A stretch of 64,000 nucleotides of DNA from assembly GCA_964350785.1 (NCBI GenBank), contig CAYGMD010000001.1, forward strand, positions 6,853 to 70,852, in the 5' to 3' direction. The translations under genes were made by a program, and so were the position numbers. Positions 1 to 64,000 of the stretch are shown here, in pieces. The stretch is from an uncultured Acidobacterium sp. (lineage in GTDB: Bacteria > Acidobacteriota > Vicinamibacteria > Vicinamibacterales > UBA2999). The first letter of the stretch is position 1. The number at the start of each line of letters is the position of its first letter. Below the pieces are notes generated by a model, which was not told where the DNA came from, did no database searches, and worked only from the letters and a program-made list of their open reading frames with translations.

Positions 1-1
1 G

Positions 2-592
2 ACGGTGCAGCCCTCGGTGCCGGAATATCCGGAACCTGACCCACCGCCGCCGCCCGCGCCGGAATTCATCGACCTGACGGTGCCGTCCGACGCGGTGCTG
101 GGGCTGCAGATCGAGCGCACGGTGTCGAGCGAGCTTGCCCGCGTCGAAGACAAGGTGGACGCGCGCGTGACGCGCGATGTGCGCGTGGAGAATCGCGTGG
201 CCATCCCCGCCGGGTCGACCGTGCGCGGCTCGGTCATCGAAGTCGACAAGGGCGGGCGCATGAAGGGCAAGGCGCGCCTCGCCATCCGCTTCCACACCAT
301 CGTGCTCGCCGACGGTTCGCAACTCGCGCTCAAGAGCGATCCGGTGGTGCGTGAAGGCCAGTCGCCCGGCGGCGAGAGCGCGGCCAAGGTCGGCGGCGCG
401 GCCATTGGCGGGGCCATTCTGGGCGCGATTCTCGGCGGCGGCCGTGGCGCGGCCATCGGCGGCGCGGTCGGCGCGGGCGCCGGCACGGCCGCGGCGATGA
501 GCAACGATCGCAACCCGGCGACGCTGACGGCCGGTACGACCGTGACGGTGCGCATGCAGGCGCCGGTCACCGTGACGGTGCAGAAGGAATAG
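2..592 (+). CDS. hypothetical protein, 5' end outside window, with a C-terminal glycine-zipper-like Gly/Ala segment
   Basis: ORF 5..592 stays open to the window edge. A beta-rich region (..VRVENRVAIPAGSTVRGSVIEV..) is followed by GGAAIGGAILGAILGGGRGAAIGGAVGAGAG. Codons are GC3-rich. No family recognised with certainty. Confidence 0.5.
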   Translation, partial: TVQPSVPEYPEPDPPPPPAPEFIDLTVPSDAVLGLQIERTVSSELARVEDKVDARVTRDVRVENRVAIPAGSTVRGSVIEVDKGGRMKGKARLAIRFHTIVLADGSQLALKSDPVVREGQSPGGESAAKVGGAAIGGAILGAILGGGRGAAIGGAVGAGAGTAAAMSNDRNPATLTAGTTVTVRMQAPVTVTVQKE

Positions 593-701
593 CTGCCACC
601 ACGAGGCTCACCAGTGCCGTTGGGCCGAACGCAAGAATTCTCGTGTCCGTCGTGTTCTTCGTGGTTGCATTTCGCTATGATCGGCCCCGGAGGCTTTACA
701 C

Positions 702-1223
702 ATGCGTTCACTCACCACCGCCCTCATCGTCGCCGTGGGCGTTGCCACCCTCGCCGCGCAAACCAAGCAGGAGCGCGCCGGCATCGTGAACTTCACCAAG
801 GTCGACGCGGTGGTCGCCTGCGGCGGCGCCACCGAAACCTCGGCGCTCGACGGCCTGGCCAAGGACGGCTTCAAGGCCGTGATCAACCTGCGGCTGGCCA
901 CCGAACCCAACGTCAACATCGAGGCGAACGCGGCGCACGCCAAGTCGCTGGGCATGAACTACATCCACATCCCGTTCAACGGCCAGCAGCCCGACCCGAA
1001 GGTGGTCGATCAGTTCCTGGCGGCCATCGCCAACAAGGCCAACCAGCCGGTCTACGTGCACTGCGGCTCGGCGAGCCGGGTCGGCGCGGTGTGGATGGTC
1101 AAGCGCGTGCTGCAGGACGGCTGGGCCATCGACAAAGCGACGGAAGAGGCCAAGCTGATCGGCCTGCGCAGCGAGCCGCTCGAGAAGTTCGCGCTGTCGT
1201 ACATCGAAAGCCACAGGAAATAG
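702..1223 (+). CDS. secreted Cys-based phosphatase-like protein (PTP/DSP-like, DUF442-type)
   Basis: ATG is preceded by GGAGG. Signal peptide MRSLTTALIVAVGVATLAAQ. Active-site-like loop VHCGSASRVG. Confidence 0.55.
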   Translation: MRSLTTALIVAVGVATLAAQTKQERAGIVNFTKVDAVVACGGATETSALDGLAKDGFKAVINLRLATEPNVNIEANAAHAKSLGMNYIHIPFNGQQPDPKVVDQFLAAIANKANQPVYVHCGSASRVGAVWMVKRVLQDGWAIDKATEEAKLIGLRSEPLEKFALSYIESHRK

Positions 1224-1260
1224 CCCTCAAATAGCCCTTGCGTGGACGGGACGCCGGCGT

Positions 1261-1290
1261 TTGACATGCCGGCGCCCTGAAAGCGATACT
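1261..1290 (+). promoter_or_regulatory. candidate sigma-70 promoter of the metK leader
   Basis: TTGACA (1261-1266), an 18-nt spacer, then GATACT (1285-1290). It lies about 130 nt upstream of the metK ATG. Confidence 0.35.
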
Positions 1291-1381
1291 GAAGGGTCGT
1301 TGGTGTGGCGATTTCTCCGACTTGGTGGGCCGCACCGTAGCTTTGCCGCGTCAGGCGCGGCGCTATCTAAGTCGCGAGCAG

Positions 1382-1408
1382 GCCCGCAGCCGATCGCGGG
1401 CTTTTTTT
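1382..1408 (+). terminator. intrinsic terminator/attenuator hairpin 13 nt upstream of the metK start
   Basis: GCCCGC-AGCCGATC-GCGGGC followed by TTTTTTT. The RBS GGGAG and the ATG (1422) come immediately after it. Confidence 0.6.
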
Positions 1409-1421
1409 ATTGGGAGCGTAA

Positions 1422-2591
1422 ATGGGTAATCGATACATCTTCTCGTCGGAGTCGGTCGGTGAAGGCCATCCCGACAAGGTCGCCGACACTATTTCCGACG
1501 CGGTGCTTGATGCGTGCCTCGCGCAGGACAAGTTCAGCCGCGTCGCCTGCGAAACCTATGTGAAGTCGAACATGGTGATCGTCGGCGGCGAAATCACCAC
1601 CAAGGCCAAGCTCGACTTCGTCCAGATTGCGCGCGACAGCATCCGCGAGATCGGCTACGTCAACGACGACGACGTGTTCCATGCCGACCGCGTGTTCGTG
1701 AACGTGCTGGTCACGCAGCAGTCGCCCGACATCGCGCAGGGCGTCGACGCCCGCAAGGCGAAGGGCAAGAAGACCAACAAGCAGGGCGCCGGCGACCAGG
1801 GCCTGATGTTCGGCTACGCCAGCAACGAGACGCCCGAGCTGATGCCGGCGCCGATCATGTTCGCGCACCGCCTCGGCCGCACGCTCACCAAGATCCGCAA
1901 GGCCGGCGGCGCGGCGTGGCTGCGTCCCGACGCCAAGTCGCAGGTCTCGGTGGTGTACGAGAACGACAAGCCGGTCGCCATCTCGAACGTCGTGATCTCG
2001 ACCCAGCACGCCGCCGATGCCTCGCACGCCCAGATCGAAAAGTTCTGCATCGAGGAAGTGATCCGGAAGTGCCTGCCGGCGCGGCTGCTCACCAGCAGGA
2101 CCGAATTCCTGATCAACCCGACCGGCCGCTTCGTCGTCGGCGGGCCCCAAGGCGACACCGGCCTCACCGGCCGCAAGATCATCGTCGACAGCTATGGCGG
2201 CATGGGCCGGCACGGCGGCGGCGCGTTCTCGGGCAAGGATGCCACCAAGGTCGATCGCAGCGCGGCCTACATGGCACGCTGGGTGGCCAAGAACGTCGTC
2301 GCGGCCAAGCTCGCGGCGCGCTGCGAGGTGCAGTTCGCCTACGCCATCGGCCACCCCGATCCGGTCAGCGTGCACGTGGAAACCTTCGGCACGAACACCG
2401 TGCCGGACGGGAAGATCATCAAGGCCATCAACCACGTGTTCAACTTCCAGCCGGCCGAGATCATCGAGCAGCTCAGCCTGCGTCGCCCGATCTTCTCGAA
2501 GACCACCAACTACGGTCACTTCGGCAAGAACGACAAGGACCTGACGTGGGAAGCCACCAACAAGGTGGCGGCCCTGCTCAAGGCGCTGTAG
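1422..2591 (+). CDS. metK: S-adenosylmethionine synthetase (methionine adenosyltransferase)
   Basis: 389-aa ORF. N-terminus ..[25 protein letters not shown].. plus [12 protein letters not shown] and [16 protein letters not shown] motifs are unmistakable MetK. Confidence 0.97.
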
Positions 2592-2606
2592 TTTCGTCCG
2601 CCTCGC

Positions 2607-2640
2607 AAATGGCCCCGGTAATTGGGGCCATTTCTTTTGT
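2607..2640 (+). terminator. rho-independent terminator of metK
   Basis: AAATGGCCCC-GGTAATT-GGGGCCATTT followed by CTTTTGT. Confidence 0.8.
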
Positions 2641-2650
2641 ACGCTGGCTA

Positions 2651-2678
2651 TTACGTAAAATACGTAATTCTGTATAAT
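2651..2678 (+). promoter_or_regulatory. TA-operon promoter/operator: two TACGTA palindromes plus an extended -10
   Basis: TTACGTAAAATACGTAATTC TGTATAAT. TACGTA sits at 2652-2657 and 2661-2666, and TGnTATAAT at 2671-2678, 6 nt before the antitoxin ATG region. Confidence 0.5.
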
Positions 2679-2684
2679 CCGATT

Positions 2685-2951
2685 ATGGCGACGCCAATAA
2701 CAGCGACCGAACTTGCCAGGAAGCTGGGCGACTTCCTGGGCAGGGTCCGCTATCGAGGCGAGTCGTTCCTGGTCGAGCGCAACGGCGTGGCCGTGGCCCG
2801 CCTGGAGCCGGCGAATGTCGCCAGCCCACCGCGGCTGGCCGAGGCCCTGGCGGTCTGGAGCGGTTCCGGCCTCGAGGACGCCAGCTTTGCCGACGATCTT
2901 GAACGGGTGAATACGGCCGACAAGCCGCCGAAGAATCCATGGGCCTCGTAA
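2685..2951 (+). CDS. type II antitoxin (Phd/YefM-like) paired with VapC
   Basis: Internal ATG of ORF 2622..2951. Sequence [42 protein letters not shown]. It overlaps the downstream PIN gene by 13 nt. Confidence 0.75.
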
Positions 2952-3370
2952 TCGATACGAGCGCCCTCATTGCCGTGGAGCGGTACTCGGCGAGTCTCAA
3001 AGGCGAGGCGGCCTGGACCACGCAGTTCCCGCAGTTCGCCTCTGAACCCGTCGTGCTGCCGGCGATTGTTCTTGCCGAGGTTCTGGTCGGCGTGGCGATG
3101 GCCGACACGGCCATCCGTACGGCGGCCCGGCGCGCCCGCGTCGACGCGCTGGTGGCTCATGTGCCGGTCGTGGACTTCGATGCGGAGATTGCCGAGGAGT
3201 GGGCGCGCCTGTTTGCGATGCTCAGCCGCAAGGGCCGGCTGATTCCATCGAACGACCTGGCGGTGGCGGCAACTGCCAGGCGGCTGCAGTTTGGCGTTCT
3301 CGTCGGGCCGTCCGACGAGAAGCACTTCAGAATGGTCAACGACCTTCGCGTCGAAACGCTCCGCGCGTGA
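2939..3370 (+). CDS. vapC: PIN-domain ribonuclease toxin VapC
   Basis: [15 protein letters not shown].. N-terminus with a conserved acidic Asp. 143 aa. Overlaps the antitoxin gene. Confidence 0.85.
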
Positions 3371-3382
3371 CCCGGCCGCAGG

Positions 3383-4738
3383 TCATGGCGGCGTCGGGGT
3401 CACGATCCCAACGCCGGCCTTCACGACCACGGTCGCGCCAAACGGCCTCGAGCGCGTCGTCATCGTTTCCAGAATGCGGGCCGCGTCGGCGCCCGACGCG
3501 AGCTTGGGCCGCCCGCGCTCGGCGCGCGAGGTCTTGTAGCCGAGCGTGATCGGGTGCAGCTGCAGTTCGACGAACTGGCTTCCCTCCCACTTGGTCGTCG
3601 CAACCACCGAATCCCAGTACTCAGGGTCGGAGGGAAAACTCCGCCGGTCCTTGTCGTAGCGCGCGTCGAGGTAATCGGCCGGTTGCGCGTTGGCATCCAA
3701 GTCGTATTGTTCGTAACTGTCGGCGGGCATCCGCAACAGCGTCTCGTTCTGGAAGATGAAATTCGACAGGCTGTAGAGAATCGGCTTGCCCTTGTAGATC
3801 TCGACACCACGCAGGACGTGCGGGCCGTGGCCGACGAAGATGTCGGCGCCGGCATCGACGACGGCGCGGGCGAAGATGGGGATGAAGTCTGCGGGCACGG
3901 ACCGGTTCGCGCCGCCCTCGTGGCAATGGAGCGAGACGATGACGATGTCGGCGAGGGCGGCGGCGCTGCGCACCACGCGGGCAATGTCCTCGACGTCGGC
4001 CTTGTCTGGTTCGGTGCGTTGGCCCGGCACCGGGCCGGCGACATAGCGGCGACCACCGAAGTTAACGCTGTCGCCGGCCGGCGGCGGCTGCCCTGACAGC
4101 TCGGCCGCGACCTGCCTGAGGTCCGCCAGTCGATCCGGCGTCACCACATACGTGGTCGTGAATCGCAGCGGGTTCAGGCCTGGCCGCGCCGGCATGTCGC
4201 CTCGCGTGTTGCCCGCGCGCGAGGACGGCGGAAAGGTGGACGCCGCCGAGATCAGGGCGATGCGCGCGCGGGGCGTCTCCAGGAACTTCGCCTCGCGCGC
4301 TTCGGCCAGGCTGTTGCCGACGCCGGCCTCGACCAGTCCCGCCTCGCGCACGTAGCGGCTGGTGATCTGCGAGGCGAGCGGGCCGAAGTCGCCGGCGTGG
4401 TTGTTGGCGCGCGACACCAGGTCGAAGCCGGCCCACACCAGTTCCTTGAGGATGGGCGGATCGGTACGCATCCAGGTGCCGCCGCTTTCGTGGGACGGCG
4501 GCGCCTCGTAGTCGTGGAACAGGGTTTCGAGATTGGTGAAGGCCGCGTCGGCGCCGCGGATCAGGTCAAACAGCCGCGTGAACGCCGGCTCCTGGAAGGG
4601 CGACAGCCGCTGCATGATGATGCTGTCGCCGGTCAGCGCGAGCGTCACCGTGCCGCGCGACTGCCCCGCCGTGGGCGCCTGGCCCACGAGCACCGCGATT
4701 ACCAACACCACGCCGATCGCCACGCGCTTGACCATCAT
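3383..4738 (-). CDS. CapA-family (poly-gamma-glutamate synthesis / metallophosphatase-like) exported protein
   Basis: True start is the MMVKRVAIGVVLVIAVL.. signal peptide, aa 96 of ORF 3383..5023, preceded by GGAGG. Motifs ..TLALTGDSII.., ..SRANNHAGDFG.., ..VSLHCHEG.., ..FVGHGPHVLRG... Confidence 0.8.
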   Translation of the reverse strand: MMVKRVAIGVVLVIAVLVGQAPTAGQSRGTVTLALTGDSIIMQRLSPFQEPAFTRLFDLIRGADAAFTNLETLFHDYEAPPSHESGGTWMRTDPPILKELVWAGFDLVSRANNHAGDFGPLASQITSRYVREAGLVEAGVGNSLAEAREAKFLETPRARIALISAASTFPPSSRAGNTRGDMPARPGLNPLRFTTTYVVTPDRLADLRQVAAELSGQPPPAGDSVNFGGRRYVAGPVPGQRTEPDKADVEDIARVVRSAAALADIVIVSLHCHEGGANRSVPADFIPIFARAVVDAGADIFVGHGPHVLRGVEIYKGKPILYSLSNFIFQNETLLRMPADSYEQYDLDANAQPADYLDARYDKDRRSFPSDPEYWDSVVATTKWEGSQFVELQLHPITLGYKTSRAERGRPKLASGADAARILETMTTRSRPFGATVVVKAGVGIVTPTPP

Positions 4739-4780
4739 GTCCTCCAGCGCGCGGAGTATACCTTGCCCGGTACGACAACA

Positions 4781-4807
4781 AGCGGGCCCGCCTTCGGCGG
4801 GCCCGCT
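4781..4807 (-). terminator. terminator hairpin after the small secreted protein gene
   Basis: AGCGGGCCCGCC-GAA-GGCGGGCCCGCT on the minus strand, followed by TGTTGT. Confidence 0.7.
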
Positions 4808-4830
4808 GGCAGGAGAGTCGTGGCTGGGCG

Positions 4831-5190
4831 TCAGTTCGCCAGCTTGATCGACTTGACGTTGATCGACTTGACGCCGTCCTTCTCGGTCACTTCGCCGGTG
4901 ACGATCACCTTCTTGGCGACGAAGTCGAGCAGCTTGGCGTTCTTGTTGGCGGTGTAGTCGCCGGTCATGGTGTAGATGGCGTCGGCGGTCAGCACGCCGA
5001 CCGGCTGGCCGGCCTTGGCGCACGACATGGCGCAGGCGGCGTGGGCCTCGCCCTTGCCGGCGTCCTTCTTGCTGGTCGCGCAGGCAATGTCCACGACTTC
5101 ACCCTTCACGGTCATGTCGGCGGCGAAGGCCGGCATCACCAGCGCGGCGACGAGCGCAGCGCCCGACAGCATTGAAATCATGTTACGCAT
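4831..5190 (-). CDS. small secreted Cys-containing hypothetical protein
   Basis: Start at MRNMISMLSGAALVAALVMPAFAA (GAGGAG 7 nt upstream). Mature part holds 4 Cys (..DIACATSKKDAGKGEAHAACAMSCAKAG..). Confidence 0.6.
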   Translation of the reverse strand: MRNMISMLSGAALVAALVMPAFAADMTVKGEVVDIACATSKKDAGKGEAHAACAMSCAKAGQPVGVLTADAIYTMTGDYTANKNAKLLDFVAKKVIVTGEVTEKDGVKSINVKSIKLAN

Positions 5191-5200
5191 CTGGAACTCC

Positions 5201-5253
5201 TCAATCACGTTGGTTCAATCACGTTGGTTCAACCACGAGGGTTCAACCGGGGT
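5201..5253. repeat. 14-bp tandem repeat array in a divergent promoter region
   Basis: TCAATCACGTTGGT occurs twice perfectly, then TCAACCACGAGGGT, then TCAACCGGGGT. It lies between the minus-strand gene start (5190) and a TATACT box (5266-5271) upstream of the S9 peptidase gene. Confidence 0.7.
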
Positions 5254-5313
5254 TCACCTCCGAAAGTATACTGCCCGCGGTGCCGGACGGGGATCTGGCA
5301 GCGGGGAGCAAAT

Positions 5314-7287
5314 ATGCGCAAATTGCTGGCGGGTTTCGGCGTCGTCGGTCTCTATCTCATCCATTCAGCCGGGCTGCTGGCGGCCCAGTCGCCGGTGGCG
5401 CCCGCGATTGACGACCTGCTCAACCTCAGGCGTGTGGCGTCGCCCGTGATCTCGCCGGATGGCCGCCAGGTGGCGTTCACCCTCCGCGAGACCAACTGGG
5501 ACGAGAACGCCTACGAAACCGAACTCTGGCTGGGCGATGCCTCGGGGCCGGCGCGCCAGTTGACCAATGCCAGCAAGTCGAGCATGCAGCCGGCGTGGTC
5601 GCCCGATGGCGCGTGGCTGGCGTTTGTGTCGGACCGCGACGGCAAGCGCCAGATCTATCGCATTGCGGTGGCGGGCGGTGAGGCCGAAAAGCTGACCTCG
5701 GGCGACGAGGGCGTGGCCAACTTCTCGTGGTCGCCCAAGGGCAACCAGATTGCCTTCACCATGACCGATGCGGTCACCGGCGCGATGAAGGAACGCGACA
5801 AGCAGTGGGGCGAGATCCGGATCGAGGACGAAGACCAGCGCTACACGCACCTTTACGTGCTCGACCTCGCCACCAAGGCCATCACGCCCCTGACCTCCGG
5901 CGCCTTCGTGGTCGGCAGTTTTGACTGGGCGCCTGACGCCACCCGGCTGGCCTTCGACCACCGGACGACCAGCGATCCGGCCGACGGCGGCTCGGCCGAC
6001 ATCTCGCTGGTGACGGTCGCCACGGCCGCGCGCGAAGCGCTCGTCTCGCAACCCGGTCCCGACAGCAACCCGCGCTGGTCGCCCGACGGCTCGCAAATCG
6101 CGTTCGTCTCGGCAATGGCCAAGCCGTTTTACTTCTACCAGAACAACGTGCTCGCCACCGTCACGCCCGGCAAGGGCGACATCCAGAGCCTGACCGACGC
6201 GTTCGACGAAGAGCCCAACCTCGTCGCGTGGACCAAGACCGGCATCTTCTTCTCGGCGTCGCAGCGCACCTGGTCGTACCTGTTCGCCCTGAATCCGGCG
6301 ACGAAGCAGATCGCGAAGCGCACGGTTCGCGAGCACTGGATTGGCAGCTCGTTCTCGCTCACGCCCGACGGCGGCACGGCTGCCTTCATCGGCTCGGGGC
6401 CGGCTGACTTCCCGGATGTCTACGTCGCTCCGGTAGCCACGATGGCGGCAAAAAAAGTCAGCGACACCGGCGCGCAGATCGCACAGTGGCCGAAGCACGC
6501 GCGAGAGGTCGTGAAGTGGAAGAGCCAGGACGGCGCCGAGATCGAGGGCGTGCTGCACAAGCCGGCCGATTTCCAGGCCGGCAAGCGCTATCCGCTGATG
6601 ATCGTGATTCACGGCGGACCAACCGGCGTGTCGCGGCCGGTACCCTACGGCCAGGTGGGCTACTACCCCGTTGATGCGTTCCTGGCCAAGGGCGCCCTGG
6701 TGCTCGAACCAAACTACCGGGGCAGTGCCGGCTACGGCGAGAAGTTCCGCTCGCTGAACGTCCGGAACCTCGGCATCGGCGATGCCTGGGACGTGCTGTC
6801 TGGCATCGACGCGCTCGTGCAGCAGGGGCTCGTGGACGAGGACCGTGTCGGCAGCATGGGCTGGAGCCAGGGCGGCTACATCTCGGCGTTCCTCACGACC
6901 AAGCACGCCGATCGCTTCAAGGCGCTCTCGGTCGGCGCCGGGATCTCCGACTGGATGACGTATTACGTGAACACCGACATCCACCCGTTCACGCGCCAGT
7001 ATCTCAAGGCCACGCCGTGGGACGACCCGAAGATCTACGCCGACACCTCACCCATGACCTACATCAAGCAGGCGCGCACGCCGACGCTGATCCAGCACGG
7101 CGAAAACGATGCGCGGGTGCCGATCCCGAATGCGTTCCAGTTGTACCAGGGCCTGCGCGATCAGAACGTGCCGGTGCAGCTCTCGATCTTCAAGGGCTTC
7201 GGCCATGGGCTCACCAAGCCAAAGGCCAACCGCGGCGCCATGCAGCAGAACCTCGACTGGTTCACTAAATACGTGTGGGGGACTTAG
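5314..7287 (+). CDS. S9-family serine peptidase (prolyl oligopeptidase / acylaminoacyl-peptidase type), exported
   Basis: Start MRKLLAGFGVVGLYL.. follows GGGGAG. An N-terminal beta-propeller region with WSPDG repeats is followed by a C-terminal alpha/beta hydrolase with GWSQGG nucleophile motif and ..HGENDARVP... Confidence 0.9.
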   Translation: MRKLLAGFGVVGLYLIHSAGLLAAQSPVAPAIDDLLNLRRVASPVISPDGRQVAFTLRETNWDENAYETELWLGDASGPARQLTNASKSSMQPAWSPDGAWLAFVSDRDGKRQIYRIAVAGGEAEKLTSGDEGVANFSWSPKGNQIAFTMTDAVTGAMKERDKQWGEIRIEDEDQRYTHLYVLDLATKAITPLTSGAFVVGSFDWAPDATRLAFDHRTTSDPADGGSADISLVTVATAAREALVSQPGPDSNPRWSPDGSQIAFVSAMAKPFYFYQNNVLATVTPGKGDIQSLTDAFDEEPNLVAWTKTGIFFSASQRTWSYLFALNPATKQIAKRTVREHWIGSSFSLTPDGGTAAFIGSGPADFPDVYVAPVATMAAKKVSDTGAQIAQWPKHAREVVKWKSQDGAEIEGVLHKPADFQAGKRYPLMIVIHGGPTGVSRPVPYGQVGYYPVDAFLAKGALVLEPNYRGSAGYGEKFRSLNVRNLGIGDAWDVLSGIDALVQQGLVDEDRVGSMGWSQGGYISAFLTTKHADRFKALSVGAGISDWMTYYVNTDIHPFTRQYLKATPWDDPKIYADTSPMTYIKQARTPTLIQHGENDARVPIPNAFQLYQGLRDQNVPVQLSIFKGFGHGLTKPKANRGAMQQNLDWFTKYVWGT

Positions 7288-7340
7288 GGGCTTGGGGGCT
7301 TGGAGGCTTGGGGTGCCGCAAGTCCCCAAGTCCCCAAGCC
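7288..7340. terminator. repeat-built hairpin between convergent genes (putative bidirectional terminator)
   Basis: GGGGCTTGGGGGCTTGGAGGCTTGGGG-tgccgcaa-GTCCCCAAGTCCCCAAGCC. The arms are tandem GGCTTGG(G/A)G units. Confidence 0.6.
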
Positions 7341-8002
7341 TATTTGATCTCCCCGAACGCAATGTCCAGGATCGGGTAGCGCTGCCAGTCGCGGAAGTTG
7401 AAGTGCCACCACTCGTTCGATTCCACGGTGAAGCCGTGGCGTTCCATTACCTTGCGCAGGAGGTCGCGCCGGCCGCGCGCCTCCGGCGGGCCGCCGGGAT
7501 AGTCGGGGTACGAGCGCGGCGACATCTCGTCGTAGCCGCCCGGCATCTCCACCACCCTCCCCGTCGCCAGGTCGTACATCGTCAGATCCACCGCGCACCT
7601 GCGATTGTGTTTTGACCCGGTCTTCGGATCGGCGACGAACTCGCGCTGGAAGCCGCTGGTCATGTCCCAGAACAGCTTGGTGATGGCCCACGGCCGATAG
7701 CCGTCGTGAATCATCAGGCCGTAGCCGTCGCGGGCCAGCTCCTTGTGTGCGGCCAGTAACGCTTCGGCGGCCGGGCGCTGCAGGAACGCGCGCGCTTCCT
7801 TGTAGACCGGCTTGCCGAGAAAGTTGTCGGTGCCGGCGTAGCGAATGTCGAGCTTGATGGAGGGATCGAGCTTGACCAGCTCCACCAAGTCAGCAGCGCG
7901 CGTCGCCTTGGGGTCTTTCGGCGGGCCATCCTGGCCCACGGAGCCATAAGCCGCAGAGGCACAGAGACACAGAGCAATCAATAGTTTCATGCGTTGCCTC
8001 AT
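7340..8002 (-). CDS. D-alanyl-D-alanine dipeptidase (VanX/DdpX, peptidase M15D), exported
   Basis: ..MIHDGYRPW.., ..SKHNRRCAVDLTM.. and ..NEWWHFNF.. motifs. N-terminal signal peptide MKLLIALCLCASAAYG. Confidence 0.85.
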   Translation of the reverse strand: MRQRMKLLIALCLCASAAYGSVGQDGPPKDPKATRAADLVELVKLDPSIKLDIRYAGTDNFLGKPVYKEARAFLQRPAAEALLAAHKELARDGYGLMIHDGYRPWAITKLFWDMTSGFQREFVADPKTGSKHNRRCAVDLTMYDLATGRVVEMPGGYDEMSPRSYPDYPGGPPEARGRRDLLRKVMERHGFTVESNEWWHFNFRDWQRYPILDIAFGEIK

Positions 8003-8006
8003 AGCC

Positions 8007-8036
8007 GCACCCTAGGCACCCTAGGCACCTTGGCAC
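8007..8036. repeat. 9-bp tandem repeat in the ddpX-like/dedA divergent promoter region
   Basis: GCACCCTAG GCACCCTAG GCACCTTGG CAC, followed by CTATATAC and the dedA-like ATG at 8055. Confidence 0.5.
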
Positions 8037-8054
8037 TACTCTATATACACCTTC

Positions 8055-8705
8055 ATGGAATACGTCATCGACCTGTTTCTCCACCTGGATGTGCACCTCG
8101 CGGAATTCGTCGCGCAGTACGGCGTCTGGGTCTACGCCATGCTGTTTGCCATCATCTTCATCGAGACGGGCCTGGTCATCTGGCCCTTCCTGCCGGGCGA
8201 CTCGCTGCTGTTTGCGGCGGGGGCGATGGCGGCCACCGGCGCGCTCGACCCGTGGCTGACCGCCACGCTGCTCGTCGCGGCGGCGATCGCCGGTGATGCC
8301 GTCAACTACTCGGTCGGGCGGTTCATCGGGCCCAAGGTCTTTTCCGCCCACGACTATCAAGGCTTCCTGCACAAGCTGCTCAACCGCGATCACCTTGACA
8401 AGGCGCACGCCTTCTTCGAGAAGCACGGCGGCATGGCCGTCGCCTCCGGCCGCTTCGTCCCCATCGTCCGCACCTTCGTGCCGTTTGTCGCCGGCGCGGC
8501 GTCGATGACGGCGTCGAAGTTCGTGATGTGGAACATCCTCGGCGCGTTCATCTGGGTCGGCGTGTGCATGGGCGCGGGCTACGTTTTTGGCAACGTGCCG
8601 GTGGTCAAAGACAACTTCTCGCTCGTGGCGATCGGCATCATCGGCGTGTCAGTGCTGCCGATTGCGATCGAGATGTACCGACAGAGACGGGGGGGCACTG
8701 CTTGA
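8055..8705 (+). CDS. DedA-family (SNARE-associated) inner-membrane protein
   Basis: ..FIETGLVIWPFLPGDSLLFAAGA.. and ..GRFVPIVRTFVPFVAG.. motifs. Multi-TM, 216 aa. Confidence 0.85.
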   Translation: MEYVIDLFLHLDVHLAEFVAQYGVWVYAMLFAIIFIETGLVIWPFLPGDSLLFAAGAMAATGALDPWLTATLLVAAAIAGDAVNYSVGRFIGPKVFSAHDYQGFLHKLLNRDHLDKAHAFFEKHGGMAVASGRFVPIVRTFVPFVAGAASMTASKFVMWNILGAFIWVGVCMGAGYVFGNVPVVKDNFSLVAIGIIGVSVLPIAIEMYRQRRGGTA

Positions 8706-8915
8706 CGGGAGGGCTCATCGCTTGCCGCGCCGTCTTGTCCGCCGTAGCTCACGGCGAAGGTGGAAGCGCAACGCGCAACGGTGCGGCTGCTAGGCATGAG
8801 CGCGGTGACGCGTTCAGCTTCGCGCCAAGCACCACGGTCGGTTGGGCGACAGACGCCGGCGGCCGCATCGCCAGGCTGATGACCGCAACGCCGTAGCATC
8901 CCGCAGAACACCTGA

Positions 8916-9034
8916 AATATTCCCGATCGGGAATATTTGTAAGATTTCCGCCGGTTCTTGCTCAGATATTCCCGTTCGGGAATACACATCAGATTTCTCC
9001 TGTCAGGTATGCCATAATTTCCCGATCGGGAATA
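8916..9034 (+). promoter_or_regulatory. three palindromic operators upstream of and overlapping the hipB start region
   Basis: AATATTCCCGATCGGGAATATT (8916-8937, a perfect 22-bp palindrome); TATTCCCGTTCGGGAATA (8967-8984); TTTCCCGATCGGGAAT (about 9018-9033). Centres are 49 and 50 bp apart. A CATAAT box lies at 9013-9018. Confidence 0.6.
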
Positions 9035-9036
9035 CC

Positions 9037-9261
9037 GTGGCCACGGAGGAAATCGGCGCCATCGTTCGCCAGGCTCGTCTTGCGCAGGGCCTTCGCCAGG
9101 ACCAACTGGCTGCCGCCGCAGGTGTGGGCGTGCGCTTTCTCGTCGAGTTGGAGGGCGGCAAGCCCACCGTTCGGCTCGACAAGGTGCTGGCGGTCCTCAA
9201 CGCGCTCGGCCTGCGCCTGCACACCACATCTTTGTCCGTGCTCCCTGGAAGTGACTCGTGA
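9037..9261 (+). CDS. hipB: HipB-like XRE-family HTH antitoxin
   Basis: GTG at aa 66 of ORF 8842..9261. Sequence VATEEIGAIVRQARLAQGLRQDQLAAAAGVGVRFLVELEGGKPTVRLDKVLAVLNALGL. Overlaps hipA by 4 nt. The start codon choice is uncertain. Confidence 0.7.
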   Translation: MATEEIGAIVRQARLAQGLRQDQLAAAAGVGVRFLVELEGGKPTVRLDKVLAVLNALGLRLHTTSLSVLPGSDS

Positions 9262-10508
9262 CGCGGACGCTGTCGGTCTGGTGGGACGGGTCGATCACCG
9301 GCACGCTCCAGGTGAACGAACACGGCGAGATGCGATTCACCTATTCGCCCGAGTGGGTAGCGGACGCGACTCGTTCGGCGATCTCGTTCTCGCTGCCAAA
9401 GCGAGCGGAGCCCTTCAGGCAGCGCCAGTGCCGGCCGTTTTTCGCGGGCCTGCTTCCGGAGGAGTCGCAGCGCGACGCGATCGCCCGCGCGCTCGGGATT
9501 TCAAAGCGCAACGACTTCGCCTTCCTGGAGGCGCTTGGCGGCGACGTCGCCGGCGCGTTGTCGCTCTGGCCCGAGGGCGAGGCGCCGCCCGTAGTGGATC
9601 CCGATGGGGAGGCGCATGCGCTCAGTGACGCTGAACTCGTCGACATACTCGACACGTTGCCGACGCGGCCCCTGCTTGCCGGGCGCGAGGGGCTGCGGCT
9701 CTCGCTGGCGGGCGCACAGTCCAAGTTGCCGGTCGTGCTGGTCGATGGCCGCGTGGCCTTGCCGGCGCCGGGCCAGCCCACCACGCACATCCTGAAACCG
9801 CCGATCGCGCGGTTTCCACACACCACCGAGAACGAAGCGCTCGTCATGACGCTCGCCGCGGCCATCGGCTTGCCGGCCGCACCAGTGGCTGCGCGAAGTG
9901 TGGCCGGGCGCCCCTACCTGCTGATCGCGCGCTACGACCGGTCGTTCGATGAGAGCGGGCGCGCCCGCCGGCTGCACCAAGAGGACTTCTGTCAGGCATT
10001 GGGCATTCCGCCCGAGCGGAAGTACGCCGCCGAAGACGGTCCGGGGTTCAAGGCCTGTTTCGATCTGGTGCGGCGCGCGACCACCGTTCCGGCGCGTGCG
10101 GTACTGGCGTTGCTCGACGCCGCGATCTTCAATCTGATCGCCGGCAATGCCGATGCCCACGGTAAGAACTTCAGCCTGCTCTACCAGGCTGGCGGCGTCA
10201 CGCTGGCGCCGTTCTACGACCTGCTGGCGACGGTCGCCTACCCGGATCTGTCGGCGAAGCTCGCCATGAAGATCGCGAAGCGCGCGACGCTCGAGGAGAT
10301 AGGCCCGACGACGTGGCCGGAGTTCGCGGCAGATGTCGGCCTGGGCGCGCCGTTCGTTCGAAAGAGGGTGATGGAACTTGCCGAGGCGGTGATTGCCACG
10401 GCTCACGTGACCATCGAAAGCCCTTCTCTGGCCGGGCTCAATACCGACGCATTGACGAACTTCGCGACGCTGATCGTGTCCCGCGCAGAACGCGTGGCAC
10501 GCAGGTGA
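9258..10508 (+). CDS. hipA: HipA-family serine/threonine kinase toxin
   Basis: 416 aa. N-terminal HipA coupling domain (..LSVWWDGSITGTL..) and a kinase core with ..SLAGAQSKLPV.. and ..GNADAHGKNFSLL... Confidence 0.9.
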   Translation: MTRTLSVWWDGSITGTLQVNEHGEMRFTYSPEWVADATRSAISFSLPKRAEPFRQRQCRPFFAGLLPEESQRDAIARALGISKRNDFAFLEALGGDVAGALSLWPEGEAPPVVDPDGEAHALSDAELVDILDTLPTRPLLAGREGLRLSLAGAQSKLPVVLVDGRVALPAPGQPTTHILKPPIARFPHTTENEALVMTLAAAIGLPAAPVAARSVAGRPYLLIARYDRSFDESGRARRLHQEDFCQALGIPPERKYAAEDGPGFKACFDLVRRATTVPARAVLALLDAAIFNLIAGNADAHGKNFSLLYQAGGVTLAPFYDLLATVAYPDLSAKLAMKIAKRATLEEIGPTTWPEFAADVGLGAPFVRKRVMELAEAVIATAHVTIESPSLAGLNTDALTNFATLIVSRAERVARR

Positions 10509-11011
10509 GCGAACCGGCCCACCTTCGCCAAAGGCTACGGTGGGCAGACTTCGCCTGACACCCGAGCGAAGTCTGGAGGCGGCGGGAGTTGAAACTGAAA
10601 TCAGCGGATTTTCTAAACTGCTGATGGCGCACGGCTTCTGATGCTAACGCGTTGATACGGCGGTGTTTGCCGCTGCTCGTCGACTACACACACGTCCTCA
10701 GGAATCCTCAGAAATCGACCCACTTCTTGGAGGCCTTTTGGAGGCGGCGGGACACAGTGCCCGCCGCCGAGATCGGGACAACTCCCGCCACCAATTTGGA
10801 GGAAGGAACCGCCAAGAGGCGTTCCCGCCGCGCGGAGCGCGGGAAGATTCCAGCCGCCTCCAACATTCGAGAAACATGTAGTACGGCAAGATTGGCGTTC
10901 ATCCGCGAGGAAACTCTGGAGGATCGTGGACATCGTTCCGCCTTTCGGACACTGTCCACGGTCGCCGCGTCGATTGAGCCGCAGGAAGGCCAAGGGCAGG
11001 TGGCGTCGTGT

Positions 11012-12880
11012 TCAGCGCAGTCCCGCCGCGCGTCCCTTCATCGTGGCGGCGAGCGCGCGCATGCGCGTCCCGTCTGGGCCCACTGCGGCTGCGGCGTCGG
11101 CCTCGAGCTGGCCGGCCACTGACACGAGTTGATCGGCCGCCGCGCCGTTCTTCGCGCCATCGGCATTGTCGAGCGCGCGCTTCACGGCCGCAGCCCTCGC
11201 CGGCGCGAGGCTCCTGGTGCGGTTCAGCTGATCGAGGTACGCGCGCGCCACGACGGTCACGGCCGGCCAGGTGACCTTCGTCTGGTTCTGGGCGTTGAAT
11301 TCGGTGGCCTGCGACAGGATTGCCGCGTCGATTTCGTTCTGTGAGAGATACTCGCTCGGCAACAGCTTGAAGACGTCCATGCCGCGCGCTATCTCCGACC
11401 CAAAGATGCTGCCGTTGAACCAATACGTCGACCAGTACCCGCCGGTGATGAGCCGCGCGGCATCGATCGGCCCGCGGTCGAAGTACGCGATTTCCGTGGG
11501 GTGGGCCGAGTCGGTGAAGTCGAACACCGACACCCCGCCCTGATACCAGCCTTGCACCATGATGTCGCGGCCCGGCACCGGGATGATCGACCCATTGTGG
11601 GCGACGCAGTTCTCTTGCTCGGTCTGCGCCGCGGGCATCTTGTAGAAACTCCTGAAGCGGAGCTTGCGGTCAACGATGTCGAACACCGCGTCCGCGCCCC
11701 ACTCGAGCGGATCGCCGGCGCGGCACCGCGGGCGCGTGCCGCCGCCCCATTCGTCGGTGAAGACGATCTTGGTACCGTCGTTGTTGAACGTGGCCGAGTG
11801 CCAGGCCGCGAAGTTCTTGTCGACCACATAGTCGAGCCGCACCGGGTGCGGGGGTCGGAGATGTCCATCAGGATGCCGTTGCCCGAGCAGGCGCCCGCGG
11901 CCAAGCCGGCTTCGGGGAAGACCGTGATGTCGTGGCACTGGCTCGTGACCCGCGACCGTTGTGTGCCTGGGCCGTGATCACCCCCCGCCCAGAGGCCGGC
12001 GATGGCGCCGGTCTTCTCGTCGGCGAAAATGCGCGGCCGGTTGACGATGCGTGCCTTCTCGGGTGTGGCGAGGGGCACCTCGATCACGTCGATGCTGAAG
12101 AGCGCCGTGCGAGCATCCTCTTTCGGGTCGAGACCAGAGCAGCCCTCGAGTTCCTCGCCCGGGCGTACCTGGCCGGTGCCCGAGCCGTAGACGTAGAGCG
12201 TGGACTTGTCCTTCGGCGACGGGACCAGGGTATGGGTGTGTGACCCGCGGCAGGTCTGCACTGCGGCCACCTGCCTCGGCTTGCGAAGGTCGGTGAGGTC
12301 GAAGATGCGGACGCCGCGGAAGCGCTCGGTGCTCACCGGCAGGTCGACGCCGCCAGGTCCGCAGTCCACGCGCCCGCGCGTCTGCTCGACCGACATGAAG
12401 AGGAGGTTGCCCCACACCGACACGTCGCCTTGGCCGCCCGGGCACACCACCGACGCCAGCAACTGCGGCTTGCTGGTCCGCTCGATGTCGTACGCCTGAA
12501 ACCCGTGGAAGCTGCCCATGATCATGCGGGTCCCGCTGAAGGCGAGGTCGGAGTTCGCGAAGTTCAGCCCGCCGCTGTCACCGCCCGCGGGCGCCGACGG
12601 AGCCGGTGCGGCCGGAGGCGGCGTCGCATCGCTCGCTGCTTCGGGCGGCGTCGCAGGGCCGGCGGGCTCGCTTGGATCGAAGAAACCGGCGGGCTTGGGC
12701 ATGGTCGCCACGAGCACCATGTTCCTGGCCGCACTGCCCGCATCACGAAAACCCGCCTTGAGTCCGACGCGGGTCGGTCGTCGAGGCCCGTGAGTCAGGA
12801 CGCTGGGCGTGGCCCACCACGCTCACCATCAGCACCGTCACGACGAACGCCGTGAGTCTGGTTACCAAGCCTCTCATCAT
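11012..12880 (-). pseudogene. LVIVD-repeat beta-propeller protein, reading frame broken twice
   Basis: A signal-peptide ORF (AGGAG then ATGATG at 12880; MMRGLVTRLTAFVVTVLMVSVVGHAQ) stops at 12743. The body continues in ORF 11389..12720 up to ..GILMDISDP and then in ORF 11012..11938 from ..HPVRLDYVVDKNF... The breaks coincide with a T4 run (12748-12751) and a G5/C5 run (11850-11854). Confidence 0.7.
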
Positions 12881-12927
12881 TGCAACTCCTGTAGAGATGC
12901 GGTCGATTCGTCTCACGGCGGCCCAGG

Positions 12928-14577
12928 TCATCGGCGTCCGGCCGCTGACGCGGGTTTGGTGATCTGTTGCGCCAGATCCCAGCTCACCTGGTGCACGAGC
13001 CGGGCAACGCGCTCCATCTTCTCGTAGTTGATCTTCTCGGGCCGATCGTTTGTGGTGTGGTAGTCGGGATGCAGCCCAGTGTGGAACCACACCGCGGGCA
13101 CCCCGCGCTGCAGGAACGGCCACTGGTCGCTGCGGCGCAACAGATTCGAGACGTTGTTGTCGAGGTTCATCTTCAGCTCCAGCCCGAACCGACGACTCGA
13201 CTGCTCGACGGCGGCCTTCAAGGCGGCGCTGCGTGAGTGGCCGATCAGGTTGACGCTCTGGCTGTTCGATTCAGCGCTCTGCACGTCGAGCCCAAGGAAT
13301 CGCCGGCCGCCGCCCACCGGCACTTCCATGTTGCGGCCAATCATATCCATGTTGAGGACGGCGACGGTCTTGCTGAGCGGCCGCACCGGCCGCTCGGTGT
13401 ACGCCCACGATCCGAGGAGAGGCCCGCGCTCTTCGGAACCGAAGACGATGAACAGAACCGACCGTCGCGGCCGCTGCCCGGCCCTGGCCGCGAGCGCGTA
13501 CGCCTCCGCGATGTCGATCACGGCCACGGTGCCCGACACGTTGTCGTCGGCACCGTTAAAGATCTGGCTGCCGTCGGCGCCTTCGTGGTCGTGGTGCGCG
13601 GACACAATGATCACTTCGTCCTTGAGCTGCGGGTCGCTGCCCTCCATGAGGGCGGCGATGCTGCGGTCCGGCACGCTGTGCCGCAGCACAGTCTGCGCCA
13701 GCGTCACCTCTGGCCCGGGAATCGGCACGGGCGTGATGCCGCGGGCCGTCTCGGCCGATCGCGCGAGATCGTCGAGTGAGCGGTGCGTGTCGCGGATCAG
13801 CATCGACGCCGCGGCGACCGAGATCTGCGCGGCCGGAATCCGGATTTGGTTCAGGTAGTCCGCCAGGAAAAAGCGGTCGACGCGGGGGGGCGTCGCGGGC
13901 CAGTAGGCCTGCGCGTCGGCCGCGAAATCCTGGGGCCCCGGGTGATTGTGGACATCGGACACGAACAGGACGCCGATGGCGCCGGCCTCCTGCGCCGCCA
14001 AGACCTTTCGGAACGGCACCGCGGCTTCGGCGGTGACCACGCCGTCGAACGGGCTCGCGGGGTCACGTTCGCCAGGCTCATGGTCGAGCACCAGCGCGAT
14101 CTTGCCTTTCACCGCATCGCGGCCGTAGTCGTCGTACGACAGGCCAGGAGAGGTGATGCCGAAACCCGCAAACACCAGGCCGCCGGTCACGCGCCCGCTG
14201 GCGCCGAAGCGGTGCGGGTAGTAGTCGTGTCCCCGCTGCAGCCTCTGCGCGACGCCGCCCTGGACGACCTCGCACGTATTCTCCGCGCCGAGCGTCGCCA
14301 CCGTCAGGTTGAACGGCAGGAAATACGAGCCCTGCTCGCCGGCGGGCGTGAGCCCGAGGCGCTCGAATCTCGATTTGACGAACTCGGCCGCCAGGGCATA
14401 GCCCCGCGTCCCAACGAGGCGGCCCTCGGTCAGATCGTTCGCGAGAAAGTACACGTCGGCCTTGAGGTCGGCCTGCTGAATCGAGTCGTTCTGCGGCGCA
14501 CGGTCCTGCGCCACGAGCGGCTGGCTGGCCAGCACGAGCGCCAGGAGAAGGCCGCGGGCCGTCTGGAGGTGCCTCAC
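12928..14577 (-). CDS. M28-family aminopeptidase with PA domain, exported
   Basis: GTG start at aa 199 of ORF 12928..15171, in a GTGA overlap with the upstream gene's stop. Signal peptide ..RHLQTARGLLLALVLASQPLVAQ. Motifs ..VIIVSAHHDH.., ..GADDNVSGTVAV.. and ..HTGLHPDYHTTNDRPEKI... Confidence 0.85.
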   Translation of the reverse strand: MRHLQTARGLLLALVLASQPLVAQDRAPQNDSIQQADLKADVYFLANDLTEGRLVGTRGYALAAEFVKSRFERLGLTPAGEQGSYFLPFNLTVATLGAENTCEVVQGGVAQRLQRGHDYYPHRFGASGRVTGGLVFAGFGITSPGLSYDDYGRDAVKGKIALVLDHEPGERDPASPFDGVVTAEAAVPFRKVLAAQEAGAIGVLFVSDVHNHPGPQDFAADAQAYWPATPPRVDRFFLADYLNQIRIPAAQISVAAASMLIRDTHRSLDDLARSAETARGITPVPIPGPEVTLAQTVLRHSVPDRSIAALMEGSDPQLKDEVIIVSAHHDHEGADGSQIFNGADDNVSGTVAVIDIAEAYALAARAGQRPRRSVLFIVFGSEERGPLLGSWAYTERPVRPLSKTVAVLNMDMIGRNMEVPVGGGRRFLGLDVQSAESNSQSVNLIGHSRSAALKAAVEQSSRRFGLELKMNLDNNVSNLLRRSDQWPFLQRGVPAVWFHTGLHPDYHTTNDRPEKINYEKMERVARLVHQVSWDLAQQITKPASAAGRR

Positions 14578-15812
14578 GGCCGGCGCCCCACAACAGTCGG
14601 AACGATCGCGCGGTCGGAGGCGTCGAAGTCGCGGATCGCCTTCACCTCGGCCGCGGTCAGGCGCTGCACCATCTGGACAATCAGCTTGACGGTGTTGTCG
14701 AAATCCGCGCGGTCGATCACGCCCGACTGGCTGTGTCCGTACCGCGTCGGGATGCCGATGTTCACCGCGGGGATGCCGGTGGCCGACTTCTGCAGCATCG
14801 CGGCGTCTTCGCCGTAGCCCGTCACCGATTCGAACTGCAGCGGGATGTTGCTGTCCCACGCGGTCTTGATGATCCAGTCGACGAAATTGTTGCTGGGAAT
14901 CATGCTGCCGTCGAACACGAACAGCTGCGGGCCCTTGCCGAGCACGCCCTGGGACAGCTTGGGCGATGTCATCAGCGGGAAGTCGCCCGCGATGCCGATC
15001 TCCAGGTTGATCACGATGTCGGGGATCGTGCTGGCCTGAACGACCGAGGCCCCGCGCAGGCCGATTTCCTCCTGTGCGGTGGCGGCGACGTGCACAGTGT
15101 TGGGCGGCGGTGTGGCCTTGAACTGCTTGAGGGCCTCGGTGATGACGGCAAGGCCAACCCGGTCGTCCCACGCTTTCGCGAGGTACCGGCTCGTGCCGTT
15201 CAGCACTTCAAACGTGGTGTGATACACGATCGGCAGGCCCGGCCGCACACCGAATGTCTCCACCGCCTCCTGGCGGCTTCGCGCGCCGATGTCGATGAAC
15301 ATGTCGTCGACGGGCACCATTTGATTCCGTTCCGACGGCCGCAGGATGTGCCCGGACTTCATGCCGGTGTAACCGATGACCGAGCCCTTGGGCGTCAGGA
15401 TCGCCATGCGCTGGGTCAGCACGCTCTGATCGAAGTAGCCGCCGACCCCGTGGAAGTAGACGAAGCCGTTGTCGTCCACGTAGCGGACCAGAAAGCCCAC
15501 CTCGTCCAGGTGGGCCATGATCAACACGCGCGGCCCGTTGGCCGGCCCGCGCACGGTGCCGAGCAGGTTGCCGACTCCGTCGGTGCGGAGATCGGCGACG
15601 AGGCCCTGCCACTCGCGGCGCAGGATGTTGCGCACGGGTCCCTCGAAGCCTGGCGCGCCATGCGCGTTGGTCAACTCCTCCAGTAGCCGCACCACGCCGT
15701 CCGGCTGCGCCTGGGTTCCGGCCTGCGCGTGGGGTGAGGCCGCCGCCAGCGCAGCCGCGATGCCGAGGGCCGCGGCCAATCGCAGCGGTCGGTGAAAACT
15801 GTGTCCTGTCAT
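14574..15812 (-). CDS. M42-family (FrvX/glutamyl aminopeptidase-like) peptidase with an N-terminal signal peptide
   Basis: ..LTNAHGAPGFEGPVRN.., ..IMAHLDEVGF.., ..AWDDRVG.. and ..AQEEIGLRGA.. motifs. N-terminus MTGHSFHRPLRLAAALGIAAALAAASPHAQA. Confidence 0.85.
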   Translation of the reverse strand: MTGHSFHRPLRLAAALGIAAALAAASPHAQAGTQAQPDGVVRLLEELTNAHGAPGFEGPVRNILRREWQGLVADLRTDGVGNLLGTVRGPANGPRVLIMAHLDEVGFLVRYVDDNGFVYFHGVGGYFDQSVLTQRMAILTPKGSVIGYTGMKSGHILRPSERNQMVPVDDMFIDIGARSRQEAVETFGVRPGLPIVYHTTFEVLNGTSRYLAKAWDDRVGLAVITEALKQFKATPPPNTVHVAATAQEEIGLRGASVVQASTIPDIVINLEIGIAGDFPLMTSPKLSQGVLGKGPQLFVFDGSMIPSNNFVDWIIKTAWDSNIPLQFESVTGYGEDAAMLQKSATGIPAVNIGIPTRYGHSQSGVIDRADFDNTVKLIVQMVQRLTAAEVKAIRDFDASDRAIVPTVVGRRP

Positions 15813-15904
15813 GTTGATCCTTCCTGCGCGTACGCGCCTGGTGGGCGCACCACGAGTCTGCTGTGACCCGGAAACGGGCCGGTTTAGGGTTCGTATGAGA
15901 GGAA

Positions 15905-15930
15905 GAGCCGGCGACGTTCGTCGCCGGCTC
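15905..15930 (-). terminator. terminator hairpin downstream of the TonB-dependent receptor gene
   Basis: GAGCCGGCGA-CGAACG-TCGCCGGCTC on the minus strand, followed by a T/C-rich tail. Confidence 0.6.
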
Positions 15931-15950
15931 CCCTGAACGCGGTGCAGGGA

Positions 15951-18900
15951 CTAGAAGCGCACCTTGAGGCCAACCTGGTACTCCCGTGCATCCGTGGCGG
16001 TGCCGCCGATGCGGCCAAATGCGCCGGAGGCGATGTTCAGGTTCGGCACGCCGAAGTTCACGTGGTTGAAGGCGTTGAACGACTCGAGGCGGAGTTCGAG
16101 GCCCAGGCCCTTGTGGACGCTATCGAGCACGATGCGCTTGATGAGCGAGAAGTCGGTGTTCACCAGGCCAGGGCCGCGGAACGAGTTGCGCGGCGCGCTG
16201 CCCAACTGACCGATCGTGGTGCGCTGGTAGGCCGCCTTGTTCAGCCACTCGGTGGCGGTCTTGGGGCCGGCGTTCGGATCGCCCACCAGGTTGGGCCGGC
16301 ACGTCGCGGTGTAGCCGCCTGCCAGCAGGCACGGGTCGGACCCGTCAAAGACGTTGTAGGGGAACCCGCTCTGGAACGTCCAGATGCTCGTGAACGTCCA
16401 GCCGCCCACCACCTGGGACATCGCGCCTGCCTTGAGCCAGCGGCCGTTGGGGCCGAAGGGCAGATCCCAGACCTGCGATGCCGTGAATCGATGCCGCGCG
16501 TCGAAGTCCGACGCCGCATACTCGGCCTCCGGGTTCCTCGCGTCTTGCGGCTTGAGCAGATACGTGGTGCTGGTCGCCCCAGAGTGGAATCCGGACATGA
16601 GGTCGTGCGAGCTCGAGAGGGTGTAGGCGAGGCCGAATCCCAGCCCCTTCGTGAACCGGCGCTGCAGGCTCATCTCGACGCCCTTGTAGTCGGAGTGCCC
16701 CCAGTTGGTGGATCGCAGCACCGAGCTGAAGCCCGTGTAGGGCCGATAGAGATCCTTGTTGGCCGCCGTGGTCTGCCCCGCCACGTAGATCGGCTGGTTC
16801 ATCTCCTCGAACTGAAGGAGGTCGTAGCCATCGTTCTTCACAAACGCCACTTCGGCCACCATGTTGTCCAGGAACTGATACTGCGTCCCGATGCTATAGG
16901 CCACGGTATACGGCACGACGATGTCGGGATTGGTCGAGTAGAGCTGCCCGATGATGGGCGTGCCCGTCACGGGCTTGATGGGATTTTCGAGCGTCGTGTC
17001 GCGGTAGACCGGCTGCTCCTGGAACGGATACGACAGGATGTGCTGCAAGGCCAGGTTGTTGCGGAGCTGGTTGTGGAACACGCCCACGCCGCCGCGCACC
17101 GCGAGGCGGCCGTCGCCGAAGACGTCCCACGCCAACCCTACACGGGGCTGCAGGTTGTTCCAGTCCGGGAAATACGTCGAGTTCTCCGGCAGGCCGTTGG
17201 TGCCTGCGATGATGACCTCCGCCACGCCGCTCTGCGGCGCGCCGGTGTCCTTCGTGCGGACCACGAACGTCGAGGTCTGGCCGAGCGCGTCGGTGATGGG
17301 GCTGTAGAAGTCGTACCGGACGCCGAGGTTCAACGTCAGGCGGTCGGCGACCTGGAAGTCGTCCTGGAAGAAGGCGCCGAAGTTCTTGTTGCGCATTTCG
17401 AGCTTCGTTCGCCCCTTGGCGTGGTTGAACTCGATGGCGCGCCCGAGCAGGAAGTCGGCGAACGGATCGCCGGTGTAGTCGCCGTTGAACACGAATCGGC
17501 CGACGAAGAAGAAGCCGAGGTCGAAGTCATCCGTCCCGCGGCGCAACTCGGCGCCCATCTTCAGCGAGTGTCGCCCGAGGTTCTTGGTGAGCACGTTTGA
17601 GACCTGCCACTCGGCCGACGGGTTGTTGCTCGGCCCCTGGATGGTGTTGCCGATGCCTGACATGCCGTTGATCGTGATGTCCGGCAGTCCGAGGCCGCCC
17701 GCGGCGTCCTGCGGCCGCACGTAGTTGATGCCGTAGTCGACCGGGTTGAGCAGCGGGAGGTTTGAGCTGAGGCTCGAGTTACCCGACCACCCCACCCGGA
17801 CCTCGTTGATCATCGTCGACGACAGCGTGGAGGTGAGCCCGAGCGTGGCGTGCTGCGTGCGCGTTGTGCCCTGCGTGGCGAAGCCCAGATAGCCCGCAGG
17901 CCCGGATCCCTGGAAGGGGTTAAACGTCGTGCCATCCTGCAGGAAGTGGCGATAGAACAGGTTCCACTTATCGCTGAACTTGTGGTCGAGTCGCAGCATG
18001 TACTGGTCGAACGTCTGATTCTGTTCGGGCGACGAGGCGAAGTTGTTCTGCCGGGACGCGGCGCCGGCGATGTTGGGCAACGGCATGAGTTCGAGGAGCT
18101 TCAGGGCCGCGGGGCTGATGCGATTGGCGGGAATCTGGTTGCCGGGAAACGGCAGGCCGTTGAGCGGATCGCGAATTACCCGCGAGAGGCCGCTGAAGTC
18201 GCCGGCTCGTTCCTGGGCCGTGGCCACGACGGTCTGGCGGGTCAAGCCCCGGCTCAGCCGGAACCCTTCGAAGGCCCCGAAGAGGAAGGTGCGGTTCTTC
18301 GCGAGGGGTCCGCCGAGCGTTCCGCCGTACTGGTTCTGCGACAGGGGCGGCGGATCGGTGGTGGCAAAATAATTCTTCGCCTGGAAGCTGTCGTTTCGAT
18401 TGAACTCCCACGCGCTGCCGTTCACCGTGTTGCTGCCCGACTTGGTGACCACCTGCACGACCGACCCGGAGTTGCGGCCGAATTCGGCGGAGAAGTTGCT
18501 CGTCTGGATCTTAAATTCCTGGACGGCGTCGACGTTCGGCCGCGCCTGCACCGAGTTACCGCCGAGCGAGACGTTGGCCACGCCGTCGAGCTGGAAGTTG
18601 TTCGCGTCCTGCCGCTGCCCATGCACGACGTAGTTCACATCCGTCGTCGACTGTCCCCGCGTCGTCACGCCGGGGGTCAGCAGCCCCAGGCTGGCGAAAT
18701 TGCGGCCGCTCAGCGGCAGCTCGAGAATCTCTTTCTCTGTGATGACCTTGCCGATGGACGACGTGGTGGTCTGCACGGCGATGCCCGCGGCCACGACCGT
18801 GATGGTTTCGTTCAGGTTGCCGAGCTGCAGGACGGCGTCGACGCGCGTGGACTGGTTCACCTGCACGGTGATCGGACCCTGGGAGTAGCGCCGGAAGCCG

Positions 18901-19154
18901 ACCAGCTCGGCCTCGACCTGGTACTGGCCCGGCTGAAGTGCGGTCACTTCGTATTGGCCGCGGTCGTTGGTCACCGTCTCGCGCGTGATGGACGTGGCCA
19001 GATTCCGGACCACGACGGTGACGCCGGGCAGAACGCCGGCGTCGGGGTCCTGGACCACGCCCAGGATTCGCCCGCCGCTCGTCTGTGCGCCGGCAATCAG
19101 AGGGAATGACAGGCACAGCGCCGTCAACATGATTACCGCTCTTCGTGTTCTCAT
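15951..19154 (-). CDS. TonB-dependent outer-membrane receptor with an N-terminal carboxypeptidase-regulatory-like domain
   Basis: 1067 aa. Signal peptide, then ..RILGVVQDPDAGVLPGVTVVVRNLATSITRETVTNDRGQYEV.., a plug region (..ELPLSGRNFASL..) and a C-terminal ..GLKVRF beta-barrel terminus. Confidence 0.9.
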   Translation of the reverse strand: MRTRRAVIMLTALCLSFPLIAGAQTSGGRILGVVQDPDAGVLPGVTVVVRNLATSITRETVTNDRGQYEVTALQPGQYQVEAELVGFRRYSQGPITVQVNQSTRVDAVLQLGNLNETITVVAAGIAVQTTTSSIGKVITEKEILELPLSGRNFASLGLLTPGVTTRGQSTTDVNYVVHGQRQDANNFQLDGVANVSLGGNSVQARPNVDAVQEFKIQTSNFSAEFGRNSGSVVQVVTKSGSNTVNGSAWEFNRNDSFQAKNYFATTDPPPLSQNQYGGTLGGPLAKNRTFLFGAFEGFRLSRGLTRQTVVATAQERAGDFSGLSRVIRDPLNGLPFPGNQIPANRISPAALKLLELMPLPNIAGAASRQNNFASSPEQNQTFDQYMLRLDHKFSDKWNLFYRHFLQDGTTFNPFQGSGPAGYLGFATQGTTRTQHATLGLTSTLSSTMINEVRVGWSGNSSLSSNLPLLNPVDYGINYVRPQDAAGGLGLPDITINGMSGIGNTIQGPSNNPSAEWQVSNVLTKNLGRHSLKMGAELRRGTDDFDLGFFFVGRFVFNGDYTGDPFADFLLGRAIEFNHAKGRTKLEMRNKNFGAFFQDDFQVADRLTLNLGVRYDFYSPITDALGQTSTFVVRTKDTGAPQSGVAEVIIAGTNGLPENSTYFPDWNNLQPRVGLAWDVFGDGRLAVRGGVGVFHNQLRNNLALQHILSYPFQEQPVYRDTTLENPIKPVTGTPIIGQLYSTNPDIVVPYTVAYSIGTQYQFLDNMVAEVAFVKNDGYDLLQFEEMNQPIYVAGQTTAANKDLYRPYTGFSSVLRSTNWGHSDYKGVEMSLQRRFTKGLGFGLAYTLSSSHDLMSGFHSGATSTTYLLKPQDARNPEAEYAASDFDARHRFTASQVWDLPFGPNGRWLKAGAMSQVVGGWTFTSIWTFQSGFPYNVFDGSDPCLLAGGYTATCRPNLVGDPNAGPKTATEWLNKAAYQRTTIGQLGSAPRNSFRGPGLVNTDFSLIKRIVLDSVHKGLGLELRLESFNAFNHVNFGVPNLNIASGAFGRIGGTATDAREYQVGLKVRF

Positions 19155-19266
19155 AAATATCCCGCCTTTTCAGTTAAGGTCGACGCATCACCCACCGCTT
19201 GCATCATCGCGCGCGCTCTTGCGTGACGCCCGGCCGGTGCCGCAGGGCTCCGCTCCCGCGTGGCGA

Positions 19267-20928
19267 CTACCGGCGCGGCGCCGCGTCCGCGGTCGTCCGT
19301 TGGGTCACGAACCGGGGCCTGGCAGGGGCCTCGGACAGTTCACGCGCGGTCAGGTAGACCAGGCGCGTGATCTTCTCCATCTTGGGGTAATTGAGCCGGT
19401 CCCAGGTGTCGTTGGCGGTGTGATAGTCGGGGTTCTCACCGGTGTTGAACAGCACCATGGGTATGCCCTTGATCGCAAACGGAAAGTGATCGCTGCGCTG
19501 GAACCACCCTTCGCGATCGTCGTTGTCGGTCTTGTAGTCGAGACGCAGGCCAATCGACTTGTTCTGGCGCTCGATCGCCTCGCGGAGATCCCGGCTGTAG
19601 AGCGTGCCGACCACGTTGACGCTGTTGCGGTTCTCGGCGGCCTTGGTGTTCCAGGTGGGCGACTCTTCGTCGCGGCCGATCATGTCCATGTTCAGCACCG
19701 CGACGGTGCGGTCGAGCGGCACGATCGGGTGATCGGCGTAGTAGAACGCGCCCTGGAGGAAGTCTTCCTCGGCCTCGAAGACCAGGAACATCACGCTGCG
19801 CTTCGGCGGGCGCGCCTTGAAGGCTTCGGCGATCGCGATGACGGCGGCTGTGGCGCTTGCGTTGTCGTCGGCGCCGTGGAAGACGATCGGCGGCTTCTGC
19901 CCCACGTGGTCGTAGTGCCCGGTCACGAGCACGTACTCGTCTTTCAGCTTGGGATCGGTCCCTTCGATGACGCCGACGACGTTGCGCGTCTGCACCGTCC
20001 GGCGCTCCGACACGGCGCGGCGCATCTGGATCGTGACCCCCGGCACCTCGAACGATTGCGGGCGGCCGGCCTTGTCCACCGACGACTGCAGATCGGCAAT
20101 CGTCTTGCCCGACCCGGCCAGCAGGTCGTCGGCGACGCGCGCGTCGATGGTGAAGACCGGCAGATCCCAGAACGGGCTCGTCAGCGAGTGGTTGGGCCGG
20201 TCGGTCCGAACCTGGCCGTTGGTCGGACCGCTCGCCAGCCGCTGGGGACGCCGCGGCGGCCCCTGCACGATGAGCACCCCGGCCGCGCCTCGGTGTCGCG
20301 CCACTTCGGGCTTCCACGAGGGGTACGCGTGGAAGGTGTCCCACGTACCCAGGAAGCGGCTTTGCGTGTCGGCCGCCTGCGGCTCGCGCGAGAGCACGAG
20401 CACGACCTTGCCGGCCACGTCGAGACCGGCGTAGTCGTTGTAGCCGTATTCCGGCGCGTCGATGCCGTAGCCGGCGAACACAAGCGGTGCGGTGACGTCG
20501 ACGTCGGTGCCGCCCTGCCGCGCGAGGGTGAAGTCCGATCCGAGCACGTAATTGCGCGCCGTCGTCGTGCCACCGGCCTTGGCCGTGACCGTCGCGCGGA
20601 GTCGTGTCTGCGCGCGGTCGATGGTGGACTCCGACATCGGGAACGTCTGGAAGTACGAGCCGCCGTCACCGACCGTTTTCAGGCCCAGCCGATAGAAGAA
20701 CCCCGCGAGGTAATTGGCGGCGATGCGGCCCTCGAGGCTGAGCGAATCGCGGCCACCCATCTCCGGCGCGGCGAGGAAGTAGACATGACCCTTGAGCGCG
20801 TCGGCGCGAATGCTCTCGACGCCGACATCGCCAGCCTGCGCGGCCGCCAGGGCGGACAGGACGACGCACAACGCACCCGCGGTCGCCGTGGTACGAACGC
20901 GCAGCACATCGCGAGACTCTGTAGGCAT
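19267..20928 (-). CDS. M28-family aminopeptidase with PA domain, exported (paralogue of 12928..14577)
   Basis: ..YVLVTGHYDHVG.., ..HGADDNASATAAV.. and ..NTGENPDYHTANDTWDRLNY.. motifs. N-terminal signal sequence. Confidence 0.85.
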   Translation of the reverse strand: MPTESRDVLRVRTTATAGALCVVLSALAAAQAGDVGVESIRADALKGHVYFLAAPEMGGRDSLSLEGRIAANYLAGFFYRLGLKTVGDGGSYFQTFPMSESTIDRAQTRLRATVTAKAGGTTTARNYVLGSDFTLARQGGTDVDVTAPLVFAGYGIDAPEYGYNDYAGLDVAGKVVLVLSREPQAADTQSRFLGTWDTFHAYPSWKPEVARHRGAAGVLIVQGPPRRPQRLASGPTNGQVRTDRPNHSLTSPFWDLPVFTIDARVADDLLAGSGKTIADLQSSVDKAGRPQSFEVPGVTIQMRRAVSERRTVQTRNVVGVIEGTDPKLKDEYVLVTGHYDHVGQKPPIVFHGADDNASATAAVIAIAEAFKARPPKRSVMFLVFEAEEDFLQGAFYYADHPIVPLDRTVAVLNMDMIGRDEESPTWNTKAAENRNSVNVVGTLYSRDLREAIERQNKSIGLRLDYKTDNDDREGWFQRSDHFPFAIKGIPMVLFNTGENPDYHTANDTWDRLNYPKMEKITRLVYLTARELSEAPARPRFVTQRTTADAAPRR

Positions 20929-21259
20929 GGGAGCACTCTCCTTGGACAGCGTCGAACTCGGCGGTGAGTATGTCAGATTCGCAATTAGCTGTTACACGTT
21001 TTTCAATGCTACGTGCACATGGATAAGGTGACGATCGCTGATGAGTTCTATGACCGCACGAATCAATCACTCCCGCTCTCGCGGTGACTGCGCGATGTCG
21101 TAGTCGTCGCGATGATTGTCGACGGACGTCAACCAAGTCGTTCTAAGGACAACGCAACAGGCAACAAGAACCAGGCCTGCGACGAGCGCTTCCTTCTTCA
21201 GTCTTCGGCTGGCTCGGATCGACAAAATTCTTGGAGACATTTAGGAGGCCGCAAACACC

Positions 21260-21790
21260 TTGCTCTATGTGCGCGGCGTCGAGATGGTGCCGATGCGCGA
21301 CGGGACCAGGCTCTACACGGTCATCCTGATTCTCAAGGGCGCGAAGAACCTACCGATGATCCTGACGCGCACGTGCTACAACGCGGAAGCTCGTGCGCCG
21401 CGCGCCGCGTGCCCAATGCCACCGGCAACGCCACGACCCCAGCCGGCGGGCAGGGATCAGCCCCGGGCCGGGAGCCGGTTGATTCGCCTCGCCTGATCAA
21501 CCAGCTCGGCTTGCCTGACGAAGTCTTCGTCAGCGCCGGATGGATTCGCATCTATCAGGACGTCCGCGGCAAGTACAACAGTGAAGGGCCGTACCTGATG
21601 ACGCCGCCGCCCGTGGGACCATTCAATGCCACTGGCGCAGATGACACCACCGACGGCTACGACACCATCGACTGGCTGGTGAAGAACGTGCCCGAGTCGA
21701 ACGGGCGCGTCGGCATGCTCGGCGCGAGCTACGAGGGCTACACCGTACAGATGGCGCTGTTGAACCCGGCGCACTGGATCCCGACTGGCA
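21260..21790 (+). pseudogene. remnant of a CocE/NonD-family (S15 X-Pro dipeptidyl-peptidase-like) hydrolase, frameshifted and 3'-truncated
   Basis: AGGAGG then TTG at 21260 gives ..VRGVEMVPMRDGTRLYTVILI..PMILTRT.YNA... Similarity continues in another frame (ORF 21112..21915): ..DEVFVSAGWIRIYQDVRGKYNSEGPY.. and ..TDGYDTIDWLVKNVPESNGRVGMLGASYEGYT... It is lost after ..ALLNPA near 21775, so at least two thirds of a normal protein is missing. Confidence 0.7.
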
Positions 21791-21797
21791 GTGCTCT

Positions 21798-21851
21798 CCC
21801 GTCAAGACGTGCCACCCCGTCAAGGTGTGTCGCCCCGTCAGGTTCTACCGC
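21798..21851. repeat. 3 x 18-bp direct repeat at the pseudogene truncation point
   Basis: CCCGTCAAGACGTGCCAC / CCCGTCAAGGTGTGTCGC / CCCGTCAGGTTCTACCGC. It overlaps the stop of the minus-strand gene at 21845. Confidence 0.6.
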
Positions 21852-24160
21852 GCGAGCCAGTAAGTCATCTTCACGGCGAGCGAACGCGAGTGAACGCGAG
21901 CCGAATCGGCCGTGACGACGCGCGAGCTCAACGGCAGATCGATGTCCCAACCCTGGTTATAGACCACGTACAAGTCGCTGCCCGGCTTGTAGTGGTACCA
22001 CCACAGGAAATTGAAGCTCGCGGTCTTGCGGTCGTCGTTGTACTGGATGAAGCCCTTCAGGTAGAAGTCGGGCGAGTACGAGTGGCTGACGCGGAAGTTG
22101 AGCACGTTGCTCGAGTAGTTGGGGCGGCCGGGCAACTGGACGCGGTTGTGCGTGTAATTGGGTTCGAACAGCAGCGTCTTGCCGGCCTGGATGGTGATGC
22201 TGGCGCGCAGCGCCTGGCGGTCGCCGCTGTAATAGCCGCCGGCATCCGCGCCGATGGTGGCGTACACGCGCTTGGTGCGGTCGAACGAATAGCTGGCCGA
22301 GGCCGTGGTCCACGAGTACTCGCCGACCGGCAGCACGGTGCCGGCGGTCGTGAACGGGTGGCTCAAGTTGTCGTACTCGTGCGTGACCTTGGCCGTGGCG
22401 CCCGACGTGTTCTGCATCTGCAGGTGGGCCGTCAGCTCCTGGGTGCGCGACTCGACGCGGCCAGCGTGGTTCTCGTAGTAGTCGGCGTTGGCGCCCAGCA
22501 CCACCTGGCGCACGCCCTGCCACTTGGGCCGCGGCGTCCAGCCACCCTTGACCGAACCGGCGCGGATGTCGAGGCGCGGGATGTAGCCTATCTCGGCGTT
22601 GAAGTGCTCGCCGATGTCCTGGTACTGCGTCCCGAAATTGAACTTGTCGTTCTTCCACAGGAAGTCGGCGACCCCGGCATTGGTAGAGCCAGGGGCTTGT
22701 CCTGAGCGAGGTTGACCTTGGACCTGGTCCGAGGTCGACCGAGTCGAAGGCGAGAAGGTCTTGGCGAACAGGCTCGTGAACGTGACGTAGCGGCCGAGCA
22801 CGAGGCCGGCGTCAAAACCCAGCGAGCGATTGAAGTCGGAGATGCCGTTCGCGCTGTTCAACAGCAGCATGCCGACGCTCGACTTCGCCAGCACGTTGCG
22901 CTTGACGCGAATCGCCGTGAAGTTGGCGTTGTCGAGCTGCCGCGTCGCCAGCGTTTCTTCCCCGGTGGTGATGTTCAACACGCCCAGCGCGTAGTCGCCA
23001 ATGCGCCCGGTGACGCGGCCGCCGCCGATGATCGGCACCTGCTGCCCGTCGACCAGGCCAATGCGGCGGCTGTAGAACAACGCGAGCAGCCCCGGATCGT
23101 GGGCCGCCGCCTCGCCGCCCAGCCCGGCCACGGCCTTGCCGAAGTCGAAGATGCCGGCGCTCTCGGTGAAGAACTGGCGCTTCTCGGGAAAGAACAGGCT
23201 GAAGCGGGTGAGGTTCACGACCTCCTGGTCGGCTTCGACCTGCGCGAAGTCGGTGTGATAGGTGAGGTCGGCAATCAGGTCGTTGGTCAGGCCCACCTTG
23301 AAGTCGCCGCCGTATTTCGCGTCGGCCTCGGCCTCGGCCTGCCTCACGTAGTCGCGCGCGGCGGTCGGCAGCATGTACGGCACGAACTCGATGCGCCGGC
23401 GCGACTTCAGGTCCTTGAGCCCGGTCAGCACGCCGGCATTCGACACGCGCGCAAAACCCGACGCGCCCCATTCACGCGGGAACGGCACCCAATACGATTC
23501 CTCGTTCTTGCGGAACAGGATGCGGCACAGGTTGATGCCCCACAGCGACTCGCCGATGGTCGTGCGGAACCGCAACTGGCTGAGCGGGATGGCGATCTCG
23601 ATGTACCACCCCTTGTCGTCGATCGAGGTCTTGTTGTCCCACACCGCGTTCCAGTCGTAGTTGATGGTGCGGCCGTTCTCGACGGTGTTGGCGTCCTTGT
23701 AGGCGCCGAGCGGGTTGGTGCTGAAGTAAAAGGCGTTGCGATGGTCGTGGAAGGTGTCGATGGTGATCTTGAGCTGGTCGCCCTTGTTCAGCCCGGCATC
23801 CCGCTTCATCTCGCTCGCGAGGATGCCGGATGGATCACTGTCCCAGACCCAGACGCCGAGGTACAGCGTCTTGTCGTCGTAGAGCACCCGGAACTCGGTC
23901 TTCTCGGTCGAGGGCTTGCCGTAATCAGGCTCGCGCTGGACGAAATTGCCTTGCGGCGGCGCCAGGGCCCACGCCTCGTCGGTCAGGCGGCCATCGATCT
24001 TCGGCTGCTGGCCGTCGGCGAGCTTGAACGCGATGGCGCGAAAGGTTTCGGGGTCGATGGTTTTGACATCCAACGCCGATTGCGCCAACACCGATGATGC
24101 ATGAGGGCCGCAGATGACACAGATGACGCAGATCAAGGGACGGATCAGCCGCGCTTGCAT
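21845..24160 (-). CDS. CBM9-like / DUF5916-family outer-membrane protein
   Basis: Start taken at MQARLIRPLICVICVICGPHASSVLAQS. An N-terminal CBM9-like domain (..IDGRLTDEAWALAPPQGNFVQREPDYG.., ..YEIAIPLSQLRF..) is followed by a long beta-rich C-terminal part. Confidence 0.7.
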   Translation of the reverse strand: MQARLIRPLICVICVICGPHASSVLAQSALDVKTIDPETFRAIAFKLADGQQPKIDGRLTDEAWALAPPQGNFVQREPDYGKPSTEKTEFRVLYDDKTLYLGVWVWDSDPSGILASEMKRDAGLNKGDQLKITIDTFHDHRNAFYFSTNPLGAYKDANTVENGRTINYDWNAVWDNKTSIDDKGWYIEIAIPLSQLRFRTTIGESLWGINLCRILFRKNEESYWVPFPREWGASGFARVSNAGVLTGLKDLKSRRRIEFVPYMLPTAARDYVRQAEAEADAKYGGDFKVGLTNDLIADLTYHTDFAQVEADQEVVNLTRFSLFFPEKRQFFTESAGIFDFGKAVAGLGGEAAAHDPGLLALFYSRRIGLVDGQQVPIIGGGRVTGRIGDYALGVLNITTGEETLATRQLDNANFTAIRVKRNVLAKSSVGMLLLNSANGISDFNRSLGFDAGLVLGRYVTFTSLFAKTFSPSTRSTSDQVQGQPRSGQAPGSTNAGVADFLWKNDKFNFGTQYQDIGEHFNAEIGYIPRLDIRAGSVKGGWTPRPKWQGVRQVVLGANADYYENHAGRVESRTQELTAHLQMQNTSGATAKVTHEYDNLSHPFTTAGTVLPVGEYSWTTASASYSFDRTKRVYATIGADAGGYYSGDRQALRASITIQAGKTLLFEPNYTHNRVQLPGRPNYSSNVLNFRVSHSYSPDFYLKGFIQYNDDRKTASFNFLWWYHYKPGSDLYVVYNQGWDIDLPLSSRVVTADSARVHSRSLAVKMTYWLAR

Positions 24161-24200
24161 CCAATGGATTCTACCGGTGCGATCCAATCCGGCCTTGCAA

Positions 24201-24599
24201 TCATTTGTCTGTGGTGCGCAGGCGCACGACGGCGGCGCGGAATTCCTCGAGCGTTCGCTCGGCGCTGTCGCGACCCAGGCGCCGGGCCAGGGGTTCGATC
24301 AGCCAGGCCAGCAGCCGCGGGAAGCGCCGGCTGAGACCCAATGTCTCGAGCTCGACGCGGACCCCCGTGGGGACGGATTCGAAGCTGGTGAAGGTGTTCG
24401 CGGCCCAGAAGTTCTTGCTGTCACTGAAACCGGCCGGCGGCGGCCCGGCGGGTTGATTCTCGGAATCGAGCTGCCGGATCTTACGGGTCTCACTCAAGGC
24501 CCGCATGCCATTCGGCGCGACGACATACGTCACTTCCGACCAGCCAGGGTGAGGGCGACCACGGTGACGGCCGGCATGACACCCCTTCCTAAGGGACAA
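24201..24599 (-). CDS. hypothetical protein, possibly SRPBCC-like
   Basis: 132-aa ORF overlapping the upstream gene by 11 nt. The C-terminal helix ..LAWLIEPLARRLGRDSAERTLEEFRAAV.. resembles the SRPBCC fold, but the assignment is weak. Confidence 0.4.
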   Translation of the reverse strand: MSLRKGCHAGRHRGRPHPGWSEVTYVVAPNGMRALSETRKIRQLDSENQPAGPPPAGFSDSKNFWAANTFTSFESVPTGVRVELETLGLSRRFPRLLAWLIEPLARRLGRDSAERTLEEFRAAVVRLRTTDK

Positions 24600-25863
24600 A
24601 CGGCACGGCTGCGGTCCGGCGCGACAGCCGCGACAGATGCAGCGGATCGTGCGTGTTGAACATCACGCGCCATCCTTCCTTGCCATGTGCCACCTCAACC
24701 CGGGCGAACGTGGCCTTCTCGGTATGGAGCCGCAGGCCGACGCCAAACGAGGTCTTGTCGAGGTTGAGGTCGGTCATCCGCGCCGCCACGTTGCCGGCAT
24801 CGGCGAACACCGCCAGGTCAACGTGCGTCATCAGCGCCAGGCGCGTTTCGACGTTGACGATCGCCAGGTGCCGATCGTGGAAGCGGTAGTTCGAGTAGGC
24901 GCGCAGGGTGTTGCTGCCGCCGAGCGAGGGCATCAGGTAGAAGGGAACCGCGGCGCCCTCCGCGGTGTCGGTCCCCGCCACCCAGCCGCGCAGCGCGAGC
25001 GTGAGTCGCGAGTTCGCGACCGGGACGAAGTGCGCGGCTTCGGCCTCGAAGCGCTGGAAGCTGAAGGCGGCCAGATCGCGGGCCCAGTACCGCGTCCACG
25101 CCGTGCGATAAACGCCGCCGCGCCGCGGGTGGCTGCGGTGGTCGCGGGTATCGGCGGTCACCGACACCTCGCCATGCACGTAGCTGGGCTGCTCGGCGAC
25201 CGCAAACACGGCGTCGCGCGGGAACAGCTCGCGCGTCGCGGGCGAGTCGTCTCGGAATGTGCCGGCGGGCACGTCAATGGCGGGGTGCCGCAGCCAACCG
25301 CCGTTGGCGCCAATCGTGAGCCACCGCGCCGGCCGGAATCTCCCGTAACCAACGGCGTTCAGCGACTTCAGGCGGTACTCGCTGCGATCGGTCTCGACCG
25401 TCTCAGGACCGGCACCGAAGTACGGGTTCTGCGTGTAGTCCTGCCACCTCAGTTCCGTGCCCAGGGCCACCCGGCTGCGCAGCAGGTTGGTGAACTCGAA
25501 GCTGGTGTGGGCCAGCTTGTAGGACCGCCACGAAATGGCGGCCGAGGCATCAAACACCATGCGGTCGCCGTCGATCCAGCGGCGGTAGCCGCCGCCGCCG
25601 GAAATCCAGCCGGCGCCGGTAATCATGCCGGACAACTCAGGATAGAACCCGCTCTTCTCGCCTGACCCGTCGCCCGCTGTCCGCGTGGCAAAGTCAATCG
25701 CGCGGCTCAGGAAATGCGGTTCGGGCAGCAGGCCTTCGGCGACTGGCGCCTGGTTGGACGGCGCCTCGGCTTGCTGCGCCCCCGCGGCGCTCGGGGCCAG
25801 CGCGAGTGCCGCGGCCAGCGCGAACGGTCCCGCTAGCGCCGCGACGTGGGTCGATCTCATCAT
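24589..25863 (-). CDS. Omp85/BamA-family outer-membrane protein (bacterial surface antigen domain)
   Basis: Signal peptide MMRSTHVAALAGPFALAAALALAPSAAGA. C-terminal barrel with ..FYLMPSLGGSNTLRAYSNYRF.. and ..FADAGNV... Confidence 0.75.
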   Translation of the reverse strand: MMRSTHVAALAGPFALAAALALAPSAAGAQQAEAPSNQAPVAEGLLPEPHFLSRAIDFATRTAGDGSGEKSGFYPELSGMITGAGWISGGGGYRRWIDGDRMVFDASAAISWRSYKLAHTSFEFTNLLRSRVALGTELRWQDYTQNPYFGAGPETVETDRSEYRLKSLNAVGYGRFRPARWLTIGANGGWLRHPAIDVPAGTFRDDSPATRELFPRDAVFAVAEQPSYVHGEVSVTADTRDHRSHPRRGGVYRTAWTRYWARDLAAFSFQRFEAEAAHFVPVANSRLTLALRGWVAGTDTAEGAAVPFYLMPSLGGSNTLRAYSNYRFHDRHLAIVNVETRLALMTHVDLAVFADAGNVAARMTDLNLDKTSFGVGLRLHTEKATFARVEVAHGKEGWRVMFNTHDPLHLSRLSRRTAAVPFVP

Positions 25864-26474
25864 GCACCTCCTGTCGTGAGGGCCACGAGACCGAACCTGG
25901 TTGTCGGTTCGCCGAGCGCGAACGGCAGGATGTCGACTATCAAGCTGGCATGAACATCAATCAGGATCAGGTCGCGGCCAACCATTCGGTAGACCAGCTC
26001 GGGCGGCAGCGGCGGCAGCGCTTCCATTACGGACGGAAACATCGCCGTCCCAACGGCCCAGGGGAACCGGCCGTTGACCCGCAAGGTAACAGCGCCCGGG
26101 TCCACGCCCTCGGCCAACCCGGCGGCCAGCACGTCGTCCGGCGTGAAGCCGTGCGTTCGCAGGGCCCGGGCAATACGAACGCGTATGGCCGCCTCAACCG
26201 CCGGGTTGAACAGATCGCCCTGCCTGGCGTCCGGCCTGGCGACGCGAACCGCCGCGGCCATGGCATCGATGGCCTTGAGGATGGTCTCGGGGTTGGCGTT
26301 CACCTCCATGGCCGGCAGCCGGCGTTCGACCTGGCGGTGCATGAAGGCGTAGTCTTCCGCCGCTCGCAGGAAGCGCAGGACGCCGTCGGCGTCGACCGGC
26401 TGGCCGCGGGCATGACCGATGAGGGCAAAGATTGCGACGGTGATGCCGGTGATGGCAAGGCGGGTGAATCTCAC
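25860..26474 (-). CDS. secreted hypothetical protein (paralogue of 48733..49191)
   Basis: Preferred start is GTG at aa 21 of ORF 25860..26534 (GGGAGG 6 nt upstream), giving the signal peptide VRFTRLAITGITVAIFALIGHARG. Shares ..ALPPLPPELVYRMVGRDLILI.. with the 48.7-kb ORF. Its stop overlaps the Omp85 start (ATGA). Confidence 0.6.
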   Translation of the reverse strand: MRFTRLAITGITVAIFALIGHARGQPVDADGVLRFLRAAEDYAFMHRQVERRLPAMEVNANPETILKAIDAMAAAVRVARPDARQGDLFNPAVEAAIRVRIARALRTHGFTPDDVLAAGLAEGVDPGAVTLRVNGRFPWAVGTAMFPSVMEALPPLPPELVYRMVGRDLILIDVHASLIVDILPFALGEPTTRFGLVALTTGGA

Positions 26475-26502
26475 GGCAATCCTCCCGGATAGTGTCGGGA
26501 GT

Positions 26503-26518
26503 TGCACCCCCCATGCCA
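26503..26518 (-). promoter_or_regulatory. candidate sigma-54 (-24/-12) promoter
   Basis: Minus strand reads TGGCAT-GGGGG-GTGCA, with GG and GC 10 nt apart. It lies about 30-45 nt upstream of the GTG at 26474. Confidence 0.55.
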
Positions 26519-26630
26519 CGGCCCACGGGTGCAAATCCCGCCAGATTCAGGGTGTTCGTGCAGGGGAATGGGGAGAATGCGCGGTCGCCCCTTGAAATCT
26601 TCCGCGGGCGCAGACGGGGTCGCCGCCAGG

Positions 26631-27416
26631 TCAGCAGCCGGGTACGGCCAGCACAAACGCGCGGCCGGTCTTGAGCACCGCGGAGGCAATGAGCCCCGGC
26701 CGCCCGCGCGGCTGCTGGCGCAAGCCCATAACCACCAGGCCGGCGCCCTCGGCCACCGCGCAGCGCGAGATCTCTTCCGCCACGTCGCCACGCCTGACAA
26801 CCAGCGACGTCGGCTTGACCGGCTCGAGGCCGCGCCCGCGGTCGCGCAGTTCGGCCGCCGCATCGTGGTCGGAGACCTTGCTGCGGGCCACGGTCATCAG
26901 CACGAGCGGCTGCCCGGCCACCTGAGCCAGGCGGCTGGCCAGCTGCAGCTGGTGCTCACAAGGCATGGTCAAGTTGATGGGAGCTACCAACGGCCCGCAC
27001 GTCAGGGCCGCCCGCTCGCCCATGCTGACAATGTCGACCTCGGTTGGCGGCACCAGCAGCACCGGTGTGCGCGCCAGGCCCAGCAACGCCTCGCTCGTCG
27101 AGCCCAGCAGCAGCCGCGCCAGGCCGCCGTGACCGCGCGAGCCGACGACGATGAGCGTGGCGGCGTGGCGCAGGGCCTCGCGCTGAATGACCTCCGACAC
27201 GCGGCCGGTGGCGACAATCACCGACTCGCTCTCGATGTCGGCCTCATACGGCGCGGCGCGCTCGCACTCGGCCAGCACGCGCTGCTTCGCGCCGGCCGAA
27301 TCATCCGCGCTGACATGCAGGACGAGCAGCCGGGTGCCCAGCAGCTTTGACAAGCCGTAGGCGTGAAACAGCACCCGCCCCGTCAGCGGTCCAAGGTCAA
27401 CGGCGCACAAAATCAC
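26631..27416 (-). CDS. tandem universal stress protein (two Usp domains)
   Basis: ..ILCAVDLG.. and ..LIVVGSRGHGGLARLLLGSTSEALLGLARTPVLLV.., followed by a second Usp-like half. ORF 26631..27563. The start is uncertain; GTG at 27416 is preferred over TTG at 27563. Confidence 0.8.
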   Translation of the reverse strand: MILCAVDLGPLTGRVLFHAYGLSKLLGTRLLVLHVSADDSAGAKQRVLAECERAAPYEADIESESVIVATGRVSEVIQREALRHAATLIVVGSRGHGGLARLLLGSTSEALLGLARTPVLLVPPTEVDIVSMGERAALTCGPLVAPINLTMPCEHQLQLASRLAQVAGQPLVLMTVARSKVSDHDAAAELRDRGRGLEPVKPTSLVVRRGDVAEEISRCAVAEGAGLVVMGLRQQPRGRPGLIASAVLKTGRAFVLAVPGC

Positions 27417-27481
27417 GCCATTCGTAAAGGCAAGGGCCGTGCCGCGATCGGGCGCGCCAAGTGGGGGCCAAATGGCCGAAA

Positions 27482-27521
27482 CCAGCCTTGCACTGGGAAA
27501 TCCAGCCTTGCACTGGGAAAT
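27482..27521. repeat. perfect 20-bp tandem duplication in a divergent intergenic region
   Basis: CCAGCCTTGCACTGGGAAAT occurs twice. Read on the minus strand, the junction gives TGGATT-TCCCA-GTGCA (27489..27504), a -24/-12-like element facing the Usp gene. Confidence 0.8.
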
Positions 27522-27638
27522 AACGCCGGGATCGGGGAGATTTCCCGCGCAAACCCGCGGCAATCCGGCCGGTCACCGGGGCCGGGCATCGGCACGCCTT
27601 TCGCTTCGCATGGGTTGGATTCCCCTTGGAGGTGTGAG

Positions 27639-28646
27639 ATGCCGTTTGCCAAATCCCTCTTGCGGCCCGCCTTCGCGGTGTTTGTGATCGCCCATGGCCT
27701 GGCGCATGCGGTGCTGCCCATGCGCGGCTGGATGAACCCCGAGACGCTCGGCCGGGACTTCATGCCCGTGGTCCTCTACGGCGTGGCGATTCTCGGCTAC
27801 GCCGTCGCCGGCCTCGGCATTGCCGGCGTGCGGCCGTTCCCGGCGGCCGTCCGGCCGCTGATGGTGATCGCGCCCGTCTACTCACTGGTCGCGCTCTCGC
27901 GCATGGGCCACGGCGACCTCTGGTGGGTCGCCGCGGTCGACGTGATGTTGTTGATGGTCGGCCTGACCGGGGCATACCATTACCTGCCGGCGCCACGTGC
28001 CCACGGCCGCCTGCATCACGCGGTCGGCCTGGCCGCGGCCGTCGCCTTCCTGGTCTATGCGACCGGCGCGGCGGCGTTGTGGCCGCTGCACCGGGCCTGG
28101 GGCTCCCGCCCGGGCGAACACGCCATGGCCCTGCCGGGCGATGCGCCCGATCGCAACCCGTCTCTGGAGATTCAGCATGCCGTCACGGTGAACGCGCCGC
28201 CCGAGGCGGTGTGGCCGTGGCTGGTGCAGCTGGGCCAGGACCGGGCCGGCTTCTACAGCTACGACTGGCTGGAGCGGGCCTTCGGCGTCGACGTGCACAA
28301 CGTCACCGAGATCCGCCCCGAGTGGCAACACCGCGCCCCAGGCGACCGCGTGCGCGCAACGCAGCCCAATTACCTGGGCGGCGTGCTCGGGCGCGACCTG
28401 GGCTGGACGGTCAGCGACCTGCAGCCGGGCCGGGCCCTGGTGCTGCACCAGTGGGGTGCCTTCGTGCTCATGCCCACGGAGGACGGCAAAACCCGCTTCA
28501 TCATCCGCACGCGCATCGGCGACCAGCGGACGCCGGTGTGGGCGGCCGCGCTCGATGTCATGACGTTCGGGCTGCCCCACTTCATCATGGAGCGCCGGAT
28601 GATGCTGCGGATCAAGGCGCTGGCGGAAGGAGGACAAACCACATGA
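27639..28646 (+). CDS. membrane-anchored SRPBCC-domain protein
   Basis: ATG at aa 93 of ORF 27363..28646, after GGAGGTG. The N-terminal half has about 5 TM helices. The C-terminal half carries ..VNAPPEAVWPWLVQLGQDRAGFYSYDWLE... Confidence 0.65.
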   Translation: MPFAKSLLRPAFAVFVIAHGLAHAVLPMRGWMNPETLGRDFMPVVLYGVAILGYAVAGLGIAGVRPFPAAVRPLMVIAPVYSLVALSRMGHGDLWWVAAVDVMLLMVGLTGAYHYLPAPRAHGRLHHAVGLAAAVAFLVYATGAAALWPLHRAWGSRPGEHAMALPGDAPDRNPSLEIQHAVTVNAPPEAVWPWLVQLGQDRAGFYSYDWLERAFGVDVHNVTEIRPEWQHRAPGDRVRATQPNYLGGVLGRDLGWTVSDLQPGRALVLHQWGAFVLMPTEDGKTRFIIRTRIGDQRTPVWAAALDVMTFGLPHFIMERRMMLRIKALAEGGQTT

Positions 28647-29365
28647 CCTCGCGTCGTTCGCTCGCCACCGTCGGTGGCGGCATGGCCATTGGCGCCAGCC
28701 TGGCGGCCCTCGGCTATGCCGGCCTCGTCGCCTATCATCGCGCGCGTTACGGCACGGTCCTGCCCCGGACCAACGGCGACAGCCTGCTGCTCGATCGCTT
28801 CATTCCCACGCCGGAAGTGATCGAGCACCATCGCGTGCCGATTGCCGCGCCCGCCGAAACCGTATTGAGCACGGCGCGCAGCCTCGAGCTGTTCAACTCG
28901 CGGCTGGTGCGGGCCATCATCAAGGCGCGGCAATTGGCGCTCGGCGGCCAGCTTGACGGCCGCCGGCATCCCCCCGCGCTGGTCCCGCAGATGCAATCGA
29001 TCGGCTGGGTGATCCTGGCCGAGCGCGCCGGCCGGGAAATCGTGCTCGGCGCGGTCACGCAGCCGTGGGAAGCCGCCCCGGTGTTCCGCTCGATCCCGCC
29101 CGGCGAGTTCACGGCCTTTCGCGAACCCGGCTACGTGAAGATTGCCTGGACCCTGCGGGCCGAACCCCTGGACGGCCGCCACTCGATGTTCCACACCGAG
29201 ACGCGCGTCGCGACCACCGATCAGCAAACCCGCAAGCGCTTCCGTTCGTACTGGTCGTACGTCGCGCCGGGCGTCGAGTTGATCAGGCTGGCCATGTTGG
29301 GGCCGCTGAAGAAGGCCGCAGAGACGGCCGCGGATTCGGAGGGCCACAGATTAAACACAGATTAG
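28643..29365 (+). CDS. membrane-anchored hypothetical protein, SRPBCC-like C-terminal domain
   Basis: ATGA overlap with the upstream gene. Sequence MTSRRSLATVGGGMAIGASLAALGYAGLVAY.., then ..GAVTQPWEAAPVFRSIPPGEFTAF.. and ..MFHTETRVATTD... Confidence 0.6.
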   Translation: MTSRRSLATVGGGMAIGASLAALGYAGLVAYHRARYGTVLPRTNGDSLLLDRFIPTPEVIEHHRVPIAAPAETVLSTARSLELFNSRLVRAIIKARQLALGGQLDGRRHPPALVPQMQSIGWVILAERAGREIVLGAVTQPWEAAPVFRSIPPGEFTAFREPGYVKIAWTLRAEPLDGRHSMFHTETRVATTDQQTRKRFRSYWSYVAPGVELIRLAMLGPLKKAAETAADSEGHRLNTD

Positions 29366-29421
29366 ACACAGACGAATCCGCCTCATCGTTGACACAACGA
29401 ACCCTCTTCATCGTTGGCACA
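29345..29421. repeat. short direct repeats in a convergent intergenic region
   Basis: CACAGATTA(AA) CACAGATTA(GA) CACAGACGA with an 11-bp period, then CTCATCGTTGACACA / TTCATCGTTGGCACA 25 bp apart. GC is visibly lower here. Confidence 0.5.
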
Positions 29422-29456
29422 GGCCAATCCTCCGGAACCAAGACCTGTGTACATCG

Positions 29457-30501
29457 CTAGCAGATGCGCGGCAGTTGCTCGCCGCTCAGCATGTCGACCA
29501 CGCGAGTCGCGCCGATGCGGCTCTTCAGCGTCACCAAGCCACGCGGGTGGTCCGACACGACACCGATGGCGCAGGCGTCGGCGCTGACGGCGTGCTGGCG
29601 CAGGATCTCGAGCGCGCGCGCGGCTTCGGCCGCCGGCACGAAGGCGATGAACCGCCCCTCGTTGGCGACATAAAGCGGATCGAAGCCGAGAATCTCGCAC
29701 GCGCCGCGCACGTCCTCGCGGATGGCAATGGCGTGCTCGTCCATGCGGATGTGCAGGCCGGTGGTCTCGGCGATCTCCACGGTGGCGCTCGCCACCCCGC
29801 CGCGGGTGAGGTCACGCAGGCAATGGATGGTGACGCCCGCCGCAATCAGGGCGAGCACCGGCGCCGCCAGCGGCGCGCAATCGCTTTCGATCGCCGACTC
29901 GAACTGCAGCCCCTCGCGGGCCGCCATCACGGCCATGCCGTGGCGGCCGATGTCGCCCGAGAGCAGCACGGCGTCGCCGGGCTGCACGCTCGCGGGGGCA
30001 ATCACGCCGTCGTACTCGATCACCCCGACCCCGGCCGTCGTCACGTACACCCCGTCGCCCTTCCCGCGGTCCACGACCTTGGTGTCGCCGGTGACCACGG
30101 TGACGCCGGCCTCGCGCGCGGCGGCCTGCATCGACTGGACGATGCGCCGCAGGCTGTCCATGGGCAGGCCCTCTTCGATGACGAAGCCGGCGCTCAGGAA
30201 CTGCGGCCGGGCGCCGCACATGGCCAGGTCGTTGACGGTGCCGTTAATCGCCAGCGTGCCGATGTCGCCGCCGGGGAAGAACATGGGCCGGACGACGTAC
30301 GAGTCGGTCGAGAACGCCAGGCGCGTGCCGGCCAGGTGGAGGTGCGCGCCGTCGTGGTGCGCGTGGTGCGACGGATCGCCGAACGCTGGCAGGAACAGGC
30401 TGTCGATCAACTGGTTGGTGAGCCTCCCGCCGCCGCCATGCGCCATCAGCACGTGCGTGTGATCGCCAATCGGCACCGCGCAGGTGGGGCCTGCGGACAG
30501 G

Positions 30502-30512
<11 letters not shown>
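29457..30512 (-). CDS. hypE: hydrogenase expression/formation protein HypE
   Basis: Start at [14 protein letters not shown]... AIR-synthase-like fold motifs. Diagnostic C-terminus ..GEQLPRIC. Confidence 0.95.
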
Positions 30513-31625
<1,113 letters not shown>

Positions 31626-31629
<4 letters not shown>

Positions 31630-31883
31630 GACCCTTCCCCTTCCTCGAGCTCGGCCAGCTCGCCCATCTGCTCGAGATAGGTGAACACCTGGCGCGCCTC
31701 GTCCTCGTCGACCGTCGAGATGGCAAAGCCCACGTGCACCAGCACGAAGTTGCCGACCACCGCGTCGGGCACGTAACTGAGATTCACGCGCTTCACCACG
31801 CCGGCGAAGTCGACCCGGCCGCTGCGGAGCACGGGGTCGTCACCGTCGATCGTGAGGATGCGTCCAGGGATGGCGAGACACAT
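31626..31883 (-). CDS. hypC: HypC/HybG/HupF-family hydrogenase assembly chaperone
   Basis: Start is [12 protein letters not shown].. (the essential N-terminal Cys2) after AAGGAGAG. ATGA overlap with hypD. Confidence 0.9.
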
Positions 31884-34183
31884 TGAGGGCTCTCCTTGGC
31901 TCGAAGACAGGCGGCGATTTGTCCCAGGGCGATGCCGCCGTCGTTGGGCGGCACGCGCTGGTGCCAGTACGGCCGGAACCCGGCCTGGCGCAGCCTCGTG
32001 ACGGCGCGCTCCACGAGATACCGGTTCTGAAAGCACCCGCCGCTCAGCACGACGGCGGTCTCGCCGGCGGTCTCGGCGGTGGCCAGGATCATATCGGCCA
32101 TGGCGTTGTGGGCGCGCGCGGCGATGATCCCGACCGCGACTCCCCTCGCGGCATCGTCAACCACGGCCCGCACCATGGGCGCCCAGTCGATCACCAGGCG
32201 CGGCGCCTGCCACGTGCCGATGGCGAAACGATGCCCCCGCTCGGTGAGCGCGAAGGGATAAGCGTCGCTGACGCCAGGCGCGATCGCAAACTCCAGGTCC
32301 ATGGCCGCCTGCCCCTCGAAGCTCGATCGCTGGCGGAGGCCGGCCAGCGACGCGATCGCGTCGAACAGCCGGCCCGCGCTCGTCGTGACGGGCGCGTTCA
32401 GCCCTCGCCCCATCGCGTCGATCAGCAGGAGGGATTCGCCGGCCGTGAAGGCCGCGGCGGCCGCCGGCGCGACGGGCGCCGCCGTCTCGCGGGCGATGGC
32501 GTGCAGGGCCCCCAGCGCCGAGCGGCGGGGCTCCTTGATCGCGCGATCGCCGCCGGGCAGCTGGAAGGGCCGCAGGCAGGCGACTCGCGTGAACGAGGCC
32601 GCATCCACGGCGAAGAACTCGCCGCCCCAGACCGTGCCATCGAGGCCGTAACCCGTGCCGTCCCAGGCCACGCCGAGCGCGCGGCCATCGAGCTGGTTCT
32701 CGGCCATGCAGGCCGCGACATGCGCCACGTGATGCTGAACATGCGTGACCGGCAGGCCGAGCGACGCCGCGTGCCGGGTCGATCGATAGTCGGGATGCCG
32801 GTCGGCGACGACGGCGACGGGCGTGATCCCGTACAGGCACTGGAGATCGCCAATCACCTGGACGAACGCCGCGCTCGCCTCGACCGATTCGAGATCGCCG
32901 ATGTGCTGGCTGACGATCACCTCGCCGCCGTTGGCCAGCGCCACGCTGTTCTTGAGATGCGCACCGACCGCGAGCAGCGGCGGTGACGACGGCGCGATGG
33001 GTACCGGGAGCGGGGCGTAGCCGCGCGCCCGGCGCAGCACCAGCTCGCGATCGAGGATCACGCGGACAATCGAATCGTCCACGTTCCGGACGATGGGGCG
33101 ATCGTGCACGAGGAACAGGTCGGCAATCGCGCCGAGACGGTCTACGGCCTCGCGTTCATCGGTGCAGATGGGCTCATCGGCCCGGTTGCCGCTGGTGGCC
33201 ACCACCGGTCCGCCGAGGTCACCCAGCAGCAACGCGTGGAGGGGCGTGTACGGCAGCATCACGCCGAGATTGGGATTGCCGGGCGCCACGGCCGGCGCCA
33301 GTCCCGGCCCGGCATGGCTGCGCCTGGCGAGCAGCACGATCGGCGCCTCCGCCGACGTCAGCAGCCGGCGCTCCGGGGCCGTCACGACGCAGTCGCGATC
33401 CAGCGATGCCAGGTCCGGGTACATCACGGCGAACGGCTTCTCTTCGCGGTGCTTGCGGGCGCGCAAGCGCCGGATGGCCTTTTCGTTGGCGGCATCGGCA
33501 ACGAGGTGGAACCCGCCCAGGCCCTTGACGGCGACAATCTTCCCGTCGCGAATCGCGCTGACCGCCGCGCGCGCGGCCGCGTCGGCCGCCGCGAATGGCC
33601 GGCCGGACGCGTCCCAGGCGGCGAGGCCCGGGCCGCAGCGCGGGCAGGCATTCGGCTGCGCATGGAACCGCCGGTCGCAGGGGTCGTGGTATTCGCGCTG
33701 GCACTCGAGGCACATCGTGAACCGGCGCATCGACGTGTGGTCGCGGTCGTACGGCATCGCGTGGATGATGCTGAACCGCGGGCCGCAGTTGGTGCAGTTG
33801 GTGAACGGGTAGCGGTAGCGGCGGTCGGCGGGGTCGAACACCTCGCGGCGGCAGTCATCGCACAACGCGAGGTCAGGCAGCACGAGTGTCGAGAACGCAC
33901 CGTCGCGGACGCTGTCGAGGATCTGGAAACCCGAGTGGCCGGCCGGGTCGAGCCACGACGCTTCGAGGGTGTGAATCGCGGCGTGTGGCGGCCGCTCGCC
34001 GGTCAGGCGGGATCGAAATACGTCCAGGTCCTGGCGGCGGCCCTCCACTTCGATGACGACGCCCAGGGTCGAGTTGCGGACCCAGCCGTCGAGCCGCAGG
34101 TCGCCGGCCAGGCGGTAGACGAATGGGCGAAAGCCGACGCCCTGAACGGCACCCCGGACCGCGAGCCGCAGGCGTTCACGCAT
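31793..34183 (-). CDS. hypF: carbamoyltransferase HypF
   Basis: Acylphosphatase-like N-terminus (..[19 protein letters not shown]..), two CxxC zinc-finger pairs, and YrdC-like and Kae1-like domains. Its 3' end overlaps hypC by 91 nt. Confidence 0.95.
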
Positions 34184-34835
34184 GGCCGGCCGTCAGTCTT
34201 GCCATCAGCCAGTCACCCCATTCGGCGACGCCAAAGCGCGAGGTCGCGGCGGTTTCGAAGATCACCAGGCGCGGATTGATCTGCCGGGCATGCCGTTTGA
34301 TCTCGGCAATGTCCACGGTCACGTAAGGGAGCAGGTCGACCTTGTTGATGATCAGGACCGAGGCCTTTCGGAACATCGCCGGATACTTCAACGGCTTGTC
34401 AGCGCCTTCGGTGGTGCTGAGCACAACGACCTTGAGGGTTTCGCCGAGGTCGAAGTTGGCCGGGCACACCAGGTTGCCGACGTTTTCGATGAACAGCAGG
34501 TCGACCTGGTCGAGGTTGAGGCTGGCGACGGCGTCGGCGACGAGGTTGGCTTCAAGATGGCAGCCACCGTTGGTCACGATTTGCACCACGGGTACGTGGT
34601 ACTTCGCGACCCGCTGCGCATCGATGTCGGTCTGGACGTCGCCTTCGACCACCGCGATGCGGGCGCGATCGCGCAACTGTTCGATGGTGGCCTCGAGCAG
34701 CGTGGTCTTGCCGGCGCCGGGCGAGCTGAGGATGTTCACCGCCAGCACCCCGTTGCGCGCGAACAGCTCGCGGTTGACGGCCGCCAGCTCGTCGTTTTTC
34801 TGCAGGACCTTGCGTTCGATCGTGACCACGCTCAT
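34176..34835 (-). CDS. hypB: hydrogenase nickel-incorporation GTPase HypB
   Basis: ..NILSSPGAGKTTLLE.. P-loop, ..CHLEA.., ..ENVGNLVCPA.. and ..INKVDL.. motifs. Confidence 0.95.
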   Translation of the reverse strand: MSVVTIERKVLQKNDELAAVNRELFARNGVLAVNILSSPGAGKTTLLEATIEQLRDRARIAVVEGDVQTDIDAQRVAKYHVPVVQIVTNGGCHLEANLVADAVASLNLDQVDLLFIENVGNLVCPANFDLGETLKVVVLSTTEGADKPLKYPAMFRKASVLIINKVDLLPYVTVDIAEIKRHARQINPRLVIFETAATSRFGVAEWGDWLMARLTAGHA

Positions 34836-35194
34836 GACGCCCTCTCCCTCGCGTCGTCGAGCTCGACGTCCACGACGTGAAGCTCGTCACCGTGCCGGAT
34901 CGCCATGCCGAGCGCTCCGCACGACGGGCACACGAACTGCGCGCCCGACAGCCCGGTCACCCGGCCACATTCGCTGCAGACCGCCTCGGCCGGCACGCGA
35001 TCGATTTCGAGCACCGCCGCGGCATACGGCGTGCCGGCCACGATGGCGGCGAAGCAGAACGCGAGGGAATCCGGCACCACGCCCGCCAGGTCGCCCACCC
35101 GCACGCGGACCGCGCGCACCCGCGCGGCATCGGCGTCGCGCACGTTGTGCTGGACGATGTCGAGGATGCCGGCGGCGAGCGTCAGTTCATGCAT
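34832..35194 (-). CDS. hypA: hydrogenase maturation nickel metallochaperone HypA
   Basis: Start is MHELTLAAGILDIV.. (the MHE nickel-binding N-terminus). CxxC..CPxC zinc site (CSECG.. / CPSCG..). Confidence 0.9.
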   Translation of the reverse strand: MHELTLAAGILDIVQHNVRDADAARVRAVRVRVGDLAGVVPDSLAFCFAAIVAGTPYAAAVLEIDRVPAEAVCSECGRVTGLSGAQFVCPSCGALGMAIRHGDELHVVDVELDDARERAS

Positions 35195-35753
35195 CGCGGG
35201 CCTCCGAGACGGCGGCGAGCCGTCCCACGTCCACGGCATCGCCGTCGGCCGACGCAAAGGCCACGGCTTTCGGCCGGAACGGGAAGCCCAGCGTTGCGGC
35301 CTCGTCGGCGACGCGGGCGACGAGGTGGTCGAGCCCGCCGGCCACGGCCGGCGTCAGGCCAATGCCCAGTTCGATCGATTGCGGCACCAGCCCGAGCAGG
35401 ACAACGCGCGCGGGGTAGCGATCGAGCCAGCGGGCGCCGTCCAGCAGGTCGGCGACCCCCACCTGGTGGGGCGACAGCCGGGCGGCGACTGCCGGCGGGA
35501 CCTCGTCGCCGTCGAGGCGCACGAAGCTGCCCGGCGCCTCGTCGGCGCGAACGGCATCCACCAGGATCAGCGCATCGGCCTGGTCGAGGTACGGCAGCAG
35601 CGACAACCCCAGCGTGCCGCCGTCGAACACCCGCACGCCGGCCGGCGCGTCGTAGCGATCGCGCAGCCGCGTCACGGCCGCCGACCCGACGCCGTCGTCC
35701 TCGAGCAGCACGTTGCCGAGGCCCAGCACCAGCAGTGGCGTGCGTTCATTCAT
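35187..35753 (-). CDS. HyaD/HybD-family hydrogenase maturation endopeptidase
   Basis: ..LVLGLGNVLLEDDGVG.., ..LILVDAV.. and ..SPHQVGV.. motifs. Confidence 0.9.
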   Translation of the reverse strand: MNERTPLLVLGLGNVLLEDDGVGSAAVTRLRDRYDAPAGVRVFDGGTLGLSLLPYLDQADALILVDAVRADEAPGSFVRLDGDEVPPAVAARLSPHQVGVADLLDGARWLDRYPARVVLLGLVPQSIELGIGLTPAVAGGLDHLVARVADEAATLGFPFRPKAVAFASADGDAVDVGRLAAVSEARDA

Positions 35754-36474
35754 CGAGCTGGCCCTTCCGGTTGATGAAGCGATAGCCGGAATGCACGAGG
35801 TCTTCCGGCGGGACGAACTTGTAGCCCGAGAAGATCGACTCCATGGTGGCGTTGGCCTCGACGGTGGACATCAGGACGGCACTGTAGACGTGATGCACGG
35901 CGAAGCCGAGGAGCAGCCACATCACCGCGTGATGAATCCAGCGCACGACCTGCACGCCGCCGAGGAGCGGGGCCAGCGACGCGAACCAGGCAACCGGGGA
36001 GCCGACGTCGGCGCTGCCGCTGCGCAGGGTCAGCCCGGTGAGGATGGCCACGAAGTAAAGGCCGAACACCAGGGTGTAGGTGGCGCCCGCGACGGGATTG
36101 TGGCCGACGAAGCCGGGCGGCTTGCGCATGGCGAACAGGTAAAACTTGATGGTCGGCCACAGGCCGTGGCGCCGCAACGGGTGGACGGGCACGAACTTGT
36201 CCCAGCGCGCGTACTTGTTGCCGGTGAACATCCAGATGATCCGCATGGTCACCGCCGCGATGAAGACATACGCGGTGTAGCCGTGGATCACCTTGACCCA
36301 GCCCATGAAGAACGAGTCACCGGCCGGGCCGGGTACCGTGACGTAGGGGCGGCCGATGTAGAAGCCGGTCATCGCGAGCACGACGATCGACAGGGCGATC
36401 AGCCAGTGCGAGACCCGCACCGGGACCTCCCACACGTAGACCTGAACGCGCCGGGTCGAAGCGACGGCGGTCAT
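35746..36474 (-). CDS. cybH: Ni/Fe-hydrogenase b-type cytochrome subunit
   Basis: Start is MTAVASTRRVQVYVWEVPVRVSHWLIALSIVVLAMTGFYIG.., aa 71 of ORF 35746..36684. Four TM helices with conserved His. ATGA overlap with the large subunit. Confidence 0.9.
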   Translation of the reverse strand: MTAVASTRRVQVYVWEVPVRVSHWLIALSIVVLAMTGFYIGRPYVTVPGPAGDSFFMGWVKVIHGYTAYVFIAAVTMRIIWMFTGNKYARWDKFVPVHPLRRHGLWPTIKFYLFAMRKPPGFVGHNPVAGATYTLVFGLYFVAILTGLTLRSGSADVGSPVAWFASLAPLLGGVQVVRWIHHAVMWLLLGFAVHHVYSAVLMSTVEANATMESIFSGYKFVPPEDLVHSGYRFINRKGQLDE

Positions 36475-38177
36475 ACCACCCTCACGCTCGCCAGGGTGCG
36501 GCGCGTGCCATCCACGACGTGGACGCCGCAGGCCATGCACGGGTCGAAGCTGTGGACCGTGCGCAGGATCTCGATCGGCCGCTCGGCGTCGGCAACGGGC
36601 GTTCCGATCAGAGCCTCCTCGTAAGGTCCGCGGCGTCCCCTGGCATCGCGGGGGCCGGCGTTCCAGGTGCTCGGCACGACGCACTGATAGTTCTGAATCA
36701 GGCCGTTGCCGATCTTCACCCAGTGCGCCAGCGCCCCGCGGGGGGCTTCATGGAACCCGGCGCCCATGGCCTCGGCCGGCCACGACGAGGGCTCCCACTT
36801 GCTGGTGTCGTGGATGCGGTAGTCGCCGGCATCCATGTTGGCGGCCAGCGCATCGACCCACTCCTCCATCTTCTCGGCCAGCAGCTGGGTCTCGATGCCC
36901 CGGGCCGCGACCCGGCCCAGCGTCGAGAACAGGGCCTCGGGACCGACGCCGAGCGCCTTGAGAACGCCGTCCACCAGCGTCTTCACGCGCGGCTGGCCCG
37001 AAACATAGGCGACCAGCATGCGGGCCAGCGGGCCCACTTCCATCGGCTCGTCGGCGTAGCGCGGCGACTTGAGCCACGAGTACTTCTTGTCGGTGTCGAG
37101 CCGCTCGTAGGGCGGCGTCGGGCCGGTGTAGTTGGGCGCGGTTTCGCCGTCGAAGGGGTGCAGCGACGCGTCGTCGCCCTTGGCGTAGTCGTACCAGGAA
37201 TGGGAGATGTACTCCGACACCTTGCTCGGATCGAACGTTTCGGTCTTGGCGATATCGCGGCCGCGGATGATGCCGCTCGGAATGAAGAGCGCGGGCGAGG
37301 CGGTGTCGTCGTCGGGATACTCGCCGTAGGCGAGGTAGTTGCCGACGCCGCGGCCGTGCCCGGCCCAGTCCTTGTAGAAGCCGGCGATCGCCAGCAGGTC
37401 CGGAATGTAGACGCGGACGACGAAGTCGCGGGCCCGCGCCACCAACTGCTTCAGCTCCGCGATCGTGCCGGCGTTGAGCGCCGACTGGCTGTTGGGATCG
37501 ATCGGCGTCGACATGCCGCCGACCAGGAAGCTCTGCAGGTGCGGGTTCTTGCCGCCGAGCACGGCGTGCAGCTTGATGAACTCGCGCTGCCAGTCGAGCG
37601 CTTCGAGGTAGTGGGCCACGGCCATCAGGTTGGCCTCGGCCGGGAGGCGATAGGCCGGGTGGCCCCAGTAGGCGTTGGCGAACGGCCCGAGCTGGCCGCG
37701 TTCCACGAACGCCTTCACGCGATCGCGGACGCCGGTGAAGTAAGTCGGGCTCGACAGCGGCCAGTCGGATATCGACTGGGCCAGCGACGCCGTCTTCGCG
37801 GGATCGGCCGACAGCGCCGACACGATGTCGACCCAGTCGAGCGCGTGCAGGTGGTAGAAGTGCACGACGTGGTCCTGCACGCACTGCGCGCCGATGATCA
37901 GGTTGCGGAGCAGCCGCACGTTCGGCGGCGGCGCCGAGCCAATGGCGTTCTCGACCGCGCGGATCGAGGCGATGGCATGCACCGTGGTGCAGACGCCGCA
38001 GATGCGCTGGGTAAACGCCCACGCGTCGCGCGGGTCGCGGCCCTTGAGGATCATCTCGATGCCGCGGAACATCGTCGACGACGACCAGGCGTCCTTGACG
38101 ACGCCGCCGTCGACTTCGGCCTCGATGCGCAGGTGGCCCTCGATGCGGGTGACCGGATCGACGATTACGCGGCTCAT
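36471..38177 (-). CDS. [NiFe]-hydrogenase large subunit (membrane-bound uptake type)
   Basis: ..DPVTRIEGHLRIE.., ..RICGVCTTVHAIAS.. and a C-terminal ..HSFDPCMACGVHVVD.. with a cleavable extension. Confidence 0.97.
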   Translation of the reverse strand: MSRVIVDPVTRIEGHLRIEAEVDGGVVKDAWSSSTMFRGIEMILKGRDPRDAWAFTQRICGVCTTVHAIASIRAVENAIGSAPPPNVRLLRNLIIGAQCVQDHVVHFYHLHALDWVDIVSALSADPAKTASLAQSISDWPLSSPTYFTGVRDRVKAFVERGQLGPFANAYWGHPAYRLPAEANLMAVAHYLEALDWQREFIKLHAVLGGKNPHLQSFLVGGMSTPIDPNSQSALNAGTIAELKQLVARARDFVVRVYIPDLLAIAGFYKDWAGHGRGVGNYLAYGEYPDDDTASPALFIPSGIIRGRDIAKTETFDPSKVSEYISHSWYDYAKGDDASLHPFDGETAPNYTGPTPPYERLDTDKKYSWLKSPRYADEPMEVGPLARMLVAYVSGQPRVKTLVDGVLKALGVGPEALFSTLGRVAARGIETQLLAEKMEEWVDALAANMDAGDYRIHDTSKWEPSSWPAEAMGAGFHEAPRGALAHWVKIGNGLIQNYQCVVPSTWNAGPRDARGRRGPYEEALIGTPVADAERPIEILRTVHSFDPCMACGVHVVDGTRRTLASVRVV

Positions 38178-39289
38178 TTGCGGCCTCCCTCGCTGCCGGC
38201 CGGAGGTATCGGCTCGTACTTGTCACCAACCCGCTTGCCGATCTGAATCAGGCCATGGGCCGCGAAGGCGGCGGCCACCGCGGCCACCGCGCCAAGACCA
38301 ATGGTGTCGATGTTCGAGGCCGCGCCAAAGCCCGGCACGCCGGGCAGGTGCTGGTAGAAGGGCGTCATCGTGTCCCAGAAGTTGGGCTCGGAGCAGCCGA
38401 TGCAGGGATGACCGCAGCCAATCGGCCAGTTCGTGCCGCCGTTCCACTTGATGTGGGGGCAGTTCTGGAACGCAACCGGTCCCTTGCAGCCCATCTTGTA
38501 CAGGCAGTAGCCGGCACGGTGGCCCGCGTCGCCCCACTCTTCGACGTACTGACCCGCGTCGTAGTGCGCGCGGCGCTCGCAACCGTCGTGGATCGACTTG
38601 CCGTACGCAAACAGCGGCCGCCGGTAGCGATCGAGCGCGGGCCACTCCTTGAACGTAAGGTAGTGCACGAGCAGCGCGGTCAGGTTTTCGACGTTGGCGG
38701 GACAGGCCGACAGGTTGATCAGGTTCTTCACGCCCGGCACCGCCGCCGACACGCCCAGCGCGCCGGTGGGGTTGGGGCCGGCGGCCGGGATGCCGCCAAA
38801 CGAGGCGCACGTGCCGATGGCAATGGTCGCCATCGCCTGGCCGCACACCTCGCGCGCGATGTCGAGCGCCGAGCGGCCGCCAATCGTGCAGTAGGCGCCA
38901 CCCGCGCCGGTGGGAATGGACCCCTCGACGACGGCAATGTAGGCGCCGGACCGCTCCTTGACCGTGCGCGCCAGGTTGGCTTCGGCCTGGTGGCCGGCCG
39001 CCGCCATGATCGTCTCGTGATAGTCGACCGACAGCGTATCGAGGATCACCTCGGCGGCCGTCGGACGGCTCGCGCGCAGGAACGACTCGGTGTTCCCGGC
39101 GCAATCCTGGAACTCGAGCCAGACCAGCACCGGCTTCTCGGCCGCCCGCACCGCCCGCGCAATCTGGGCGGCGGCCGAGTCGGGTAGTGCCAGCGCCGAC
39201 GCCATGGCGGCGCAGAAACCGACGAACTCGCGCCGGGTCACACCACGGCGCTCGAGCTCCGACGCCAACCAGTCGGGTTGGTTCCTCAT
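38174..39289 (-). CDS. [NiFe]-hydrogenase small subunit with Tat signal and C-terminal membrane anchor
   Basis: Start is MRNQPDW.. after GAGGGAGAG. Twin-arginine motif ..RRGVTRREFVGF... FeS motifs ..GTCASFGG.., ..YCLYKMGCKGP.. and ..GHPCIGC... C-terminal TM ..IGLGAVAAVAAAFAAHGLI... Confidence 0.95.
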   Translation of the reverse strand: MRNQPDWLASELERRGVTRREFVGFCAAMASALALPDSAAAQIARAVRAAEKPVLVWLEFQDCAGNTESFLRASRPTAAEVILDTLSVDYHETIMAAAGHQAEANLARTVKERSGAYIAVVEGSIPTGAGGAYCTIGGRSALDIAREVCGQAMATIAIGTCASFGGIPAAGPNPTGALGVSAAVPGVKNLINLSACPANVENLTALLVHYLTFKEWPALDRYRRPLFAYGKSIHDGCERRAHYDAGQYVEEWGDAGHRAGYCLYKMGCKGPVAFQNCPHIKWNGGTNWPIGCGHPCIGCSEPNFWDTMTPFYQHLPGVPGFGAASNIDTIGLGAVAAVAAAFAAHGLIQIGKRVGDKYEPIPPAGSEGGRK

Positions 39290-39444
39290 GGCTCTCCCTC
39301 GCTTTCGCGCCGGCCGCCCGCAGCCGCGATCGGGCCGCGCCATTCCTTGACGCGGACCCAGACGGCGATGGTGATGGGAATGAGCGCGCTCACTGCGGGA
39401 ACGAGCGCCGATGCCGCCGCGAGCTCCTCGTGGTGCCGCCTCAT
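39286..39444 (-). CDS. candidate 52-aa single-TM protein, translationally coupled to the hydrogenase small-subunit gene
   Basis: ATG at 39444 with AGGAG 7 nt upstream. Sequence MRRHHEELAAASALVPAVSALIPITIAVWVRVKEWRG... Its TGA overlaps the small-subunit ATG (ATGA). Codons are GC3-rich. No homology evidence is available. Confidence 0.4.
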   Translation of the reverse strand: MRRHHEELAAASALVPAVSALIPITIAVWVRVKEWRGPIAAAGGRRESEGEP

Positions 39445-39522
39445 ACCGTGGCTCCTGTGGCGCCGGATTGTGATGTGACGTGGAGGGGCCAATGCGGGAA
39501 CCGCCCTTCCGCGAACGCGGGG

Positions 39523-39538
39523 TGCAAGGCCTACGCCA
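39523..39538 (-). promoter_or_regulatory. candidate sigma-54 (-24/-12) promoter of the hydrogenase operon
   Basis: Minus strand reads TGGCGT-AGGCC-TTGCA with correct GG/GC spacing. It lies about 80 nt upstream of the ATG at 39444. Confidence 0.55.
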
Positions 39539-39545
39539 GCGCAAG

Positions 39546-39574
39546 GGCGCCGGATTATTGCCGAATCCGGCGCC
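39546..39574. promoter_or_regulatory. perfect 11-bp inverted repeat (BON-gene terminator or regulator site) abutting the -24 element
   Basis: GGCGCCGGATT-ATTGCCG-AATCCGGCGCC. It is not followed by a T-run on either strand. Confidence 0.5.
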
Positions 39575-39625
39575 GGTGCGGGCTCCCGCCCCGGATAATT
39601 CGCCGTGACTGCGAACTATTCCGCG

Positions 39626-40324
39626 TCAGCAGACCTCGGCGTCAATTGGCGGTACCGGCACCACATGCGGGGCCACGGTGAGCCGATTGTCGACCCCGGT
39701 GATCCCCGGCGCATGGCTCACGGCCGCCTCGATGGCCTCCAGTTCGGCCCACGAGCCGACCTCGCCCTCGAGCCGGACGACGGACCCTTCCACCAGGATC
39801 GCGACGCCCCGGGCGTCGACGTCGGCGCAGCGGTGCAGGGTCTGGACGATGCGCCGGCGCAAATCGCGAATCGACGACACCGGCTGGACGGTGATGTGGT
39901 TGATGACATCGCGCACACCGCGCACGTGGCGCACCGTTTCGGCCGCCATCGCCCGCACGAAGTAGGCCTCGACCGAGCCTGTAAGCGAGACGTGGCCGGC
40001 GTGAACCACGGCCTGGACCGTGTCGGGAAGGCCGCGCAGGCGCAGCGCTCTGTCGATGTCGGCGGCAATTTCGGGGTCGGTGCGCTCGAGCCGGAGGCGG
40101 ACCTGGATGTCGTTGGCCACCGCCCGCACGCCGTGCACCCGCTTGGCCGCCCGCTCGGCCGCCAGCTTGCCGGCATAGGTGTCGATGAACCCGGTGAGCG
40201 TCACGACGCCGCCGCGGGCGGTCACGCCGATGTCAGTAGCATCGACCTCCGAATCCCACTCAAGTTGGTGAATCACGGAATCGCGAATGATGGTGTTGGC
40301 CTGAAGGGGATTGGCAGTCGGCAT
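39626..40324 (-). CDS. BON-domain (OsmY-like) protein, three BON repeats
   Basis: Start is MPTANPLQANTIIRDSVIHQLEWDSEVDATDIGVTARGGVVTLTGFIDT... The repeated pattern ..V.V..G.V.L.G.V.. occurs three times. Confidence 0.85.
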   Translation of the reverse strand: MPTANPLQANTIIRDSVIHQLEWDSEVDATDIGVTARGGVVTLTGFIDTYAGKLAAERAAKRVHGVRAVANDIQVRLRLERTDPEIAADIDRALRLRGLPDTVQAVVHAGHVSLTGSVEAYFVRAMAAETVRHVRGVRDVINHITVQPVSSIRDLRRRIVQTLHRCADVDARGVAILVEGSVVRLEGEVGSWAELEAIEAAVSHAPGITGVDNRLTVAPHVVPVPPIDAEVC

Positions 40325-40386
40325 GGCAAACGTCCTTTCAGCCCCGGCGATGCCAAACCCGTGCCGTCGGGTATCCTGCAGGTAGC

Positions 40387-40762
40387 ATGGCAACAGCCCC
40401 CCCGCGAATGCCGGCGCCGGTGACCTGGCCGCCGGGTGCGCCCTGATCGAGGTCCACGTCGGCGAGCTGAAACAGCTCTTCAACTCGCTCGACCCGACGC
40501 CGTTTCGCGAACGCGACCTCGATCCCAAGGCCGAGGAGTTCATCGCCGGCTGGGCCAGCGAGCTGCACGGCGACGCACCGTTGTGCCTGGTGGTCCACGT
40601 CGACCGCGGCGACGTCGCGGCGGCCGAGGTGACGATGCTGCGCGAGGCGGTCGGCGGCCGCTCGAGGTGTTCTTGTACGACTGGTGGCCCATCCGCGCCG
40701 AGGCGCGGCGTTACGATCGCCTCAGCGTGATGTCGGTCCGCGTGATTCCGTCACATCAATGA
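40387..40762 (+). pseudogene. disrupted gene of a conserved membrane-protein family (N- and C-terminal parts only)
   Basis: ATG at 40387 runs into a C7 run (40397-40403). With one extra C it would read MATAPPANAGAGDLAAGCALIEVHVGELKQLFNSLDPTPFRERDLDPKAEEFIAGWASEL..LREAVGG. After about 40655 a third frame gives RPLEVFLYDWWPIRAEARRYDRLSVMSVRVI. The TM-rich middle expected from my recollection of this family is absent. Confidence 0.55.
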
Positions 40763-41640
40763 ACCGGCTTCACCTGTAACGTGCGGATGTACTCGACCAG
40801 CGAGTCGATGCGCTGCTTCACGGCGGCTTCATCCCCGCCGTCGTGCGAGCGGGCGAAGGCGTCGCCCCACACCGGCATGTCGGGGCCGCCATGCCCGCGC
40901 ACCGGCGTCCTGCCGTCAATGGTGCGATACACGATCTCCGACGGGTACTCGCCGCCGTTGCGCTTGGCGATCTCGGTGAGGTCGGCCGGCTTGCGGCGCA
41001 TGGCACCTGCCAGCGGGCCGTCACCGCGGCCCGCCGGGCCGTGGCAGGTGGCGCAGTAGGTGCGGAACACCTCGCCACCGGTGACGTGTTGGCGCAGCTC
41101 CGCCTGCGGTTGCGCCGCTGCCGGCGACGCCAGGAAGGCGGCCAGGATGGCCGCGACCACGACGCTGGCTTTGGCGGAGCGGACGGGTTCATCGGCCCGC
41201 GGCTCGCGCACGGTCAGGACCGGACACGGCGCCGTGCGCACCACGCGCTCGGCCACGTTCCCCATCACCGCATGCATCAAGGGCCCGTGCCCGTGCGTGC
41301 CCATCACGATGAGATCGTCGCCGCGCTTGGCGGCGGCCGTGACAATCGCCCGCGGCGGATTGCCGAACAACACCTCCGTCGTCACGGCGACGCCCGCCAG
41401 CTTCGGCACCACTTTCAGGAGTTCGCGCTCGGCCTCGTCACCGAGTTGCTGGCTCCAGTTCGTGTAGGCGATGGCATAGGCGTCCATCGACCCGGTGCTG
41501 AGCGACGGCACCTCGCAGACGTGCAGGAGGTGCAGTGACGCGCCGAACTTGGTGGCCATGGTGTACGCGTAATCGAGGGCGCGTGCGGAGTTCGAACTGA
41601 AGTCCACCGGAACGAGGATGCTCTTGATGTCGGGCGTCAT
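40756..41640 (-). CDS. universal stress protein fused through one TM helix to a class-I c-type cytochrome domain
   Basis: Start is MTPDIKSILVPVDFS.., the last 294 aa of ORF 40756..43092. The Usp domain ends ..ERVVRTAPCPVLTVR. Then ..RSAKASVVVAAILAAFLASPAAAQP.. follows, then ..FRTYCATCHGPAGRGDG.. with ..GGPDMPVWG... There is no in-frame stop between the parts. Confidence 0.8.
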   Translation of the reverse strand: MTPDIKSILVPVDFSSNSARALDYAYTMATKFGASLHLLHVCEVPSLSTGSMDAYAIAYTNWSQQLGDEAERELLKVVPKLAGVAVTTEVLFGNPPRAIVTAAAKRGDDLIVMGTHGHGPLMHAVMGNVAERVVRTAPCPVLTVREPRADEPVRSAKASVVVAAILAAFLASPAAAQPQAELRQHVTGGEVFRTYCATCHGPAGRGDGPLAGAMRRKPADLTEIAKRNGGEYPSEIVYRTIDGRTPVRGHGGPDMPVWGDAFARSHDGGDEAAVKQRIDSLVEYIRTLQVKPVH

Positions 41641-41680
41641 GGCCTGGCCCCTTTCTGGATAGTCGCTCGCCTCTTGCAAG

Positions 41681-41696
41681 GGCAACGTCCATGCCA
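41681..41696 (-). promoter_or_regulatory. candidate sigma-54 (-24/-12) promoter of the Usp-cytochrome c gene
   Basis: Minus strand reads TGGCAT-GGACG-TTGCC, about 40-55 nt upstream of the ATG at 41640. Confidence 0.6.
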
Positions 41697-41775
41697 GCCC
41701 GATCTGTCGGCCGGACGGGCCTGGCGCGGCCGATCGCACTGCGACATTTCCAACGACGTGAGGAAAAATCCGCGC

Positions 41776-41791
41776 TGGCCCGGTCCGTGCA
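41776..41791 (+). promoter_or_regulatory. weaker sigma-54-like element upstream of the acyl-CoA synthetase gene
   Basis: TGGCCC-GGTCC-GTGCA, then GGAGGA, then TTG at 41815. Confidence 0.4.
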
Positions 41792-41814
41792 TTCACTGGA
41801 CGTGGAGGACCGCT

Positions 41815-43938
41815 TTGCCTGAGTTGCCGCACCTGCCCCCCGCCCGATCTTTGACGCCGTTTTTTGAGCCGGCCTGCGTGGCCGTCGTCGGCGCCAGCCG
41901 CGAACGCAATAAGATCGGGTCGGAAATCCTCCACAACCTGGTGGCCACCGGGTTCACGGGCAAGGTGGTTCCCGTTCATCCGGCAGCCGACACCATTCAG
42001 GGCCTGACCGCATATCCGCGGGTCGCCGACATTCCATCGGCTGTTGACCTCGCGGTGATCGTGGTGCCGGCGGCGCAGGTGCCGGCGGCGGTCGACGATT
42101 GCCTGGCCAGGCAGGTGCCGGCCATCTGCATCATCAGCGCCGGGTTTGGCGAGTGCAGCGAAGAGGGCCGCGCGATCGAGCGCGAGATGGTGCGCAAGAT
42201 TCGCCAGGCCGGCAGCCGCCTGATTGGCCCCAACTGCATGGGCCTGCTCAATACCGATGCGCGCTTCGCGTTGAACGCCACCTTCTCGCCGGTGTATCCG
42301 CCGGCCGGCGGCGTGGCCATGTCGACGCAAAGCGGCGCCCTGGGCCTGGCGATTCTCGACTACGCGCGACAGTTCAACATCGGCATCTCGAGTTTCGTCT
42401 CGGTCGGCAACAAGGCCGACGTCTCGGGCAACGATCTGTTGCTGTACTGGGAGACCGATCCCAGCACGGCGGTGATCCTGCTGTACCTGGAAAGCTTTGG
42501 TAACCCGTCGAAGTTCAGCCGCATTGCCCGGCGCATCAGCCGCACCAAGCCGATCGTCGCGTTGAAGTCGGGGCGCTCCCCGGTTGGCGCGCGCGCGGCC
42601 GCCTCGCACACCGGCGCGCTGGCCTCGTCCGACGACTTCGTCGACGCGCTCTTTCACCAGGCGGGAGTCATCCGCACCAACACGGTCACCGAGTTGTTCG
42701 ACGTGGCGACCCTGCTGTCGCGGCAGCCGCTGCCGAGCGGCCGCCGCGTGGCGATTCTGACCAACGCCGGCGGCCCCGGCATCCTGGCCGCCGACGCGTG
42801 CCTCGCGCACGGCCTCGTGGCCGCCGAGCTCACTCCCGCCACGAAGGCCGCGCTCAGGGCGTTCCTGCCGGCCGCGGCGGCCGTCAACAACCCGGTCGAC
42901 ATGCTGGCCTCGGCCTCGCCGGCCCAGTACCGGCAGGCACTGGGCCGGCTGCTCGGCGATCCCAATGTCGACAGCGCCATCGTGATCTTCATTCCCCCGC
43001 TCATCACGAGCGCGGATGAAGTGGCGACGGCCATTGCCGGCGCGGCGGCCGGATCGGGCAAACCCGTGGCCGGCGTCTTCATGCGCAGCCACGCGGCTCC
43101 GGGGTCGCTGGCGGCGGTACCGTGCTATGCCTTCCCCGAACCGGCGGCCATTGCCTTGTCACGCGTCGCGGGCTACGGCGAATGGCGGCGCCAGCCGCTC
43201 GGCGAGGTGCCGCCGTTCCCCGACTTGCAGGCCGGACTGGCGCGCGCCGTCGTCGACACCGCGGTGCACCGCGGCGGCGGCTGGCTGTCGGCGGTCGAGG
43301 CCAATGCCCTGATCTCGGCGGCCGGCATCGCGACGCCGCGGTCGCACTTCGCCACGTCGGTGGATGAAGCGGTCGAGGCCGCCGCCAAGCTCGGCCTGCC
43401 CGTGGCGGTCAAGGCCGTCGGCGCGGCCCTGCTCCACAAGACCGAGCACCGCGCGCTGCGGCTCAACCTCGGTTCGCGGGCCGCCGTCCGCCAGGCGGCC
43501 GTCGAGTTGACCCAGGCCCTGGGCGATCGCATGGACGGCTTGTTGGTGCAGACGATGGTGAGCGGTGGCGCCGAGATGATGATCGGCGCGATCAACGACC
43601 CGATCTTCGGCCACGTCGTCGTCTGCGGCAGTGGTGGCGTGCTGGTCGATCTGCTGGCCGACTCGGCGTGCCGGCTGCATCCGGTCACCGATCGCGATGC
43701 GCACGAGATGGTCGAGTCGTTGAAGGGCGTGCGCCTGCTGCGCGGGTTCCGGGGCGCCGAGCACGCCGACGAGCCGGCGTTCAGGGACGCCATTCTGCGG
43801 ATCTCGGCGCTGGTCGGCCTGTGCCCGGAAATCCAGGAACTCGATGTGAATCCCATGAAGGTGCTGCCCGGGGGCGTGTCGGCCATCGACGTGCGCGTGC
43901 GCGTCAACGGAGGAAGTGAGGAAGTGAGAAGCTTCTGA
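41815..43938 (+). CDS. ADP-forming acetyl/acyl-CoA synthetase (fused alpha-beta, NDP-forming family)
   Basis: TTG start 5 nt after GGAGGA, aa 48 of ORF 41674..43938. CoA-binding ..VAVVGASRERNKIGSEI.., ..LIGPNCMGLLN.., ..SFVSVGNKADVSGNDLL.. and a C-terminal ATP-grasp part. Confidence 0.85.
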   Translation: MPELPHLPPARSLTPFFEPACVAVVGASRERNKIGSEILHNLVATGFTGKVVPVHPAADTIQGLTAYPRVADIPSAVDLAVIVVPAAQVPAAVDDCLARQVPAICIISAGFGECSEEGRAIEREMVRKIRQAGSRLIGPNCMGLLNTDARFALNATFSPVYPPAGGVAMSTQSGALGLAILDYARQFNIGISSFVSVGNKADVSGNDLLLYWETDPSTAVILLYLESFGNPSKFSRIARRISRTKPIVALKSGRSPVGARAAASHTGALASSDDFVDALFHQAGVIRTNTVTELFDVATLLSRQPLPSGRRVAILTNAGGPGILAADACLAHGLVAAELTPATKAALRAFLPAAAAVNNPVDMLASASPAQYRQALGRLLGDPNVDSAIVIFIPPLITSADEVATAIAGAAAGSGKPVAGVFMRSHAAPGSLAAVPCYAFPEPAAIALSRVAGYGEWRRQPLGEVPPFPDLQAGLARAVVDTAVHRGGGWLSAVEANALISAAGIATPRSHFATSVDEAVEAAAKLGLPVAVKAVGAALLHKTEHRALRLNLGSRAAVRQAAVELTQALGDRMDGLLVQTMVSGGAEMMIGAINDPIFGHVVVCGSGGVLVDLLADSACRLHPVTDRDAHEMVESLKGVRLLRGFRGAEHADEPAFRDAILRISALVGLCPEIQELDVNPMKVLPGGVSAIDVRVRVNGGSEEVRSF

Positions 43939-43956
43939 CTTCTCACTTCTCACTTC
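43912..43956. terminator. repeat-built hairpin spanning the stop codon between convergent genes
   Basis: GGAAGTGAGGAAGTGAGAAG-CTTCTGA-CTTCTCACTTCTCACTTC. The arms are tandem GAAGTGAG units, and the left arm encodes the last residues ..GGSEEVRSF. Confidence 0.6.
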
Positions 43957-43960
43957 AACG

Positions 43961-44452
43961 CTAAGCTTTCGCCGCCGCGATCAGCGCGTCGGGGGCAATG
44001 AAGTCCCGCTCGTTCGTGCGCACCGCCAGTACCGGGCACGGCGCCGTGCGCACCACCCGCTCGGCGGCGCTGCCCAGCAACAACTGCTTCACGGCGCCGC
44101 GGCCGTGCGTGCCAACGACGATCAGGTCGATGGCGTTGGCCTTGGCGTACTCGGTGATGCCGCCGGGGACGTTGAAGCTGGTTTGCACCACGCCGACCAC
44201 CTTGAGGGTCTTGCGATCGTCCTCGGTGATCAAGGCGTCGAGGTCGCGGTGCGCAGCCTTCTCCAGGTCGCGCTGGAGATCCGGGATCGCAAAGCCCACT
44301 TCGGGGCTGTAGCGCATCATCACGTCCTCCACGACGTGCAGCACGTGGAGGGTGGCGTTGTACGAGCGGGCCAGATCACGGCCATACGCCATGGCGACAG
44401 CCGACGGCTCACCGAAGTCGGTGGCAACGAGGATGTTCTTCAGCACAACCAT
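43961..44452 (-). CDS. universal stress protein (UspA family)
   Basis: MVVLKNILVATDFGEPS.. and ..LIVVGTHGRGAVKQLLLGSAAERVVRTAPCPVLAVR... Confidence 0.9.
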   Translation of the reverse strand: MVVLKNILVATDFGEPSAVAMAYGRDLARSYNATLHVLHVVEDVMMRYSPEVGFAIPDLQRDLEKAAHRDLDALITEDDRKTLKVVGVVQTSFNVPGGITEYAKANAIDLIVVGTHGRGAVKQLLLGSAAERVVRTAPCPVLAVRTNERDFIAPDALIAAAKA

Positions 44453-44501
44453 TGGAAGCCCTCATCAAATCGCCGGCGGAGGCGCCGACGTCAGTCTAAT
44501 G

Positions 44502-44517
44502 AGCACAATACATGCCA
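44502..44517 (-). promoter_or_regulatory. candidate sigma-54 (-24/-12) promoter of the Usp gene
   Basis: Minus strand reads TGGCAT-GTATT-GTGCT, about 50-65 nt upstream of the ATG at 44452. Confidence 0.55.
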
Positions 44518-44562
44518 CCAAACGACTGAACAAGTGGCCCGATTATTGAAATCGCGCCGGAC

Positions 44563-45036
44563 ATGAAAGCGATCGCGGGCGCGTTCGAACGGTTTTCCGG
44601 GCTCGATACCCCGGCGCCGGTCGTGACGGCGCGAGAGATTCTGAGGACGGCCGTGAAAAAACTCCCACTCCACGTCCTTGTCGTCGATGACGAACCGTTG
44701 ATTCGCTGGTCGGTAACCGAAACCCTTGCCGACCTTGGCCTTGACGTCGAACAGGCCGACTGCGCCGCCTCGGCGCTGCAGACCATTACGACCACGGCCC
44801 TGCCCTTCGATGTCATCGTCCTCGACCTCCGGTTGCCCGACATGCGGGACCTCTCGCTGCTGGCGACCATCCGGCAGCTGCTGCCCGAGACGCCGGTGGT
44901 GTTGATGACCGCATTCGGCACCCCCGAGATCATGGCCAACGCGCGCCAGCTGGGCGTGCGCGCCGTGCTGAACAAGCCGTTTGAACTCAGTGAGTTGAGC
45001 CGCGTCGTGGTGGACGCGTTGACGCCGGTGCGTTGA
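44563..45036 (+). CDS. stand-alone response-regulator receiver protein
   Basis: ..VLVVDDEPLIRWSV.., ..DVIVLDLRLPD.. and ..LNKPF... About 35 aa of N-terminal extension. No output domain. Confidence 0.85.
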   Translation: MKAIAGAFERFSGLDTPAPVVTAREILRTAVKKLPLHVLVVDDEPLIRWSVTETLADLGLDVEQADCAASALQTITTTALPFDVIVLDLRLPDMRDLSLLATIRQLLPETPVVLMTAFGTPEIMANARQLGVRAVLNKPFELSELSRVVVDALTPVR

Positions 45037-45093
45037 AGGCCGGCTCGGACTTGGGCCATACTTGGCGCGTCGCGAAATGCGACGCCCCCCACC

Positions 45094-45558
45094 ATGATTA
45101 ACCCCTCTTTCGGACACCAGACGCCGCCGGGCACCGGAATGCCGCCGGGTCCGCTGGAGAACGCGACCGGGCCGGCCGAGCGGCCGGCGCCGCGCACCGC
45201 CCTGGTCGTCGACGACGAGGCGCTCATCCGCTGGTCGGTCAGCGAGACGCTCGGTGAGTTGGGCTTCGACGTCGCGCAGGCCGCCGACGGCGCCTCGGCA
45301 ATGAGCGCCATTGCCGGCGCCGCCGCGGCCTTCGACGTCGTGGTGCTCGACCTGCGGTTGCCCGATGTGAACGACCTGTCGCTGCTGGGCCACGTGCGCG
45401 AACTGCTGCCGGCGGCCATGGTGGTGCTGATGACCGCCTTTGGCACCGCCGAAGTGGTGGCCGGCGCCCAGGCCCTCGGCGTCGCCGGCATCCTCAACAA
45501 ACCCTTCGAACTCGCCGAACTCAGCCGCCTGCTGACGCGCGACGGGCCGGCTTCGTAA
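45094..45558 (+). CDS. stand-alone response-regulator receiver protein (paralogue of 44563..45036)
   Basis: ..ALVVDDEALIRWSV.., ..DVVVLDLRLPD.. and ..LNKPFELAELSRLL... Confidence 0.85.
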   Translation: MINPSFGHQTPPGTGMPPGPLENATGPAERPAPRTALVVDDEALIRWSVSETLGELGFDVAQAADGASAMSAIAGAAAAFDVVVLDLRLPDVNDLSLLGHVRELLPAAMVVLMTAFGTAEVVAGAQALGVAGILNKPFELAELSRLLTRDGPAS

Positions 45559-46928
45559 TGGCCAATGCCACGATCCTGATCGTCGACGACGAGCAGTTGA
45601 TCCGCTGGTCGCTGGCCAGCCGCCTGAAGGACGAAGGTTACCGGATCCTCGAAGCCGGCACCGCCGCCGAAGCCCTGTCGCAACACCGCGAGGGCGTCGA
45701 CCTGGTGCTGCTCGACATCGGCCTGCCCGACGCCAGCGGGTTGTCGGTGCTCAAGCAGATCAAGGAATCGGATCCCGATACGCTGGTCATCATGCTGACC
45801 GGCCAGACCGGCGTGCAGACCGCGGTCGAGGCGATGAAGAACGGCGCCTTTCATTACGCCAACAAGCCGTTCGATCTCGACGAGGTCGTGCTGCTGGTCG
45901 AGAAGGCGCTCGAGACGACGCAGTTGCGCCGCGAGGTCCGCACGCTGCGGGCCCGGCAGGCCCAGCCCTACGGCCCCGAAAGCATCGTCGGCGAAAGCGC
46001 GCCGATCGTGGCGGTGCGGGCCATGCTGCAGAAGATCGGCGTCAGCCCCGCGTCGACCGTGCTGCTGACCGGCGAGAGCGGCACCGGCAAGGACCTGGCC
46101 GCCAAGGTCATTCACTACAGCAGCAACCGCGCCGCGCGGCCGTTCATGAACATCACCTGCTCGGCGCTGCCCGAGACGCTGCTCGAAAGCGAGCTGTTCG
46201 GCCACGAGCGCGGCGCCTTCACCGGCGCCGACCGGCAGAAACGCGGCCTGCTCGAGTCGGCCGACGGCGGCACGGTGTTCCTCGACGAGATCGGCGAGAT
46301 GGTGCCGCTGCTGCAGGCCAAGCTGCTGCGGTTCCTCGAGGAGAAGTCGTTCAAGCGCGTGGGCGGCTCGGCCGACGTCAAGGTCGACGTGCGCGTGATC
46401 GCCGCGACCAACCGTTCGTTGCAGGAAGAGGTCAGGAAGGGCCACTTCCGCGAAGACCTGTTCTATCGCCTCAACGTGATGGCGGTGCCGCTGCCGCCGT
46501 TGCGCGAGCGGCGGGACGACATCCCGCGGCTGCTGCGCCACTACATCGACCTGTTCAACGTCGAGTTCCGCAAGAAGATCGTGGGCGTGTCGCCCGGCGC
46601 GATGAAGGCGCTGCAGGCCTACGCCTGGCCCGGCAACGTCCGCGAATTGCGCAACGCCGTCGAGCGGGCCATGCTGCTGACCGAGAGCGCCGAGTTGTCG
46701 GAGGCGCAGTTTGCCATGCTCGGGGCGCCGGAGGGCGAGTTGTCGACCGGCATGGGCTTGCCGGCCAGCGGTATCAACCTCGAGGAGCTCGAACGGTCGC
46801 TGGTGGTGCAGGCGCTCGAACGCAGCGGCTGGAACCAGACCAAGGCGGCGACGCTGCTCGGCCTCAACCGCGACCAGATCCGCTACCGCATCGAGAAGTT
46901 CAAGCTGGAGAAGGCAACTCCACGGTAA
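45558..46928 (+). CDS. sigma-54-dependent Fis-family response regulator (NtrC-type bEBP)
   Basis: REC domain (..ILIVDDEQLIRWSL.., ..LVLLDIGLPD..), AAA+ domain with ..GESGTGKD.. and the ..GAFTGA.. sigma-54 contact loop, and a C-terminal Fis-type HTH ..NQTKAATLLGLNRDQIRYRIEKF... Confidence 0.93.
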   Translation: MANATILIVDDEQLIRWSLASRLKDEGYRILEAGTAAEALSQHREGVDLVLLDIGLPDASGLSVLKQIKESDPDTLVIMLTGQTGVQTAVEAMKNGAFHYANKPFDLDEVVLLVEKALETTQLRREVRTLRARQAQPYGPESIVGESAPIVAVRAMLQKIGVSPASTVLLTGESGTGKDLAAKVIHYSSNRAARPFMNITCSALPETLLESELFGHERGAFTGADRQKRGLLESADGGTVFLDEIGEMVPLLQAKLLRFLEEKSFKRVGGSADVKVDVRVIAATNRSLQEEVRKGHFREDLFYRLNVMAVPLPPLRERRDDIPRLLRHYIDLFNVEFRKKIVGVSPGAMKALQAYAWPGNVRELRNAVERAMLLTESAELSEAQFAMLGAPEGELSTGMGLPASGINLEELERSLVVQALERSGWNQTKAATLLGLNRDQIRYRIEKFKLEKATPR

Positions 46929-47985
46929 CGGTCGTGCCGCCGCCCGGCGGACACGTCACGCTAATCCGGCCCTCGTGCAGTTCGACCAGGCGCTTGGCGG
47001 TGGCCAGGCCCAGGCCGGTGCCGCGCGCCTTGGTGGTCTTGAACGGGCGAAACAGCATGGCGCGGATTTCGGGGTGAATGCCCGGGCCCTGGTCAATGAC
47101 GTCCACCCGCAACCAGCCGTCCGCCGGCGTCATCGCCACCGTGATGGCGCCCTTGCCGTGCATGGCCTGCGCCGAGTTGATCAACAGGTTCTGAAACACG
47201 ATGGTCATCAGCAGCGGGTCGAGCGGCATGGCCGGGGCGTCGCCGGCGATGGTGACGTCGAGGCCGCCGAAGGCCGGGTCGGTCTTCAACAGGCCCACCA
47301 CCTCGGAGAGCAGGGCGCGCAGGTCGGTGGCCGCCGGCCTGGGCTGTGGCGGCCGCGCGAACACCAGCAGGTCCTGGATCAGGTTGTTCAGCGCGTCGAT
47401 GCGGGCGATGATCTCCTTGATGATGGCGCCGTCACCGCCGTCGCCTTTCATGCGCGAGCCGATTACCTGGATGGCGCCGCGCACGGCCGCCAGCGGGTTC
47501 TTGATTTCGTGGGCAATCACCGCGGCCATCTCGCCCAGGCGGGCCAGGGCGCTCGCCTCGCGCAGGCGGTCCTCGAGCTCGGCCCGGCTCGACAGGTCAT
47601 GCAGGATGCCGGTGAAGTGCGGCTCGCCGTCAATCTCCATGCGGCCGACCGACAGGTGCAGGGGGAAGGTGTGGCCGTCCTTGCGGCGGCCGGTCACGGC
47701 CCGGCCGATGCCGATGATCTTGCGCTCGCCGGTGCGGAGGTGGTTCGCCAGGTAGCCGTCATGTTGCGAGTGATCCGGCTCGGGCATCAGGATGCTGACG
47801 TTGCGGCCTGTCGCCTCGGCCTCGCTGTACCCGAACATCTGCTGGGCCGCGGCGTTGAACACCTCAATGCGGCCTTTCGAGTCGATCACGATAATGCCGT
47901 CGACGGCGGCGTCGATCACGGCGCGCCAGCGCGCCTCGGCAATGCGGCCGGCGTCCATCAGCTTGTGCGGTTCGGTTTCACTCAT
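46900..47985 (-). CDS. FixL-like haem-PAS sensor histidine kinase (cytoplasmic)
   Basis: The PAS region ..GIIVIDSKGRIEVFNAAAQQMFGYSEAEATGRNVSILMPEPDHSQHDGYLANHLRTGERKIIGIGRAVTGRRKDGHTFPLHLSVG..GEPHFTGILHDL.. closely parallels my recollection of the Bradyrhizobium FixL haem-PAS domain, including the proximal His in ..SQHD... H-box ..AHEIKNPL... N/G1/G2 boxes are present. Confidence 0.85.
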   Translation of the reverse strand: MSETEPHKLMDAGRIAEARWRAVIDAAVDGIIVIDSKGRIEVFNAAAQQMFGYSEAEATGRNVSILMPEPDHSQHDGYLANHLRTGERKIIGIGRAVTGRRKDGHTFPLHLSVGRMEIDGEPHFTGILHDLSSRAELEDRLREASALARLGEMAAVIAHEIKNPLAAVRGAIQVIGSRMKGDGGDGAIIKEIIARIDALNNLIQDLLVFARPPQPRPAATDLRALLSEVVGLLKTDPAFGGLDVTIAGDAPAMPLDPLLMTIVFQNLLINSAQAMHGKGAITVAMTPADGWLRVDVIDQGPGIHPEIRAMLFRPFKTTKARGTGLGLATAKRLVELHEGRISVTCPPGGGTTVTVELPSPA

Positions 47986-48002
47986 GCGGGGTTCTCACAA
48001 CG

Positions 48003-48037
48003 AATAGCAGATTGCAGCGGGTTTGTAATCGGCTATT
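48003..48037. promoter_or_regulatory. imperfect 35-bp palindrome just upstream of the kinase start
   Basis: AATAGCAGATTGCAGCGGGTTTGTAATCGGCTATT. Outer arms are AATAGC/GCTATT and inner arms GATTGCA/TGTAATC. GC is low here. Confidence 0.4.
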
Positions 48038-48089
48038 TGTTGGGACCCTCGCGCAGGCGCCCCTGCCGGGAAGTTAGGGCCATCGGCGT

Positions 48090-48524
48090 CTACGAGTTGT
48101 CCCACTCTTCCTCCCCGCGGGCCTTGCGCACCTCGCGATTGGACTTGTGTTCGGGCGTGCGGGCCAGCAGGTCCAGCAGGTCGGAAACCGTCACGATGCC
48201 GGCGACCTTGCCGTTGGCCGAAGTCACCACCAGCGATCCGACCGAGCGGCCCTTCATCAGCGTGGCCGCCCGCCGGATCGGCGTGCGGGTGGTCACGGTC
48301 AGCACCGGGCTGGTCATGAGGTCGCCCACCGTCCACTGGCCCAGCACCTTGGGCAACTTCGCGCCGCCGAGATCCCGATCAGAGACGATGCCCTGAAGTC
48401 TGGCGCCGTCGGTCACCACCAGATGGTGAATCTTCTTTTGCCGCATGCGAGTCTTCGCTTCGGACGCAGCCACCTTCGGCTTGACGGTCTCAACGGCCTT
48501 GCTCATCACTTCGTAGACTCTCAT
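48090..48524 (-). CDS. CBS-pair domain protein
   Basis: Start is MRVYEVMSKAVETV.. after AGGAGAG. There are two CBS motifs (..HHLVVTDGARLQGIVSDRDL.. and ..GSLVVTSANGKVAGIVTVSDLL..). Confidence 0.85.
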   Translation of the reverse strand: MRVYEVMSKAVETVKPKVAASEAKTRMRQKKIHHLVVTDGARLQGIVSDRDLGGAKLPKVLGQWTVGDLMTSPVLTVTTRTPIRRAATLMKGRSVGSLVVTSANGKVAGIVTVSDLLDLLARTPEHKSNREVRKARGEEEWDNS

Positions 48525-48561
48525 CGCGACTCTCCTGGATAAGGTGTCTGGGGCGAGGAGG

Positions 48562-48577
48562 TGCAAAGTCGCTGCCG
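48562..48577 (-). promoter_or_regulatory. weaker sigma-54-like element upstream of the CBS gene
   Basis: Minus strand reads CGGCAG-CGACT-TTGCA, about 40-55 nt upstream of the ATG at 48524. Confidence 0.4.
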
Positions 48578-48695
48578 TCGCGCGTCAGGGGAATGCGGCC
48601 CGCGGCCCCTTCCCGGACGCGAGGAATACTCCCCAAGATGGGGGGTTTTTCCCTCTGGATCTGCGCTATCGGTGTCACCTGTGGCTCGTGGCGGT

Positions 48696-48711
48696 TGGCA
48701 TGGAGGATGCT
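48696..48711 (+). promoter_or_regulatory. candidate sigma-54 (-24/-12) promoter
   Basis: TGGCAT-GGAGG-ATGCT, 22 nt upstream of the ATG at 48733. Confidence 0.5.
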
Positions 48712-48732
48712 CTGTGTGCAGGCGAGAGCGCC

Positions 48733-49191
48733 ATGTTGAGGATCTTCGCCATCAGCGTGTTGGGATTCGTGCTCGTTCAGGGGAGCGCGGCGGCACAGAC
48801 ACCGCAGGAACAGGACCGTATCCTCCGGATGTTCCAGCAAAGCGTCGCCACGGCCGCCGCCATCAAGGACCCGCACATTTTCACCCTGCCTGTGGCGACG
48901 GTCTTCCGCCAGGTGATCGCCAGGACCCTGGACGAGCAGCCCCACGTTTCGCACCTGGCCGGCGCCGGCACCAAGTTGCCGCTCGCGCACCACCCGGTGG
49001 TGTTCGAGCCGTTCCCAGCCACGGAACTGCATGAGTTCCCGGCGCTGCTGGAACGGGCGCTGCCCCCCCTTCCCCCGGGGCTCGAGTACCGGTTGATCGG
49101 CAACGACCTGGTGCTGCGCGCGGTTGGGGACGATGTGATTGTCGCGGTGTTGCGCGACGCGGTCGGCCGCGCCGTCACCACCCGGCGTTGA
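48733..49191 (+). CDS. secreted hypothetical protein (paralogue of 25860..26474)
   Basis: MLRIFAISVLGFVLVQGSAAAQ signal peptide. ..ALPPLPPGLEYRLIGNDLVLR.. is shared with the 26-kb ORF. Confidence 0.6.
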   Translation: MLRIFAISVLGFVLVQGSAAAQTPQEQDRILRMFQQSVATAAAIKDPHIFTLPVATVFRQVIARTLDEQPHVSHLAGAGTKLPLAHHPVVFEPFPATELHEFPALLERALPPLPPGLEYRLIGNDLVLRAVGDDVIVAVLRDAVGRAVTTRR

Positions 49192-49209
49192 GAGCGCAAA
49201 GGAGGCGTC

Positions 49210-49458
49210 ATGCCGGCCCAAGTCAGTGAACCCTGCACGGTGTATGTGTTCGATCGATCGCCGGCGAGCGCGCTCGAGCTCCGCATCCGCGGTGAGTTCC
49301 GCGAGATGCCGGGCATGCGCCTGAAGGCGGAACAGGCCATGCGCCTGTGGTCGATCGATCACGCCACCTGCCAGCAGGCCCTGGACGACCTGGTCCGGGA
49401 AGGCTTTCTGCAGCGCGACGCCATGGGCCGCTACGCGCGTGCACACAGCGGCTATTGA
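49210..49458 (+). CDS. small hypothetical protein, possibly winged-helix-like
   Basis: AAGGAGG 6 nt upstream. 82 aa. ..MPGMRLKAEQAMRLWSIDHATCQQALDDLVREGFLQRDAMGRY... Confidence 0.5.
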   Translation: MPAQVSEPCTVYVFDRSPASALELRIRGEFREMPGMRLKAEQAMRLWSIDHATCQQALDDLVREGFLQRDAMGRYARAHSGY

Positions 49459-49476
49459 CCGCATCGGAGAAACGTC

Positions 49477-50031
49477 ATGCGCACACTTCCCGCACTCGCC
49501 GCCGCCCTGGCCCTGGCCGCAACCGCCGCCTGCGCCAGCATGAGCGTCAGCTCTCACATCGAGCGCGGCGTCAACTTCGCCGAGTACGTGACCTGGGACT
49601 GGAGCCCGCCCGACAACCTGCCGGTCGGCGATCCCCGCCTCGACAACAACCCATTCTTCAACGACTACCTGCAGGGCGCCGTCGAGAAGCAGCTCACGGC
49701 CAAGGGCTTCACCCGCGTGGCCGAAGGCCGGCCCGCCGACCTGGTGGTGCACTACCACGCCAGCGTCAACCAGCGGCTCGACGTCTATCGCGCCGACCAG
49801 GAGTACGGCTACTGCTACGGCGACTGCCGGCCGCAGGTCGTCGACTTCGAACAAGGCACGCTGGTGATCGACATCGTCGACGTCAAGACCAAGAAGGTGG
49901 TGTGGCGCGGCTGGGCGCAGGACACGATGACGGGGATCATCGACAACCAGGGCCGCCTGGAGGAGCAGGTGGACGAAGGCGTGACGAAGATGTTCCAGTT
50001 GCTGCCGCGCGGAGGAGCGGCGCTGCGCTAG
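49477..50031 (+). CDS. DUF4136-family lipoprotein
   Basis: Lipobox ..LAATAAC... ..ADLVVHYHAS.. and ..GTLVIDIVDVKTKKVVWRGWA.. are typical of DUF4136. Confidence 0.75.
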   Translation: MRTLPALAAALALAATAACASMSVSSHIERGVNFAEYVTWDWSPPDNLPVGDPRLDNNPFFNDYLQGAVEKQLTAKGFTRVAEGRPADLVVHYHASVNQRLDVYRADQEYGYCYGDCRPQVVDFEQGTLVIDIVDVKTKKVVWRGWAQDTMTGIIDNQGRLEEQVDEGVTKMFQLLPRGGAALR

Positions 50032-50032
50032 G

Positions 50033-50060
50033 AAAGTGAAAAGTGAGAAGTGAGAAGTGG
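50033..50060. repeat. 4 x 7-bp tandem repeat (A/G)AAGTGA between convergent genes
   Basis: GAAAGTGA AAAGTGA GAAGTGA GAAGTGG. It shares the AAGTGAGAAG core with the hairpin at 43912..43956. Confidence 0.6.
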
Positions 50061-50062
50061 GT

Positions 50063-50761
50063 TTACACCGTGCGGCCAACGGCCCAGCCGGCCAGCGCGG
50101 TGAGACCCATGGCGAGCGCGCCCCATAACGTCACGCGCCATGCTGCGCGACCGGGGGGCGCGCCGCCGACTCTCGCCGCCACCGCCCCCAGCACCCACAG
50201 CAACACCAGCGACGCGACGGCAATCAGCGTTTGCGCCTGGGCCGCCGGCACCACCACCGCCACCAGGATCGGCAGAGTGGCGCCCACGGCAAAGCTTGCC
50301 GCCGAGGCGAGCCCGGCCTGCACTGGGTGGGCGGCCATCGTCTCGCTCAGTCCCAGTTCATCGCGCGCGTGAGCGCCCAGCGCGTCGACCGCGGTCAGCT
50401 TGCGCGCCACCTGATCGGCCAGGCCTTGATCCAGCCCCCGCTTGACGTAGATCGCGGAGAGTTCCCGCAATTCAAACTCCGGGTCGTCGGCCAGCTCCTG
50501 CCGCTCGCGGGCGAGTTCGGCCCGCTCGGTGTCGGCCTGTGAGCTGACCGACACGTACTCGCCGGCCGCCATCGACGCGGCGCCGGCCATCAGGCCCGCG
50601 ACGCCCGCCACCAGCGTGTCGCGCGGGTTCGACGAGGCGGCGGCCACGCCCAGCATCAGGCTCGCGGTCGAGATGATGCCGTCGTTGGCGCCGAGCACGG
50701 CTGCGCGCAGCCAGCCGATGCTGCCGGTGCGGTGCGACTCCTCTGCCGCGTGCGGGATCAT
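50063..50761 (-). CDS. VIT1/CCC1-family iron/manganese transporter
   Basis: Start is MIPHAAEESHRTGSIGWLRAAVLGANDGIISTASLMLGVA.., aa 106 of ORF 50063..51076. ..AGEYVSVSSQ.. motif and C-terminal TM helices. Confidence 0.85.
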   Translation of the reverse strand: MIPHAAEESHRTGSIGWLRAAVLGANDGIISTASLMLGVAAASSNPRDTLVAGVAGLMAGAASMAAGEYVSVSSQADTERAELARERQELADDPEFELRELSAIYVKRGLDQGLADQVARKLTAVDALGAHARDELGLSETMAAHPVQAGLASAASFAVGATLPILVAVVVPAAQAQTLIAVASLVLLWVLGAVAARVGGAPPGRAAWRVTLWGALAMGLTALAGWAVGRTV

Positions 50762-51046
50762 GTCGATCGCGAGGCTAACATGGGCGTCAGAAATCGTGCA
50801 TGGCGGCCGGCGGGAACGCGGCCCTGAGTGCGATCGCTCGCATGCGCCGCGAGAGGTGCATGAACTCGTCGACCTTCTTGAGCGGCGCCAGCAAAGGTAC
50901 TCGCCGAGCCACAACGAGGTGAGCCGTGGGGATCCTCCGAGATTCCGGAGTCCTGGTGACGGCGGAAGAGGGGATCTTTCCGCGAATTCTTGAAATATTC
51001 CCCGCATTTTCGCGGCTTGGGGCGGACCCCACGGCGAGCGAGCAGG

Positions 51047-51062
51047 CGGCTGGATTCTTGCA
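51047..51062 (+). promoter_or_regulatory. weak sigma-54-like element upstream of the cytochrome locus
   Basis: CGGCTG-GATTC-TTGCA, about 100 nt upstream of the ATG at 51160. Confidence 0.35.
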
Positions 51063-51159
51063 GTAGTGACCAGCAACCAGCATCGATGGTGGGCAATCCG
51101 GACCGAACGTGTCCGGCATAGGAATTGATGGCGTCCGCCAAATCAGGAGCGAGGATCCA

Positions 51160-51510
51160 ATGATCAATTTAAACCGTCTCGGTTGGCTGGCAGTAGTCGC
51201 GCTGATCGGATCGCCGCTGGCGGCGCCCAGCGCGGCGGCCCAGACCCCGGCAGAGAAAGGCGCGGCTGTGTTTGCGGCGCAGAAGTGCTCGCTCTGCCAT
51301 TCGCTGGACGGCAAGGGCAACGCGAAGGGCGTCCTCGACGGCGTCGGCACGAAGTTGACGGCGGCCGAGATTCGCCAGTGGATCGTGACGCCGGCCGAGA
51401 TGGCCGCCAAGGCGAACGCGACCCGGAAGCCGGCGATGAAAGCCTTCCCGAACCTGGCGAAAGACGACCTCGACGCCCTGGTTGCGTTCCTCTCGTCGAA
51501 GAAGAAATAG
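51160..51510 (+). CDS. monohaem class-I cytochrome c, exported
   Basis: Start is MINLNRLGWLAVVALIGSPLAAPSAAA. One CSLCH motif and a distal ..KPAMKAF... Confidence 0.85.
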   Translation: MINLNRLGWLAVVALIGSPLAAPSAAAQTPAEKGAAVFAAQKCSLCHSLDGKGNAKGVLDGVGTKLTAAEIRQWIVTPAEMAAKANATRKPAMKAFPNLAKDDLDALVAFLSSKKK

Positions 51511-51552
51511 CATTTTTCTGTCGTCGTACTCTTACTTGTTTTCGGAGGCGTT

Positions 51553-51888
51553 ATGTTGCGGTTCTGCTCACTGACACTGATGATCCTCTTCGGCGCCCTG
51601 GTCCTGTCGGCCAGCCCGGCATCCGCGCAGGCCGACGGCGCGAAAGTCTACGCAGCGCAGAAGTGCTCGATGTGCCATTCGGTTGCCGGCGTCGGCAACA
51701 AGAAGCTGCCGCTCGATGGCGTCGGCACGAAGCTGAGCGCCGATCAGATCCGCGAGTGGATCGTCACCCCTGCCGAGGCCGCGAAGAAGGCCAACTCGAC
51801 GGCCAAGCCGGCCATGCGGGCGTATGCCTCGCTGCCGAAGGCCGATGTGGATGCGCTGGTCGCCTACATGAAGTCGCTCACCAAGTAG
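51553..51888 (+). CDS. monohaem class-I cytochrome c, exported (paralogue)
   Basis: Signal peptide, CSMCH and ..KPAMRAY... Shares ..LDGVGTKL.A..IR.WIVTPAE.A.KAN.T.. with the upstream gene. Confidence 0.85.
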   Translation: MLRFCSLTLMILFGALVLSASPASAQADGAKVYAAQKCSMCHSVAGVGNKKLPLDGVGTKLSADQIREWIVTPAEAAKKANSTAKPAMRAYASLPKADVDALVAYMKSLTK

Positions 51889-51895
51889 GTGATGC

Positions 51896-52921
51896 ATGTC
51901 GGCCCGGTTCGTGTTCGTGGTTGGTGCGCTCGCGGTCTGCCTGCTGGCAGCCGCGGCGCCCGCCGCAGCGCCGGCGGCGCCCGCTGACGACGACTGCCTG
52001 GCGTGTCACGGCGACAGCACGGCGACTCGAGCCAACGGCTCGAGCGTCGCGGTGGCGCCGGACCTGCTCGCCAAGTCGGTCCACGGCACGCTCACCTGCG
52101 TGAGCTGTCATGCCGGCCTGGCCAAGACCACCGAGTGGCCGCATCCCGAGAAAGTCGAGGCGGTCGCCTGCTCGACCTGCCACGGGCAGGAAGGCAGCAA
52201 CTACGACGACAGCGTGCACGGCCGGGCCGTCCTCAAGAGCGGCCTGGCGGTCGCGCCCCGCTGCGGCACCTGCCACGGCACCCACAACATCCAGCCCCCA
52301 TCCAACACCGACAGCAGCGTCCATCGCGCCAGGATCGTCGGCACCTGCACGACGTGCCACGAGGGCATTGCGCCGTGGTACGCGAAGAGCGTGCACGCGC
52401 AGCCGCTCGGGCCCGCGGGCGGCGCGGCGGCGGTGTGCTCCGACTGCCATACCGCGCATCGGATCCAGCGCGGCGACACCGACGGCTGGCGCCTGGCGGT
52501 GATCGACGAATGCGGCACGTGCCACTTACAGCGCATCTCGTCGTACCGCGACAACTTCCATGGCCAGAAGACCACGCTCGGCTCGACCCGCACCGCCACC
52601 TGCAGCAGCTGCCACGATCATCACGCGATCCTGCCGGCGGGCAATCCGGCCTCGACCGTCGCGCCGCAGAATCTCGTGGCCACCTGCCGCGGCTGCCATC
52701 CGCAGGCGAGCGCCGCGTTCGTCAAGTACGACCCGCACGCCGACAAGCACGACCCGGTCCGCAGCGCGCCGGTCTACTGGACCTATCGGTCCATGCAGGT
52801 GCTGCTGCTCGGGGTGTTCGCGTTTTTCGGGGCGCACACGCTGCTCTGGTTCCCGCGGTCGTACCGGGCGCGGCGTGAGCGGCGCGCGGCCGCGGCGGCC
52901 ACAGGGGACACCTCATCATGA
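51896..52921 (+). CDS. nonahaem c-type cytochrome with a C-terminal TM helix
   Basis: Signal peptide. Nine CxxCH motifs (CLACH, CVSCH, CSTCH, CGTCH, CTTCH, CSDCH, CGTCH, CSSCH, CRGCH). TM ..VLLLGVFAFFGAHTLLWF... Confidence 0.85.
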   Translation: MSARFVFVVGALAVCLLAAAAPAAAPAAPADDDCLACHGDSTATRANGSSVAVAPDLLAKSVHGTLTCVSCHAGLAKTTEWPHPEKVEAVACSTCHGQEGSNYDDSVHGRAVLKSGLAVAPRCGTCHGTHNIQPPSNTDSSVHRARIVGTCTTCHEGIAPWYAKSVHAQPLGPAGGAAAVCSDCHTAHRIQRGDTDGWRLAVIDECGTCHLQRISSYRDNFHGQKTTLGSTRTATCSSCHDHHAILPAGNPASTVAPQNLVATCRGCHPQASAAFVKYDPHADKHDPVRSAPVYWTYRSMQVLLLGVFAFFGAHTLLWFPRSYRARRERRAAAAATGDTSS

Positions 52922-53736
52922 CCTCCGGCGCCCGTCACATCGTCCGGTTCAAGCCGTATCAGCGGGCGATGCACTTCGTCCTGTTCACCAGCTTTCTCGG
53001 CCTGGCGGCGACCGGCCTGCCGTTGATGTTCAGCGACCGCCCATGGGCGGGCACGCTGGCGCGCGGCCTCGGCGGCATCCAGATGGCCGGCGTGCTGCAC
53101 CGGATCTTCGCGGTGATGCTGCTGGCGCTGTTCGCGGGCCATCTCGCCGAGTTGGCGTGGCGGCTCACGCGGCGCAAGGAGCACGGCCTGCTGTGGGGGC
53201 CGACCTCGATGATCCCGCAGCCGCACGACGCGGTGCAGATCTGGCAGCACGTCCTGTGGTTCGTCGGCAAGGCCGCGCGGCCCCACTTCGACCGCTTCAC
53301 CTACTGGGAGAAGTTCGATTACTGGGCCGTCGTCTGGGGCATGGTCATCATCGGCGGATCGGGACTGTTGCTCTGGTTCCCGGAATTCTTCGCCACGTTT
53401 TTCCCGGGCTGGATCTACAACGTGGCACTGATCCTGCACGGTGAAGAAGCCCTTCTGGCGACGGGCTTTATCTTCACGATACATTTCTTCAACAGCCACT
53501 TCCGGCCCGAGAAGTTCCCGATGGACATGGTGATGTTCACGGGGCGGGTGACCGAGGAGGAGCTGCGGAGCGAGCGCCCCGCCGAGTACGCGCGGATGGC
53601 GAACGACGGCACGCTCGACACGCTGGTGTCACCGCCCGCCCCCGGCTGGCTTTCGCTGGCCGGCCGCGTGGTCGGCGGCGCGGCCGTGGCTCTCGGTCTC
53701 GTGTTGCTGGTGTTCATCCTTGTGGGGACGTACTAA
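52918..53736 (+). CDS. b-type cytochrome membrane subunit (FdnI/HydC/Ni-Fe-hydrogenase cytochrome b-like)
   Basis: ATGA overlap with the nonahaem gene. ..IVRFKPYQRAMHFVLFTSFLGLAATGLPL.. resembles the family N-terminal motif. About 5 TM helices with His in TM1, TM2 and TM4/5. Confidence 0.75.
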   Translation: MTSGARHIVRFKPYQRAMHFVLFTSFLGLAATGLPLMFSDRPWAGTLARGLGGIQMAGVLHRIFAVMLLALFAGHLAELAWRLTRRKEHGLLWGPTSMIPQPHDAVQIWQHVLWFVGKAARPHFDRFTYWEKFDYWAVVWGMVIIGGSGLLLWFPEFFATFFPGWIYNVALILHGEEALLATGFIFTIHFFNSHFRPEKFPMDMVMFTGRVTEEELRSERPAEYARMANDGTLDTLVSPPAPGWLSLAGRVVGGAAVALGLVLLVFILVGTY

Positions 53737-55137
53737 ATGAGTGAGACCTTGCCGCCTGCCGAGGCGTCGTCGCCGGTTGCTGTGTTGCGGAATCCAACCA
53801 CGGTGGCCGGCGCGCTGCTGACGACGATTTCGGTGCTCCTGTTCCTCGGCTTCTTCATGGTCGAATTGGCCGGCGTCACGGGCCACGAAAACCCGTATCT
53901 CGGCATCATCTTCTTTATCACGCTGCCGACCCTGGCCGTCGTCGGCCTGCTGCTGATCCCGCTCGGCGCCTGGATGGAGCGGCGGCGCCAGCTAAAGGGC
54001 CGGCCGCCCAGCCTGCGGCTCTGGCCGCGAATCGATCTCAATCACCCGCAGACGCGCGCGATCCTGTTTGCCATCGCGGCGCTGACGCCGGTCAACATGC
54101 TGATCGTCTCGGCCGCCGCCTACAAGGGCGTGGAGGCGATGGACTCGGTGGAGTTCTGCGGCGCGACCTGTCATGAGGTGATGGAGCCGGAGTACGTCGC
54201 CTATCAGAACGGTCCGCATGCGCGCGTCAAGTGCGTGTCGTGCCATATCGGCTCGGGTGCCGGCTGGTTTGCCAAGTCGAAGCTGTCGGGCACGCGCCAG
54301 GTGTTCGCGGTGCTGTTGAACACGCATAGCCGGCCGATCCCGTCGCCGGTGCACGACCTGCGCCCGGCGCGAGAAACCTGCGCCGAGTGCCACTGGCCAA
54401 CCCAGTTCCACGGCGACAAGATCGAGACCCGGCACGAGTTCGCCGCCGACGAAGCCAACACCGAGTCGGTGACCACGCTGCGGCTGCGCATCGGCGGCGT
54501 CGACGCGACAGGCAAGCCGGGAGGCATCCACTGGCACGTGGCCGAGCAGAACATCGTCGAGTACATCGCCCTCGACCGGGATCGGCAGAAGATCGGCTAC
54601 GTCAAGCTGACGACCGCCGACGGCGGGACGCGCGAGTACTACAGCGAAGGCGTGACCGAGGCGCAGCTCGCCGCCGGCGAGCGCCGGCGGATGGACTGCG
54701 TCGACTGCCACAACCGCCCGAGCCACATTTTCGCGCCGTCGGCCGAGCGCGCGGTCAACGTCGCGATGGCGGCGGGGGCGATCAGCAAGGACCTGCCCTT
54801 TGCGAAGCGCGAGGCGGTGGCGGCGCTGACCACGCTTTATCCCGATCGCGCCACCGCCGAACGCGAGATTGCCAATCGGGTGAGCGCGTTCTACCGCGAT
54901 GGCTACCCCGCGCTGTGGACGTCGCGGCAGGCCGACATCGCCCGCACCGTGCAGGGGGTACAAGCCTTGCACAGCCGTAACGTGTTCCCGGCGATGAAAG
55001 TGACATTCGGAACCCACCCGGACAACAAGGGCCACACGGAGTTCCCTGGCTGTTTCCGGTGTCATGACGAGGAGCACAAAACTCGAGATGGCAAGGTGAT
55101 TTCGCAGGACTGTTCGACGTGTCATGAGGTGTCCTGA
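53737..55137 (+). CDS. membrane-anchored NapC/NirT-like multihaem cytochrome (3 N-terminal TM helices)
   Basis: Starts directly after the upstream stop. Has three hydrophobic helices. ..FCGATCHEVMEPEYVAYQNGPHARVKCVSCHIG.. is NapC/NirT-like. Five CxxCH plus one CxxxCH. Confidence 0.8.
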   Translation: MSETLPPAEASSPVAVLRNPTTVAGALLTTISVLLFLGFFMVELAGVTGHENPYLGIIFFITLPTLAVVGLLLIPLGAWMERRRQLKGRPPSLRLWPRIDLNHPQTRAILFAIAALTPVNMLIVSAAAYKGVEAMDSVEFCGATCHEVMEPEYVAYQNGPHARVKCVSCHIGSGAGWFAKSKLSGTRQVFAVLLNTHSRPIPSPVHDLRPARETCAECHWPTQFHGDKIETRHEFAADEANTESVTTLRLRIGGVDATGKPGGIHWHVAEQNIVEYIALDRDRQKIGYVKLTTADGGTREYYSEGVTEAQLAAGERRRMDCVDCHNRPSHIFAPSAERAVNVAMAAGAISKDLPFAKREAVAALTTLYPDRATAEREIANRVSAFYRDGYPALWTSRQADIARTVQGVQALHSRNVFPAMKVTFGTHPDNKGHTEFPGCFRCHDEEHKTRDGKVISQDCSTCHEVS

Positions 55138-55218
55138 CGAGGGTACGTCGGAGAAGAAGCGGTGGAAATTCCCCACCGATCGGGAAGATTCAGCACCGGC
55201 CCGGTCCGGAGGACTTAT

Positions 55219-56199
55219 ATGTCGATCACCAAATATGTCTTCGTCTTAACAGCCGGCCTCTGGGGGGCGGTGTTCGTGACGCGCGGTGTCGCGTCGCCAC
55301 CCCCGCCGCCGCCACCGGCACCTGTCGTCGTCGAGGCCGCTGCTGCCGAGACGCCCTCGCAGGCGGCGCCCCAGACCCCGCAAGCGGGGTTCATCGGCGC
55401 CGAGGCCTGCGCCACCTGCCACGAGGGCTACGACAAGAGCGTCGAAGGGACCAAGCACGGGTTCAAGGCCAACAGCCGCACGCCGATGGCCAAGATGGGC
55501 TGCGAGTCGTGCCATGGCCCGGGCGAGGCGCATGCCGGCGACCCGGAGAAGATCAAGCCGATTCAGTTTGACAAGGTCAAGGCGAGCGACGCGAACCGGC
55601 AGTGCCAGACCTGCCACAACCGGGGTGAACACGCCCTGTGGGACGGCAGCCAGCACGAGAACCGGAACCTCAAGTGCGTCGACTGCCACAGCGTCCACTC
55701 GGCCCAGGGGCCGGTCCTGATGCGGGCCAAGACGCAACAGATCACGTGCGCCCGCTGCCATCAGACCGTCACCAACAAGCAGCAGCGCTTCAATCACATG
55801 CCGGTGCGCGAGGGCAAGATGACCTGCGCCTCGTGCCACAACGTGCACGGCTCGGTGAACGTGAAGCTGCTGCGAACGGGCACCACCGTGGACCAGAGCT
55901 GCACGAGTTGCCACACCGAGAAGCGCGGGCCCTTCCTGTGGGAGCACGCTCCGGTGGTGGACAGTTGCACGACATGCCACGACTCGCACGGCAGCAATAA
56001 CGACCGGATGCTCGTCGCCAAGCTGCCGTTCCTCTGCCAGCGGTGTCATGTGACCTCGCGGCATCCTCCAACCGTTTACGAGGGCTTCACCCTGAACAAC
56101 TCGCAGAACGCCAACAAGATCTACGGCAAGTCCTGCGCGAACTGCCACCAGCAGGTTCACGGGTCGAACCACCCTAACGGCAAGTTCTTCTTGCGGTAA
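55219..56199 (+). CDS. MtrA/DmsE-family periplasmic decahaem c-type cytochrome
   Basis: ATG after GGAGGA. Signal/anchor sequence plus a Pro-rich linker. Ten CxxCH motifs. The C-terminal half ..CTSCHTEKRGPFLWEHAPVVDSCTTCHDSHGSNNDRML..LCQRCH..GKSCANCHQQVHGSNHPNGKFFLR closely matches my recollection of Shewanella MtrA. Confidence 0.92.
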   Translation: MSITKYVFVLTAGLWGAVFVTRGVASPPPPPPPAPVVVEAAAAETPSQAAPQTPQAGFIGAEACATCHEGYDKSVEGTKHGFKANSRTPMAKMGCESCHGPGEAHAGDPEKIKPIQFDKVKASDANRQCQTCHNRGEHALWDGSQHENRNLKCVDCHSVHSAQGPVLMRAKTQQITCARCHQTVTNKQQRFNHMPVREGKMTCASCHNVHGSVNVKLLRTGTTVDQSCTSCHTEKRGPFLWEHAPVVDSCTTCHDSHGSNNDRMLVAKLPFLCQRCHVTSRHPPTVYEGFTLNNSQNANKIYGKSCANCHQQVHGSNHPNGKFFLR

Positions 56200-56209
56200 C
56201 TGGAGGCAT

Positions 56210-58624
56210 GTGATGCGCAACCGAACTCTGACAATCTGTGCGGCACTGCTACTGGCCTCCGCCCACCAGGCGCTGGCGCAGACGCCGCCGACCAAGCCTC
56301 TGCCGCCTGCTGGCGTGCCCACCGTTGGCCTGGTGGACTTCGGCTTCCGCGGCGGCAGCACTGACGGAGACGAAGCGCGCTTCGAGCGCTACCGGGACCT
56401 GCGCCCGGGGGCGACGACGTTCTTCGAGATGAACAAGGATACGGACAAGTACCGGTTTGGGGCCCGCGCCTCCAACATGGGTTACCGCGACCAGCGCTAC
56501 GCGGCCGAGTACACCAACGGCAGATTCACGATGAGCGGCCTGTATGACGCCATTCCGCTGAACTACCTCTACGACGCGCCGCTTGTGTGGCAGGGCGACG
56601 GCCGCGGCAGGTTCACGCTGGACCTGTCGGCGCGCCAGGCCGTCCAGGGGCCGACCAACCTGCCGGGCGACGGCACGGCAGTGGGGGTACCCTGCGCCCC
56701 GGGCCTCGGACCGACCAGCTGCAACGCCACCACCGCGGCGGCGGCCAAGGCCAACCGGTCGATCTACAACCAGTTGCTGCGGCCGGACGACATGGAAGTG
56801 CTGCGCAGCATTGCCGGAGTGAAATTCACTTACTCGCCGACGCCGTCGTTTGACATCGACGCGGACTTCTCGTCGACCGGCCGCAATGGCTCGATGCCGT
56901 GGGCGGCGTCCTTCGCCTTCAGTAACGCCAACGAGCTGCCGGCGCCGATCGACCACCGTAACAACGAGCTCAAGGCCGGCACCGAATGGGTAAGCGGCAA
57001 GGGCATGTTCCGACTGAACTACTGGGGCAGCTTCTTCGAGAACAGCGTGCAGACGCTGACCTGGGACAACCCGATTCGGGCGACGGACTTCAGTAATGGC
57101 CTGCTGCCCCCGAGCGGGCCTTATGACCCGAGCGCCTACAGCAACGGCAATGGTCCGGCGCTTGGACAGACCGCCCTGTGGCCGAGCAACACGCTCAACT
57201 CGTTTGGCGTCACCGGGATGTACAAGGTGCTGCCCAAAACCACGGTCAACGGCAACGTGCAACTGACCTATATGCGGCAGAACGAGTCGCTGCTGCCGTG
57301 GTCGCTCAATTCGTCGGTCAATAACGCTGCCGTCCTGGATGTATTCCACGGCTTGCGCGCCCTTCCCCGGGCCTCGGCACAAGCCGAGGTGAACAGCCTG
57401 AACGCGTTGGTCAATTTCAACAGCCGGCCGACGAGCTACCTCACCCTGCAGGCGCGCTACCGCTACAACGAGCACGACAACAACACCCCGCACTTCGACG
57501 GCCGCGAGTACGTGCGCTTCGACGGCGTGCCCGAGGAGCTGCGCGACGATCCGTTGACGCCGTTTGTCGAAGGCTTCTCGGAGTACTTCCACATCACGCG
57601 GAAGAACTTCGACGCCAACGCCACGTTCGGGTTGCGCGACATGGGCTCGTTGCGCGTGGGGTACGCCAACGAGATGTTCGAACGCGAGGGGCGCGGCTTC
57701 AGCGATGTGTCGGAGAACATGTTCCGGGCGGCCTATGACGCCAACCTGTTCAGCCGGGCCACGGTCAGGGCCACTTTCGACGCGGGCAGCCGGCGCGGCG
57801 ACGGCTACATCCTGAGCGGCATCGACTACGAGTTGGGCCCGGCGGGCACGCAGCCTGGGCTGCGTTACTACGACGAGGCCGATCGCGATCGGACGCGCGC
57901 GGCCTTCATCTTCAGCGTCAATCCGGCGCCGATGGTCGACCTGTTCGTGCAGTGGTCCACCACCCGGGACACGTTCCTGGCCGACGAGTCGATTCCCGCC
58001 GGCCGCGAGCAGTTCGGCCTGTTGAGCCAGGACGTCGACGCGGTGGTCGCGGGCCTCAACTTGAACCCGAACGACACCGTGCACTTCGGGCTCAGCTGGG
58101 GGCGCGATGAGTTCGACGCCTTGCAGAAGTCGCGTAACGCCAGCCCGCCGCCCGACCCGAGCTGGACCGACCCGGCCCGGAATTGGACGCTCGACAACAA
58201 CGAGGTCGTGAACACGCTGATGACCTCTCTCGACTTGATCGGGCTGGCCGACTCCAAAGCGGACATCCGGTTCAGCTACGAGATGAACGACTCGGATAAT
58301 GCGTTCACCTATGGCGGCCCGCGCATCGCGGCCCTGCAGGTGGCCAACACCTTCATCCCGCTGCCCAACGTCGTCAACGAGTGGCAGCGCGTCACCGTCG
58401 ACCTGAAGTACTTCCTGACGTCGAAAGTCGGCGCCGGCATCGGCTACGCCTTCGACAAGCAGAACATCACCGACTTCAACACCATCGATTCCAACGGTCC
58501 CGTGGGCTTTGCGGACGCCACGGGCGTCCCGCGGATCGATTGGCTGGGCAGCCTGAGAACCGGCTACGGCAATCGGCCCTACGAGGGGCACCGGGTGTTC
58601 GCGCGCCTGCTGTATCGCTTCTAG
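56210..58624 (+). CDS. MtrB/PioB-family decahaem-associated outer-membrane beta-barrel
   Basis: 10-nt gap after the decahaem gene. Signal peptide ..LLLASAHQALAQ. 804 aa, beta-rich. ..FRGGSTDGDEARFERYRDLR.. start region and a C-terminal ..RLLYRF. Confidence 0.85.
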   Translation: MMRNRTLTICAALLLASAHQALAQTPPTKPLPPAGVPTVGLVDFGFRGGSTDGDEARFERYRDLRPGATTFFEMNKDTDKYRFGARASNMGYRDQRYAAEYTNGRFTMSGLYDAIPLNYLYDAPLVWQGDGRGRFTLDLSARQAVQGPTNLPGDGTAVGVPCAPGLGPTSCNATTAAAAKANRSIYNQLLRPDDMEVLRSIAGVKFTYSPTPSFDIDADFSSTGRNGSMPWAASFAFSNANELPAPIDHRNNELKAGTEWVSGKGMFRLNYWGSFFENSVQTLTWDNPIRATDFSNGLLPPSGPYDPSAYSNGNGPALGQTALWPSNTLNSFGVTGMYKVLPKTTVNGNVQLTYMRQNESLLPWSLNSSVNNAAVLDVFHGLRALPRASAQAEVNSLNALVNFNSRPTSYLTLQARYRYNEHDNNTPHFDGREYVRFDGVPEELRDDPLTPFVEGFSEYFHITRKNFDANATFGLRDMGSLRVGYANEMFEREGRGFSDVSENMFRAAYDANLFSRATVRATFDAGSRRGDGYILSGIDYELGPAGTQPGLRYYDEADRDRTRAAFIFSVNPAPMVDLFVQWSTTRDTFLADESIPAGREQFGLLSQDVDAVVAGLNLNPNDTVHFGLSWGRDEFDALQKSRNASPPPDPSWTDPARNWTLDNNEVVNTLMTSLDLIGLADSKADIRFSYEMNDSDNAFTYGGPRIAALQVANTFIPLPNVVNEWQRVTVDLKYFLTSKVGAGIGYAFDKQNITDFNTIDSNGPVGFADATGVPRIDWLGSLRTGYGNRPYEGHRVFARLLYRF

Positions 58625-58747
58625 GAACTAACCAGGGGGCGGCTACCGCAGCCGTCCCCTGAACGGTGTGAGGTTGAGCCGCAAGGCACTGCGGCCGGGG
58701 ATGCGCGGCTCGCCGCCGAACACGTTGCCAAAGCAAGGAGGGGTTCC

Positions 58748-59191
58748 ATGCGCACTCTCGCCGTTCTCACCCTCTCGGCCGTCCTCGCCGGCTGTGCCCC
58801 ACCCAAGCCCGTCCGCATCGTGGAGGGCGAAGCCTGCGCGCGCTGCCGACGCCCTATCGACAACCTCCAGGTTACAGCTCAGCAAGTGTCGCCGAACGGC
58901 TTCGGCACCAAGTTCAGAACCGTGCACTGCATGGCGACCTGGATCGCCCAGCAGAAGGCGCCGGTCGACGGCCGTTACTGGGTCACCGACTACCAGCGGC
59001 GCCGGTGGATTACGGCGGAACGGGCCACCTACGTACGGGTGGTGATCAACCCCAACTCGATGGAGCGCGACTTCATCGCGTTTGCCGACGCGGCCGCCGC
59101 CGAGGAAGCGGCGCGGACCAATCAGAGTACGACCGTTCGCTGGGCCGATGTGATCGAGCTTGGACGGACGTCGCCGCTCGGCGGCAGCTGA
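58748..59191 (+). CDS. NosL-like lipoprotein (putative metallochaperone)
   Basis: AAGGAGGGG RBS. Lipobox ..VLAGC... ..CARCRRPIDN..(F)..HCMATW.. and ..NSMERDFIAFADAAAAEEAA...VRWADV.. resemble the NosL pattern. Confidence 0.5.
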   Translation: MRTLAVLTLSAVLAGCAPPKPVRIVEGEACARCRRPIDNLQVTAQQVSPNGFGTKFRTVHCMATWIAQQKAPVDGRYWVTDYQRRRWITAERATYVRVVINPNSMERDFIAFADAAAAEEAARTNQSTTVRWADVIELGRTSPLGGS

Positions 59192-59203
59192 CACCATGCT
59201 GAA

Positions 59204-59509
59204 ATGAGTTGTTACGAGGATCTCGCGGCGATCACGACCAGGAGCTTTCACCGGGGACTGTCGTGCGGGGGCTGCCACGGTCCGGCGACGGGCCACGCGG
59301 CCGACCCTGGGGCGATGAAGCCGCCCGCGCCGCGCGACCGGAAGTTCTGCCCGGTCTGCCATTTCTACGACCCGTCGCGGCCAACCGGCTTCCCGCAGAT
59401 CAATCCGACGGCGCACAATCCCCTCAAGCAGTGCATCGCGTGCCACAGTCCGCACGACCCGGCGACCTCCGCAGCAAGGCCAGCCGGCTGGTGCGCTTCG
59501 CGCGGATGA
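59204..59509 (+). CDS. trihaem cytochrome c fragment-like ORF without a signal peptide
   Basis: CGGCHGPATGHAADPG.. (similar to the second haem site of the decahaem protein), CPVCH and CIACHSPHDP. There is no N-terminal export signal, so it may be truncated or frameshifted. Confidence 0.45.
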   Translation: MSCYEDLAAITTRSFHRGLSCGGCHGPATGHAADPGAMKPPAPRDRKFCPVCHFYDPSRPTGFPQINPTAHNPLKQCIACHSPHDPATSAARPAGWCASRG

Positions 59510-59611
59510 ACAAGATCCACGTCCTCAAGCCGGCGCTCAACACCGAGCCCAAGGTGTACTACGCCCAACTCGACGGAGAAGTGCGGTGAGCCCCGAAGCG
59601 ACGGCGCGGTT

Positions 59612-59866
59612 ATGAGCCTGATCGTGCTGCAGGTGCTGATCGGCATGCTGGTGCCGCTGGGCATCCTGATCATCGCCAAGTCGCGGAAGCTGAGCGACGA
59701 CGGCCGCCGGCTGCTCTACTTCACGGCGGTGATCCTGATCCAGATGGGCATCGAGGGGTTCCTGACCGCCCTCGGCCTGCTGATCCTGCCCTTCGTGGTG
59801 CTGGCGGTCCTGATCAAACTGCTGCCGACGCGGCCGCTCGCCGGGGAGGCGCACTCGCCCGCGTGA
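59612..59866 (+). CDS. small hydrophobic hypothetical protein (2-3 TM)
   Basis: 84-aa ORF with strongly GC3-biased codons. Sequence MSLIVLQVLIGMLVPLGILIIAK...LLILPFVVLAVLIKLL. The RBS is weak. Confidence 0.45.
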   Translation: MSLIVLQVLIGMLVPLGILIIAKSRKLSDDGRRLLYFTAVILIQMGIEGFLTALGLLILPFVVLAVLIKLLPTRPLAGEAHSPA

Positions 59867-59876
59867 GCACCGGCGA

Positions 59877-61592
59877 TCAGCCGGGCAGCCGCCGCAGCCG
59901 CGGCACCAGCACCAGCGCGGCGCCGTAGCAGGCCAGCGCCGCGAACAGGGTCGAGGCCTGCGAGTGGCGAAGGTCGATCAACACCAGCTTGACGCCGGCC
60001 GCCGCGAGTAGCGGATACGCGAGGTGGCCCAGGACCGAGAAGCGTCCGGTGCGCGACACCCCCGCGCACCCGAGCGCGAGCCCCGACAGGGTGGCGGTTC
60101 GGATCGTGGTCACGACGTCGGCGCTCACCGGCAGCGACAGGGCGCCGGCCGCGGCGGCCAGCGCCGGCGCGACCAGGCCACCGATCCCGCCCACCGCGAC
60201 CACGCCGAGGGCCAGGCCGGGCGCGTCGGCCGCCGACAGCGCGAGGCCGCGGCTGGCGGTCAGCCGGCTCCCACACAGGGCAAGCACCACCGCCAACACC
60301 ACCAGCGCGGGCCACTGCGCCAGGTCCACGGACGCCGCGGCGCCCATGAACAGCGCCAGGCCCAGGTTCACGAGGCCGGCGTCTTCGGAGGCGGCCACCA
60401 GGGCAATCGCCGTGTGCGCGCCAAGGGTGGCCCGCGACGACCGCGACCACGCCGCCGCCAGCGCGATGCCCACGCCGGTCAGGGCCAGCGATCGGGCCGC
60501 GTCGTGGAGGGCCGTCCACGTCCCCGCCATCGTGAAGATCAGCGCCAGCGAACTGTAGAAGTAGAAATTGAGCGCGCCGGGCGCCTGGCGCGCCAGGAAC
60601 TGGAAGGACACGGCATACGCGGCCGCACCCAGGCCGACAATGGCGCCGCCGAGCAGCAGGTCGTTCCCTTCGACGGTGTGCCCAACGGCAATCATGCCCC
60701 CGAGGCCGACGGCAAGCACCAGCACCGTCTGCACGAACTCGAACACGATCACCTGGCGGCCGCGCACCAGCGTGCGGACGGCGATCGAACCCAGATAGGC
60801 CAGCAGCAGGAACAGCTGGCTCGCCCACGCCAGCGAGGCGGAATCGACCGGCGGCTGCGTCATGGCGCGAACGGTGACGCCCAGCACGGCGAGGCACGCC
60901 AGTGCCCCGGCCGGCCAGCGCAAGCCGCGCCACTCACGCAGGTAACCCAGCCACAACGTGGCGACGCCAAGGCTCGTGAAGAAGAACGCGACGGGCGCCA
61001 GCGTGCCGGTCCGCGCCATCAGCGTCAGCCCGGTCGCGAGTGCGCCCGCGGTGGTCAGCCACGCGAGGACCGAAGTCCGGCCGTAGTTGGCGCAGAGCAG
61101 CGCACAGGCGGTGAAGAGGCCGAGGGCCACGGCGGCACTCACCGGCGTGAACAGCCCGAACTTGAGCGCCGCTTCGACGATCAGCGGGAAGCCGATGATG
61201 AGCGCGGTCCCGCCATCGAAAATTGCGCGCAAGCGGTGGCCGGCGGCGGCCGAGCGCGTGGAGGTGGCCAGCCAGGCCAAGGCATACAGGAGGCCCACCG
61301 CCACGCCCGCGGCCGGCGGCCAGGTGCCGGCCTCGGTGAGGGCGCGCAGCAGGAAGGCGCCGCCGAGGATGATGAGCGATCGCCCGAGGTTCGTGAGACC
61401 GCCCAGCAGGTCGAACGCGGGGCGTGGCGCCGGCCGAGCGGCTTGGGCGAACCCGCCCGCCGCGGCCGGCGGCGCGGCGCCCTCGATGACGGCCAGGCGG
61501 GCTTCGACCTCCGCCAGGCGGCGGGTCAGGACCGCAATTTGATCGTCGATCGAACCCGTCGGAGGCGGCATCTTCATACCCTCCCGGGACAA
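59877..61592 (-). CDS. DUF2339-like polytopic membrane protein
   Basis: An N-terminal coiled segment (..DDQIAVLTRRLAEVEARLAVIEG..) is followed by more than 12 hydrophobic helices. Confidence 0.7.
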   Translation of the reverse strand: MSREGMKMPPPTGSIDDQIAVLTRRLAEVEARLAVIEGAAPPAAAGGFAQAARPAPRPAFDLLGGLTNLGRSLIILGGAFLLRALTEAGTWPPAAGVAVGLLYALAWLATSTRSAAAGHRLRAIFDGGTALIIGFPLIVEAALKFGLFTPVSAAVALGLFTACALLCANYGRTSVLAWLTTAGALATGLTLMARTGTLAPVAFFFTSLGVATLWLGYLREWRGLRWPAGALACLAVLGVTVRAMTQPPVDSASLAWASQLFLLLAYLGSIAVRTLVRGRQVIVFEFVQTVLVLAVGLGGMIAVGHTVEGNDLLLGGAIVGLGAAAYAVSFQFLARQAPGALNFYFYSSLALIFTMAGTWTALHDAARSLALTGVGIALAAAWSRSSRATLGAHTAIALVAASEDAGLVNLGLALFMGAAASVDLAQWPALVVLAVVLALCGSRLTASRGLALSAADAPGLALGVVAVGGIGGLVAPALAAAAGALSLPVSADVVTTIRTATLSGLALGCAGVSRTGRFSVLGHLAYPLLAAAGVKLVLIDLRHSQASTLFAALACYGAALVLVPRLRRLPG

Positions 61593-61677
61593 GCTACGCT
61601 GTATACTCTACCTCAGCGGTTCGCGGCCCGCCGGTCGCTCGTAACGCGACCACTCTCGCCGCATCGGGGGCACCACC

Positions 61678-62136
61678 ATGTCGTCCCAGGACGCGCCCAA
61701 CCCACCGCGGCGAGCGTTTCTCGACGCACTGCTTGGTCTGGGCTTTGCCTCCTCGATCATCTCCGTCCTCTATCCCGTCTGGCGCTACGTCATTCCACCG
61801 GCCTCGGCCGAGCCGGCCACCGACAGCGTGGTCGCCGGCAAAATCACCGAGTTCAAGCCCAACACCGGCGCGGTCCTGAAGTTCGGCACCAAGCCCGCCC
61901 TGCTGGTGCGCACGAGCGATGGCCAGTTCAAGGCCTACAGCGCCGTGTGCACGCATCTGGATTGCACGGTCCAATACAAGTCGGACACGTCGCAGATCTG
62001 GTGCCCGTGCCACAACGGGATCTACGATCTGTCGGGCGCCGTCGTGTCGGGCCCGCCGCCGCGGCCGCTCGAAAACTTCCAGGTGAACCTGCGCGGCGAA
62101 CCCGGGCAGGAAGACGTCGTCATTTCGCGTACGTGA
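61678..62136 (+). CDS. Rieske [2Fe-2S] subunit of a cytochrome bc/b6f-type complex
   Basis: Tat-like ..[13 protein letters not shown].. N-terminus. Cluster boxes CTHLDC and CPCHNG. Confidence 0.9.
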
Positions 62137-62155
62137 TACGCGGGAAAGTGGAGCC

Positions 62156-63235
62156 GTGACCCAGCGGGTGTTTGCGTGGCTCGACGAACGGCTCGACCTG
62201 AGCGCGCTGCGCGCCTTCGTCGCCGGGAAGACGGTGCCGAAACACCGGCATAGTGTCTGGTATTACATGGGCGGCATCACGCTGTTCCTGGTCGGCGTGC
62301 AAGTGGCCACCGGCATCCTGTTGCTCCTGTATTACCGGCCGAGCGCCGGCGAGGCCTACGAGAGCGTGCAGTTCATCGTCAGCCAGGTGCAGTTCGGCTG
62401 GTTGATCCGCAATATCCACGCCTGGTCGGCCAACCTGCTCATCCTGATGGCGTTCGTGCACCTGTTCAGCACGTTCTTCCTGCGCGCCTACCGCAAGCCG
62501 CGCGAGCTGACCTGGGTCAGCGGAGTCCTGTTACTTTTCATCATGCTGGCCTTCGGCTTCAGCGGCTACCTGCTGCCCTGGAACGAGCTGGCGTTTTTCG
62601 CCACCAAGGTGGGCACGGGCAGCGCTGGCGCTGTCCCGGTGGTCGGCGACTTCATCGTTCGCTTCCTGCGCGGCGGAGACGACGTGACCGGCGCGACGCT
62701 CACGCGTTTCTATGGCATCCACGTCGCCATTCTTCCCGCCATCACCACCGTGTTGCTCGGGGCGCACCTGTTGTTCATCCAGCGGCAGGGCATGAGCGTG
62801 CCCCTGAGCGTGGAGAAGAGGGAACAGGCCGGCGAAAAGACCCCGCAGGAGCCCTTCTTCCCGAACTACGTGCTGCACGACGTGATGTGGTGGTACATCG
62901 CGCTCGCGGTGCTCGCCGCACTGTCCCTGTTTCTGCCGTGGGAGTTGGGCACGAAAGCGGATGCGTTTGCCTCGGTGCCCGCGGGCATCCGCCCCGAGTG
63001 GTACTTCCTCGCCATGTTCCAGACCTTGAAGCTGATCCCCAGCCACGTGCTGGGACTCGAAGGCGAAATGCTCGGCGTGCTCGGCTTCGGTGCCGCGGCC
63101 GGATTGCTGCTGGCGATGCCGTTCCTCGATCGCCACGCCGCAGACGGACGGCCCAGCAAAGTGATCACCGCCGCGGGCATCCTCGCGGTCATCTACCTGG
63201 TCGTATTCACCATATATGGCTACCTGGCTGCGTAA
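62156..63235 (+). CDS. cytochrome b (fused b6 + subunit IV type)
   Basis: ..[26 protein letters not shown].., ..[28 protein letters not shown].. and ..[18 protein letters not shown].. motifs. Confidence 0.92.
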
Positions 63236-64000
63236 CCTGATTGGCCCGGCTCACGCCGGACGCTACATTCTGGCCTGTGCTGCGCTGGTGCTGGTGGTGT
63301 CGGCGCCGGCCGCGGCCCAGCCCGCGGCGGCCTCGGGATGCGAGACGTGCCACAAGGATCATCCATTGCCGGCGCTCTCCGGGCCGGCCCGCGCGTTCGG
63401 TGGGACCGATGTCCACCGCGAACGCGGCTTCACCTGTGTTGATTGCCACGGCGGCAATCCCAGGGAAACCGACAAGGCGCGCGCCAAGGCGCCCGCCACC
63501 GGGTTCAAGGGCAAGCCGTCGGGCCAGGCGGTGATTGCCGTCTGCACGCGGTGCCACAGCGACGCCGCGCTGATGCGCAAGTACGCGCCCAGGCAGCGCG
63601 TCGACCAGGAAGCGGAATACGCCACCAGCGTGCACGGGCAGCAACTGGCCAGGGGCGACACCAGGGTCGCGACCTGCATCAGTTGCCATGGCGCGCACGG
63701 GGTGCGGCTCGTGAGCGACGCCAGGTCGCCGGTCTATCCGGTCAACGTCGCCGCGACCTGCACGCAGTGTCACGCCGACCCGGAACGCATGAAGGGCTAC
63801 ACGCGGCCGGACGGATCGCCGCTGCCCACCGACCAGGGCGCCAAGTACGAGAAGAGCGTGCACCACGCCGCCATGGCGCAGCGCGACGACCTGTCGGCGC
63901 CGACCTGCAACGACTGCCACGGCAACCACGGCGCGGCCCCACCGGGCGTCGGCGCGGTGACCAACGTCTGCGGCACCTGCCACGGCGTGTTCGCCACCAA
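63216..64000 (+). CDS. multihaem c-type cytochrome subunit (3' end outside window)
   Basis: Not in the ORF track because there is no stop before the window end. ATG at 63216 overlaps the cytochrome b 3' end by 20 nt. [34 protein letters not shown] signal. At least 7 CxxCH motifs (CETCH, CVDCH, CTRCH, CISCH, CTQCH, CNDCH, CGTCH). Confidence 0.85.

Follow-up and report, generated by a model that had tools for sequence, protein, structure and literature searches.

Putative sigma-54 promoters around a FixL-like kinase and an NtrC-type activator in a Vicinamibacterales locus

Elements resembling the -24/-12 promoters of sigma-54 lie ahead of hydrogenase, Usp and other genes in the window, the whole 64,000-nucleotide stretch of DNA analysed here, which also encodes a histidine kinase and a sigma-54 activator. 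This raises the question of whether the elements are promoters of one regulon, controlled by the neighbouring kinase and activator in response to low oxygen. We consider this the probable reading of the sequence evidence set out below.

Gene content and regulators of the locus

The window comes from an uncultured soil acidobacterium of the order Vicinamibacterales. Its gene order is conserved in 14 syntenic loci from related Vicinamibacterales MAGs, which served as the comparison set (L-numbered below, e.g. L011, L012, L013 and L016). Pfam agrees with the gene identities given in an earlier note on this DNA. The similarity between two 'secreted paralogues' described there (hyp1 and hyp2) is confined to a C-terminal block of 48 residues that are 50% identical (E 4e-10), and a 'cytochrome locus' near 51 kb is corrected here to a porin-cytochrome conduit. 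The regulatory genes are as follows:

44563..45036, + strand: RR1, receiver-only response regulator upstream of the activator (Pfam)
45094..45558, + strand: RR2, receiver-only response regulator upstream of the activator (Pfam)
45558..46928, + strand: NtrC-type sigma-54 activator with receiver, AAA+ domain containing GAFTGA, and Fis-type HTH (Pfam)
46900..47985, - strand: FixL-like haem-PAS histidine kinase with HisKA and HATPase_c (Pfam), convergent with the activator

GAFTGA activators act only on sigma-54. The loop noted previously in this activator is intact at residue 219 (ESELFGH and GAFTGA fall in residues 210-224); among solved structures Aquifex NtrC1 (4l4u) is nearest, and the protein is 82-94% identical to its counterparts in the 14 related loci. 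The kinase was also correctly recognized as FixL-like: residues 9-144 match the haem domain of B. japonicum FixL (8js5, 1dp6) with E ~1e-40, at ~55% identity over the aligned stretch, and they retain the proximal His (SQHDGY) as well as the IIGIGR loop. In 13/13 related loci that extend far enough (of 14), the activator-kinase pair lies inside the promoter cluster. No RpoN box was found in the sequence scanned, that of the window locus as one part of the genome, and no sigma-70 consensus promoter was found within 39.4-51.2 kb.

Motif strength and conservation of the putative promoter elements

All nine 16-mers proposed earlier as sigma-54 promoters are exact in position and strand. The bare rule offered for recognizing them, GG and GC 10 nt apart, proved uninformative, with 1453 matches versus 1472 expected, or one match of GG-N10-GC per 88 strand-nt and no enrichment. 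We scanned the 128,000 strand positions of the window with two matrices, an approximate consensus PWM and a PWM built from 29 ChIP-validated Salmonella sigma-54 promoters (PMC3844500, Table 3). With the consensus PWM at >=11 bits, 8/9 window matches fell in intergenic, gene-start-facing positions, which make up 3% of strand positions (binomial P 6e-12). Dinucleotide shuffles of the gene-facing intergenic segments gave 0.27 matches versus the 8 observed, an enrichment of ~30-fold, and 0/2000 shuffles reached 8. The Salmonella-derived PWM ranked the following sites 1-5 in the window, in this order:

48696..48711, + strand: putative sigma-54 promoter TGGCATGGAGGATGCT before hyp2-p82-DUF4136 (48733..50031)
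26503..26518, - strand: putative sigma-54 promoter TGGCATGGGGGGTGCA before hyp1-Omp85 (24589..26474)
44502..44517, - strand: putative sigma-54 promoter TGGCATGTATTGTGCT before Usp (43961..44452)
41681..41696, - strand: putative sigma-54 promoter TGGCATGGACGTTGCC before the Usp-cytochrome c fusion (40756..41640)
39523..39538, - strand: putative sigma-54 promoter TGGCGTAGGCCTTGCA before a 52-aa ORF and the hydrogenase/hyp operon (29457..39444)

All five belong to the nine proposed earlier and all lie in gene-facing intergenic DNA; they score 13.5-17.7 bits, compared with a lowest value of 14.0 and a median of 17.6 among the training promoters, and rank 2, 5, 1, 4 and 7, respectively, with the consensus PWM. 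When upstream regions are compared with the rest of the window, the best matches concentrate in gene-facing intergenic DNA, and the enrichment that had been judged by eye is borne out by the PWM and shuffle tests, the set as a whole lying far above chance.

The 48696 site reads TGGCAYG-N4-(A/G)TGCT in 12/12 orthologs and precedes p82 where hyp2 is missing, and the 26503 site has the counterpart TGGCATGCGCGGTGCA in L013. Conservation extends to 13/13 orthologs for 44502 (44-49 nt 5' of ATG; core top-base fraction 0.99 vs 0.49 in the flanks), to 14/14 for 41681 (27-40 nt 5' of ATG) and to L024, L031, L032 and L056 for 39523 (184-234 nt before hyaS). Across the 14 loci, the TGGCA and TGC blocks do not vary, in contrast to the spacer and the flanks; top-base fractions are 0.91-1.00 in the blocks (core values that are somewhat inflated, as the alignments were anchored at the best PWM match), 0.66-0.80 in the spacer and 0.49-0.56 in the flanks. 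The elements are asymmetric and always face a gene. They lie 21-49 nt upstream of the start codon or ahead of the operon's first ORF, at a fixed distance from the start codon.

Three more of the proposed sites are backed by conservation and an activator site rather than by motif strength:

41776..41791, + strand: weaker putative sigma-54 promoter TGGCCCGGTCCGTGCA before the ADP-forming acyl-CoA synthetase (ACS, 41815..43938)
48562..48577, - strand: weaker putative sigma-54 promoter CGGCAGCGACTTTGCA ahead of the CBS gene (48090..48524) and, further downstream, the kinase gene
51047..51062, + strand: weak candidate sigma-54 promoter CGGCTGGATTCTTGCA before cytochrome c genes and the porin-cytochrome operon (51109..59191)

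The ACS site ranks 9 and 17 with the two PWMs and appears as YGGCNCG-N4-GTGCA in most orthologs, 15-28 nt before a TTG start; in the window, it would leave a leader of only ~13 nt. The CBS site (ranks 12 and 104) has C in place of T at -26 and is present as CGGCARCRASTTTGCA in 8/8 orthologs with variable flanks. The cytochrome c site scores low (ranks 17 and 139), its one ortholog copy being CGGCCGAGTCTTTGCA in L016. The PWM trained on enterobacterial promoters gives poor scores wherever -26 is C, as at the CBS, cytochrome c, tandem-Usp and membrane-protein sites. The remaining proposal, 27489 before the tandem Usp, was wrong: it is a chance match (ranks 103 and 331, not conserved), and its 16-mer arose where the two copies of a 20-bp tandem duplication (27521..27482), absent from relatives, meet.

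Four further candidates had been overlooked:

27429..27444, - strand: candidate sigma-54 promoter CGGCACGGCCCTTGCC before the tandem Usp (26631..27416), replacing 27489
27590..27605, + strand: candidate sigma-54 promoter CGGCACGCCTTTCGCT before a membrane protein (27639..28646)
40351..40366, - strand: candidate sigma-54 promoter CGGCACGGGTTTGGCA before the BON protein (39626..40324)
44535..44550, + strand: -24/-12-like element TGGCCCGATTATTGAA before the RR1-RR2-activator operon, with TTGA instead of TTGC

The 27429 site is conserved in L011, L012 and L016; 27590 lies 33 nt before ATG and has the counterpart CGGCACGCATTTCGCT in L013. The BON site holds rank 8 with the consensus PWM and is found as TGGMACGNGTTTGGCA in 4/5 orthologs. 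The earlier note had placed it within a longer ORF, but gene calls in related contigs start 20-26 nt downstream of it. The 44535 element is present in 12/12 orthologs, mostly ~12 nt before an ATG that has no Shine-Dalgarno sequence; the Salmonella promoter STM0649.S likewise has TTGAT at -12 (PMC3844500).

Could such matches simply have been picked by eye from GC-rich intergenic DNA? The unenriched GG-N10-GC rule and the chance-level 27489 site are what this explanation would predict, but the excess over shuffles, the gene-facing intergenic position of all top five PWM matches and the retention of the elements across 14 genomes with diverged flanks speak against it. For the core sites a chance origin is already refuted, and we give it almost no credence for the set.

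Paired palindromes upstream of the putative promoters

The predicted activator site consists of paired GGAAWWTTCC 10-bp palindromes, 20 bp apart from start to start, which lie 42-56 bp upstream of the -24 element in helical phase. The window contains 5 pair clusters versus 0.047 in shuffles, and nearly all pairs in the window and the 14 loci precede a strong -24/-12 element. The window pairs, for which no strand is given, are:

26572..26603: weaker pair GGAAGATTTC and CGCATTCTCC, 53 nt upstream of the hyp1 promoter
27516..27545: pair of GGAAATCTCC and weaker GGAAATAACG, flanked by the tandem-Usp and membrane-protein promoters; also conserved in L011, L012 and L016
39593..39622: pair GGATAATTCG-N10-GAACTATTCC, 54 nt upstream of the hydrogenase promoter, with a third site at 39552..39561
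41742..41771: pair CGACATTTCC-N10-GGAAAAATCC, flanked by the promoters of Usp-cytochrome c and ACS and conserved as a block in 14 loci
48623..48652: pair GGAATACTCC-N10-GGGTTTTTCC halfway between the promoters of CBS (gap 45 nt) and hyp2 (gap 43 nt), a conserved block in 11/12 aligned sequences, L019 being the exception
50972..51001: pair GGATCTTTCC-N10-GAAATATTCC, exactly 45 nt upstream of the cytochrome c promoter

A clear pair lies 53-54 nt from the hyp1 promoter of L013, the same gap as in the window, and L031 and L056 have pairs 51-62 nt from the hydrogenase promoter. The 41742..41771 pair lies 45 nt upstream of the Usp-cytochrome c promoter and only 4 nt from that of ACS, where the gap in other loci is 36-72 nt. 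The gap to 27429 is 51-53 in L011, L012 and L016 and 71 in the window because of the 20-bp duplication; that to 27590 is 44 nt (43 in L013). The L019 copy of the 44535 element lies 45 nt downstream of a pair. No recognizable pair was found in the window near 44502 (Usp), the strongest of the putative promoters, or near the BON promoter. Gaps between pair and promoter cluster at 42-45, 51-56, 62-67, 76-78, 94-97 and 107-108 nt, a period of ~10.5-11 bp, although the P value for this phasing is overstated because orthologous loci are not independent. The combined architecture of promoter and pair was absent from 86 kb of loci from other phyla, analysed as a negative control.

These distances also bear on whether the TGGCA-N7-TGC elements might be operators of an ordinary DNA-binding regulator, or promoter parts read by another sigma factor. 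The sigma-54 assignment is made from sequence, and there are departures from consensus (44535 has TTGA, BON has TGGCA at -12, and several sites have C at -26). However, the positions that do not vary are precisely those read by sigma-54, and their spacing is exactly as required; the elements, which are asymmetric and always gene-facing, score like ChIP-validated promoters; their distances from an upstream site pair are helically phased; and a GAFTGA activator is encoded among them. We regard this explanation as very unlikely.

A proposed low-oxygen regulon and its precedent

Returning to sigma-54 promoters under local control, we propose, following the FixL paradigm, that the soluble kinase would become active once oxygen leaves its haem and would phosphorylate the NtrC-type activator, with RR1 and RR2 as possible phosphate sinks. 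The activator would bind the GGAAWWTTCC pairs 42-56 bp upstream of -24, or further by whole helical turns, and loop to RNA polymerase-sigma-54 at YGGCAYG-N4-NTGCW to open the promoter, a single pair often serving two divergent promoters. Predicted targets are three or four Usp genes, the group 1 uptake [NiFe]-hydrogenase and the genes for its maturation, the ADP-forming acyl-CoA synthetase, the BON protein, the CBS protein (whose gene lies upstream of that for the kinase), two secreted/outer-membrane operons, a membrane protein and, probably, the cytochrome c/porin-cytochrome operon.

The motifs with their enrichment, conservation and phasing, and the domain identities of the regulators, are observed in the sequence; sigma-54 dependence in vivo, the identity of the acting activator and the oxygen signal are the parts of this scheme that we infer. 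The regulon could be real and yet be controlled by an activator encoded elsewhere that binds the GGAAWWTTCC pairs, or the haem could report NO, CO, redox or energy state. This particular activator is linked to the pairs by position and co-localisation, and the Usp and BON promoters have no pair in the window. Haem-PAS sensors are known to bind several gases, FixL-type haem also being able to respond to NO or CO, and the gene set would fit starvation or energy stress as well. Against this, the activator-kinase pair keeps its place within the promoter cluster, the PAS matches an oxygen sensor, and the layout resembles the autoregulated one of NmpR. We judge control by another activator or signal to be unlikely, if less so than the operator explanation. 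Enrichment, footprints, phased pairs, GAFTGA and the PAS match support the earlier proposal of a sigma-54 regulon tied to the neighbouring activator and FixL-like kinase.

A conserved set of putative promoters with common activator sites, gathered around a predicted haem oxygen-sensor kinase and its sigma-54 activator, points to a switch, known in kind, for survival at low oxygen. To our knowledge, no such switch has been described in Acidobacteriota. The closest described system is NmpRSTU of Myxococcus, in which the sigma-54 regulon of NmpR is induced by hypoxia and has CBS and Usp genes among its members (PMC11841059). The autoregulated layout of NmpR (PMC11841059) has its likeness here in the putative CBS promoter upstream of the kinase gene and the promoter-like element before the activator operon.

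Gene content and signalling genes of the cluster

The gene model of the window, whose G+C content is 65–72%, was derived from third-position G+C and then checked with Pfam. The genes and operons considered here are the following.

24589..25863 (-), Omp85 (gene model and Pfam)
25860..26474 (-), hyp1, a hypothetical secreted protein
26631..27416 (-), tandem Usp
29457..39444 (-), group 1 [NiFe]-hydrogenase operon with cytochrome b, HycI protease and HypABFCDE
39626..40324 (-), BON protein
40756..41640 (-), Usp-cytochrome c fusion
41815..43938 (+), ADP-forming acyl-CoA synthetase (ACS)
43961..44452 (-), Usp
44563..46928 (+), RR1 and RR2 (receiver-only), then the NtrC-type activator
46900..47985 (-), PAS histidine kinase
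48090..48524 (-), CBS protein
48733..50031 (+), hyp2, p82 (82 residues) and a DUF4136 protein
51109..51888 (+), two cytochromes c

A search with ACS retrieved 14 loci in MAGs labelled Vicinamibacterales or Acidobacteriota, with 73–91% protein identity, and these made phylogenetic footprinting possible. The order Usp-cytochrome c, ACS, Usp, receivers, activator, kinase, CBS and hyp2/p82/DUF4136 is common to the 14 loci. Near-identical contigs are present in several metagenomes. No Rfam families were found in the window.

The NtrC-type activator combines receiver, AAA+ and Fis-type HTH domains (PF00072, PF00158, PF25601 and PF02954), and its nearest solved relatives are NtrC1/NtrC4 of Aquifex. 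The GAFTGA loop previously read from its sequence is indeed present (residues 219–224), together with ESELFGH, and the receiver Asp lies within LLDIGLPD. The FixL-like character attributed to the kinase was likewise borne out, its PAS domain aligning with the haem domain of Bradyrhizobium japonicum FixL at E-values of 1.7e-40 (8js5) and 5.6e-40 (1dp6). The proximal His (MPEPDHSQHDGY; SQHDGY) and the FG-loop Arg (IIGIGR) align with the FixL motifs, and the residue matching B. japonicum FixL Arg206 is Asn. This is the sole kinase in the cluster and has a PAS-HisKA-HATPase architecture, from which a globin and a receiver domain are absent. We found no FixJ- or FixK-like gene in the window and no LuxR-type regulator between 24 and 59 kb, the conserved neighbour of the kinase being the NtrC-type activator.

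Two descriptions of the flanking genes had to be amended. The 'cytochrome locus' does hold cytochromes but extends on the (+) strand to 59191, taking in NosL and an MtrB/PioB porin. This porin-cytochrome set (51896..59191 (+)) follows immediately on the two cytochrome c genes and comprises multihaem c-type cytochromes (c7/c3, NapC/NirT and MtrC/F-like), a cytochrome b, the 842-residue porin and NosL. The two secreted proteins described as paralogues, hyp1 (25860..26474 (-)) and hyp2 (48733..49191 (+)), have in common only a 48-residue C-terminal block (FP..ALPPLPP.L.YR..G.DL.L), and neither has a Pfam family. A further relative of the two adjoins DUF4136 in the related locus L018.

Candidate sigma-54 promoters and their conservation

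The earlier note had read nine -24/-12 (sigma-54-type) elements as the promoters of a putative hypoxia regulon, and all nine 16-mers were found exactly as written. The minimal rule on which they were recognized, GG-N10-GC, proved uninformative, with 1453 matches in the window against 1472 expected. Scored with a position weight matrix (PWM) approximating the published consensus, the nine sites ranked 1, 2, 4, 5, 7, 9, 12, 17 and 103 out of 128,000 strand positions. We considered a position eligible if it was intergenic and had a gene start ahead of it, in the same orientation, within 300 nt. Such positions make up 3% of the total, and eight of the nine consensus-PWM matches of at least 11 bits fell within them (P 6e-12). 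Dinucleotide shuffles of the eligible segments gave 0.27 such matches compared with the eight seen, and none of 2000 shuffles reached eight.

As an independent check, we built a second PWM from 29 intergenic, ChIP-validated Salmonella promoters (Table 3, PMC3844500), with the spacer neutralised. Its top five matches in the window (48696, 26503, 44502, 41681 and 39523, upstream of hyp2, hyp1, Usp, Usp-cytochrome c and the hydrogenase operon, respectively) all face a gene and score 13.5–17.7 bits, the training promoters having a minimum of 14.0 and a median of 17.6. Beyond these five strong sites, six more candidate sigma-54 sites are weaker by PWM; candidates with a C at -26 obtain poor scores in this matrix of enterobacterial promoters. 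The strict pattern TGGCAY-N6-TGC has five matches in the window, four of which are claimed top sites. A scan for sigma-70 promoters returned no sites in 11.8 kb, which, with a consensus of the E. coli type, shows only that there is no obvious alternative. A search of the window and the related loci for an RpoN box found none, as expected for a few hundred kb; the GAFTGA loop of the activator is indirect evidence for rpoN in the genome.

Phylogenetic footprinting showed that the elements are retained upstream of orthologous genes, with a fixed spacing to the start codon, as listed below.

Conservation of candidate -24/-12 elements among orthologs (gene; element; orthologs with the element; distance to start)
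Usp-cytochrome c; TGGCAYGRRSGTTGCC; 14/14; 27–40 nt
Usp; TGGCAYGNNTYGTGCT; 13/13; 44–49 nt
hyp2, or p82 where hyp2 is absent; TGGCAYGNNNRRTGCT; 12/12; mostly 21–49 nt (9–132)
CBS; CGGCARCRASTTTGCA; 8/8; 22–38 nt
ACS; YGGCNCGNTCNGTGCA; most; 15–28 nt

In motif-anchored alignments, the TGGCA and TGC columns were 0.91–1.00 invariant, a figure slightly inflated in the core by anchoring on the best match, compared with 0.66–0.80 for the spacer and 0.49–0.56 for the 14-nt flanks. The hyp1 promoter is kept in L013, and the hydrogenase promoter in L024 and, 189–234 nt before hyaS, in the close metagenomic relatives L031, L032 and L056. Distant metagenomic relatives of the hydrogenase, from many lineages, do not have this promoter, and only the closest ones are informative. 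Another group of hydrogenase relatives (L034, L041, L042, L043, L047 and L051) carries YGGAAYG-N4-TTGCT 167–298 nt upstream of hyaS, and sigma-54 control of this hydrogenase type may reach beyond this clade, with a different activator.

Two further features lie between promoter and gene. A 52-codon ORF (39286..39444 (-)), called on related contigs and with its start kept in L024, is found between the hydrogenase promoter and hyaS and has no Pfam match. The 5' leader of Usp contains a conserved CCGGC-N6-GCCGG palindrome or hairpin (44466..44486 (-)) between the promoter and the ribosome-binding site; its stem is 5 bp long, with almost no covariation in 13 sequences.

Paired upstream sites and a revised set of candidate promoters

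The alignments revealed a second conserved block upstream of the promoters, consisting of near-palindromic GGAAWWTTCC pairs (site pairs) spaced 19–21 nt start to start. Taken singly, GGAAWWTTCC sites show no enrichment in the window (41, with 33.6 expected); pairs do, forming five clusters compared with 0.047 in shuffles (at most 1 in any of 300). Of the five pairs, four are located 43–54 nt upstream of a claimed -24 element, namely those of the hydrogenase (54), Usp-cytochrome c (45), hyp2 (43) and cytochrome c (45). The divergent CBS and hyp2 promoters flank the pair at 48623..48652, which is midway, 45 nt from the former and 43 nt from the latter, and the ACS promoter abuts a site pair. We detected no recognisable site pair near the Usp and BON promoters in the window. 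The pair-promoter layout recurs in the 14 related loci and does not occur in the control loci of other phyla (86 kb). In a set of 44 promoter instances, the gaps between the site pair and the -24 element cluster at 42–45, 51–56, 62–67, 76–78, 94–97 and 107–108 nt, with a period of 10.5–11 bp (Rayleigh R 0.63); since these instances are not independent, the P value of the phasing is only indicative. The predicted arrangement of two phased sites upstream of a -24/-12 element is the classic anatomy of an enhancer-dependent promoter.

Several matches were set aside. The pair at 55163..55192 falls within a cytochrome gene, has no promoter in its vicinity and was treated as chance. GGAAWWTTCC-like matches at 8914 and 8930 belong to a different motif: three ATATTCCCGATCGGGAATAT palindromes (8900..9040 (+)) are found upstream of an XRE/HipB-like HTH ORF, which is followed by a gene at 9255..10508. 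This array looks like a toxin-antitoxin (HipBA-type) operator array unrelated to the regulon. The cytochrome b gene in the porin-cytochrome operon contains a strong -24/-12 match of rank three, TGGCACTGATCCTGCA at 53423..53438 (+). Given its position within a gene and the lack of a phased site pair, it was treated as either a chance match (1.6 such matches expected) or an unproven internal sigma-54 site.

Eight of the nine candidates were judged real, five of them strong and three weaker with support from their context. The exception is the element at 27489, which had been assigned to the tandem Usp: it ranks 103 and 331, is not conserved and arises where the two copies of a 20-bp tandem duplication meet. 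The related loci L011, L012 and L016 lack this duplication. In these three loci, the site pair of the tandem Usp is followed after 51–53 nt by CGGCACGGMCCTTGCS. The window has this element at 27429..27444 (-), 71 nt from the pair, a gap accounted for by 51 nt plus the 20-bp duplication. The duplicated sequence, TTTCCCAGTGCAAGGCTGG(A/T), occupies 27482..27521 (-) between the activator sites and the tandem-Usp promoter and adds about two helical turns.

Further candidates emerged from the comparison. On the opposite side of the tandem-Usp site pair, at a distance of 44 nt, CGGCACGCCTTTCGCT (27590..27605) lies 33 nt before a membrane protein gene, an arrangement that is alike in L013. Upstream of BON, CGGCACGGGTTTGGCA (40351..40366) is kept in four of five orthologs, and its distance to the gene start called on related contigs is 26 nt; it had been missed because the BON gene was taken as a longer ORF. 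Finally, TGGCSCGATTNTTGAW (44535..44550 (+)) precedes the RR1-RR2-activator operon in 12/12 orthologs, about 12 nt before the ATG in most of them and with no Shine-Dalgarno sequence, and in L019 a copy is found 45 nt downstream of a site pair. This element has TTGA where sigma-54 promoters normally have TTGC, and TTGAT also occurs in the validated Salmonella promoter STM0649.S (PMC3844500). The elements at 44535..44550 (+) and 27429..27444 (-) are each exactly 12 nt before a start codon without a Shine-Dalgarno sequence, and transcription starting around 12 nt downstream of either would give a nearly leaderless mRNA. Together, the reading of these genes as a sigma-54 regulon is supported as far as sequence analysis reaches.

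Proposed circuit and comparison with known systems

In the circuit that we propose, low oxygen would activate the FixL-type kinase, following the FixL paradigm, and the kinase would phosphorylate the NtrC-type activator, with RR1 and RR2 possibly serving as phosphate sinks. The activator would bind the palindrome pairs, as suggested by the position and phasing of these pairs and by their occurrence alongside the activator in all related loci that extend this far, and would remodel E-sigma-54 at the -24/-12 elements, a predicted function to which strong motif evidence points. The expected output is a persistence programme of Usp, H2 oxidation, substrate-level ATP synthesis, BON, CBS and envelope proteins, perhaps including the porin-cytochrome conduit; if the promoter at 51047, upstream of the two cytochromes c, is real, this extracellular electron-transfer conduit belongs to the regulon.

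In its full form, the reading is that, across Vicinamibacterales, the link of a FixL-type haem oxygen sensor to FixJ/sigma-70 has been exchanged for one to an NtrC-type activator and sigma-54. The sensor would thereby have become the master switch of a DosR-like hypoxic persistence programme in which Usp are coupled with the uptake of H2, with substrate-level ATP synthesis and with a porin-cytochrome conduit for extracellular electrons. The programme would act via an undescribed enhancer, GGAAWWTTCC x2, driving helically phased divergent promoter pairs, with some sigma-54 promoters lacking the canonical -12 GC and giving leaderless mRNAs. Taken jointly, all of this is tentative, and we put it a little below an even chance.

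Vicinamibacterales are among the most abundant soil bacterial orders and, with other Acidobacteriota, dominate many soils. Acidobacteriota are mostly aerobic and slow-growing, and to our knowledge their survival of waterlogging and anoxic microsites is poorly understood. If true, the reading would provide a concrete, testable circuit that comprises a sensor and its activator, an enhancer motif together with a promoter consensus, and around a dozen target operons. Through it, the loss of oxygen would be tied to the scavenging of hydrogen, to ATP synthesis from acyl-CoA, to stress proteins and, possibly, to extracellular electron transfer. A FixL-type sensor would here clearly feed into sigma-54 in place of the FixJ-FixK route, and both motif models could chart the regulon in thousands of soil MAGs. 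In the literature that could be searched, from which absence is no proof, we found descriptions neither of sigma-54 regulons in Acidobacteriota nor of a pairing between a FixL-type kinase and an NtrC-type activator. A cross-phylum paper on sigma-54 regulons does not mention Acidobacteria (PMC12316311).

The PAS domain of the sensor is a close homologue of the haem domain in the FixL-FixJ-FixK system of rhizobia and Caulobacter, and the kinase is likewise expected to be on when deoxygenated. The FixL partner FixJ is a LuxR-type regulator that works with sigma-70 and a FixK (CRP/FNR) cascade, whereas the conserved neighbouring partner here is an NtrC-type sigma-54 activator. NtrC-family control of a membrane-bound uptake [NiFe]-hydrogenase operon is known from HoxA/HupR (Cupriavidus, Bradyrhizobium and Rhodobacter), with a sigma-54 promoter in several species. 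There, the signal is H2, received via a regulatory hydrogenase and HoxJ/HupT, and genes for a regulatory hydrogenase or a HoxJ/HupT-type sensor were not found in the window; the hydrogenase here would instead belong to a broader, predicted stress regulon that has a haem-PAS kinase. Hydrogenase COGs do occur in proteobacterial sigma-54 regulons (PMC12316311).

The likeness to DosR is one of function and gene content, not of family. In DosR(DevR)-DosS/DosT of Mycobacterium and the Burkholderia lxa locus, hypoxia is sensed by a haem kinase, and the regulon combines many Usp with energy-sparing and redox genes. The gene set here is similarly Usp-rich, with a predicted role in persistence without growth. 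DosR, a NarL/LuxR-type regulator, acts at sigma-70-type promoters by way of another palindrome, and its sensor kinases have GAF domains; neither a NarL/LuxR-type DosR nor GAF-haem kinases were found in the window. The DosR and lxa systems are both cited in work on Myxococcus (PMC11841059).

The closest described system is the NmpRSTU/NmpR regulon of Myxococcus xanthus (PMC11841059). NmpR is an NtrC-like response regulator that activates sigma-54 promoters from two upstream sites, in a system that is hypoxia-induced via a haem sensor kinase, is autoregulated and includes receiver-only protein(s); its regulon contains a Usp and a CBS-domain protein next to signalling genes (PMC11841059). The predicted features of our cluster are alike in the CBS promoter upstream of the kinase gene, the Usp promoters and the promoter-like element before RR1-RR2-activator. 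The Myxococcus sensor, NmpU, is a globin-coupled kinase and relies on a hybrid kinase, NmpS, to invert the signal (PMC11841059), whereas a single FixL-type haem-PAS kinase is found here. The enhancers also differ, GCGCA-N5-TGCGC with two sites 14–15 bp apart for NmpR (PMC11841059) compared with GGAAWWTTCC x2 here. The former motif shows no enrichment in the window (123 matches, with 162 expected) and is absent from the promoter regions, except for one match overlapping the hydrogenase -12 element by chance. NmpR controls cbb3 oxidase, hemN and haemerythrin (PMC11841059), while the predicted regulon here, from another phylum, has the hydrogenase, ACS, BON and the porin-cytochrome operon. The kind of system is already known; the interest of this variant lies in the organism, the proposed rewiring of the sensor, the putative enhancer motif and predictions that can be tested directly.

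Follow-up and report, generated by a model that had tools for sequence, protein, structure and literature searches.

A conserved asparagine at the second proximal-cluster ligand position in the small subunit of a probable group 1f [NiFe]-hydrogenase from an uncultured acidobacterium

What kind of enzyme is encoded when a [NiFe]-hydrogenase small subunit has a Tat signal, a membrane anchor and a cytochrome b partner, together with asparagine in place of the second cysteine ligand of its proximal Fe-S cluster? The question is raised by a gene in the window, the stretch of 64,000 nucleotides of DNA analysed here, whose preliminary description implied that such an asparagine is rare in a Tat-dependent group 1 enzyme. 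Asn66 is not peculiar to the window gene. Throughout its family the second proximal-ligand position ancestrally carries asparagine, a conserved residue that interchanges only with aspartate. The gene very probably encodes the small subunit of a membrane-bound [NiFe] uptake hydrogenase of group 1f (Hya/Hyo type) that faces the periplasm.

The small-subunit frame appears in the list of open reading frames as 456 aa (38174..39544, minus strand). An ATG at 39289, preceded by GAGGGAGAG, is a plausible start and yields a protein of 371 aa. This protein matches the TIGR00391 model 'hydrogenase small subunit' at 409 bits against a cutoff of 179.5, and a PDB-wide search of all chains matched it to 43 [NiFe]/[NiFeSe] small subunits, with 1h2a_S at the top (E 9e-97). 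Group 1 small subunits are recognised by a twin-arginine signal at the N terminus and by motifs for three Fe-S clusters, and the protein has both. The Tat signal, C-terminal anchor and cytochrome b partner named in the preliminary description were all recovered, as a T-R-R-E-F-V motif, a hydrophobic stretch for which the highest 19-residue Kyte-Doolittle windows begin at residues 326-333, and a TIGR02125 match (Table 1).

Translation of positions 39130..39077 on the minus strand gives VLVWLEFQDCAGNTESFL, with CAGN inside. In the HMMER alignment, 'qdCagNtes' of the query lies opposite 'aeCtgCses' of D. vulgaris Miyazaki F 1h2a_S, so that Asn66 (precursor numbering) corresponds to Cys20 of the mature Desulfovibrio small subunit, the second ligand of the proximal cluster. 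The replacement is thus as first described, and the accompanying worry that the motif had been mis-registered can be set aside, because the flanking W-L...E-S and the three other proximal ligands align and the register is unambiguous. Those proximal ligands are Cys63, Cys161 (GTCASFGG) and Cys196 (SACPAN); the distal cluster is served by His234 and Cys237 (IHDGC), Cys262 and Cys268, and the medial cluster by Cys277, Cys296 and Cys299 (GHPCIGC). Eleven of the twelve canonical Fe-S ligand positions are therefore kept, and the twelfth is Asn. The proximal ligands and the distal His are as conventional as had been supposed; the same view of the medial motif holds for GHPCIGC itself but not for an adjoining Cys292, which stands where other groups have Ala or Ser.

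The small-subunit gene stands first in a 10-gene uptake-hydrogenase cluster of ~9.8 kb, all on the minus strand, which encodes the small subunit, large subunit, cytochrome b and protease followed by hypABFCDE. The large subunit has a 15-residue C-terminal extension after DPCMACGVH, and the HyaD/HybD-family protease lies two genes downstream of it. The NiFe-binding motifs expected of a group 1 large subunit (RxCGxC and DPCxxCxxH, here RICGVC and DPCMACGVH), the C-terminal extension with an endopeptidase gene close by, and a b-type cytochrome as the membrane subunit that accepts electrons are thus all present, as in group 1. The cluster is intact and self-sufficient and is no remnant.

Table 1. 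Features of the hydrogenase cluster and of the small-subunit gene in the window.
Feature	Position	Strand	Evidence or remark
[NiFe]-hydrogenase small subunit (HyaS/HyoS type), 371 aa	38174..39289	-	TIGR00391 and best PDB match 1h2a_S
Tat motif T-R-R-E-F-V, residues 18-23	39221..39238	-	read from sequence
Cys63-Ala-Gly-Asn66, codons TGC GCC GGG AAC	39092..39103	-	second proximal Fe-S ligand place
Cys292, extra Cys in W-P-I-G-C-G-H-P-C-I-G-C medial motif	38414..38416	-	alignment
C-terminal hydrophobic anchor IGLGAVAAVAAAFAAHGLIQIG, residues ~327-350	38240..38311	-	Kyte-Doolittle
[NiFe]-hydrogenase large subunit, 568 aa	36471..38177	-	RICGVC and DPCMACGVH motifs
Ni/Fe-hydrogenase b-type cytochrome subunit	35746..36477	-	TIGR02125, 156.6 bits vs cutoff 121.5
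HyaD/HybD-family maturation endopeptidase	35187..35753	-	TIGR00072, 143.6 bits
hypA	34832..35194	-	TIGR00100, E 6e-23, 81 bits, slightly under 88.1 cutoff
hypB	34176..34835	-	TIGR00073, 272 bits
putative hypF, 796-aa ORF	31793..34183	-	homologous ORFs after structural genes in related loci, 39-74% identity
hypC, begins MCLAIPGRI...	31626..31883	-	sequence
hypD	30502..31629	-	PF01924, 504 bits
hypE (AIRS and AIRS_C domains)	29457..30638	-	ORF start probably later than 30638

The genes flanking the cluster encode three universal stress proteins (one fused to cytochrome c), a BON-domain protein, an ADP-forming acetyl-CoA synthetase-like protein, response regulators and a sigma-54 activator. A sigma-54-like -24/-12 element, the sole match in the window, precedes the small-subunit gene. 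It is kept in 2 of 77 relatives and is probably due to chance, since it is not conserved.

For an artefact, whether introduced by sequencing or assembly or left by a pseudogene in decay, no support was found. AAC differs from TGC and TGT at two positions, each of the 10 cluster genes is intact, and an identical small-subunit protein is present on three independent contigs (NCBI, Logan, ENA). The residue is moreover conserved, with synonymous AAC/AAT variation. A base-call error or chance is excluded for Asn66 by the two-base difference together with the Asn/Asp conservation and codon variation in relatives, which bears out the original judgement that a single miscalled base was unlikely. An artefact is refuted by the intact cluster, the independent contigs and the conserved residue, and its probability is vanishingly small.

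The 120 closest database homologues, several of them named Vicinamibacterales, are 75-100% identical to the window protein and carry Asn at this position in 119 cases and Asp in one. A genome survey that took one genome per GTDB species recovered 80 related loci of 58-86% identity, from Acidobacteriota, Gemmatimonadota, Myxococcota, Alpha-, Beta- and Gammaproteobacteria, Geobacteraceae/Desulfuromonadales, Chloroflexota, Nitrospirota and Methylomirabilota, at least nine phyla in all. Asn occupies the position in 67 of them, Asp in 11 and Cys in two, the Asp loci being the Geobacter branch and its neighbours; the codons are AAC (58), AAT (9), GAT/GAC (11) and TGC (2). An RRxF (Tat) motif is found in 78 of the 80 loci, and the order small subunit, large subunit, cytochrome b, protease is kept in 66 of the 70 with enough downstream DNA.

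The Asn/Asp exchange is seen from the Geobacter side as well. A search seeded with a Geobacter-type small subunit matched proteins of Geobacter hydrogenophilus, Geotalea, Geomonas, Oryzomonas and Geomesophilobacter, and its 120 matches comprise 71 with Asp and 47 with Asn, the two replacing each other among relatives that share 71% identity or more with the query. A search of PLSDB plasmid proteins found no homologue above 60% identity, and so no annotated close relative, but provided reference enzymes. Two plasmid-borne enzymes, CAGN in Sulfurimonas paralvinellae and CDGN in Sulfobacillus acidophilus, are likewise Tat-bearing and linked to a cytochrome b.

A broader tabulation used 144 sequences, made up of 50%-identity cluster representatives and 18 reference and locus sequences. 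The first Cys is aligned and the position occupied in 109 of them, of which 66 have Cys, 31 Asn, 9 Asp and 2 Glu. For the most part the Asn and Asp forms retain the remaining three proximal Cys as well as the distal His.

These counts bear directly on the idea of a rare or new hybrid, in which a group 1 architecture of Tat signal, anchor and cytochrome b would have separately acquired a group 2a-type Asn. The C-x-G-N-T motif is indeed common to group 2a HucS, and the presence of a Tat signal and distal His alongside Asn does differ from group 2a. The comparison drawn in the preliminary description, that group 2a HupS has Asn, lacks a Tat signal and replaces the distal His, is accurate (PMC6616624), and HucS shows C-S-G-N-T without the distal His. 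The implied rarity is nonetheless not borne out. Asn or Asp is clade-wide, present in 78 of the 80 species loci, nearly all with Tat, and the near-uniform Asn of the close homologues and the Asn/Asp forms of the broad alignment, mostly with distal His, point the same way. The residue distribution among relatives refutes a hybrid, which is accordingly very unlikely.

Asn or Asp at this site had in fact been documented in a Tat-dependent subgroup. In the group 1f enzymes of Roseiflexus, Geobacter and Frankia, Asn or Asp stands in place of this Cys (Mohammadi et al. 2017, PMC5364354), and Yonemoto et al. 2014 list 'Proximal, 2, Cys to Asp' for G. metallireducens and 'Cys to Asn' for N. punctiforme (their Table 1, PMC4070099). 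Since Asn/Asp is a published clade-wide signature of group 1f, the window gene is an ordinary new member.

Membership in group 1f is supported by an NJ proxy tree, the taxa of the relatives and the agreement of motif and synteny. With the large subunits of Geobacter sp., Trichlorobacter and Chloroflexaceae loci that of the window shares 65-67% identity, as against 44-53% with six group 1 comparison enzymes: the 1d enzymes E. coli Hyd-1 and C. necator MBH, the 1c enzyme E. coli Hyd-2, A. macleodii Hyn, and the plasmid enzymes of Sulfurimonas and Sulfobacillus. In the NJ tree of large subunits, which took in only the 64 GTDB loci yielding a full-length sequence, the window and these 64 loci are monophyletic with respect to the comparison enzymes in 80 of 100 bootstraps. 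The neighbours of the window large subunit are Geobacteraceae Hya-type, Chloroflexaceae and Acidobacteriaceae loci, apart from 1d, 1c and A. macleodii Hyn. Both the C-A-G-N proximal motif and the make-up of the operon, with genes for the small and large subunits, a cytochrome b (HyoE/HyaB) and a protease, are features of group 1f.

The published members of group 1f, a polyphyletic and poorly studied group (PMC6896113), come from matching taxa. They include G. sulfurreducens Hya and the A. ailaaui enzyme (PMC6896113), A. capsulatum ACP_3053 and the Roseiflexus enzymes (PMC5900883; PMC6776052), and a Deferribacter enzyme encoded as HyoS, HyoL and HyoE with a protease (PMC6896113). The window enzyme resembles this group (HydDB 'oxygen-protecting', HyoSLE; G. 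sulfurreducens Hya, Acidobacterium ailaaui, Roseiflexus, Frankia synton-3) in its Tat-exported small subunit, its Asn/Asp at the second proximal Cys, its conventional distal His, its large subunit of ~570 aa (~573 aa in Frankia 1f; PMC11879354), its small-large-cytochrome b-protease order and the taxa of its nearest relatives. It differs from Frankia 1f in a shorter small subunit, 371 aa against 410-420 aa.

A comparison with the other hydrogenase groups separates features that are shared from those that are not. Group 2a (M. smegmatis Huc, PDB 7UTD; cyanobacterial HupSL) has the C-x-G-N-T proximal motif in common with the window protein, and in a BLASTP alignment with HucS (7utd_B), WLEFQDCAGNTESFL over LWFQGGACSGNTMSFL, CAGNT stands opposite CSGNT. 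The two small subunits are only 31% identical, however, and group 2a is cytosolic without a Tat signal, whereas the window protein has a Tat motif. Its distal His is replaced by Gln in HupS and aligned with Thr in HucS, while the window protein retains His234 in IHDGC; HupS has Asn at its proximal cluster and Gln at its distal one and is made without a signal peptide (PMC6616624). Group 2a also lacks a cytochrome b, Huc reducing menaquinone directly via HucM, whereas the window locus encodes one.

Group 1h (Cupriavidus necator AH, PDB 5AA5; Hhy) places a non-Cys oxygen donor at the same proximal position, in C-D-G-D, and thereby parallels the Asp of the Geobacter branch. It has no cytochrome b partner and is a distant match to the window (5aa5_A, E 1.4e-26), and its small subunit is not known to carry a Tat signal. 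Three [4Fe-4S] clusters have been reported for this group (PMC5900883). Group 1d (E. coli Hyd-1, C. necator MBH) has the same subunit set, gene order, Tat signal and C-terminal anchor as the window, with a large-subunit identity of ~49%. Its C-T-C-C motif and a second supernumerary Cys, in a GxCxxxGC motif, lead to a [4Fe-3S] cluster, whereas the window protein has C-A-G-N, with Gly65 and Gly166 at the supernumerary sites. With both of these Cys absent, any O2 tolerance of the window enzyme would not be achieved by the [4Fe-3S] route.

An experimental parallel in architecture has been engineered. The C81N and C81D variants of A. macleodii HynSL place Asn or Asp at the exact ligand position of a Tat-exported group 1 enzyme, and both are still active (PMC4070099). 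These variants are artificial and otherwise C-x-G-C, with lower yield and small-subunit processing, whereas the Asn of the window protein is native and conserved.

The extra Cys292 raises the question of whether the missing thiolate might be supplied from elsewhere in the protein. The window medial motif, WPIGCGHPCIGC, has Cys at position 5, where the motif described for 1f has Ala (xPIxAGHxCxGC, as quoted second-hand in PMC6501319). Of the 120 closest homologues 118 have Cys292, and so do 51 sequences in the set made up of the window and the GTDB loci, every time together with Asn66. The sub-clade that carries it comprises Acidobacteriota, Myxococcota, Gemmatimonadota and Proteobacteria and reads WPIGCGHPC, in contrast to the Ala of described 1f. 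Elsewhere the position is Ala in Geobacter, Chloroflexi and Acidobacteriaceae 1f, and Ser in 1d and A. macleodii. Because Ala, Ser, Gly and Cys are all found within the clade, position 5 of the medial motif is not diagnostic.

The conservation of Cys292 and its strict association with Asn66 would agree with the idea that this clade-specific residue, or another Cys like it, restores an effectively four-Cys proximal cluster. Yet Cys292 lies inside the medial motif of the C-terminal domain, not close in sequence to the proximal ligands, many Asn-type family members have Ala in its place, and other hydrogenases have Ala, Ser or Gly there, which makes the Cys look like a conservative second-sphere change. 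A role for Cys292 as proximal-cluster ligand is thus highly improbable. On alignment evidence we read Cys292 as a probable second-sphere change rather than a new ligand, since the position accepts all four residues and the Pro blocking the fourth Fe site is still in place.

How electrons would pass through the window enzyme can be outlined from what is shown or standard for group 1. The Tat signal of the small subunit would export the folded heterodimer of small and large subunits, and the C-terminal helix would anchor it in the membrane. H2 would be split at the NiFe site, and electrons would travel through the proximal, medial and distal Fe-S clusters to cytochrome b and on to quinone. With one thiolate ligand lost, the proximal cluster would be left without all-Cys ligation, and two kinds of cluster come into consideration.

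The first is a stable proximal [4Fe-4S] in which the Asn side chain serves as ligand to the fourth Fe. Cyanobacterial HupS, with C-x-G-N, offers the precedent: its [4Fe-4S] cluster is described as bound by three Cys and one Asn, and [4Fe-4S] clusters are reported for the Nostoc protein in spite of the Asn (PMC6616624; PMC4070099). The activity of the engineered C81N and C81D enzymes agrees with such ligation (PMC4070099). Free Asn/Asp exchange in the Geobacteraceae fits a ligating oxygen donor, as with the group 1h Asp; 5aa5_A has Asp at the Asn66 position, which we take to ligate its [4Fe-4S] cluster. Asn is, however, a rare and weak Fe-S ligand. In the only high-resolution structure with the motif, that of Huc, the cluster is [3Fe-4S], with no [4Fe-4S] EPR signal (PMC10017518). 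A stable Asn-ligated [4Fe-4S] has somewhat less than an even chance of being correct.

The second is the cluster of Huc itself. All three HucS clusters of M. smegmatis Huc are [3Fe-4S] in a 1.52 Å cryo-EM map and by EPR, and its authors argue that they raise the potential of the enzyme (PMC10017518). Weighing these precedents, a Huc-like [3Fe-4S], or a [4Fe-4S] with a weakly held fourth Fe, appears narrowly favoured over the stable Asn-ligated [4Fe-4S]. Because a thiolate is removed in either favoured state, the potential of the proximal cluster should rise. A higher proximal potential may in turn bias the enzyme toward H2 oxidation with high-potential acceptors and lessen its sensitivity to O2.

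A raised potential fits reports of aerobic H2 oxidation by group 1f organisms at concentrations as low as atmospheric (PMC7174314, PMC6776052), and it fits the oxidative-stress role proposed for Geobacter Hya (PMC6896113). It is tentatively proposed, as a possibility short of probable, that Asn-type group 1f enzymes, including the abundant soil Acidobacteriota sub-clade, have a Huc-like proximal [3Fe-4S]. Two consecutive [3Fe-4S] clusters would then operate in a periplasmic, cytochrome-b-coupled enzyme, a high-potential relay that would explain aerobic and trace-H2 oxidation. Cys292, beside the medial cluster, possibly tunes this relay further.

The window gene adds an uncultured member, probably of the Vicinamibacterales to judge from its closest named homologues, which are MAGs of that order, to a family with a published Asn/Asp signature. 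Group 1f is common across soil phyla, and links to the uptake of H2 from the atmosphere and to defence against oxidative stress have been made for it, although we know of no structural or spectroscopic characterisation of any member. Its exact match in motif to Huc, with a proximal [3Fe-4S], provides a concrete, testable hypothesis for how group 1f is tuned.

The small subunit carries an extra cysteine, Cys292, within its medial-cluster motif WPIGCGHPCIGC. Of the 120 closest homologues, 118 share this residue, which recurs in the related hydrogenase loci L001-L050 and L059; a Cys at this position is seen only where the proximal Asn is also present. The equivalent residue is Ala in group 1f enzymes that branch more basally and Ser in those of group 1d and A. 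macleodii. Since the fourth-ligand site still holds its Pro, Cys292 is read from the sequence as probably a second-sphere residue.

A different additional cysteine is found in related loci L006, L016, L018, L019, L022, L032, L033, L037, L048, L063 and L067, whose small-subunit motif reads C-C-G-N or C-C-G-D. It is the residue that immediately follows the first proximal ligand in the motif, a site that differs from that of the group 1d supernumerary Cys.

The hydrogenase cluster is surrounded by stress and persistence-type genes, located in the table below. Their products comprise three universal stress proteins (one with a fused cytochrome c domain), a protein with three BON domains, an ADP-forming acetyl-CoA synthetase-like protein and two response regulators, one of which is sigma-54-dependent. 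A candidate sigma-54 element, TGGCGTAGGCCTTGCA, lies upstream of the small-subunit gene, 234 nt from its ATG, and is the sole consensus match in the 64 kb window, where about one would be expected by chance anywhere. Since such an element lies upstream of the small-subunit gene in only 2 of 77 relatives and is thus not conserved, TGGCGTAGGCCTTGCA is probably a chance match or lineage-specific. Within the cluster, the 3' end of the hypF ORF extends about 90 nt past the hypC start codon, which is in a different frame; this reflects either a real overlap or a hypF ORF that runs beyond its functional end. An uncultured Acidobacteriaceae MAG (L073) departs from the usual synteny: its small-subunit gene is followed by that for cytochrome b, and the best matches to the large subunit and the protease are found upstream, on the opposite strand.

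Coordinates of features in the window and on two reference plasmids
Feature	Location	Strand	Remark
Flanking stress/persistence-type genes	26631-27563, 39626-40351, 40756-~41600, 43961-44452	-	
Flanking stress/persistence-type genes	41674-43938, 44563-46928	+	
hypC ATG (31883) to hypF ORF 3' end	31793-31883	-	
Cys292, small subunit	38414-38416	-	extra Cys within WPIGCGHPCIGC
Candidate sigma-54 -24/-12 element TGGCGTAGGCCTTGCA	39523-39538	-	consensus fit
Small subunit, Sulfurimonas paralvinellae plasmid	L084 3330-4565		motif CAGN
Small subunit, Sulfobacillus acidophilus plasmid	L085 3321-4598		motif CDGN

The two plasmid-encoded small subunits are more distant, Tat-dependent and cytochrome-b-linked, and they also bear Asn; both have an N-terminal extension of ~60-70 residues ahead of the RR motif. 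The canonical C-x-G-C occurs in only 2 of the 80 related loci, a Methylomirabilia MAG (L077) and a Bryobacteraceae MAG (L078). In the large-subunit tree both fall within groups of Asn/Asp relatives, a placement that suggests either reversion to Cys or its retention. Among the Geobacteraceae Hya-type small subunits (P0274-P0393), the ligand position is Asp in 71 and Asn in 47, an alternation counted among relatives that share at least 71% identity with the query and one suggesting that Asn and Asp are functionally interchangeable in these enzymes.

Follow-up and report, generated by a model that had tools for sequence, protein, structure and literature searches.

Universal stress proteins (Usps) are abundant in stress and hypoxia regulons, and their mechanisms are poorly understood. 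Single-domain members that bind ATP include MJ0577 (PDB 1mjh), Thermus TTHA0895 (1wjg) and the Escherichia coli UspF/G class. The c-type apocytochromes are exported through Sec, and some class-I monohaem cytochromes, such as Rhodobacter cytochrome c_y, Bacillus CccA and the ActE subunit of alternative complex III (6lod_E), are held on the outer face of the membrane by an N-terminal hydrophobic segment; their anchors are uncleaved or lipidated and are not preceded by a large cytoplasmic domain. To our knowledge, few bacterial proteins are known to be cut by signal peptidase behind a large N-terminal domain. One precedent is the cytochrome b/c1 precursor FbcH of Bradyrhizobium japonicum, which is reportedly encoded by one ORF and cleaved post-translationally into two proteins. 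In Myxococcus xanthus, an NtrC-like low-oxygen regulon has been described in which the NmpRSTU system, comprising an NtrC-type activator, a kinase and receivers, controls a single-domain USP, a CBS-domain protein and respiratory components (PMC11841059).

We analyzed a gene that joins a Usp to a cytochrome c within a 64-kb stretch of DNA, referred to here as the window. The coding sequence runs on the reverse strand from an ATG at position 41640 to a TGA at 40758..40756 (window 41640..40756), and its 294 codons form a stop-free frame that encodes, in order, a Usp domain (residues 6-145), a single hydrophobic segment (residues 158-176) and a class-I monohaem cytochrome c (residues 177-294). This is exactly the single 294-codon arrangement proposed in an earlier sequence-only reading of the window, and Pfam finds both domains. 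The coordinates of the gene and its associated features are collected in Table 1. On the sequence evidence, this is one gene, encoding a genuine and conserved fusion of a Usp, a hydrophobic segment and a cytochrome c.

Table 1. Features of the fusion gene and its surroundings (window coordinates).
Feature	Position	Strand	Evidence or remark
Complete CDS, 294 aa + stop: Usp, predicted internal signal peptide, cytochrome c precursor	40756..41640	-	>120 full-length homologues; start codon and N-terminus MTPDIK conserved
Usp domain (residues 6-145), predicted cytoplasmic, with G114-x2-G117-x9-G127-N128 nucleotide-binding-like motif	41206..41625	-	PF00582; resembles ATP-binding Usps 1wjg, 1mjh, 3loq
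Charged linker / signal-peptide n-region (residues 146-157, EPRADEPVRSAK)	41170..41205	-	Variable sequence; basic end adjoins hydrophobic run in 120 homologues
h-region + c-region (residues 158-176, ASVVVAAILAAFLAS-PAAA)	41113..41169	-	Kyte-Doolittle 2.13; conserved AxA/Q positions
Predicted signal peptidase I cut after Ala176 (A176/Q177)	between bases 41113 and 41112	-	Conserved AxA/Q
Predicted mature periplasmic class-I monohaem cytochrome c (residues 177-294, 12.8 kDa apoprotein)	40759..41112	-	PF00034 above cut-off
Haem-binding motif C196-A-T-C199-H200	41041..41055	-	Read from sequence; invariant in 42 and in 52 homologues
Met255 of GHGGPDMPVWG, presumed distal haem ligand	40876..40878	-	Invariant; presumptive ligand identity
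Shine-Dalgarno-like GAAAGGGG, 7 nt 5' of ATG	41648..41655	-	Block CCAGAAAGGGACC conserved in upstream-region alignment
Sigma-54 type -24/-12 promoter TGGCATGGACGTTGC, TGGCAT-N5-TTGC, -56 from ATG	41682..41696	-	Conserved in orthologous loci
Conserved intergenic blocks GGAnnnnnTCC (41762-41771) and TGGAAATGTCGC (41741-41752)	41741..41771	.	Alignment of 11 upstream regions; candidate bEBP sites, putative function
Divergent sigma-54-like element TGGCCCGGTCCGTGCA, 5' of ADP-forming acetyl-CoA synthetase gene	41776..41791	+	Same position in L001, L002, L005, L020, L021, L022
NtrC-type sigma-54 activator (receiver + AAA+ + HTH_8)	45558..46928	+	Pfam; synteny with fusion gene in at least 13 loci

The N-terminal domain matches Pfam Usp (PF00582) over profile positions 3-141 with an E-value of 1e-35 (123.8 bits; cut-off 24), and AlphaFold2 (AF2) models it with high confidence as an alpha/beta fold (pLDDT mostly 75-97). 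Its P11-V-D13 and G114-x2-G117-x9-G127 residues are invariant, while position 128 is an Asn (at least 90% conserved), where ATP-binding Usps have Ser or Thr; the domain may bind a nucleotide. The Usp motif, the CATCH motif and the DMPVWG stretch named in the sequence-only reading are all present and show little or no variation among 42 homologues. No family-level assignment of the Usp domain was obtained from NCBIfam, in which every equivalog score fell far under its cut-off.

The C-terminal domain matches Pfam Cytochrom_C (PF00034) at residues 188-288 with 27.6 bits (cut-off 21.3), and PF13442 with 24.9, slightly under its cut-off of 27. PDB entries that match it by sequence include 6h5l_B (E 4e-12) and cytochrome c552 (E 1e-6). 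Its single CXXCH near the domain N-terminus and, in the C-terminal half, a distal Met place it, by motif, with the class I c-type cytochromes, in which these residues would presumably ligate the haem. His250 is invariant as well. In the full-length AF2 model the Usp and a short helix are usable and the cytochrome domain is not (pLDDT 30-45), whereas a domain-only model, built without haem, reached a pLDDT of 72.5. Foldseek searches with this domain-only model returned meaningful matches to class-I cytochromes alone (ActE, c552, c6, c555 and XoxG), all of them weak (E 6e-3 to 0.8, TM about 0.5), the closest being ActE (6lod_E; E 6e-3, TM 0.53).

The fusion is widely shared within a restricted group. 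Full-length homologues of 296-311 aa, with 99-100% coverage and 64-99% identity, make up more than 120 independent clusters (90% identity) drawn from NCBI, JGI, ENA and Logan assemblies, and the uninterrupted architecture is found in about 20 species-level metagenome-assembled genomes, nearly all of them Vicinamibacterales/Acidobacteriota. The fusion has been kept across 57-99% identity, with both halves under strong constraint. Clustering at 50% identity leaves one full-length representative only, which indicates a narrow clade. The fusion is already in sequence databases, annotated automatically as, for example, "UspA family protein/mono/diheme cytochrome c family protein", and our literature searches found no published account of a Usp-cytochrome c architecture, in agreement with the earlier impression that it was undescribed.

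The chance is negligible that the fusion is an artefact of assembly or sequencing, or a recent pseudogene-like product of a lost stop or a frameshift that joined usp to cyt c in one sequence. In favour of that explanation, four more distant relatives (L023, L054, L066 and L069) do keep usp and cyt c as separate adjacent genes. However, the same uninterrupted frame recurs in the independent clusters and genomes listed above, from many studies, and the junction region is collinear in all fusion homologues. We therefore rejected an indel as the source of the fusion, which the sequence-only reading had flagged as a risk. A frame so widely held in common points to an ancient fusion event that has been maintained, and the separate adjacent genes of the more distant relatives suggest that it probably arose by the joining of neighbouring usp and cyt c genes.

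The sole hydrophobic segment of the protein (ASVVVAAILAAFLASPAAA; Kyte-Doolittle mean 2.13) had been read as a 19-residue membrane helix. The single 19-residue segment holds, but it reads as a cleavable signal peptide, and the AF2 helix in the linker covers residues 157-170 only (14 residues). It has the tripartite organization of such peptides, with a basic n-region, an h-region of about 14-15 residues and a Pro-containing c-region. When signal-peptide features were scored across 120 homologues, Ala was found at -1 in 115 and at -3 in 100, Gln at +1 in 112, and Pro at -4 to -9 in 113, and the (-3,-1) rule held in 118. AxA stands at the boundary in 99 of the 120 (83%), against 9% at internal positions. 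In the 10 sequences without Ala at -1 or Gln at +1 where the uncharged run stops, AxAQ (AAA/H in P0083) is present at that point or a few residues from it. As Pro and A-x-A/Q are kept in a linker that is otherwise free to drift, we count the segment as a signal peptide rather than a mere anchor; it is apparently a former signal peptide that still functions. In another phylum, a Gln that is exposed by signal peptidase I and then cyclized to pyroglutamate has been documented as a signature (PMC5837995). The signal peptide is internal rather than N-terminal, beginning at about residue 153 behind a 145-residue folded domain. Tat export was set aside, the n-region being without a twin-arginine and c-type apocytochromes being Sec substrates.

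The same segment can be read as an uncleaved signal anchor, in which case a bitopic membrane protein would tether the cytochrome c as is seen in cytochrome c_y or Bacillus c-550, with the cytoplasmic Usp as a regulatory or dimerizing appendage or, in a stronger form, with the periplasmic redox state relayed to the Usp. We hold this to be a tentative and rather unlikely account. It is consistent with a single ORF carrying one hydrophobic segment of this length and hydropathy, with conservation of the fusion, under constraint on both domains, in about 20 species, and with the membrane association of ActE, the monohaem subunit whose fold matches best. The uncharged run, moreover, has a median of 24 residues in the fusions against 21 in stand-alone relatives, and this greater length, sufficient to cross a membrane, could favour retention as an anchor. 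An uncleaved signal anchor is nevertheless expected to have a long helix and no signal-peptidase site, whereas the predicted helix is 14 residues and a Pro-x(3-8)-A-x-A/Q pattern, which a mere anchor would not need, is kept in 112-118 of the 120 homologues while the rest of the linker drifts. The sensing form also lacks a signalling module and conserved residues in the transmembrane segment or linker. Either reading shares an N-in/C-out topology, with the Usp in the cytoplasm and the haem domain in the periplasm as originally proposed, because of the positive-inside distribution and because a cytochrome c must be exported for haem attachment.

Comparison with relatives further indicates that the two halves are separable. 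Stand-alone "mono/diheme cytochrome c family" proteins of Vicinamibacteria (PF13442/PF00034; for example P0190, P0215, P0230, P0283 and P0378) are 50-70% identical to the fusion in the cytochrome domain and share with it the pattern YCAxCHG...GDGPLA...DLT...NGG.FP...IDG...HGG.DMPVWG. They differ in having no Usp domain and in carrying the signal peptide at the N-terminus. These relatives (about 145-150 aa) begin at the equivalent of residue ~153 and have the same n-h-c organization ending in AxA/Q, and the hydrophobic segment of the fusion is homologous to their N-terminal signal peptides. At the orthologous locus L076/P0272 the Usp has been deleted in frame with promoter and synteny unchanged, and in L021 a deletion of about 440 bp has removed the transmembrane segment and the cytochrome c. 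In-frame Usp loss was seen in 27 of the 118 nearest cytochrome-c clusters (22 complete, 5 partial), and the losses are independent, since the nearest fused relatives of the deletions differ. Together with the split genes noted above, such repeated loss of either half at the same locus counts against both the anchor and the sensor, and in particular against the earlier suggestion that the Usp is "hard-wired" to a redox centre in the periplasm and senses across the membrane. The conserved AxA/Q site and the stand-alone relatives that start at the segment also speak against that suggestion. Since the halves are lost singly or split in relatives, they are most likely separated after export.

The reading that we favour, with confidence a little above even, is that a precursor made under low oxygen or energy stress is processed at A176/Q177, yielding a soluble cytochrome c in the periplasm and a Usp anchored in the membrane. 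The N-terminal Usp would first fold in the cytoplasm, after which the internal signal peptide (residues ~153-176) would enter the Sec translocon N-in, the C-terminal apocytochrome would be translocated and receive haem at C196/C199/H200, and signal peptidase I would cut after A174-A-A176. The products would be a soluble cytochrome c of about 13 kDa starting at Gln177, possibly cyclized to pyroglutamate, and an 18.5 kDa Usp held at the inner membrane face by its C-terminal hydrophobic tail. The fusion would thus yield 1:1 co-production and a Usp at the membrane, not a trans-membrane signalling wire. Points against this reading are the longer uncharged run, the scarcity of bacterial precedents, the Asn in the Usp motif, and the retention of the fusion with both halves constrained, which would be unneeded if the halves acted wholly apart.

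Two polypeptides could also arise by translation, if ribosomes also initiated inside the frame, close to where the Usp domain stops, and yielded a normal pre-cytochrome c alongside the full-length product. In the window gene Val144 is encoded by GTG and would yield MREPRADEPVRSAK followed by the h-region, and some homologues have a Met directly before the h-region (for example KKKMEMAVAG). The sequence-only reading had placed the only in-frame GTG inside the helix, which was wrong, Val144 (LTVRE) being GTG as well. Its broader point that there is no plausible internal start stands, because codon 144 is GTT, GTC, GTA or ATC in 12 of the 21 orthologues, no internal start codon with a Shine-Dalgarno sequence is conserved at any position among the orthologues, and no Shine-Dalgarno-like sequence precedes either in-frame GTG of the window gene. 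Internal initiation is accordingly very improbable, and with no conserved internal start the cytochrome cannot be made on its own.

A more elaborate version of the processing, to which we assign a low probability, would treat the signal peptidase I cut as a "site-1"-like event, leaving a Usp whose transmembrane tail ends in a short stub as a substrate for a site-2 protease or signal-peptide peptidase, so that the Usp would be released into the cytoplasm or kept at the membrane only upon successful export of the cytochrome c. If true, such export-coupled processing would link the making of a periplasmic electron carrier to a stress regulator that binds nucleotides, and would be a new bacterial use of an internal signal peptide.

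The genetic context of the gene points to regulation by sigma-54. TGGCATGGACGTTGC is the only exact TGGCAY-N5-TTGC match in the window, and the -24/-12 element is kept in 20 of the 21 orthologous loci (-44 to -61 from ATG) and in L076 too, bearing out its earlier ranking as a strong candidate. The element, its spacing and conservation, and the nearby bEBP gene together have the features of a sigma-54-dependent gene, as judged from sequence. The conserved blocks at 41741..41771 lie between two divergent promoters. Neighbours in the window include the NtrC-type activator, a PAS kinase, a second Usp, a CBS protein and the ADP-forming acetyl-CoA synthetase; the activator, kinase, receivers, second Usp and synthetase are syntenic in at least 13 loci, and conserved neighbours across loci also take in the CBS protein and DUF4136. 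The module also includes a BON protein and, in this genome, a [NiFe] uptake hydrogenase. A conserved link to a hydrogenase operon was rejected, the hydrogenase genes lying downstream in the window and in L010 only.

The NtrC-type activator is the likely regulator of the fusion gene, which would be transcribed from the sigma-54 promoter, probably under this activator and the PAS kinase, in a regulon joining the divergent synthetase, the second Usp, CBS, BON and, here, the hydrogenase. Judged by its gene neighbourhood alone, the fusion gene seems to be part of a regulon for low oxygen or energy limitation; both this inducing signal and any redox partners are presumptive.

Vicinamibacterales are a dominant but largely uncultured soil group, and the locus defines in them a conserved sigma-54/NtrC-type module of acetyl-CoA synthetase, Usps, CBS, BON and cytochrome c, with hydrogenase in this genome, that bears on how they may persist under oxygen or energy limitation. 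A Usp that is tied to one specific electron carrier of the periplasm has a testable functional partner and a defined location at the inner membrane face. Cleavage of the internal signal peptide, if it occurs, would be a rare bacterial case in which signal peptidase generates proteins of two compartments from one ORF, and the family offers natural "experiments" in which either half has repeatedly been lost in frame.

In comparison with known systems, the Usp domain shares with the ATP-binding single-domain Usps a full-length Pfam match, the N-terminal PxD and G-x2-G-x9-G, and differs from them in the Asn that replaces Ser/Thr after the third Gly and in a C-terminal extension with a signal peptide and an exported domain. 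The window contains the same cast as NmpRSTU adjoining a conserved sigma-54 promoter, a likeness of gene content, and a Usp-cytochrome fusion is not reported in that system. Cytochrome c_y, CccA and ActE resemble the fusion in the placement of a class-I monohaem domain behind a hydrophobic segment, whereas the fusion conserves a canonical AxA/Q site. FbcH is reportedly similar in being a single ORF with a c-type cytochrome behind an internal signal-peptide-like segment; there the N-terminal partner belongs to the same complex and is a cytochrome b that spans the membrane several times, whereas the partner here, with no known electron-transfer link, is a soluble cytoplasmic stress protein.

Among 5.8 billion proteins searched for homologues, more than 120 fusion clusters were recovered (296-311 aa, 64-99% identity, 99-100% coverage), most of which carry both Pfam domains; in a scan with each GTDB species represented by one genome, about 20 genomes have the full-length gene. 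All 120 fusion sequences are collinear from the end of the Usp domain through the linker to the CXXCH motif, which excludes an indel artefact as the origin of the fusion; that it is artefactual is therefore extremely improbable, and we regard it as a real gene. Its homologues, which the sequence-only reading had suggested looking for in databases, are already public under automatic names (“universal stress protein [Vicinamibacterales bacterium]” at NCBI; “UspA family protein/mono/diheme cytochrome c family protein” at JGI). Nearly all of the genomes are labelled Acidobacteriota or Vicinamibacterales, and the few under other labels are suspected to be mislabelled bins. Since just one full-length fusion representative is left after 50% clustering of 1.84 billion proteins, the architecture is restricted to one narrow clade.

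Coordinates of the features in the window, the fusion protein and two comparison loci
Feature	Position	Strand	Remarks
Fusion ORF	ATG 41640 to TGA 40758..40756	-	294 uninterrupted codons
Usp domain	residues 6-145		Complete; Pfam, E 1e-35
Hydrophobic segment ASVVVAAILAAFLASPAAA	residues 158-176		Sole one in fusion protein; Kyte-Doolittle mean 2.13
Cytochrom_C domain	residues 188-288		Pfam, over gathering score
Sigma-54 -24/-12 promoter TGGCATGGACGTTGC	41682..41696	-	One exact TGGCAY-N5-TTGC match in whole window
Blocks GGAnnnnnTCC and TGGAAATGTCGC	41741-41771		Between the two promoters; kept in several orthologous loci
Divergent sigma-54-like element TGGCCCGGTCCGTGCA	41776..41791	+	Conserved; faces ADP-forming acetyl-CoA synthetase gene
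Membrane-bound [NiFe] uptake hydrogenase cluster	29457-39544	-	Complete; directly 3' of fusion and BON genes
Usp-less gene, locus L076	4001-4459		
Cytochrome-less gene, locus L021	10001-10507		

The sequence-only reading had described the 294-codon ORF, both domains and their motifs accurately, apart from one GTG codon. An alignment of 42 homologues shows little or no variation at G114-x2-G117-x9-G127-N128 of the Usp half, at C196-x2-C199-H200 and at Met255 (DMPVWG). The Usp half matches solved ATP-binding Usps (3loq, 1wjg, 2pfs, 1mjh), but has Asn after the third Gly where these have Ser/Thr, so nucleotide binding is only plausible. The cytochrome half, on which the Cytochrome_CBB3 profile scores slightly under its cut-off, is nearest by sequence to the dihaem Kustc0457 partner protein (6h5l_B, E 4e-12) and cytochrome c552, and by fold to ActE of alternative complex III, c552, c6, c555 and XoxG; the fold matches are class-I cytochromes without exception, with weak scores because the structure model is only moderate. 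Also invariant in the alignment are Cys42 (HVCEVP) and Cys139 (APCPVL) of the cytoplasmic Usp domain, and His250, five residues ahead of the distal Met (GHGGPDMPVWG); at least one genomic orthologue, that of L018, has another residue in place of Cys139. These residues might serve in a thiol switch or in alternative haem ligation.

The segment between the domains had been taken for a transmembrane helix joining them, but across 120 homologues its highly variable sequence keeps the organisation of a Sec signal peptide: a charged n-region with a basic end, an uncharged run (median 24 residues), Pro at -4 to -9 (113/120), Ala at -3 (100/120) and -1 (115/120), and Gln at +1 (112/120), with the (-3,-1) rule satisfied in 118 of the 120. 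AxA occurs at 83% of boundaries versus 9% of internal positions within the same Ala-rich runs. In ten sequences the uncharged run does not end in Ala-1/Gln+1, and these have AxAQ (in protein P0083, AAA/H, cut before H) at or a few residues from that end. Helix in the linker region of the AF2 model is confined to residues 157-170. Stand-alone cytochrome relatives (monohaem, ~145-150 aa; dihaem, ~250-270 aa) start at the equivalent of residue ~153, with an N-terminal signal peptide that ends AxA/Q and is cut before Q. Conserved organisation and kinship thus mark the “TM helix” as a signal peptide in origin, and the retention of its cleavage determinants indicates that they are under selection. 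In the window protein, cleavage is predicted between A176 and Q177, with computed masses of 18.5 kDa for the Usp with its tail and 12.8 kDa for the apocytochrome.

These features bear on two accounts of the product. An uncleaved bitopic protein, with a tethered cytochrome and a cytoplasmic Usp, is a distinctly less probable outcome, since a plain anchor would not need the linker's cleavage determinants; the trans-membrane redox sensor proposed earlier takes up a small part of that reading. We favour, at somewhat better than even chances, a sigma-54-controlled precursor whose internal signal peptide would steer the cytochrome into Sec export and would then be cut by signal peptidase I, leaving an electron carrier soluble in the periplasm and a Usp attached to the membrane. 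The conserved +1 Gln makes sense only if it becomes the N-terminus; in Bacteroidetes, a +1 Gln is exposed and cyclised through the signal peptidase I pathway (PMC5837995), which may serve as an analogy. Separate translation of the cytochrome by internal initiation is improbable. An in-frame GTG does lie in the hydrophobic segment, as noted earlier, but it is not the only one, Val144 also being GTG. Codon 144 varies among 21 orthologous genes (GTG 8, GTT 6, GTC 3, GTA 2, ATC 1, CGG 1), and no conserved in-frame start with a Shine-Dalgarno sequence was found elsewhere in them. The earlier view that there is no plausible internal start thus holds, and the cytochrome would therefore be made only as part of the precursor.

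Each half has also been lost. At L076 (protein P0272), an in-frame deletion of Usp, with promoter, start codon and neighbours as at fusion loci, places MTPDIKTIL right against the h-region, so that the product is an ordinary pre-cytochrome. At L021, a deletion of ~440 bp relative to its close relative L005 takes the signal peptide and cytochrome and leaves Usp. Among the 118 clusters nearest to the cytochrome domain, 22 lack the Usp domain while keeping its N-terminus (MTPDIKRILVP...), and five have partial Usp deletions; both junctions and nearest fused relatives differ, which indicates that Usp was lost repeatedly and independently. In the deleted forms (P0272, P0299, P0305, P0317, P0326 and others), the first 7-11 Usp residues (MTPDIKRILVP) have become the signal-peptide n-region. 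More distant Acidobacteriota loci (L023, L054, L066, L069) have usp followed by a separate cytochrome c gene with its own start and signal peptide, and L032 has the reverse order, adjoining an acetyl-CoA synthetase gene. The split and deleted forms thus suggest that the fusion arose from neighbouring, co-regulated genes and that it is not mechanistically obligatory. This history of fusion and defusion at one locus is unusually dynamic. The L018 MAG, which has a full-length fusion, carries a second copy (18537-19064), 3' of a receiver gene and a Usp2 homologue, that stops inside a degenerate hydrophobic tail (…AVTAMGAVDAVMLAVL, stop), lacks a cytochrome and could represent a duplicate in decay or a tail-anchored Usp.

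The -24/-12 element proposed earlier for the fusion gene was borne out: it is kept at -44 to -61 from the ATG in 20 of 21 loci, where flanking DNA diverges, and is also retained in L076. The two blocks between the promoters could be shared activator sites of a bidirectional sigma-54 control region. The window has nine one-mismatch sites, against 8.45 expected by chance; three are suggestive by their positions alone, at 44503-44517 (-), just upstream of the second Usp gene (Usp2, start 44452), at 39524-39538 (-), between the BON and hydrogenase small-subunit genes, and at 48696-48710 (+), upstream of an ORF or DUF4136 gene near 48.7-49.5 kb.

Divergent from the fusion gene, at least 13 loci conserve genes for DUF4136, a CBS protein, a PAS histidine kinase, an NtrC-type sigma-54 activator, one or two receiver proteins, Usp2 and acetyl-CoA synthetase. 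A BON gene is next in some loci; in the window it is followed, on the fusion gene's strand, by the hydrogenase operon, which adjoins the fusion elsewhere in L010 alone. The operon encodes a small subunit (Tat-type signal), large subunit, cytochrome b, HyaD-type protease, HypB, HypF, HypD and HypE; for the small subunit, the ORF as listed (from TTG 39544) probably begins too far upstream, and MRNQPDW... near 39286 is a likely start. Two other Usp genes, 27051-27413 (-) and 43961-44452 (-), are 30% and 38% identical to the fusion's Usp half, making the region a Usp-rich island. A multihaem cytochrome c gene (c7/c3/NapC-NirT-like motifs) and, after it, the gene for a relative of cytochrome b561/Ni-hydrogenase cytochrome b (51896-53733, +) may form a further membrane electron-transfer module. 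From gene context, we infer a role in low oxygen or energy starvation; the gene set resembles such regulons, for example that of the NtrC-like NmpR of Myxococcus, which includes a USP and a CBS protein (PMC11841059).

Each part of the fusion protein belongs to a well-known family. As in the sequence-only reading, no description of a Usp-cytochrome c architecture was found in literature searches, nor an NCBIfam model covering it. Its interest lies in a conserved internal signal peptide, predicted to be cleavable, behind a cytoplasmic stress domain, in recurrent reciprocal domain losses, and in a well-defined sigma-54 module within an uncultured soil lineage. The nearest conceptual precedent is FbcH of Bradyrhizobium, in which one ORF with an internal signal peptide gives rise to a released c-type cytochrome.
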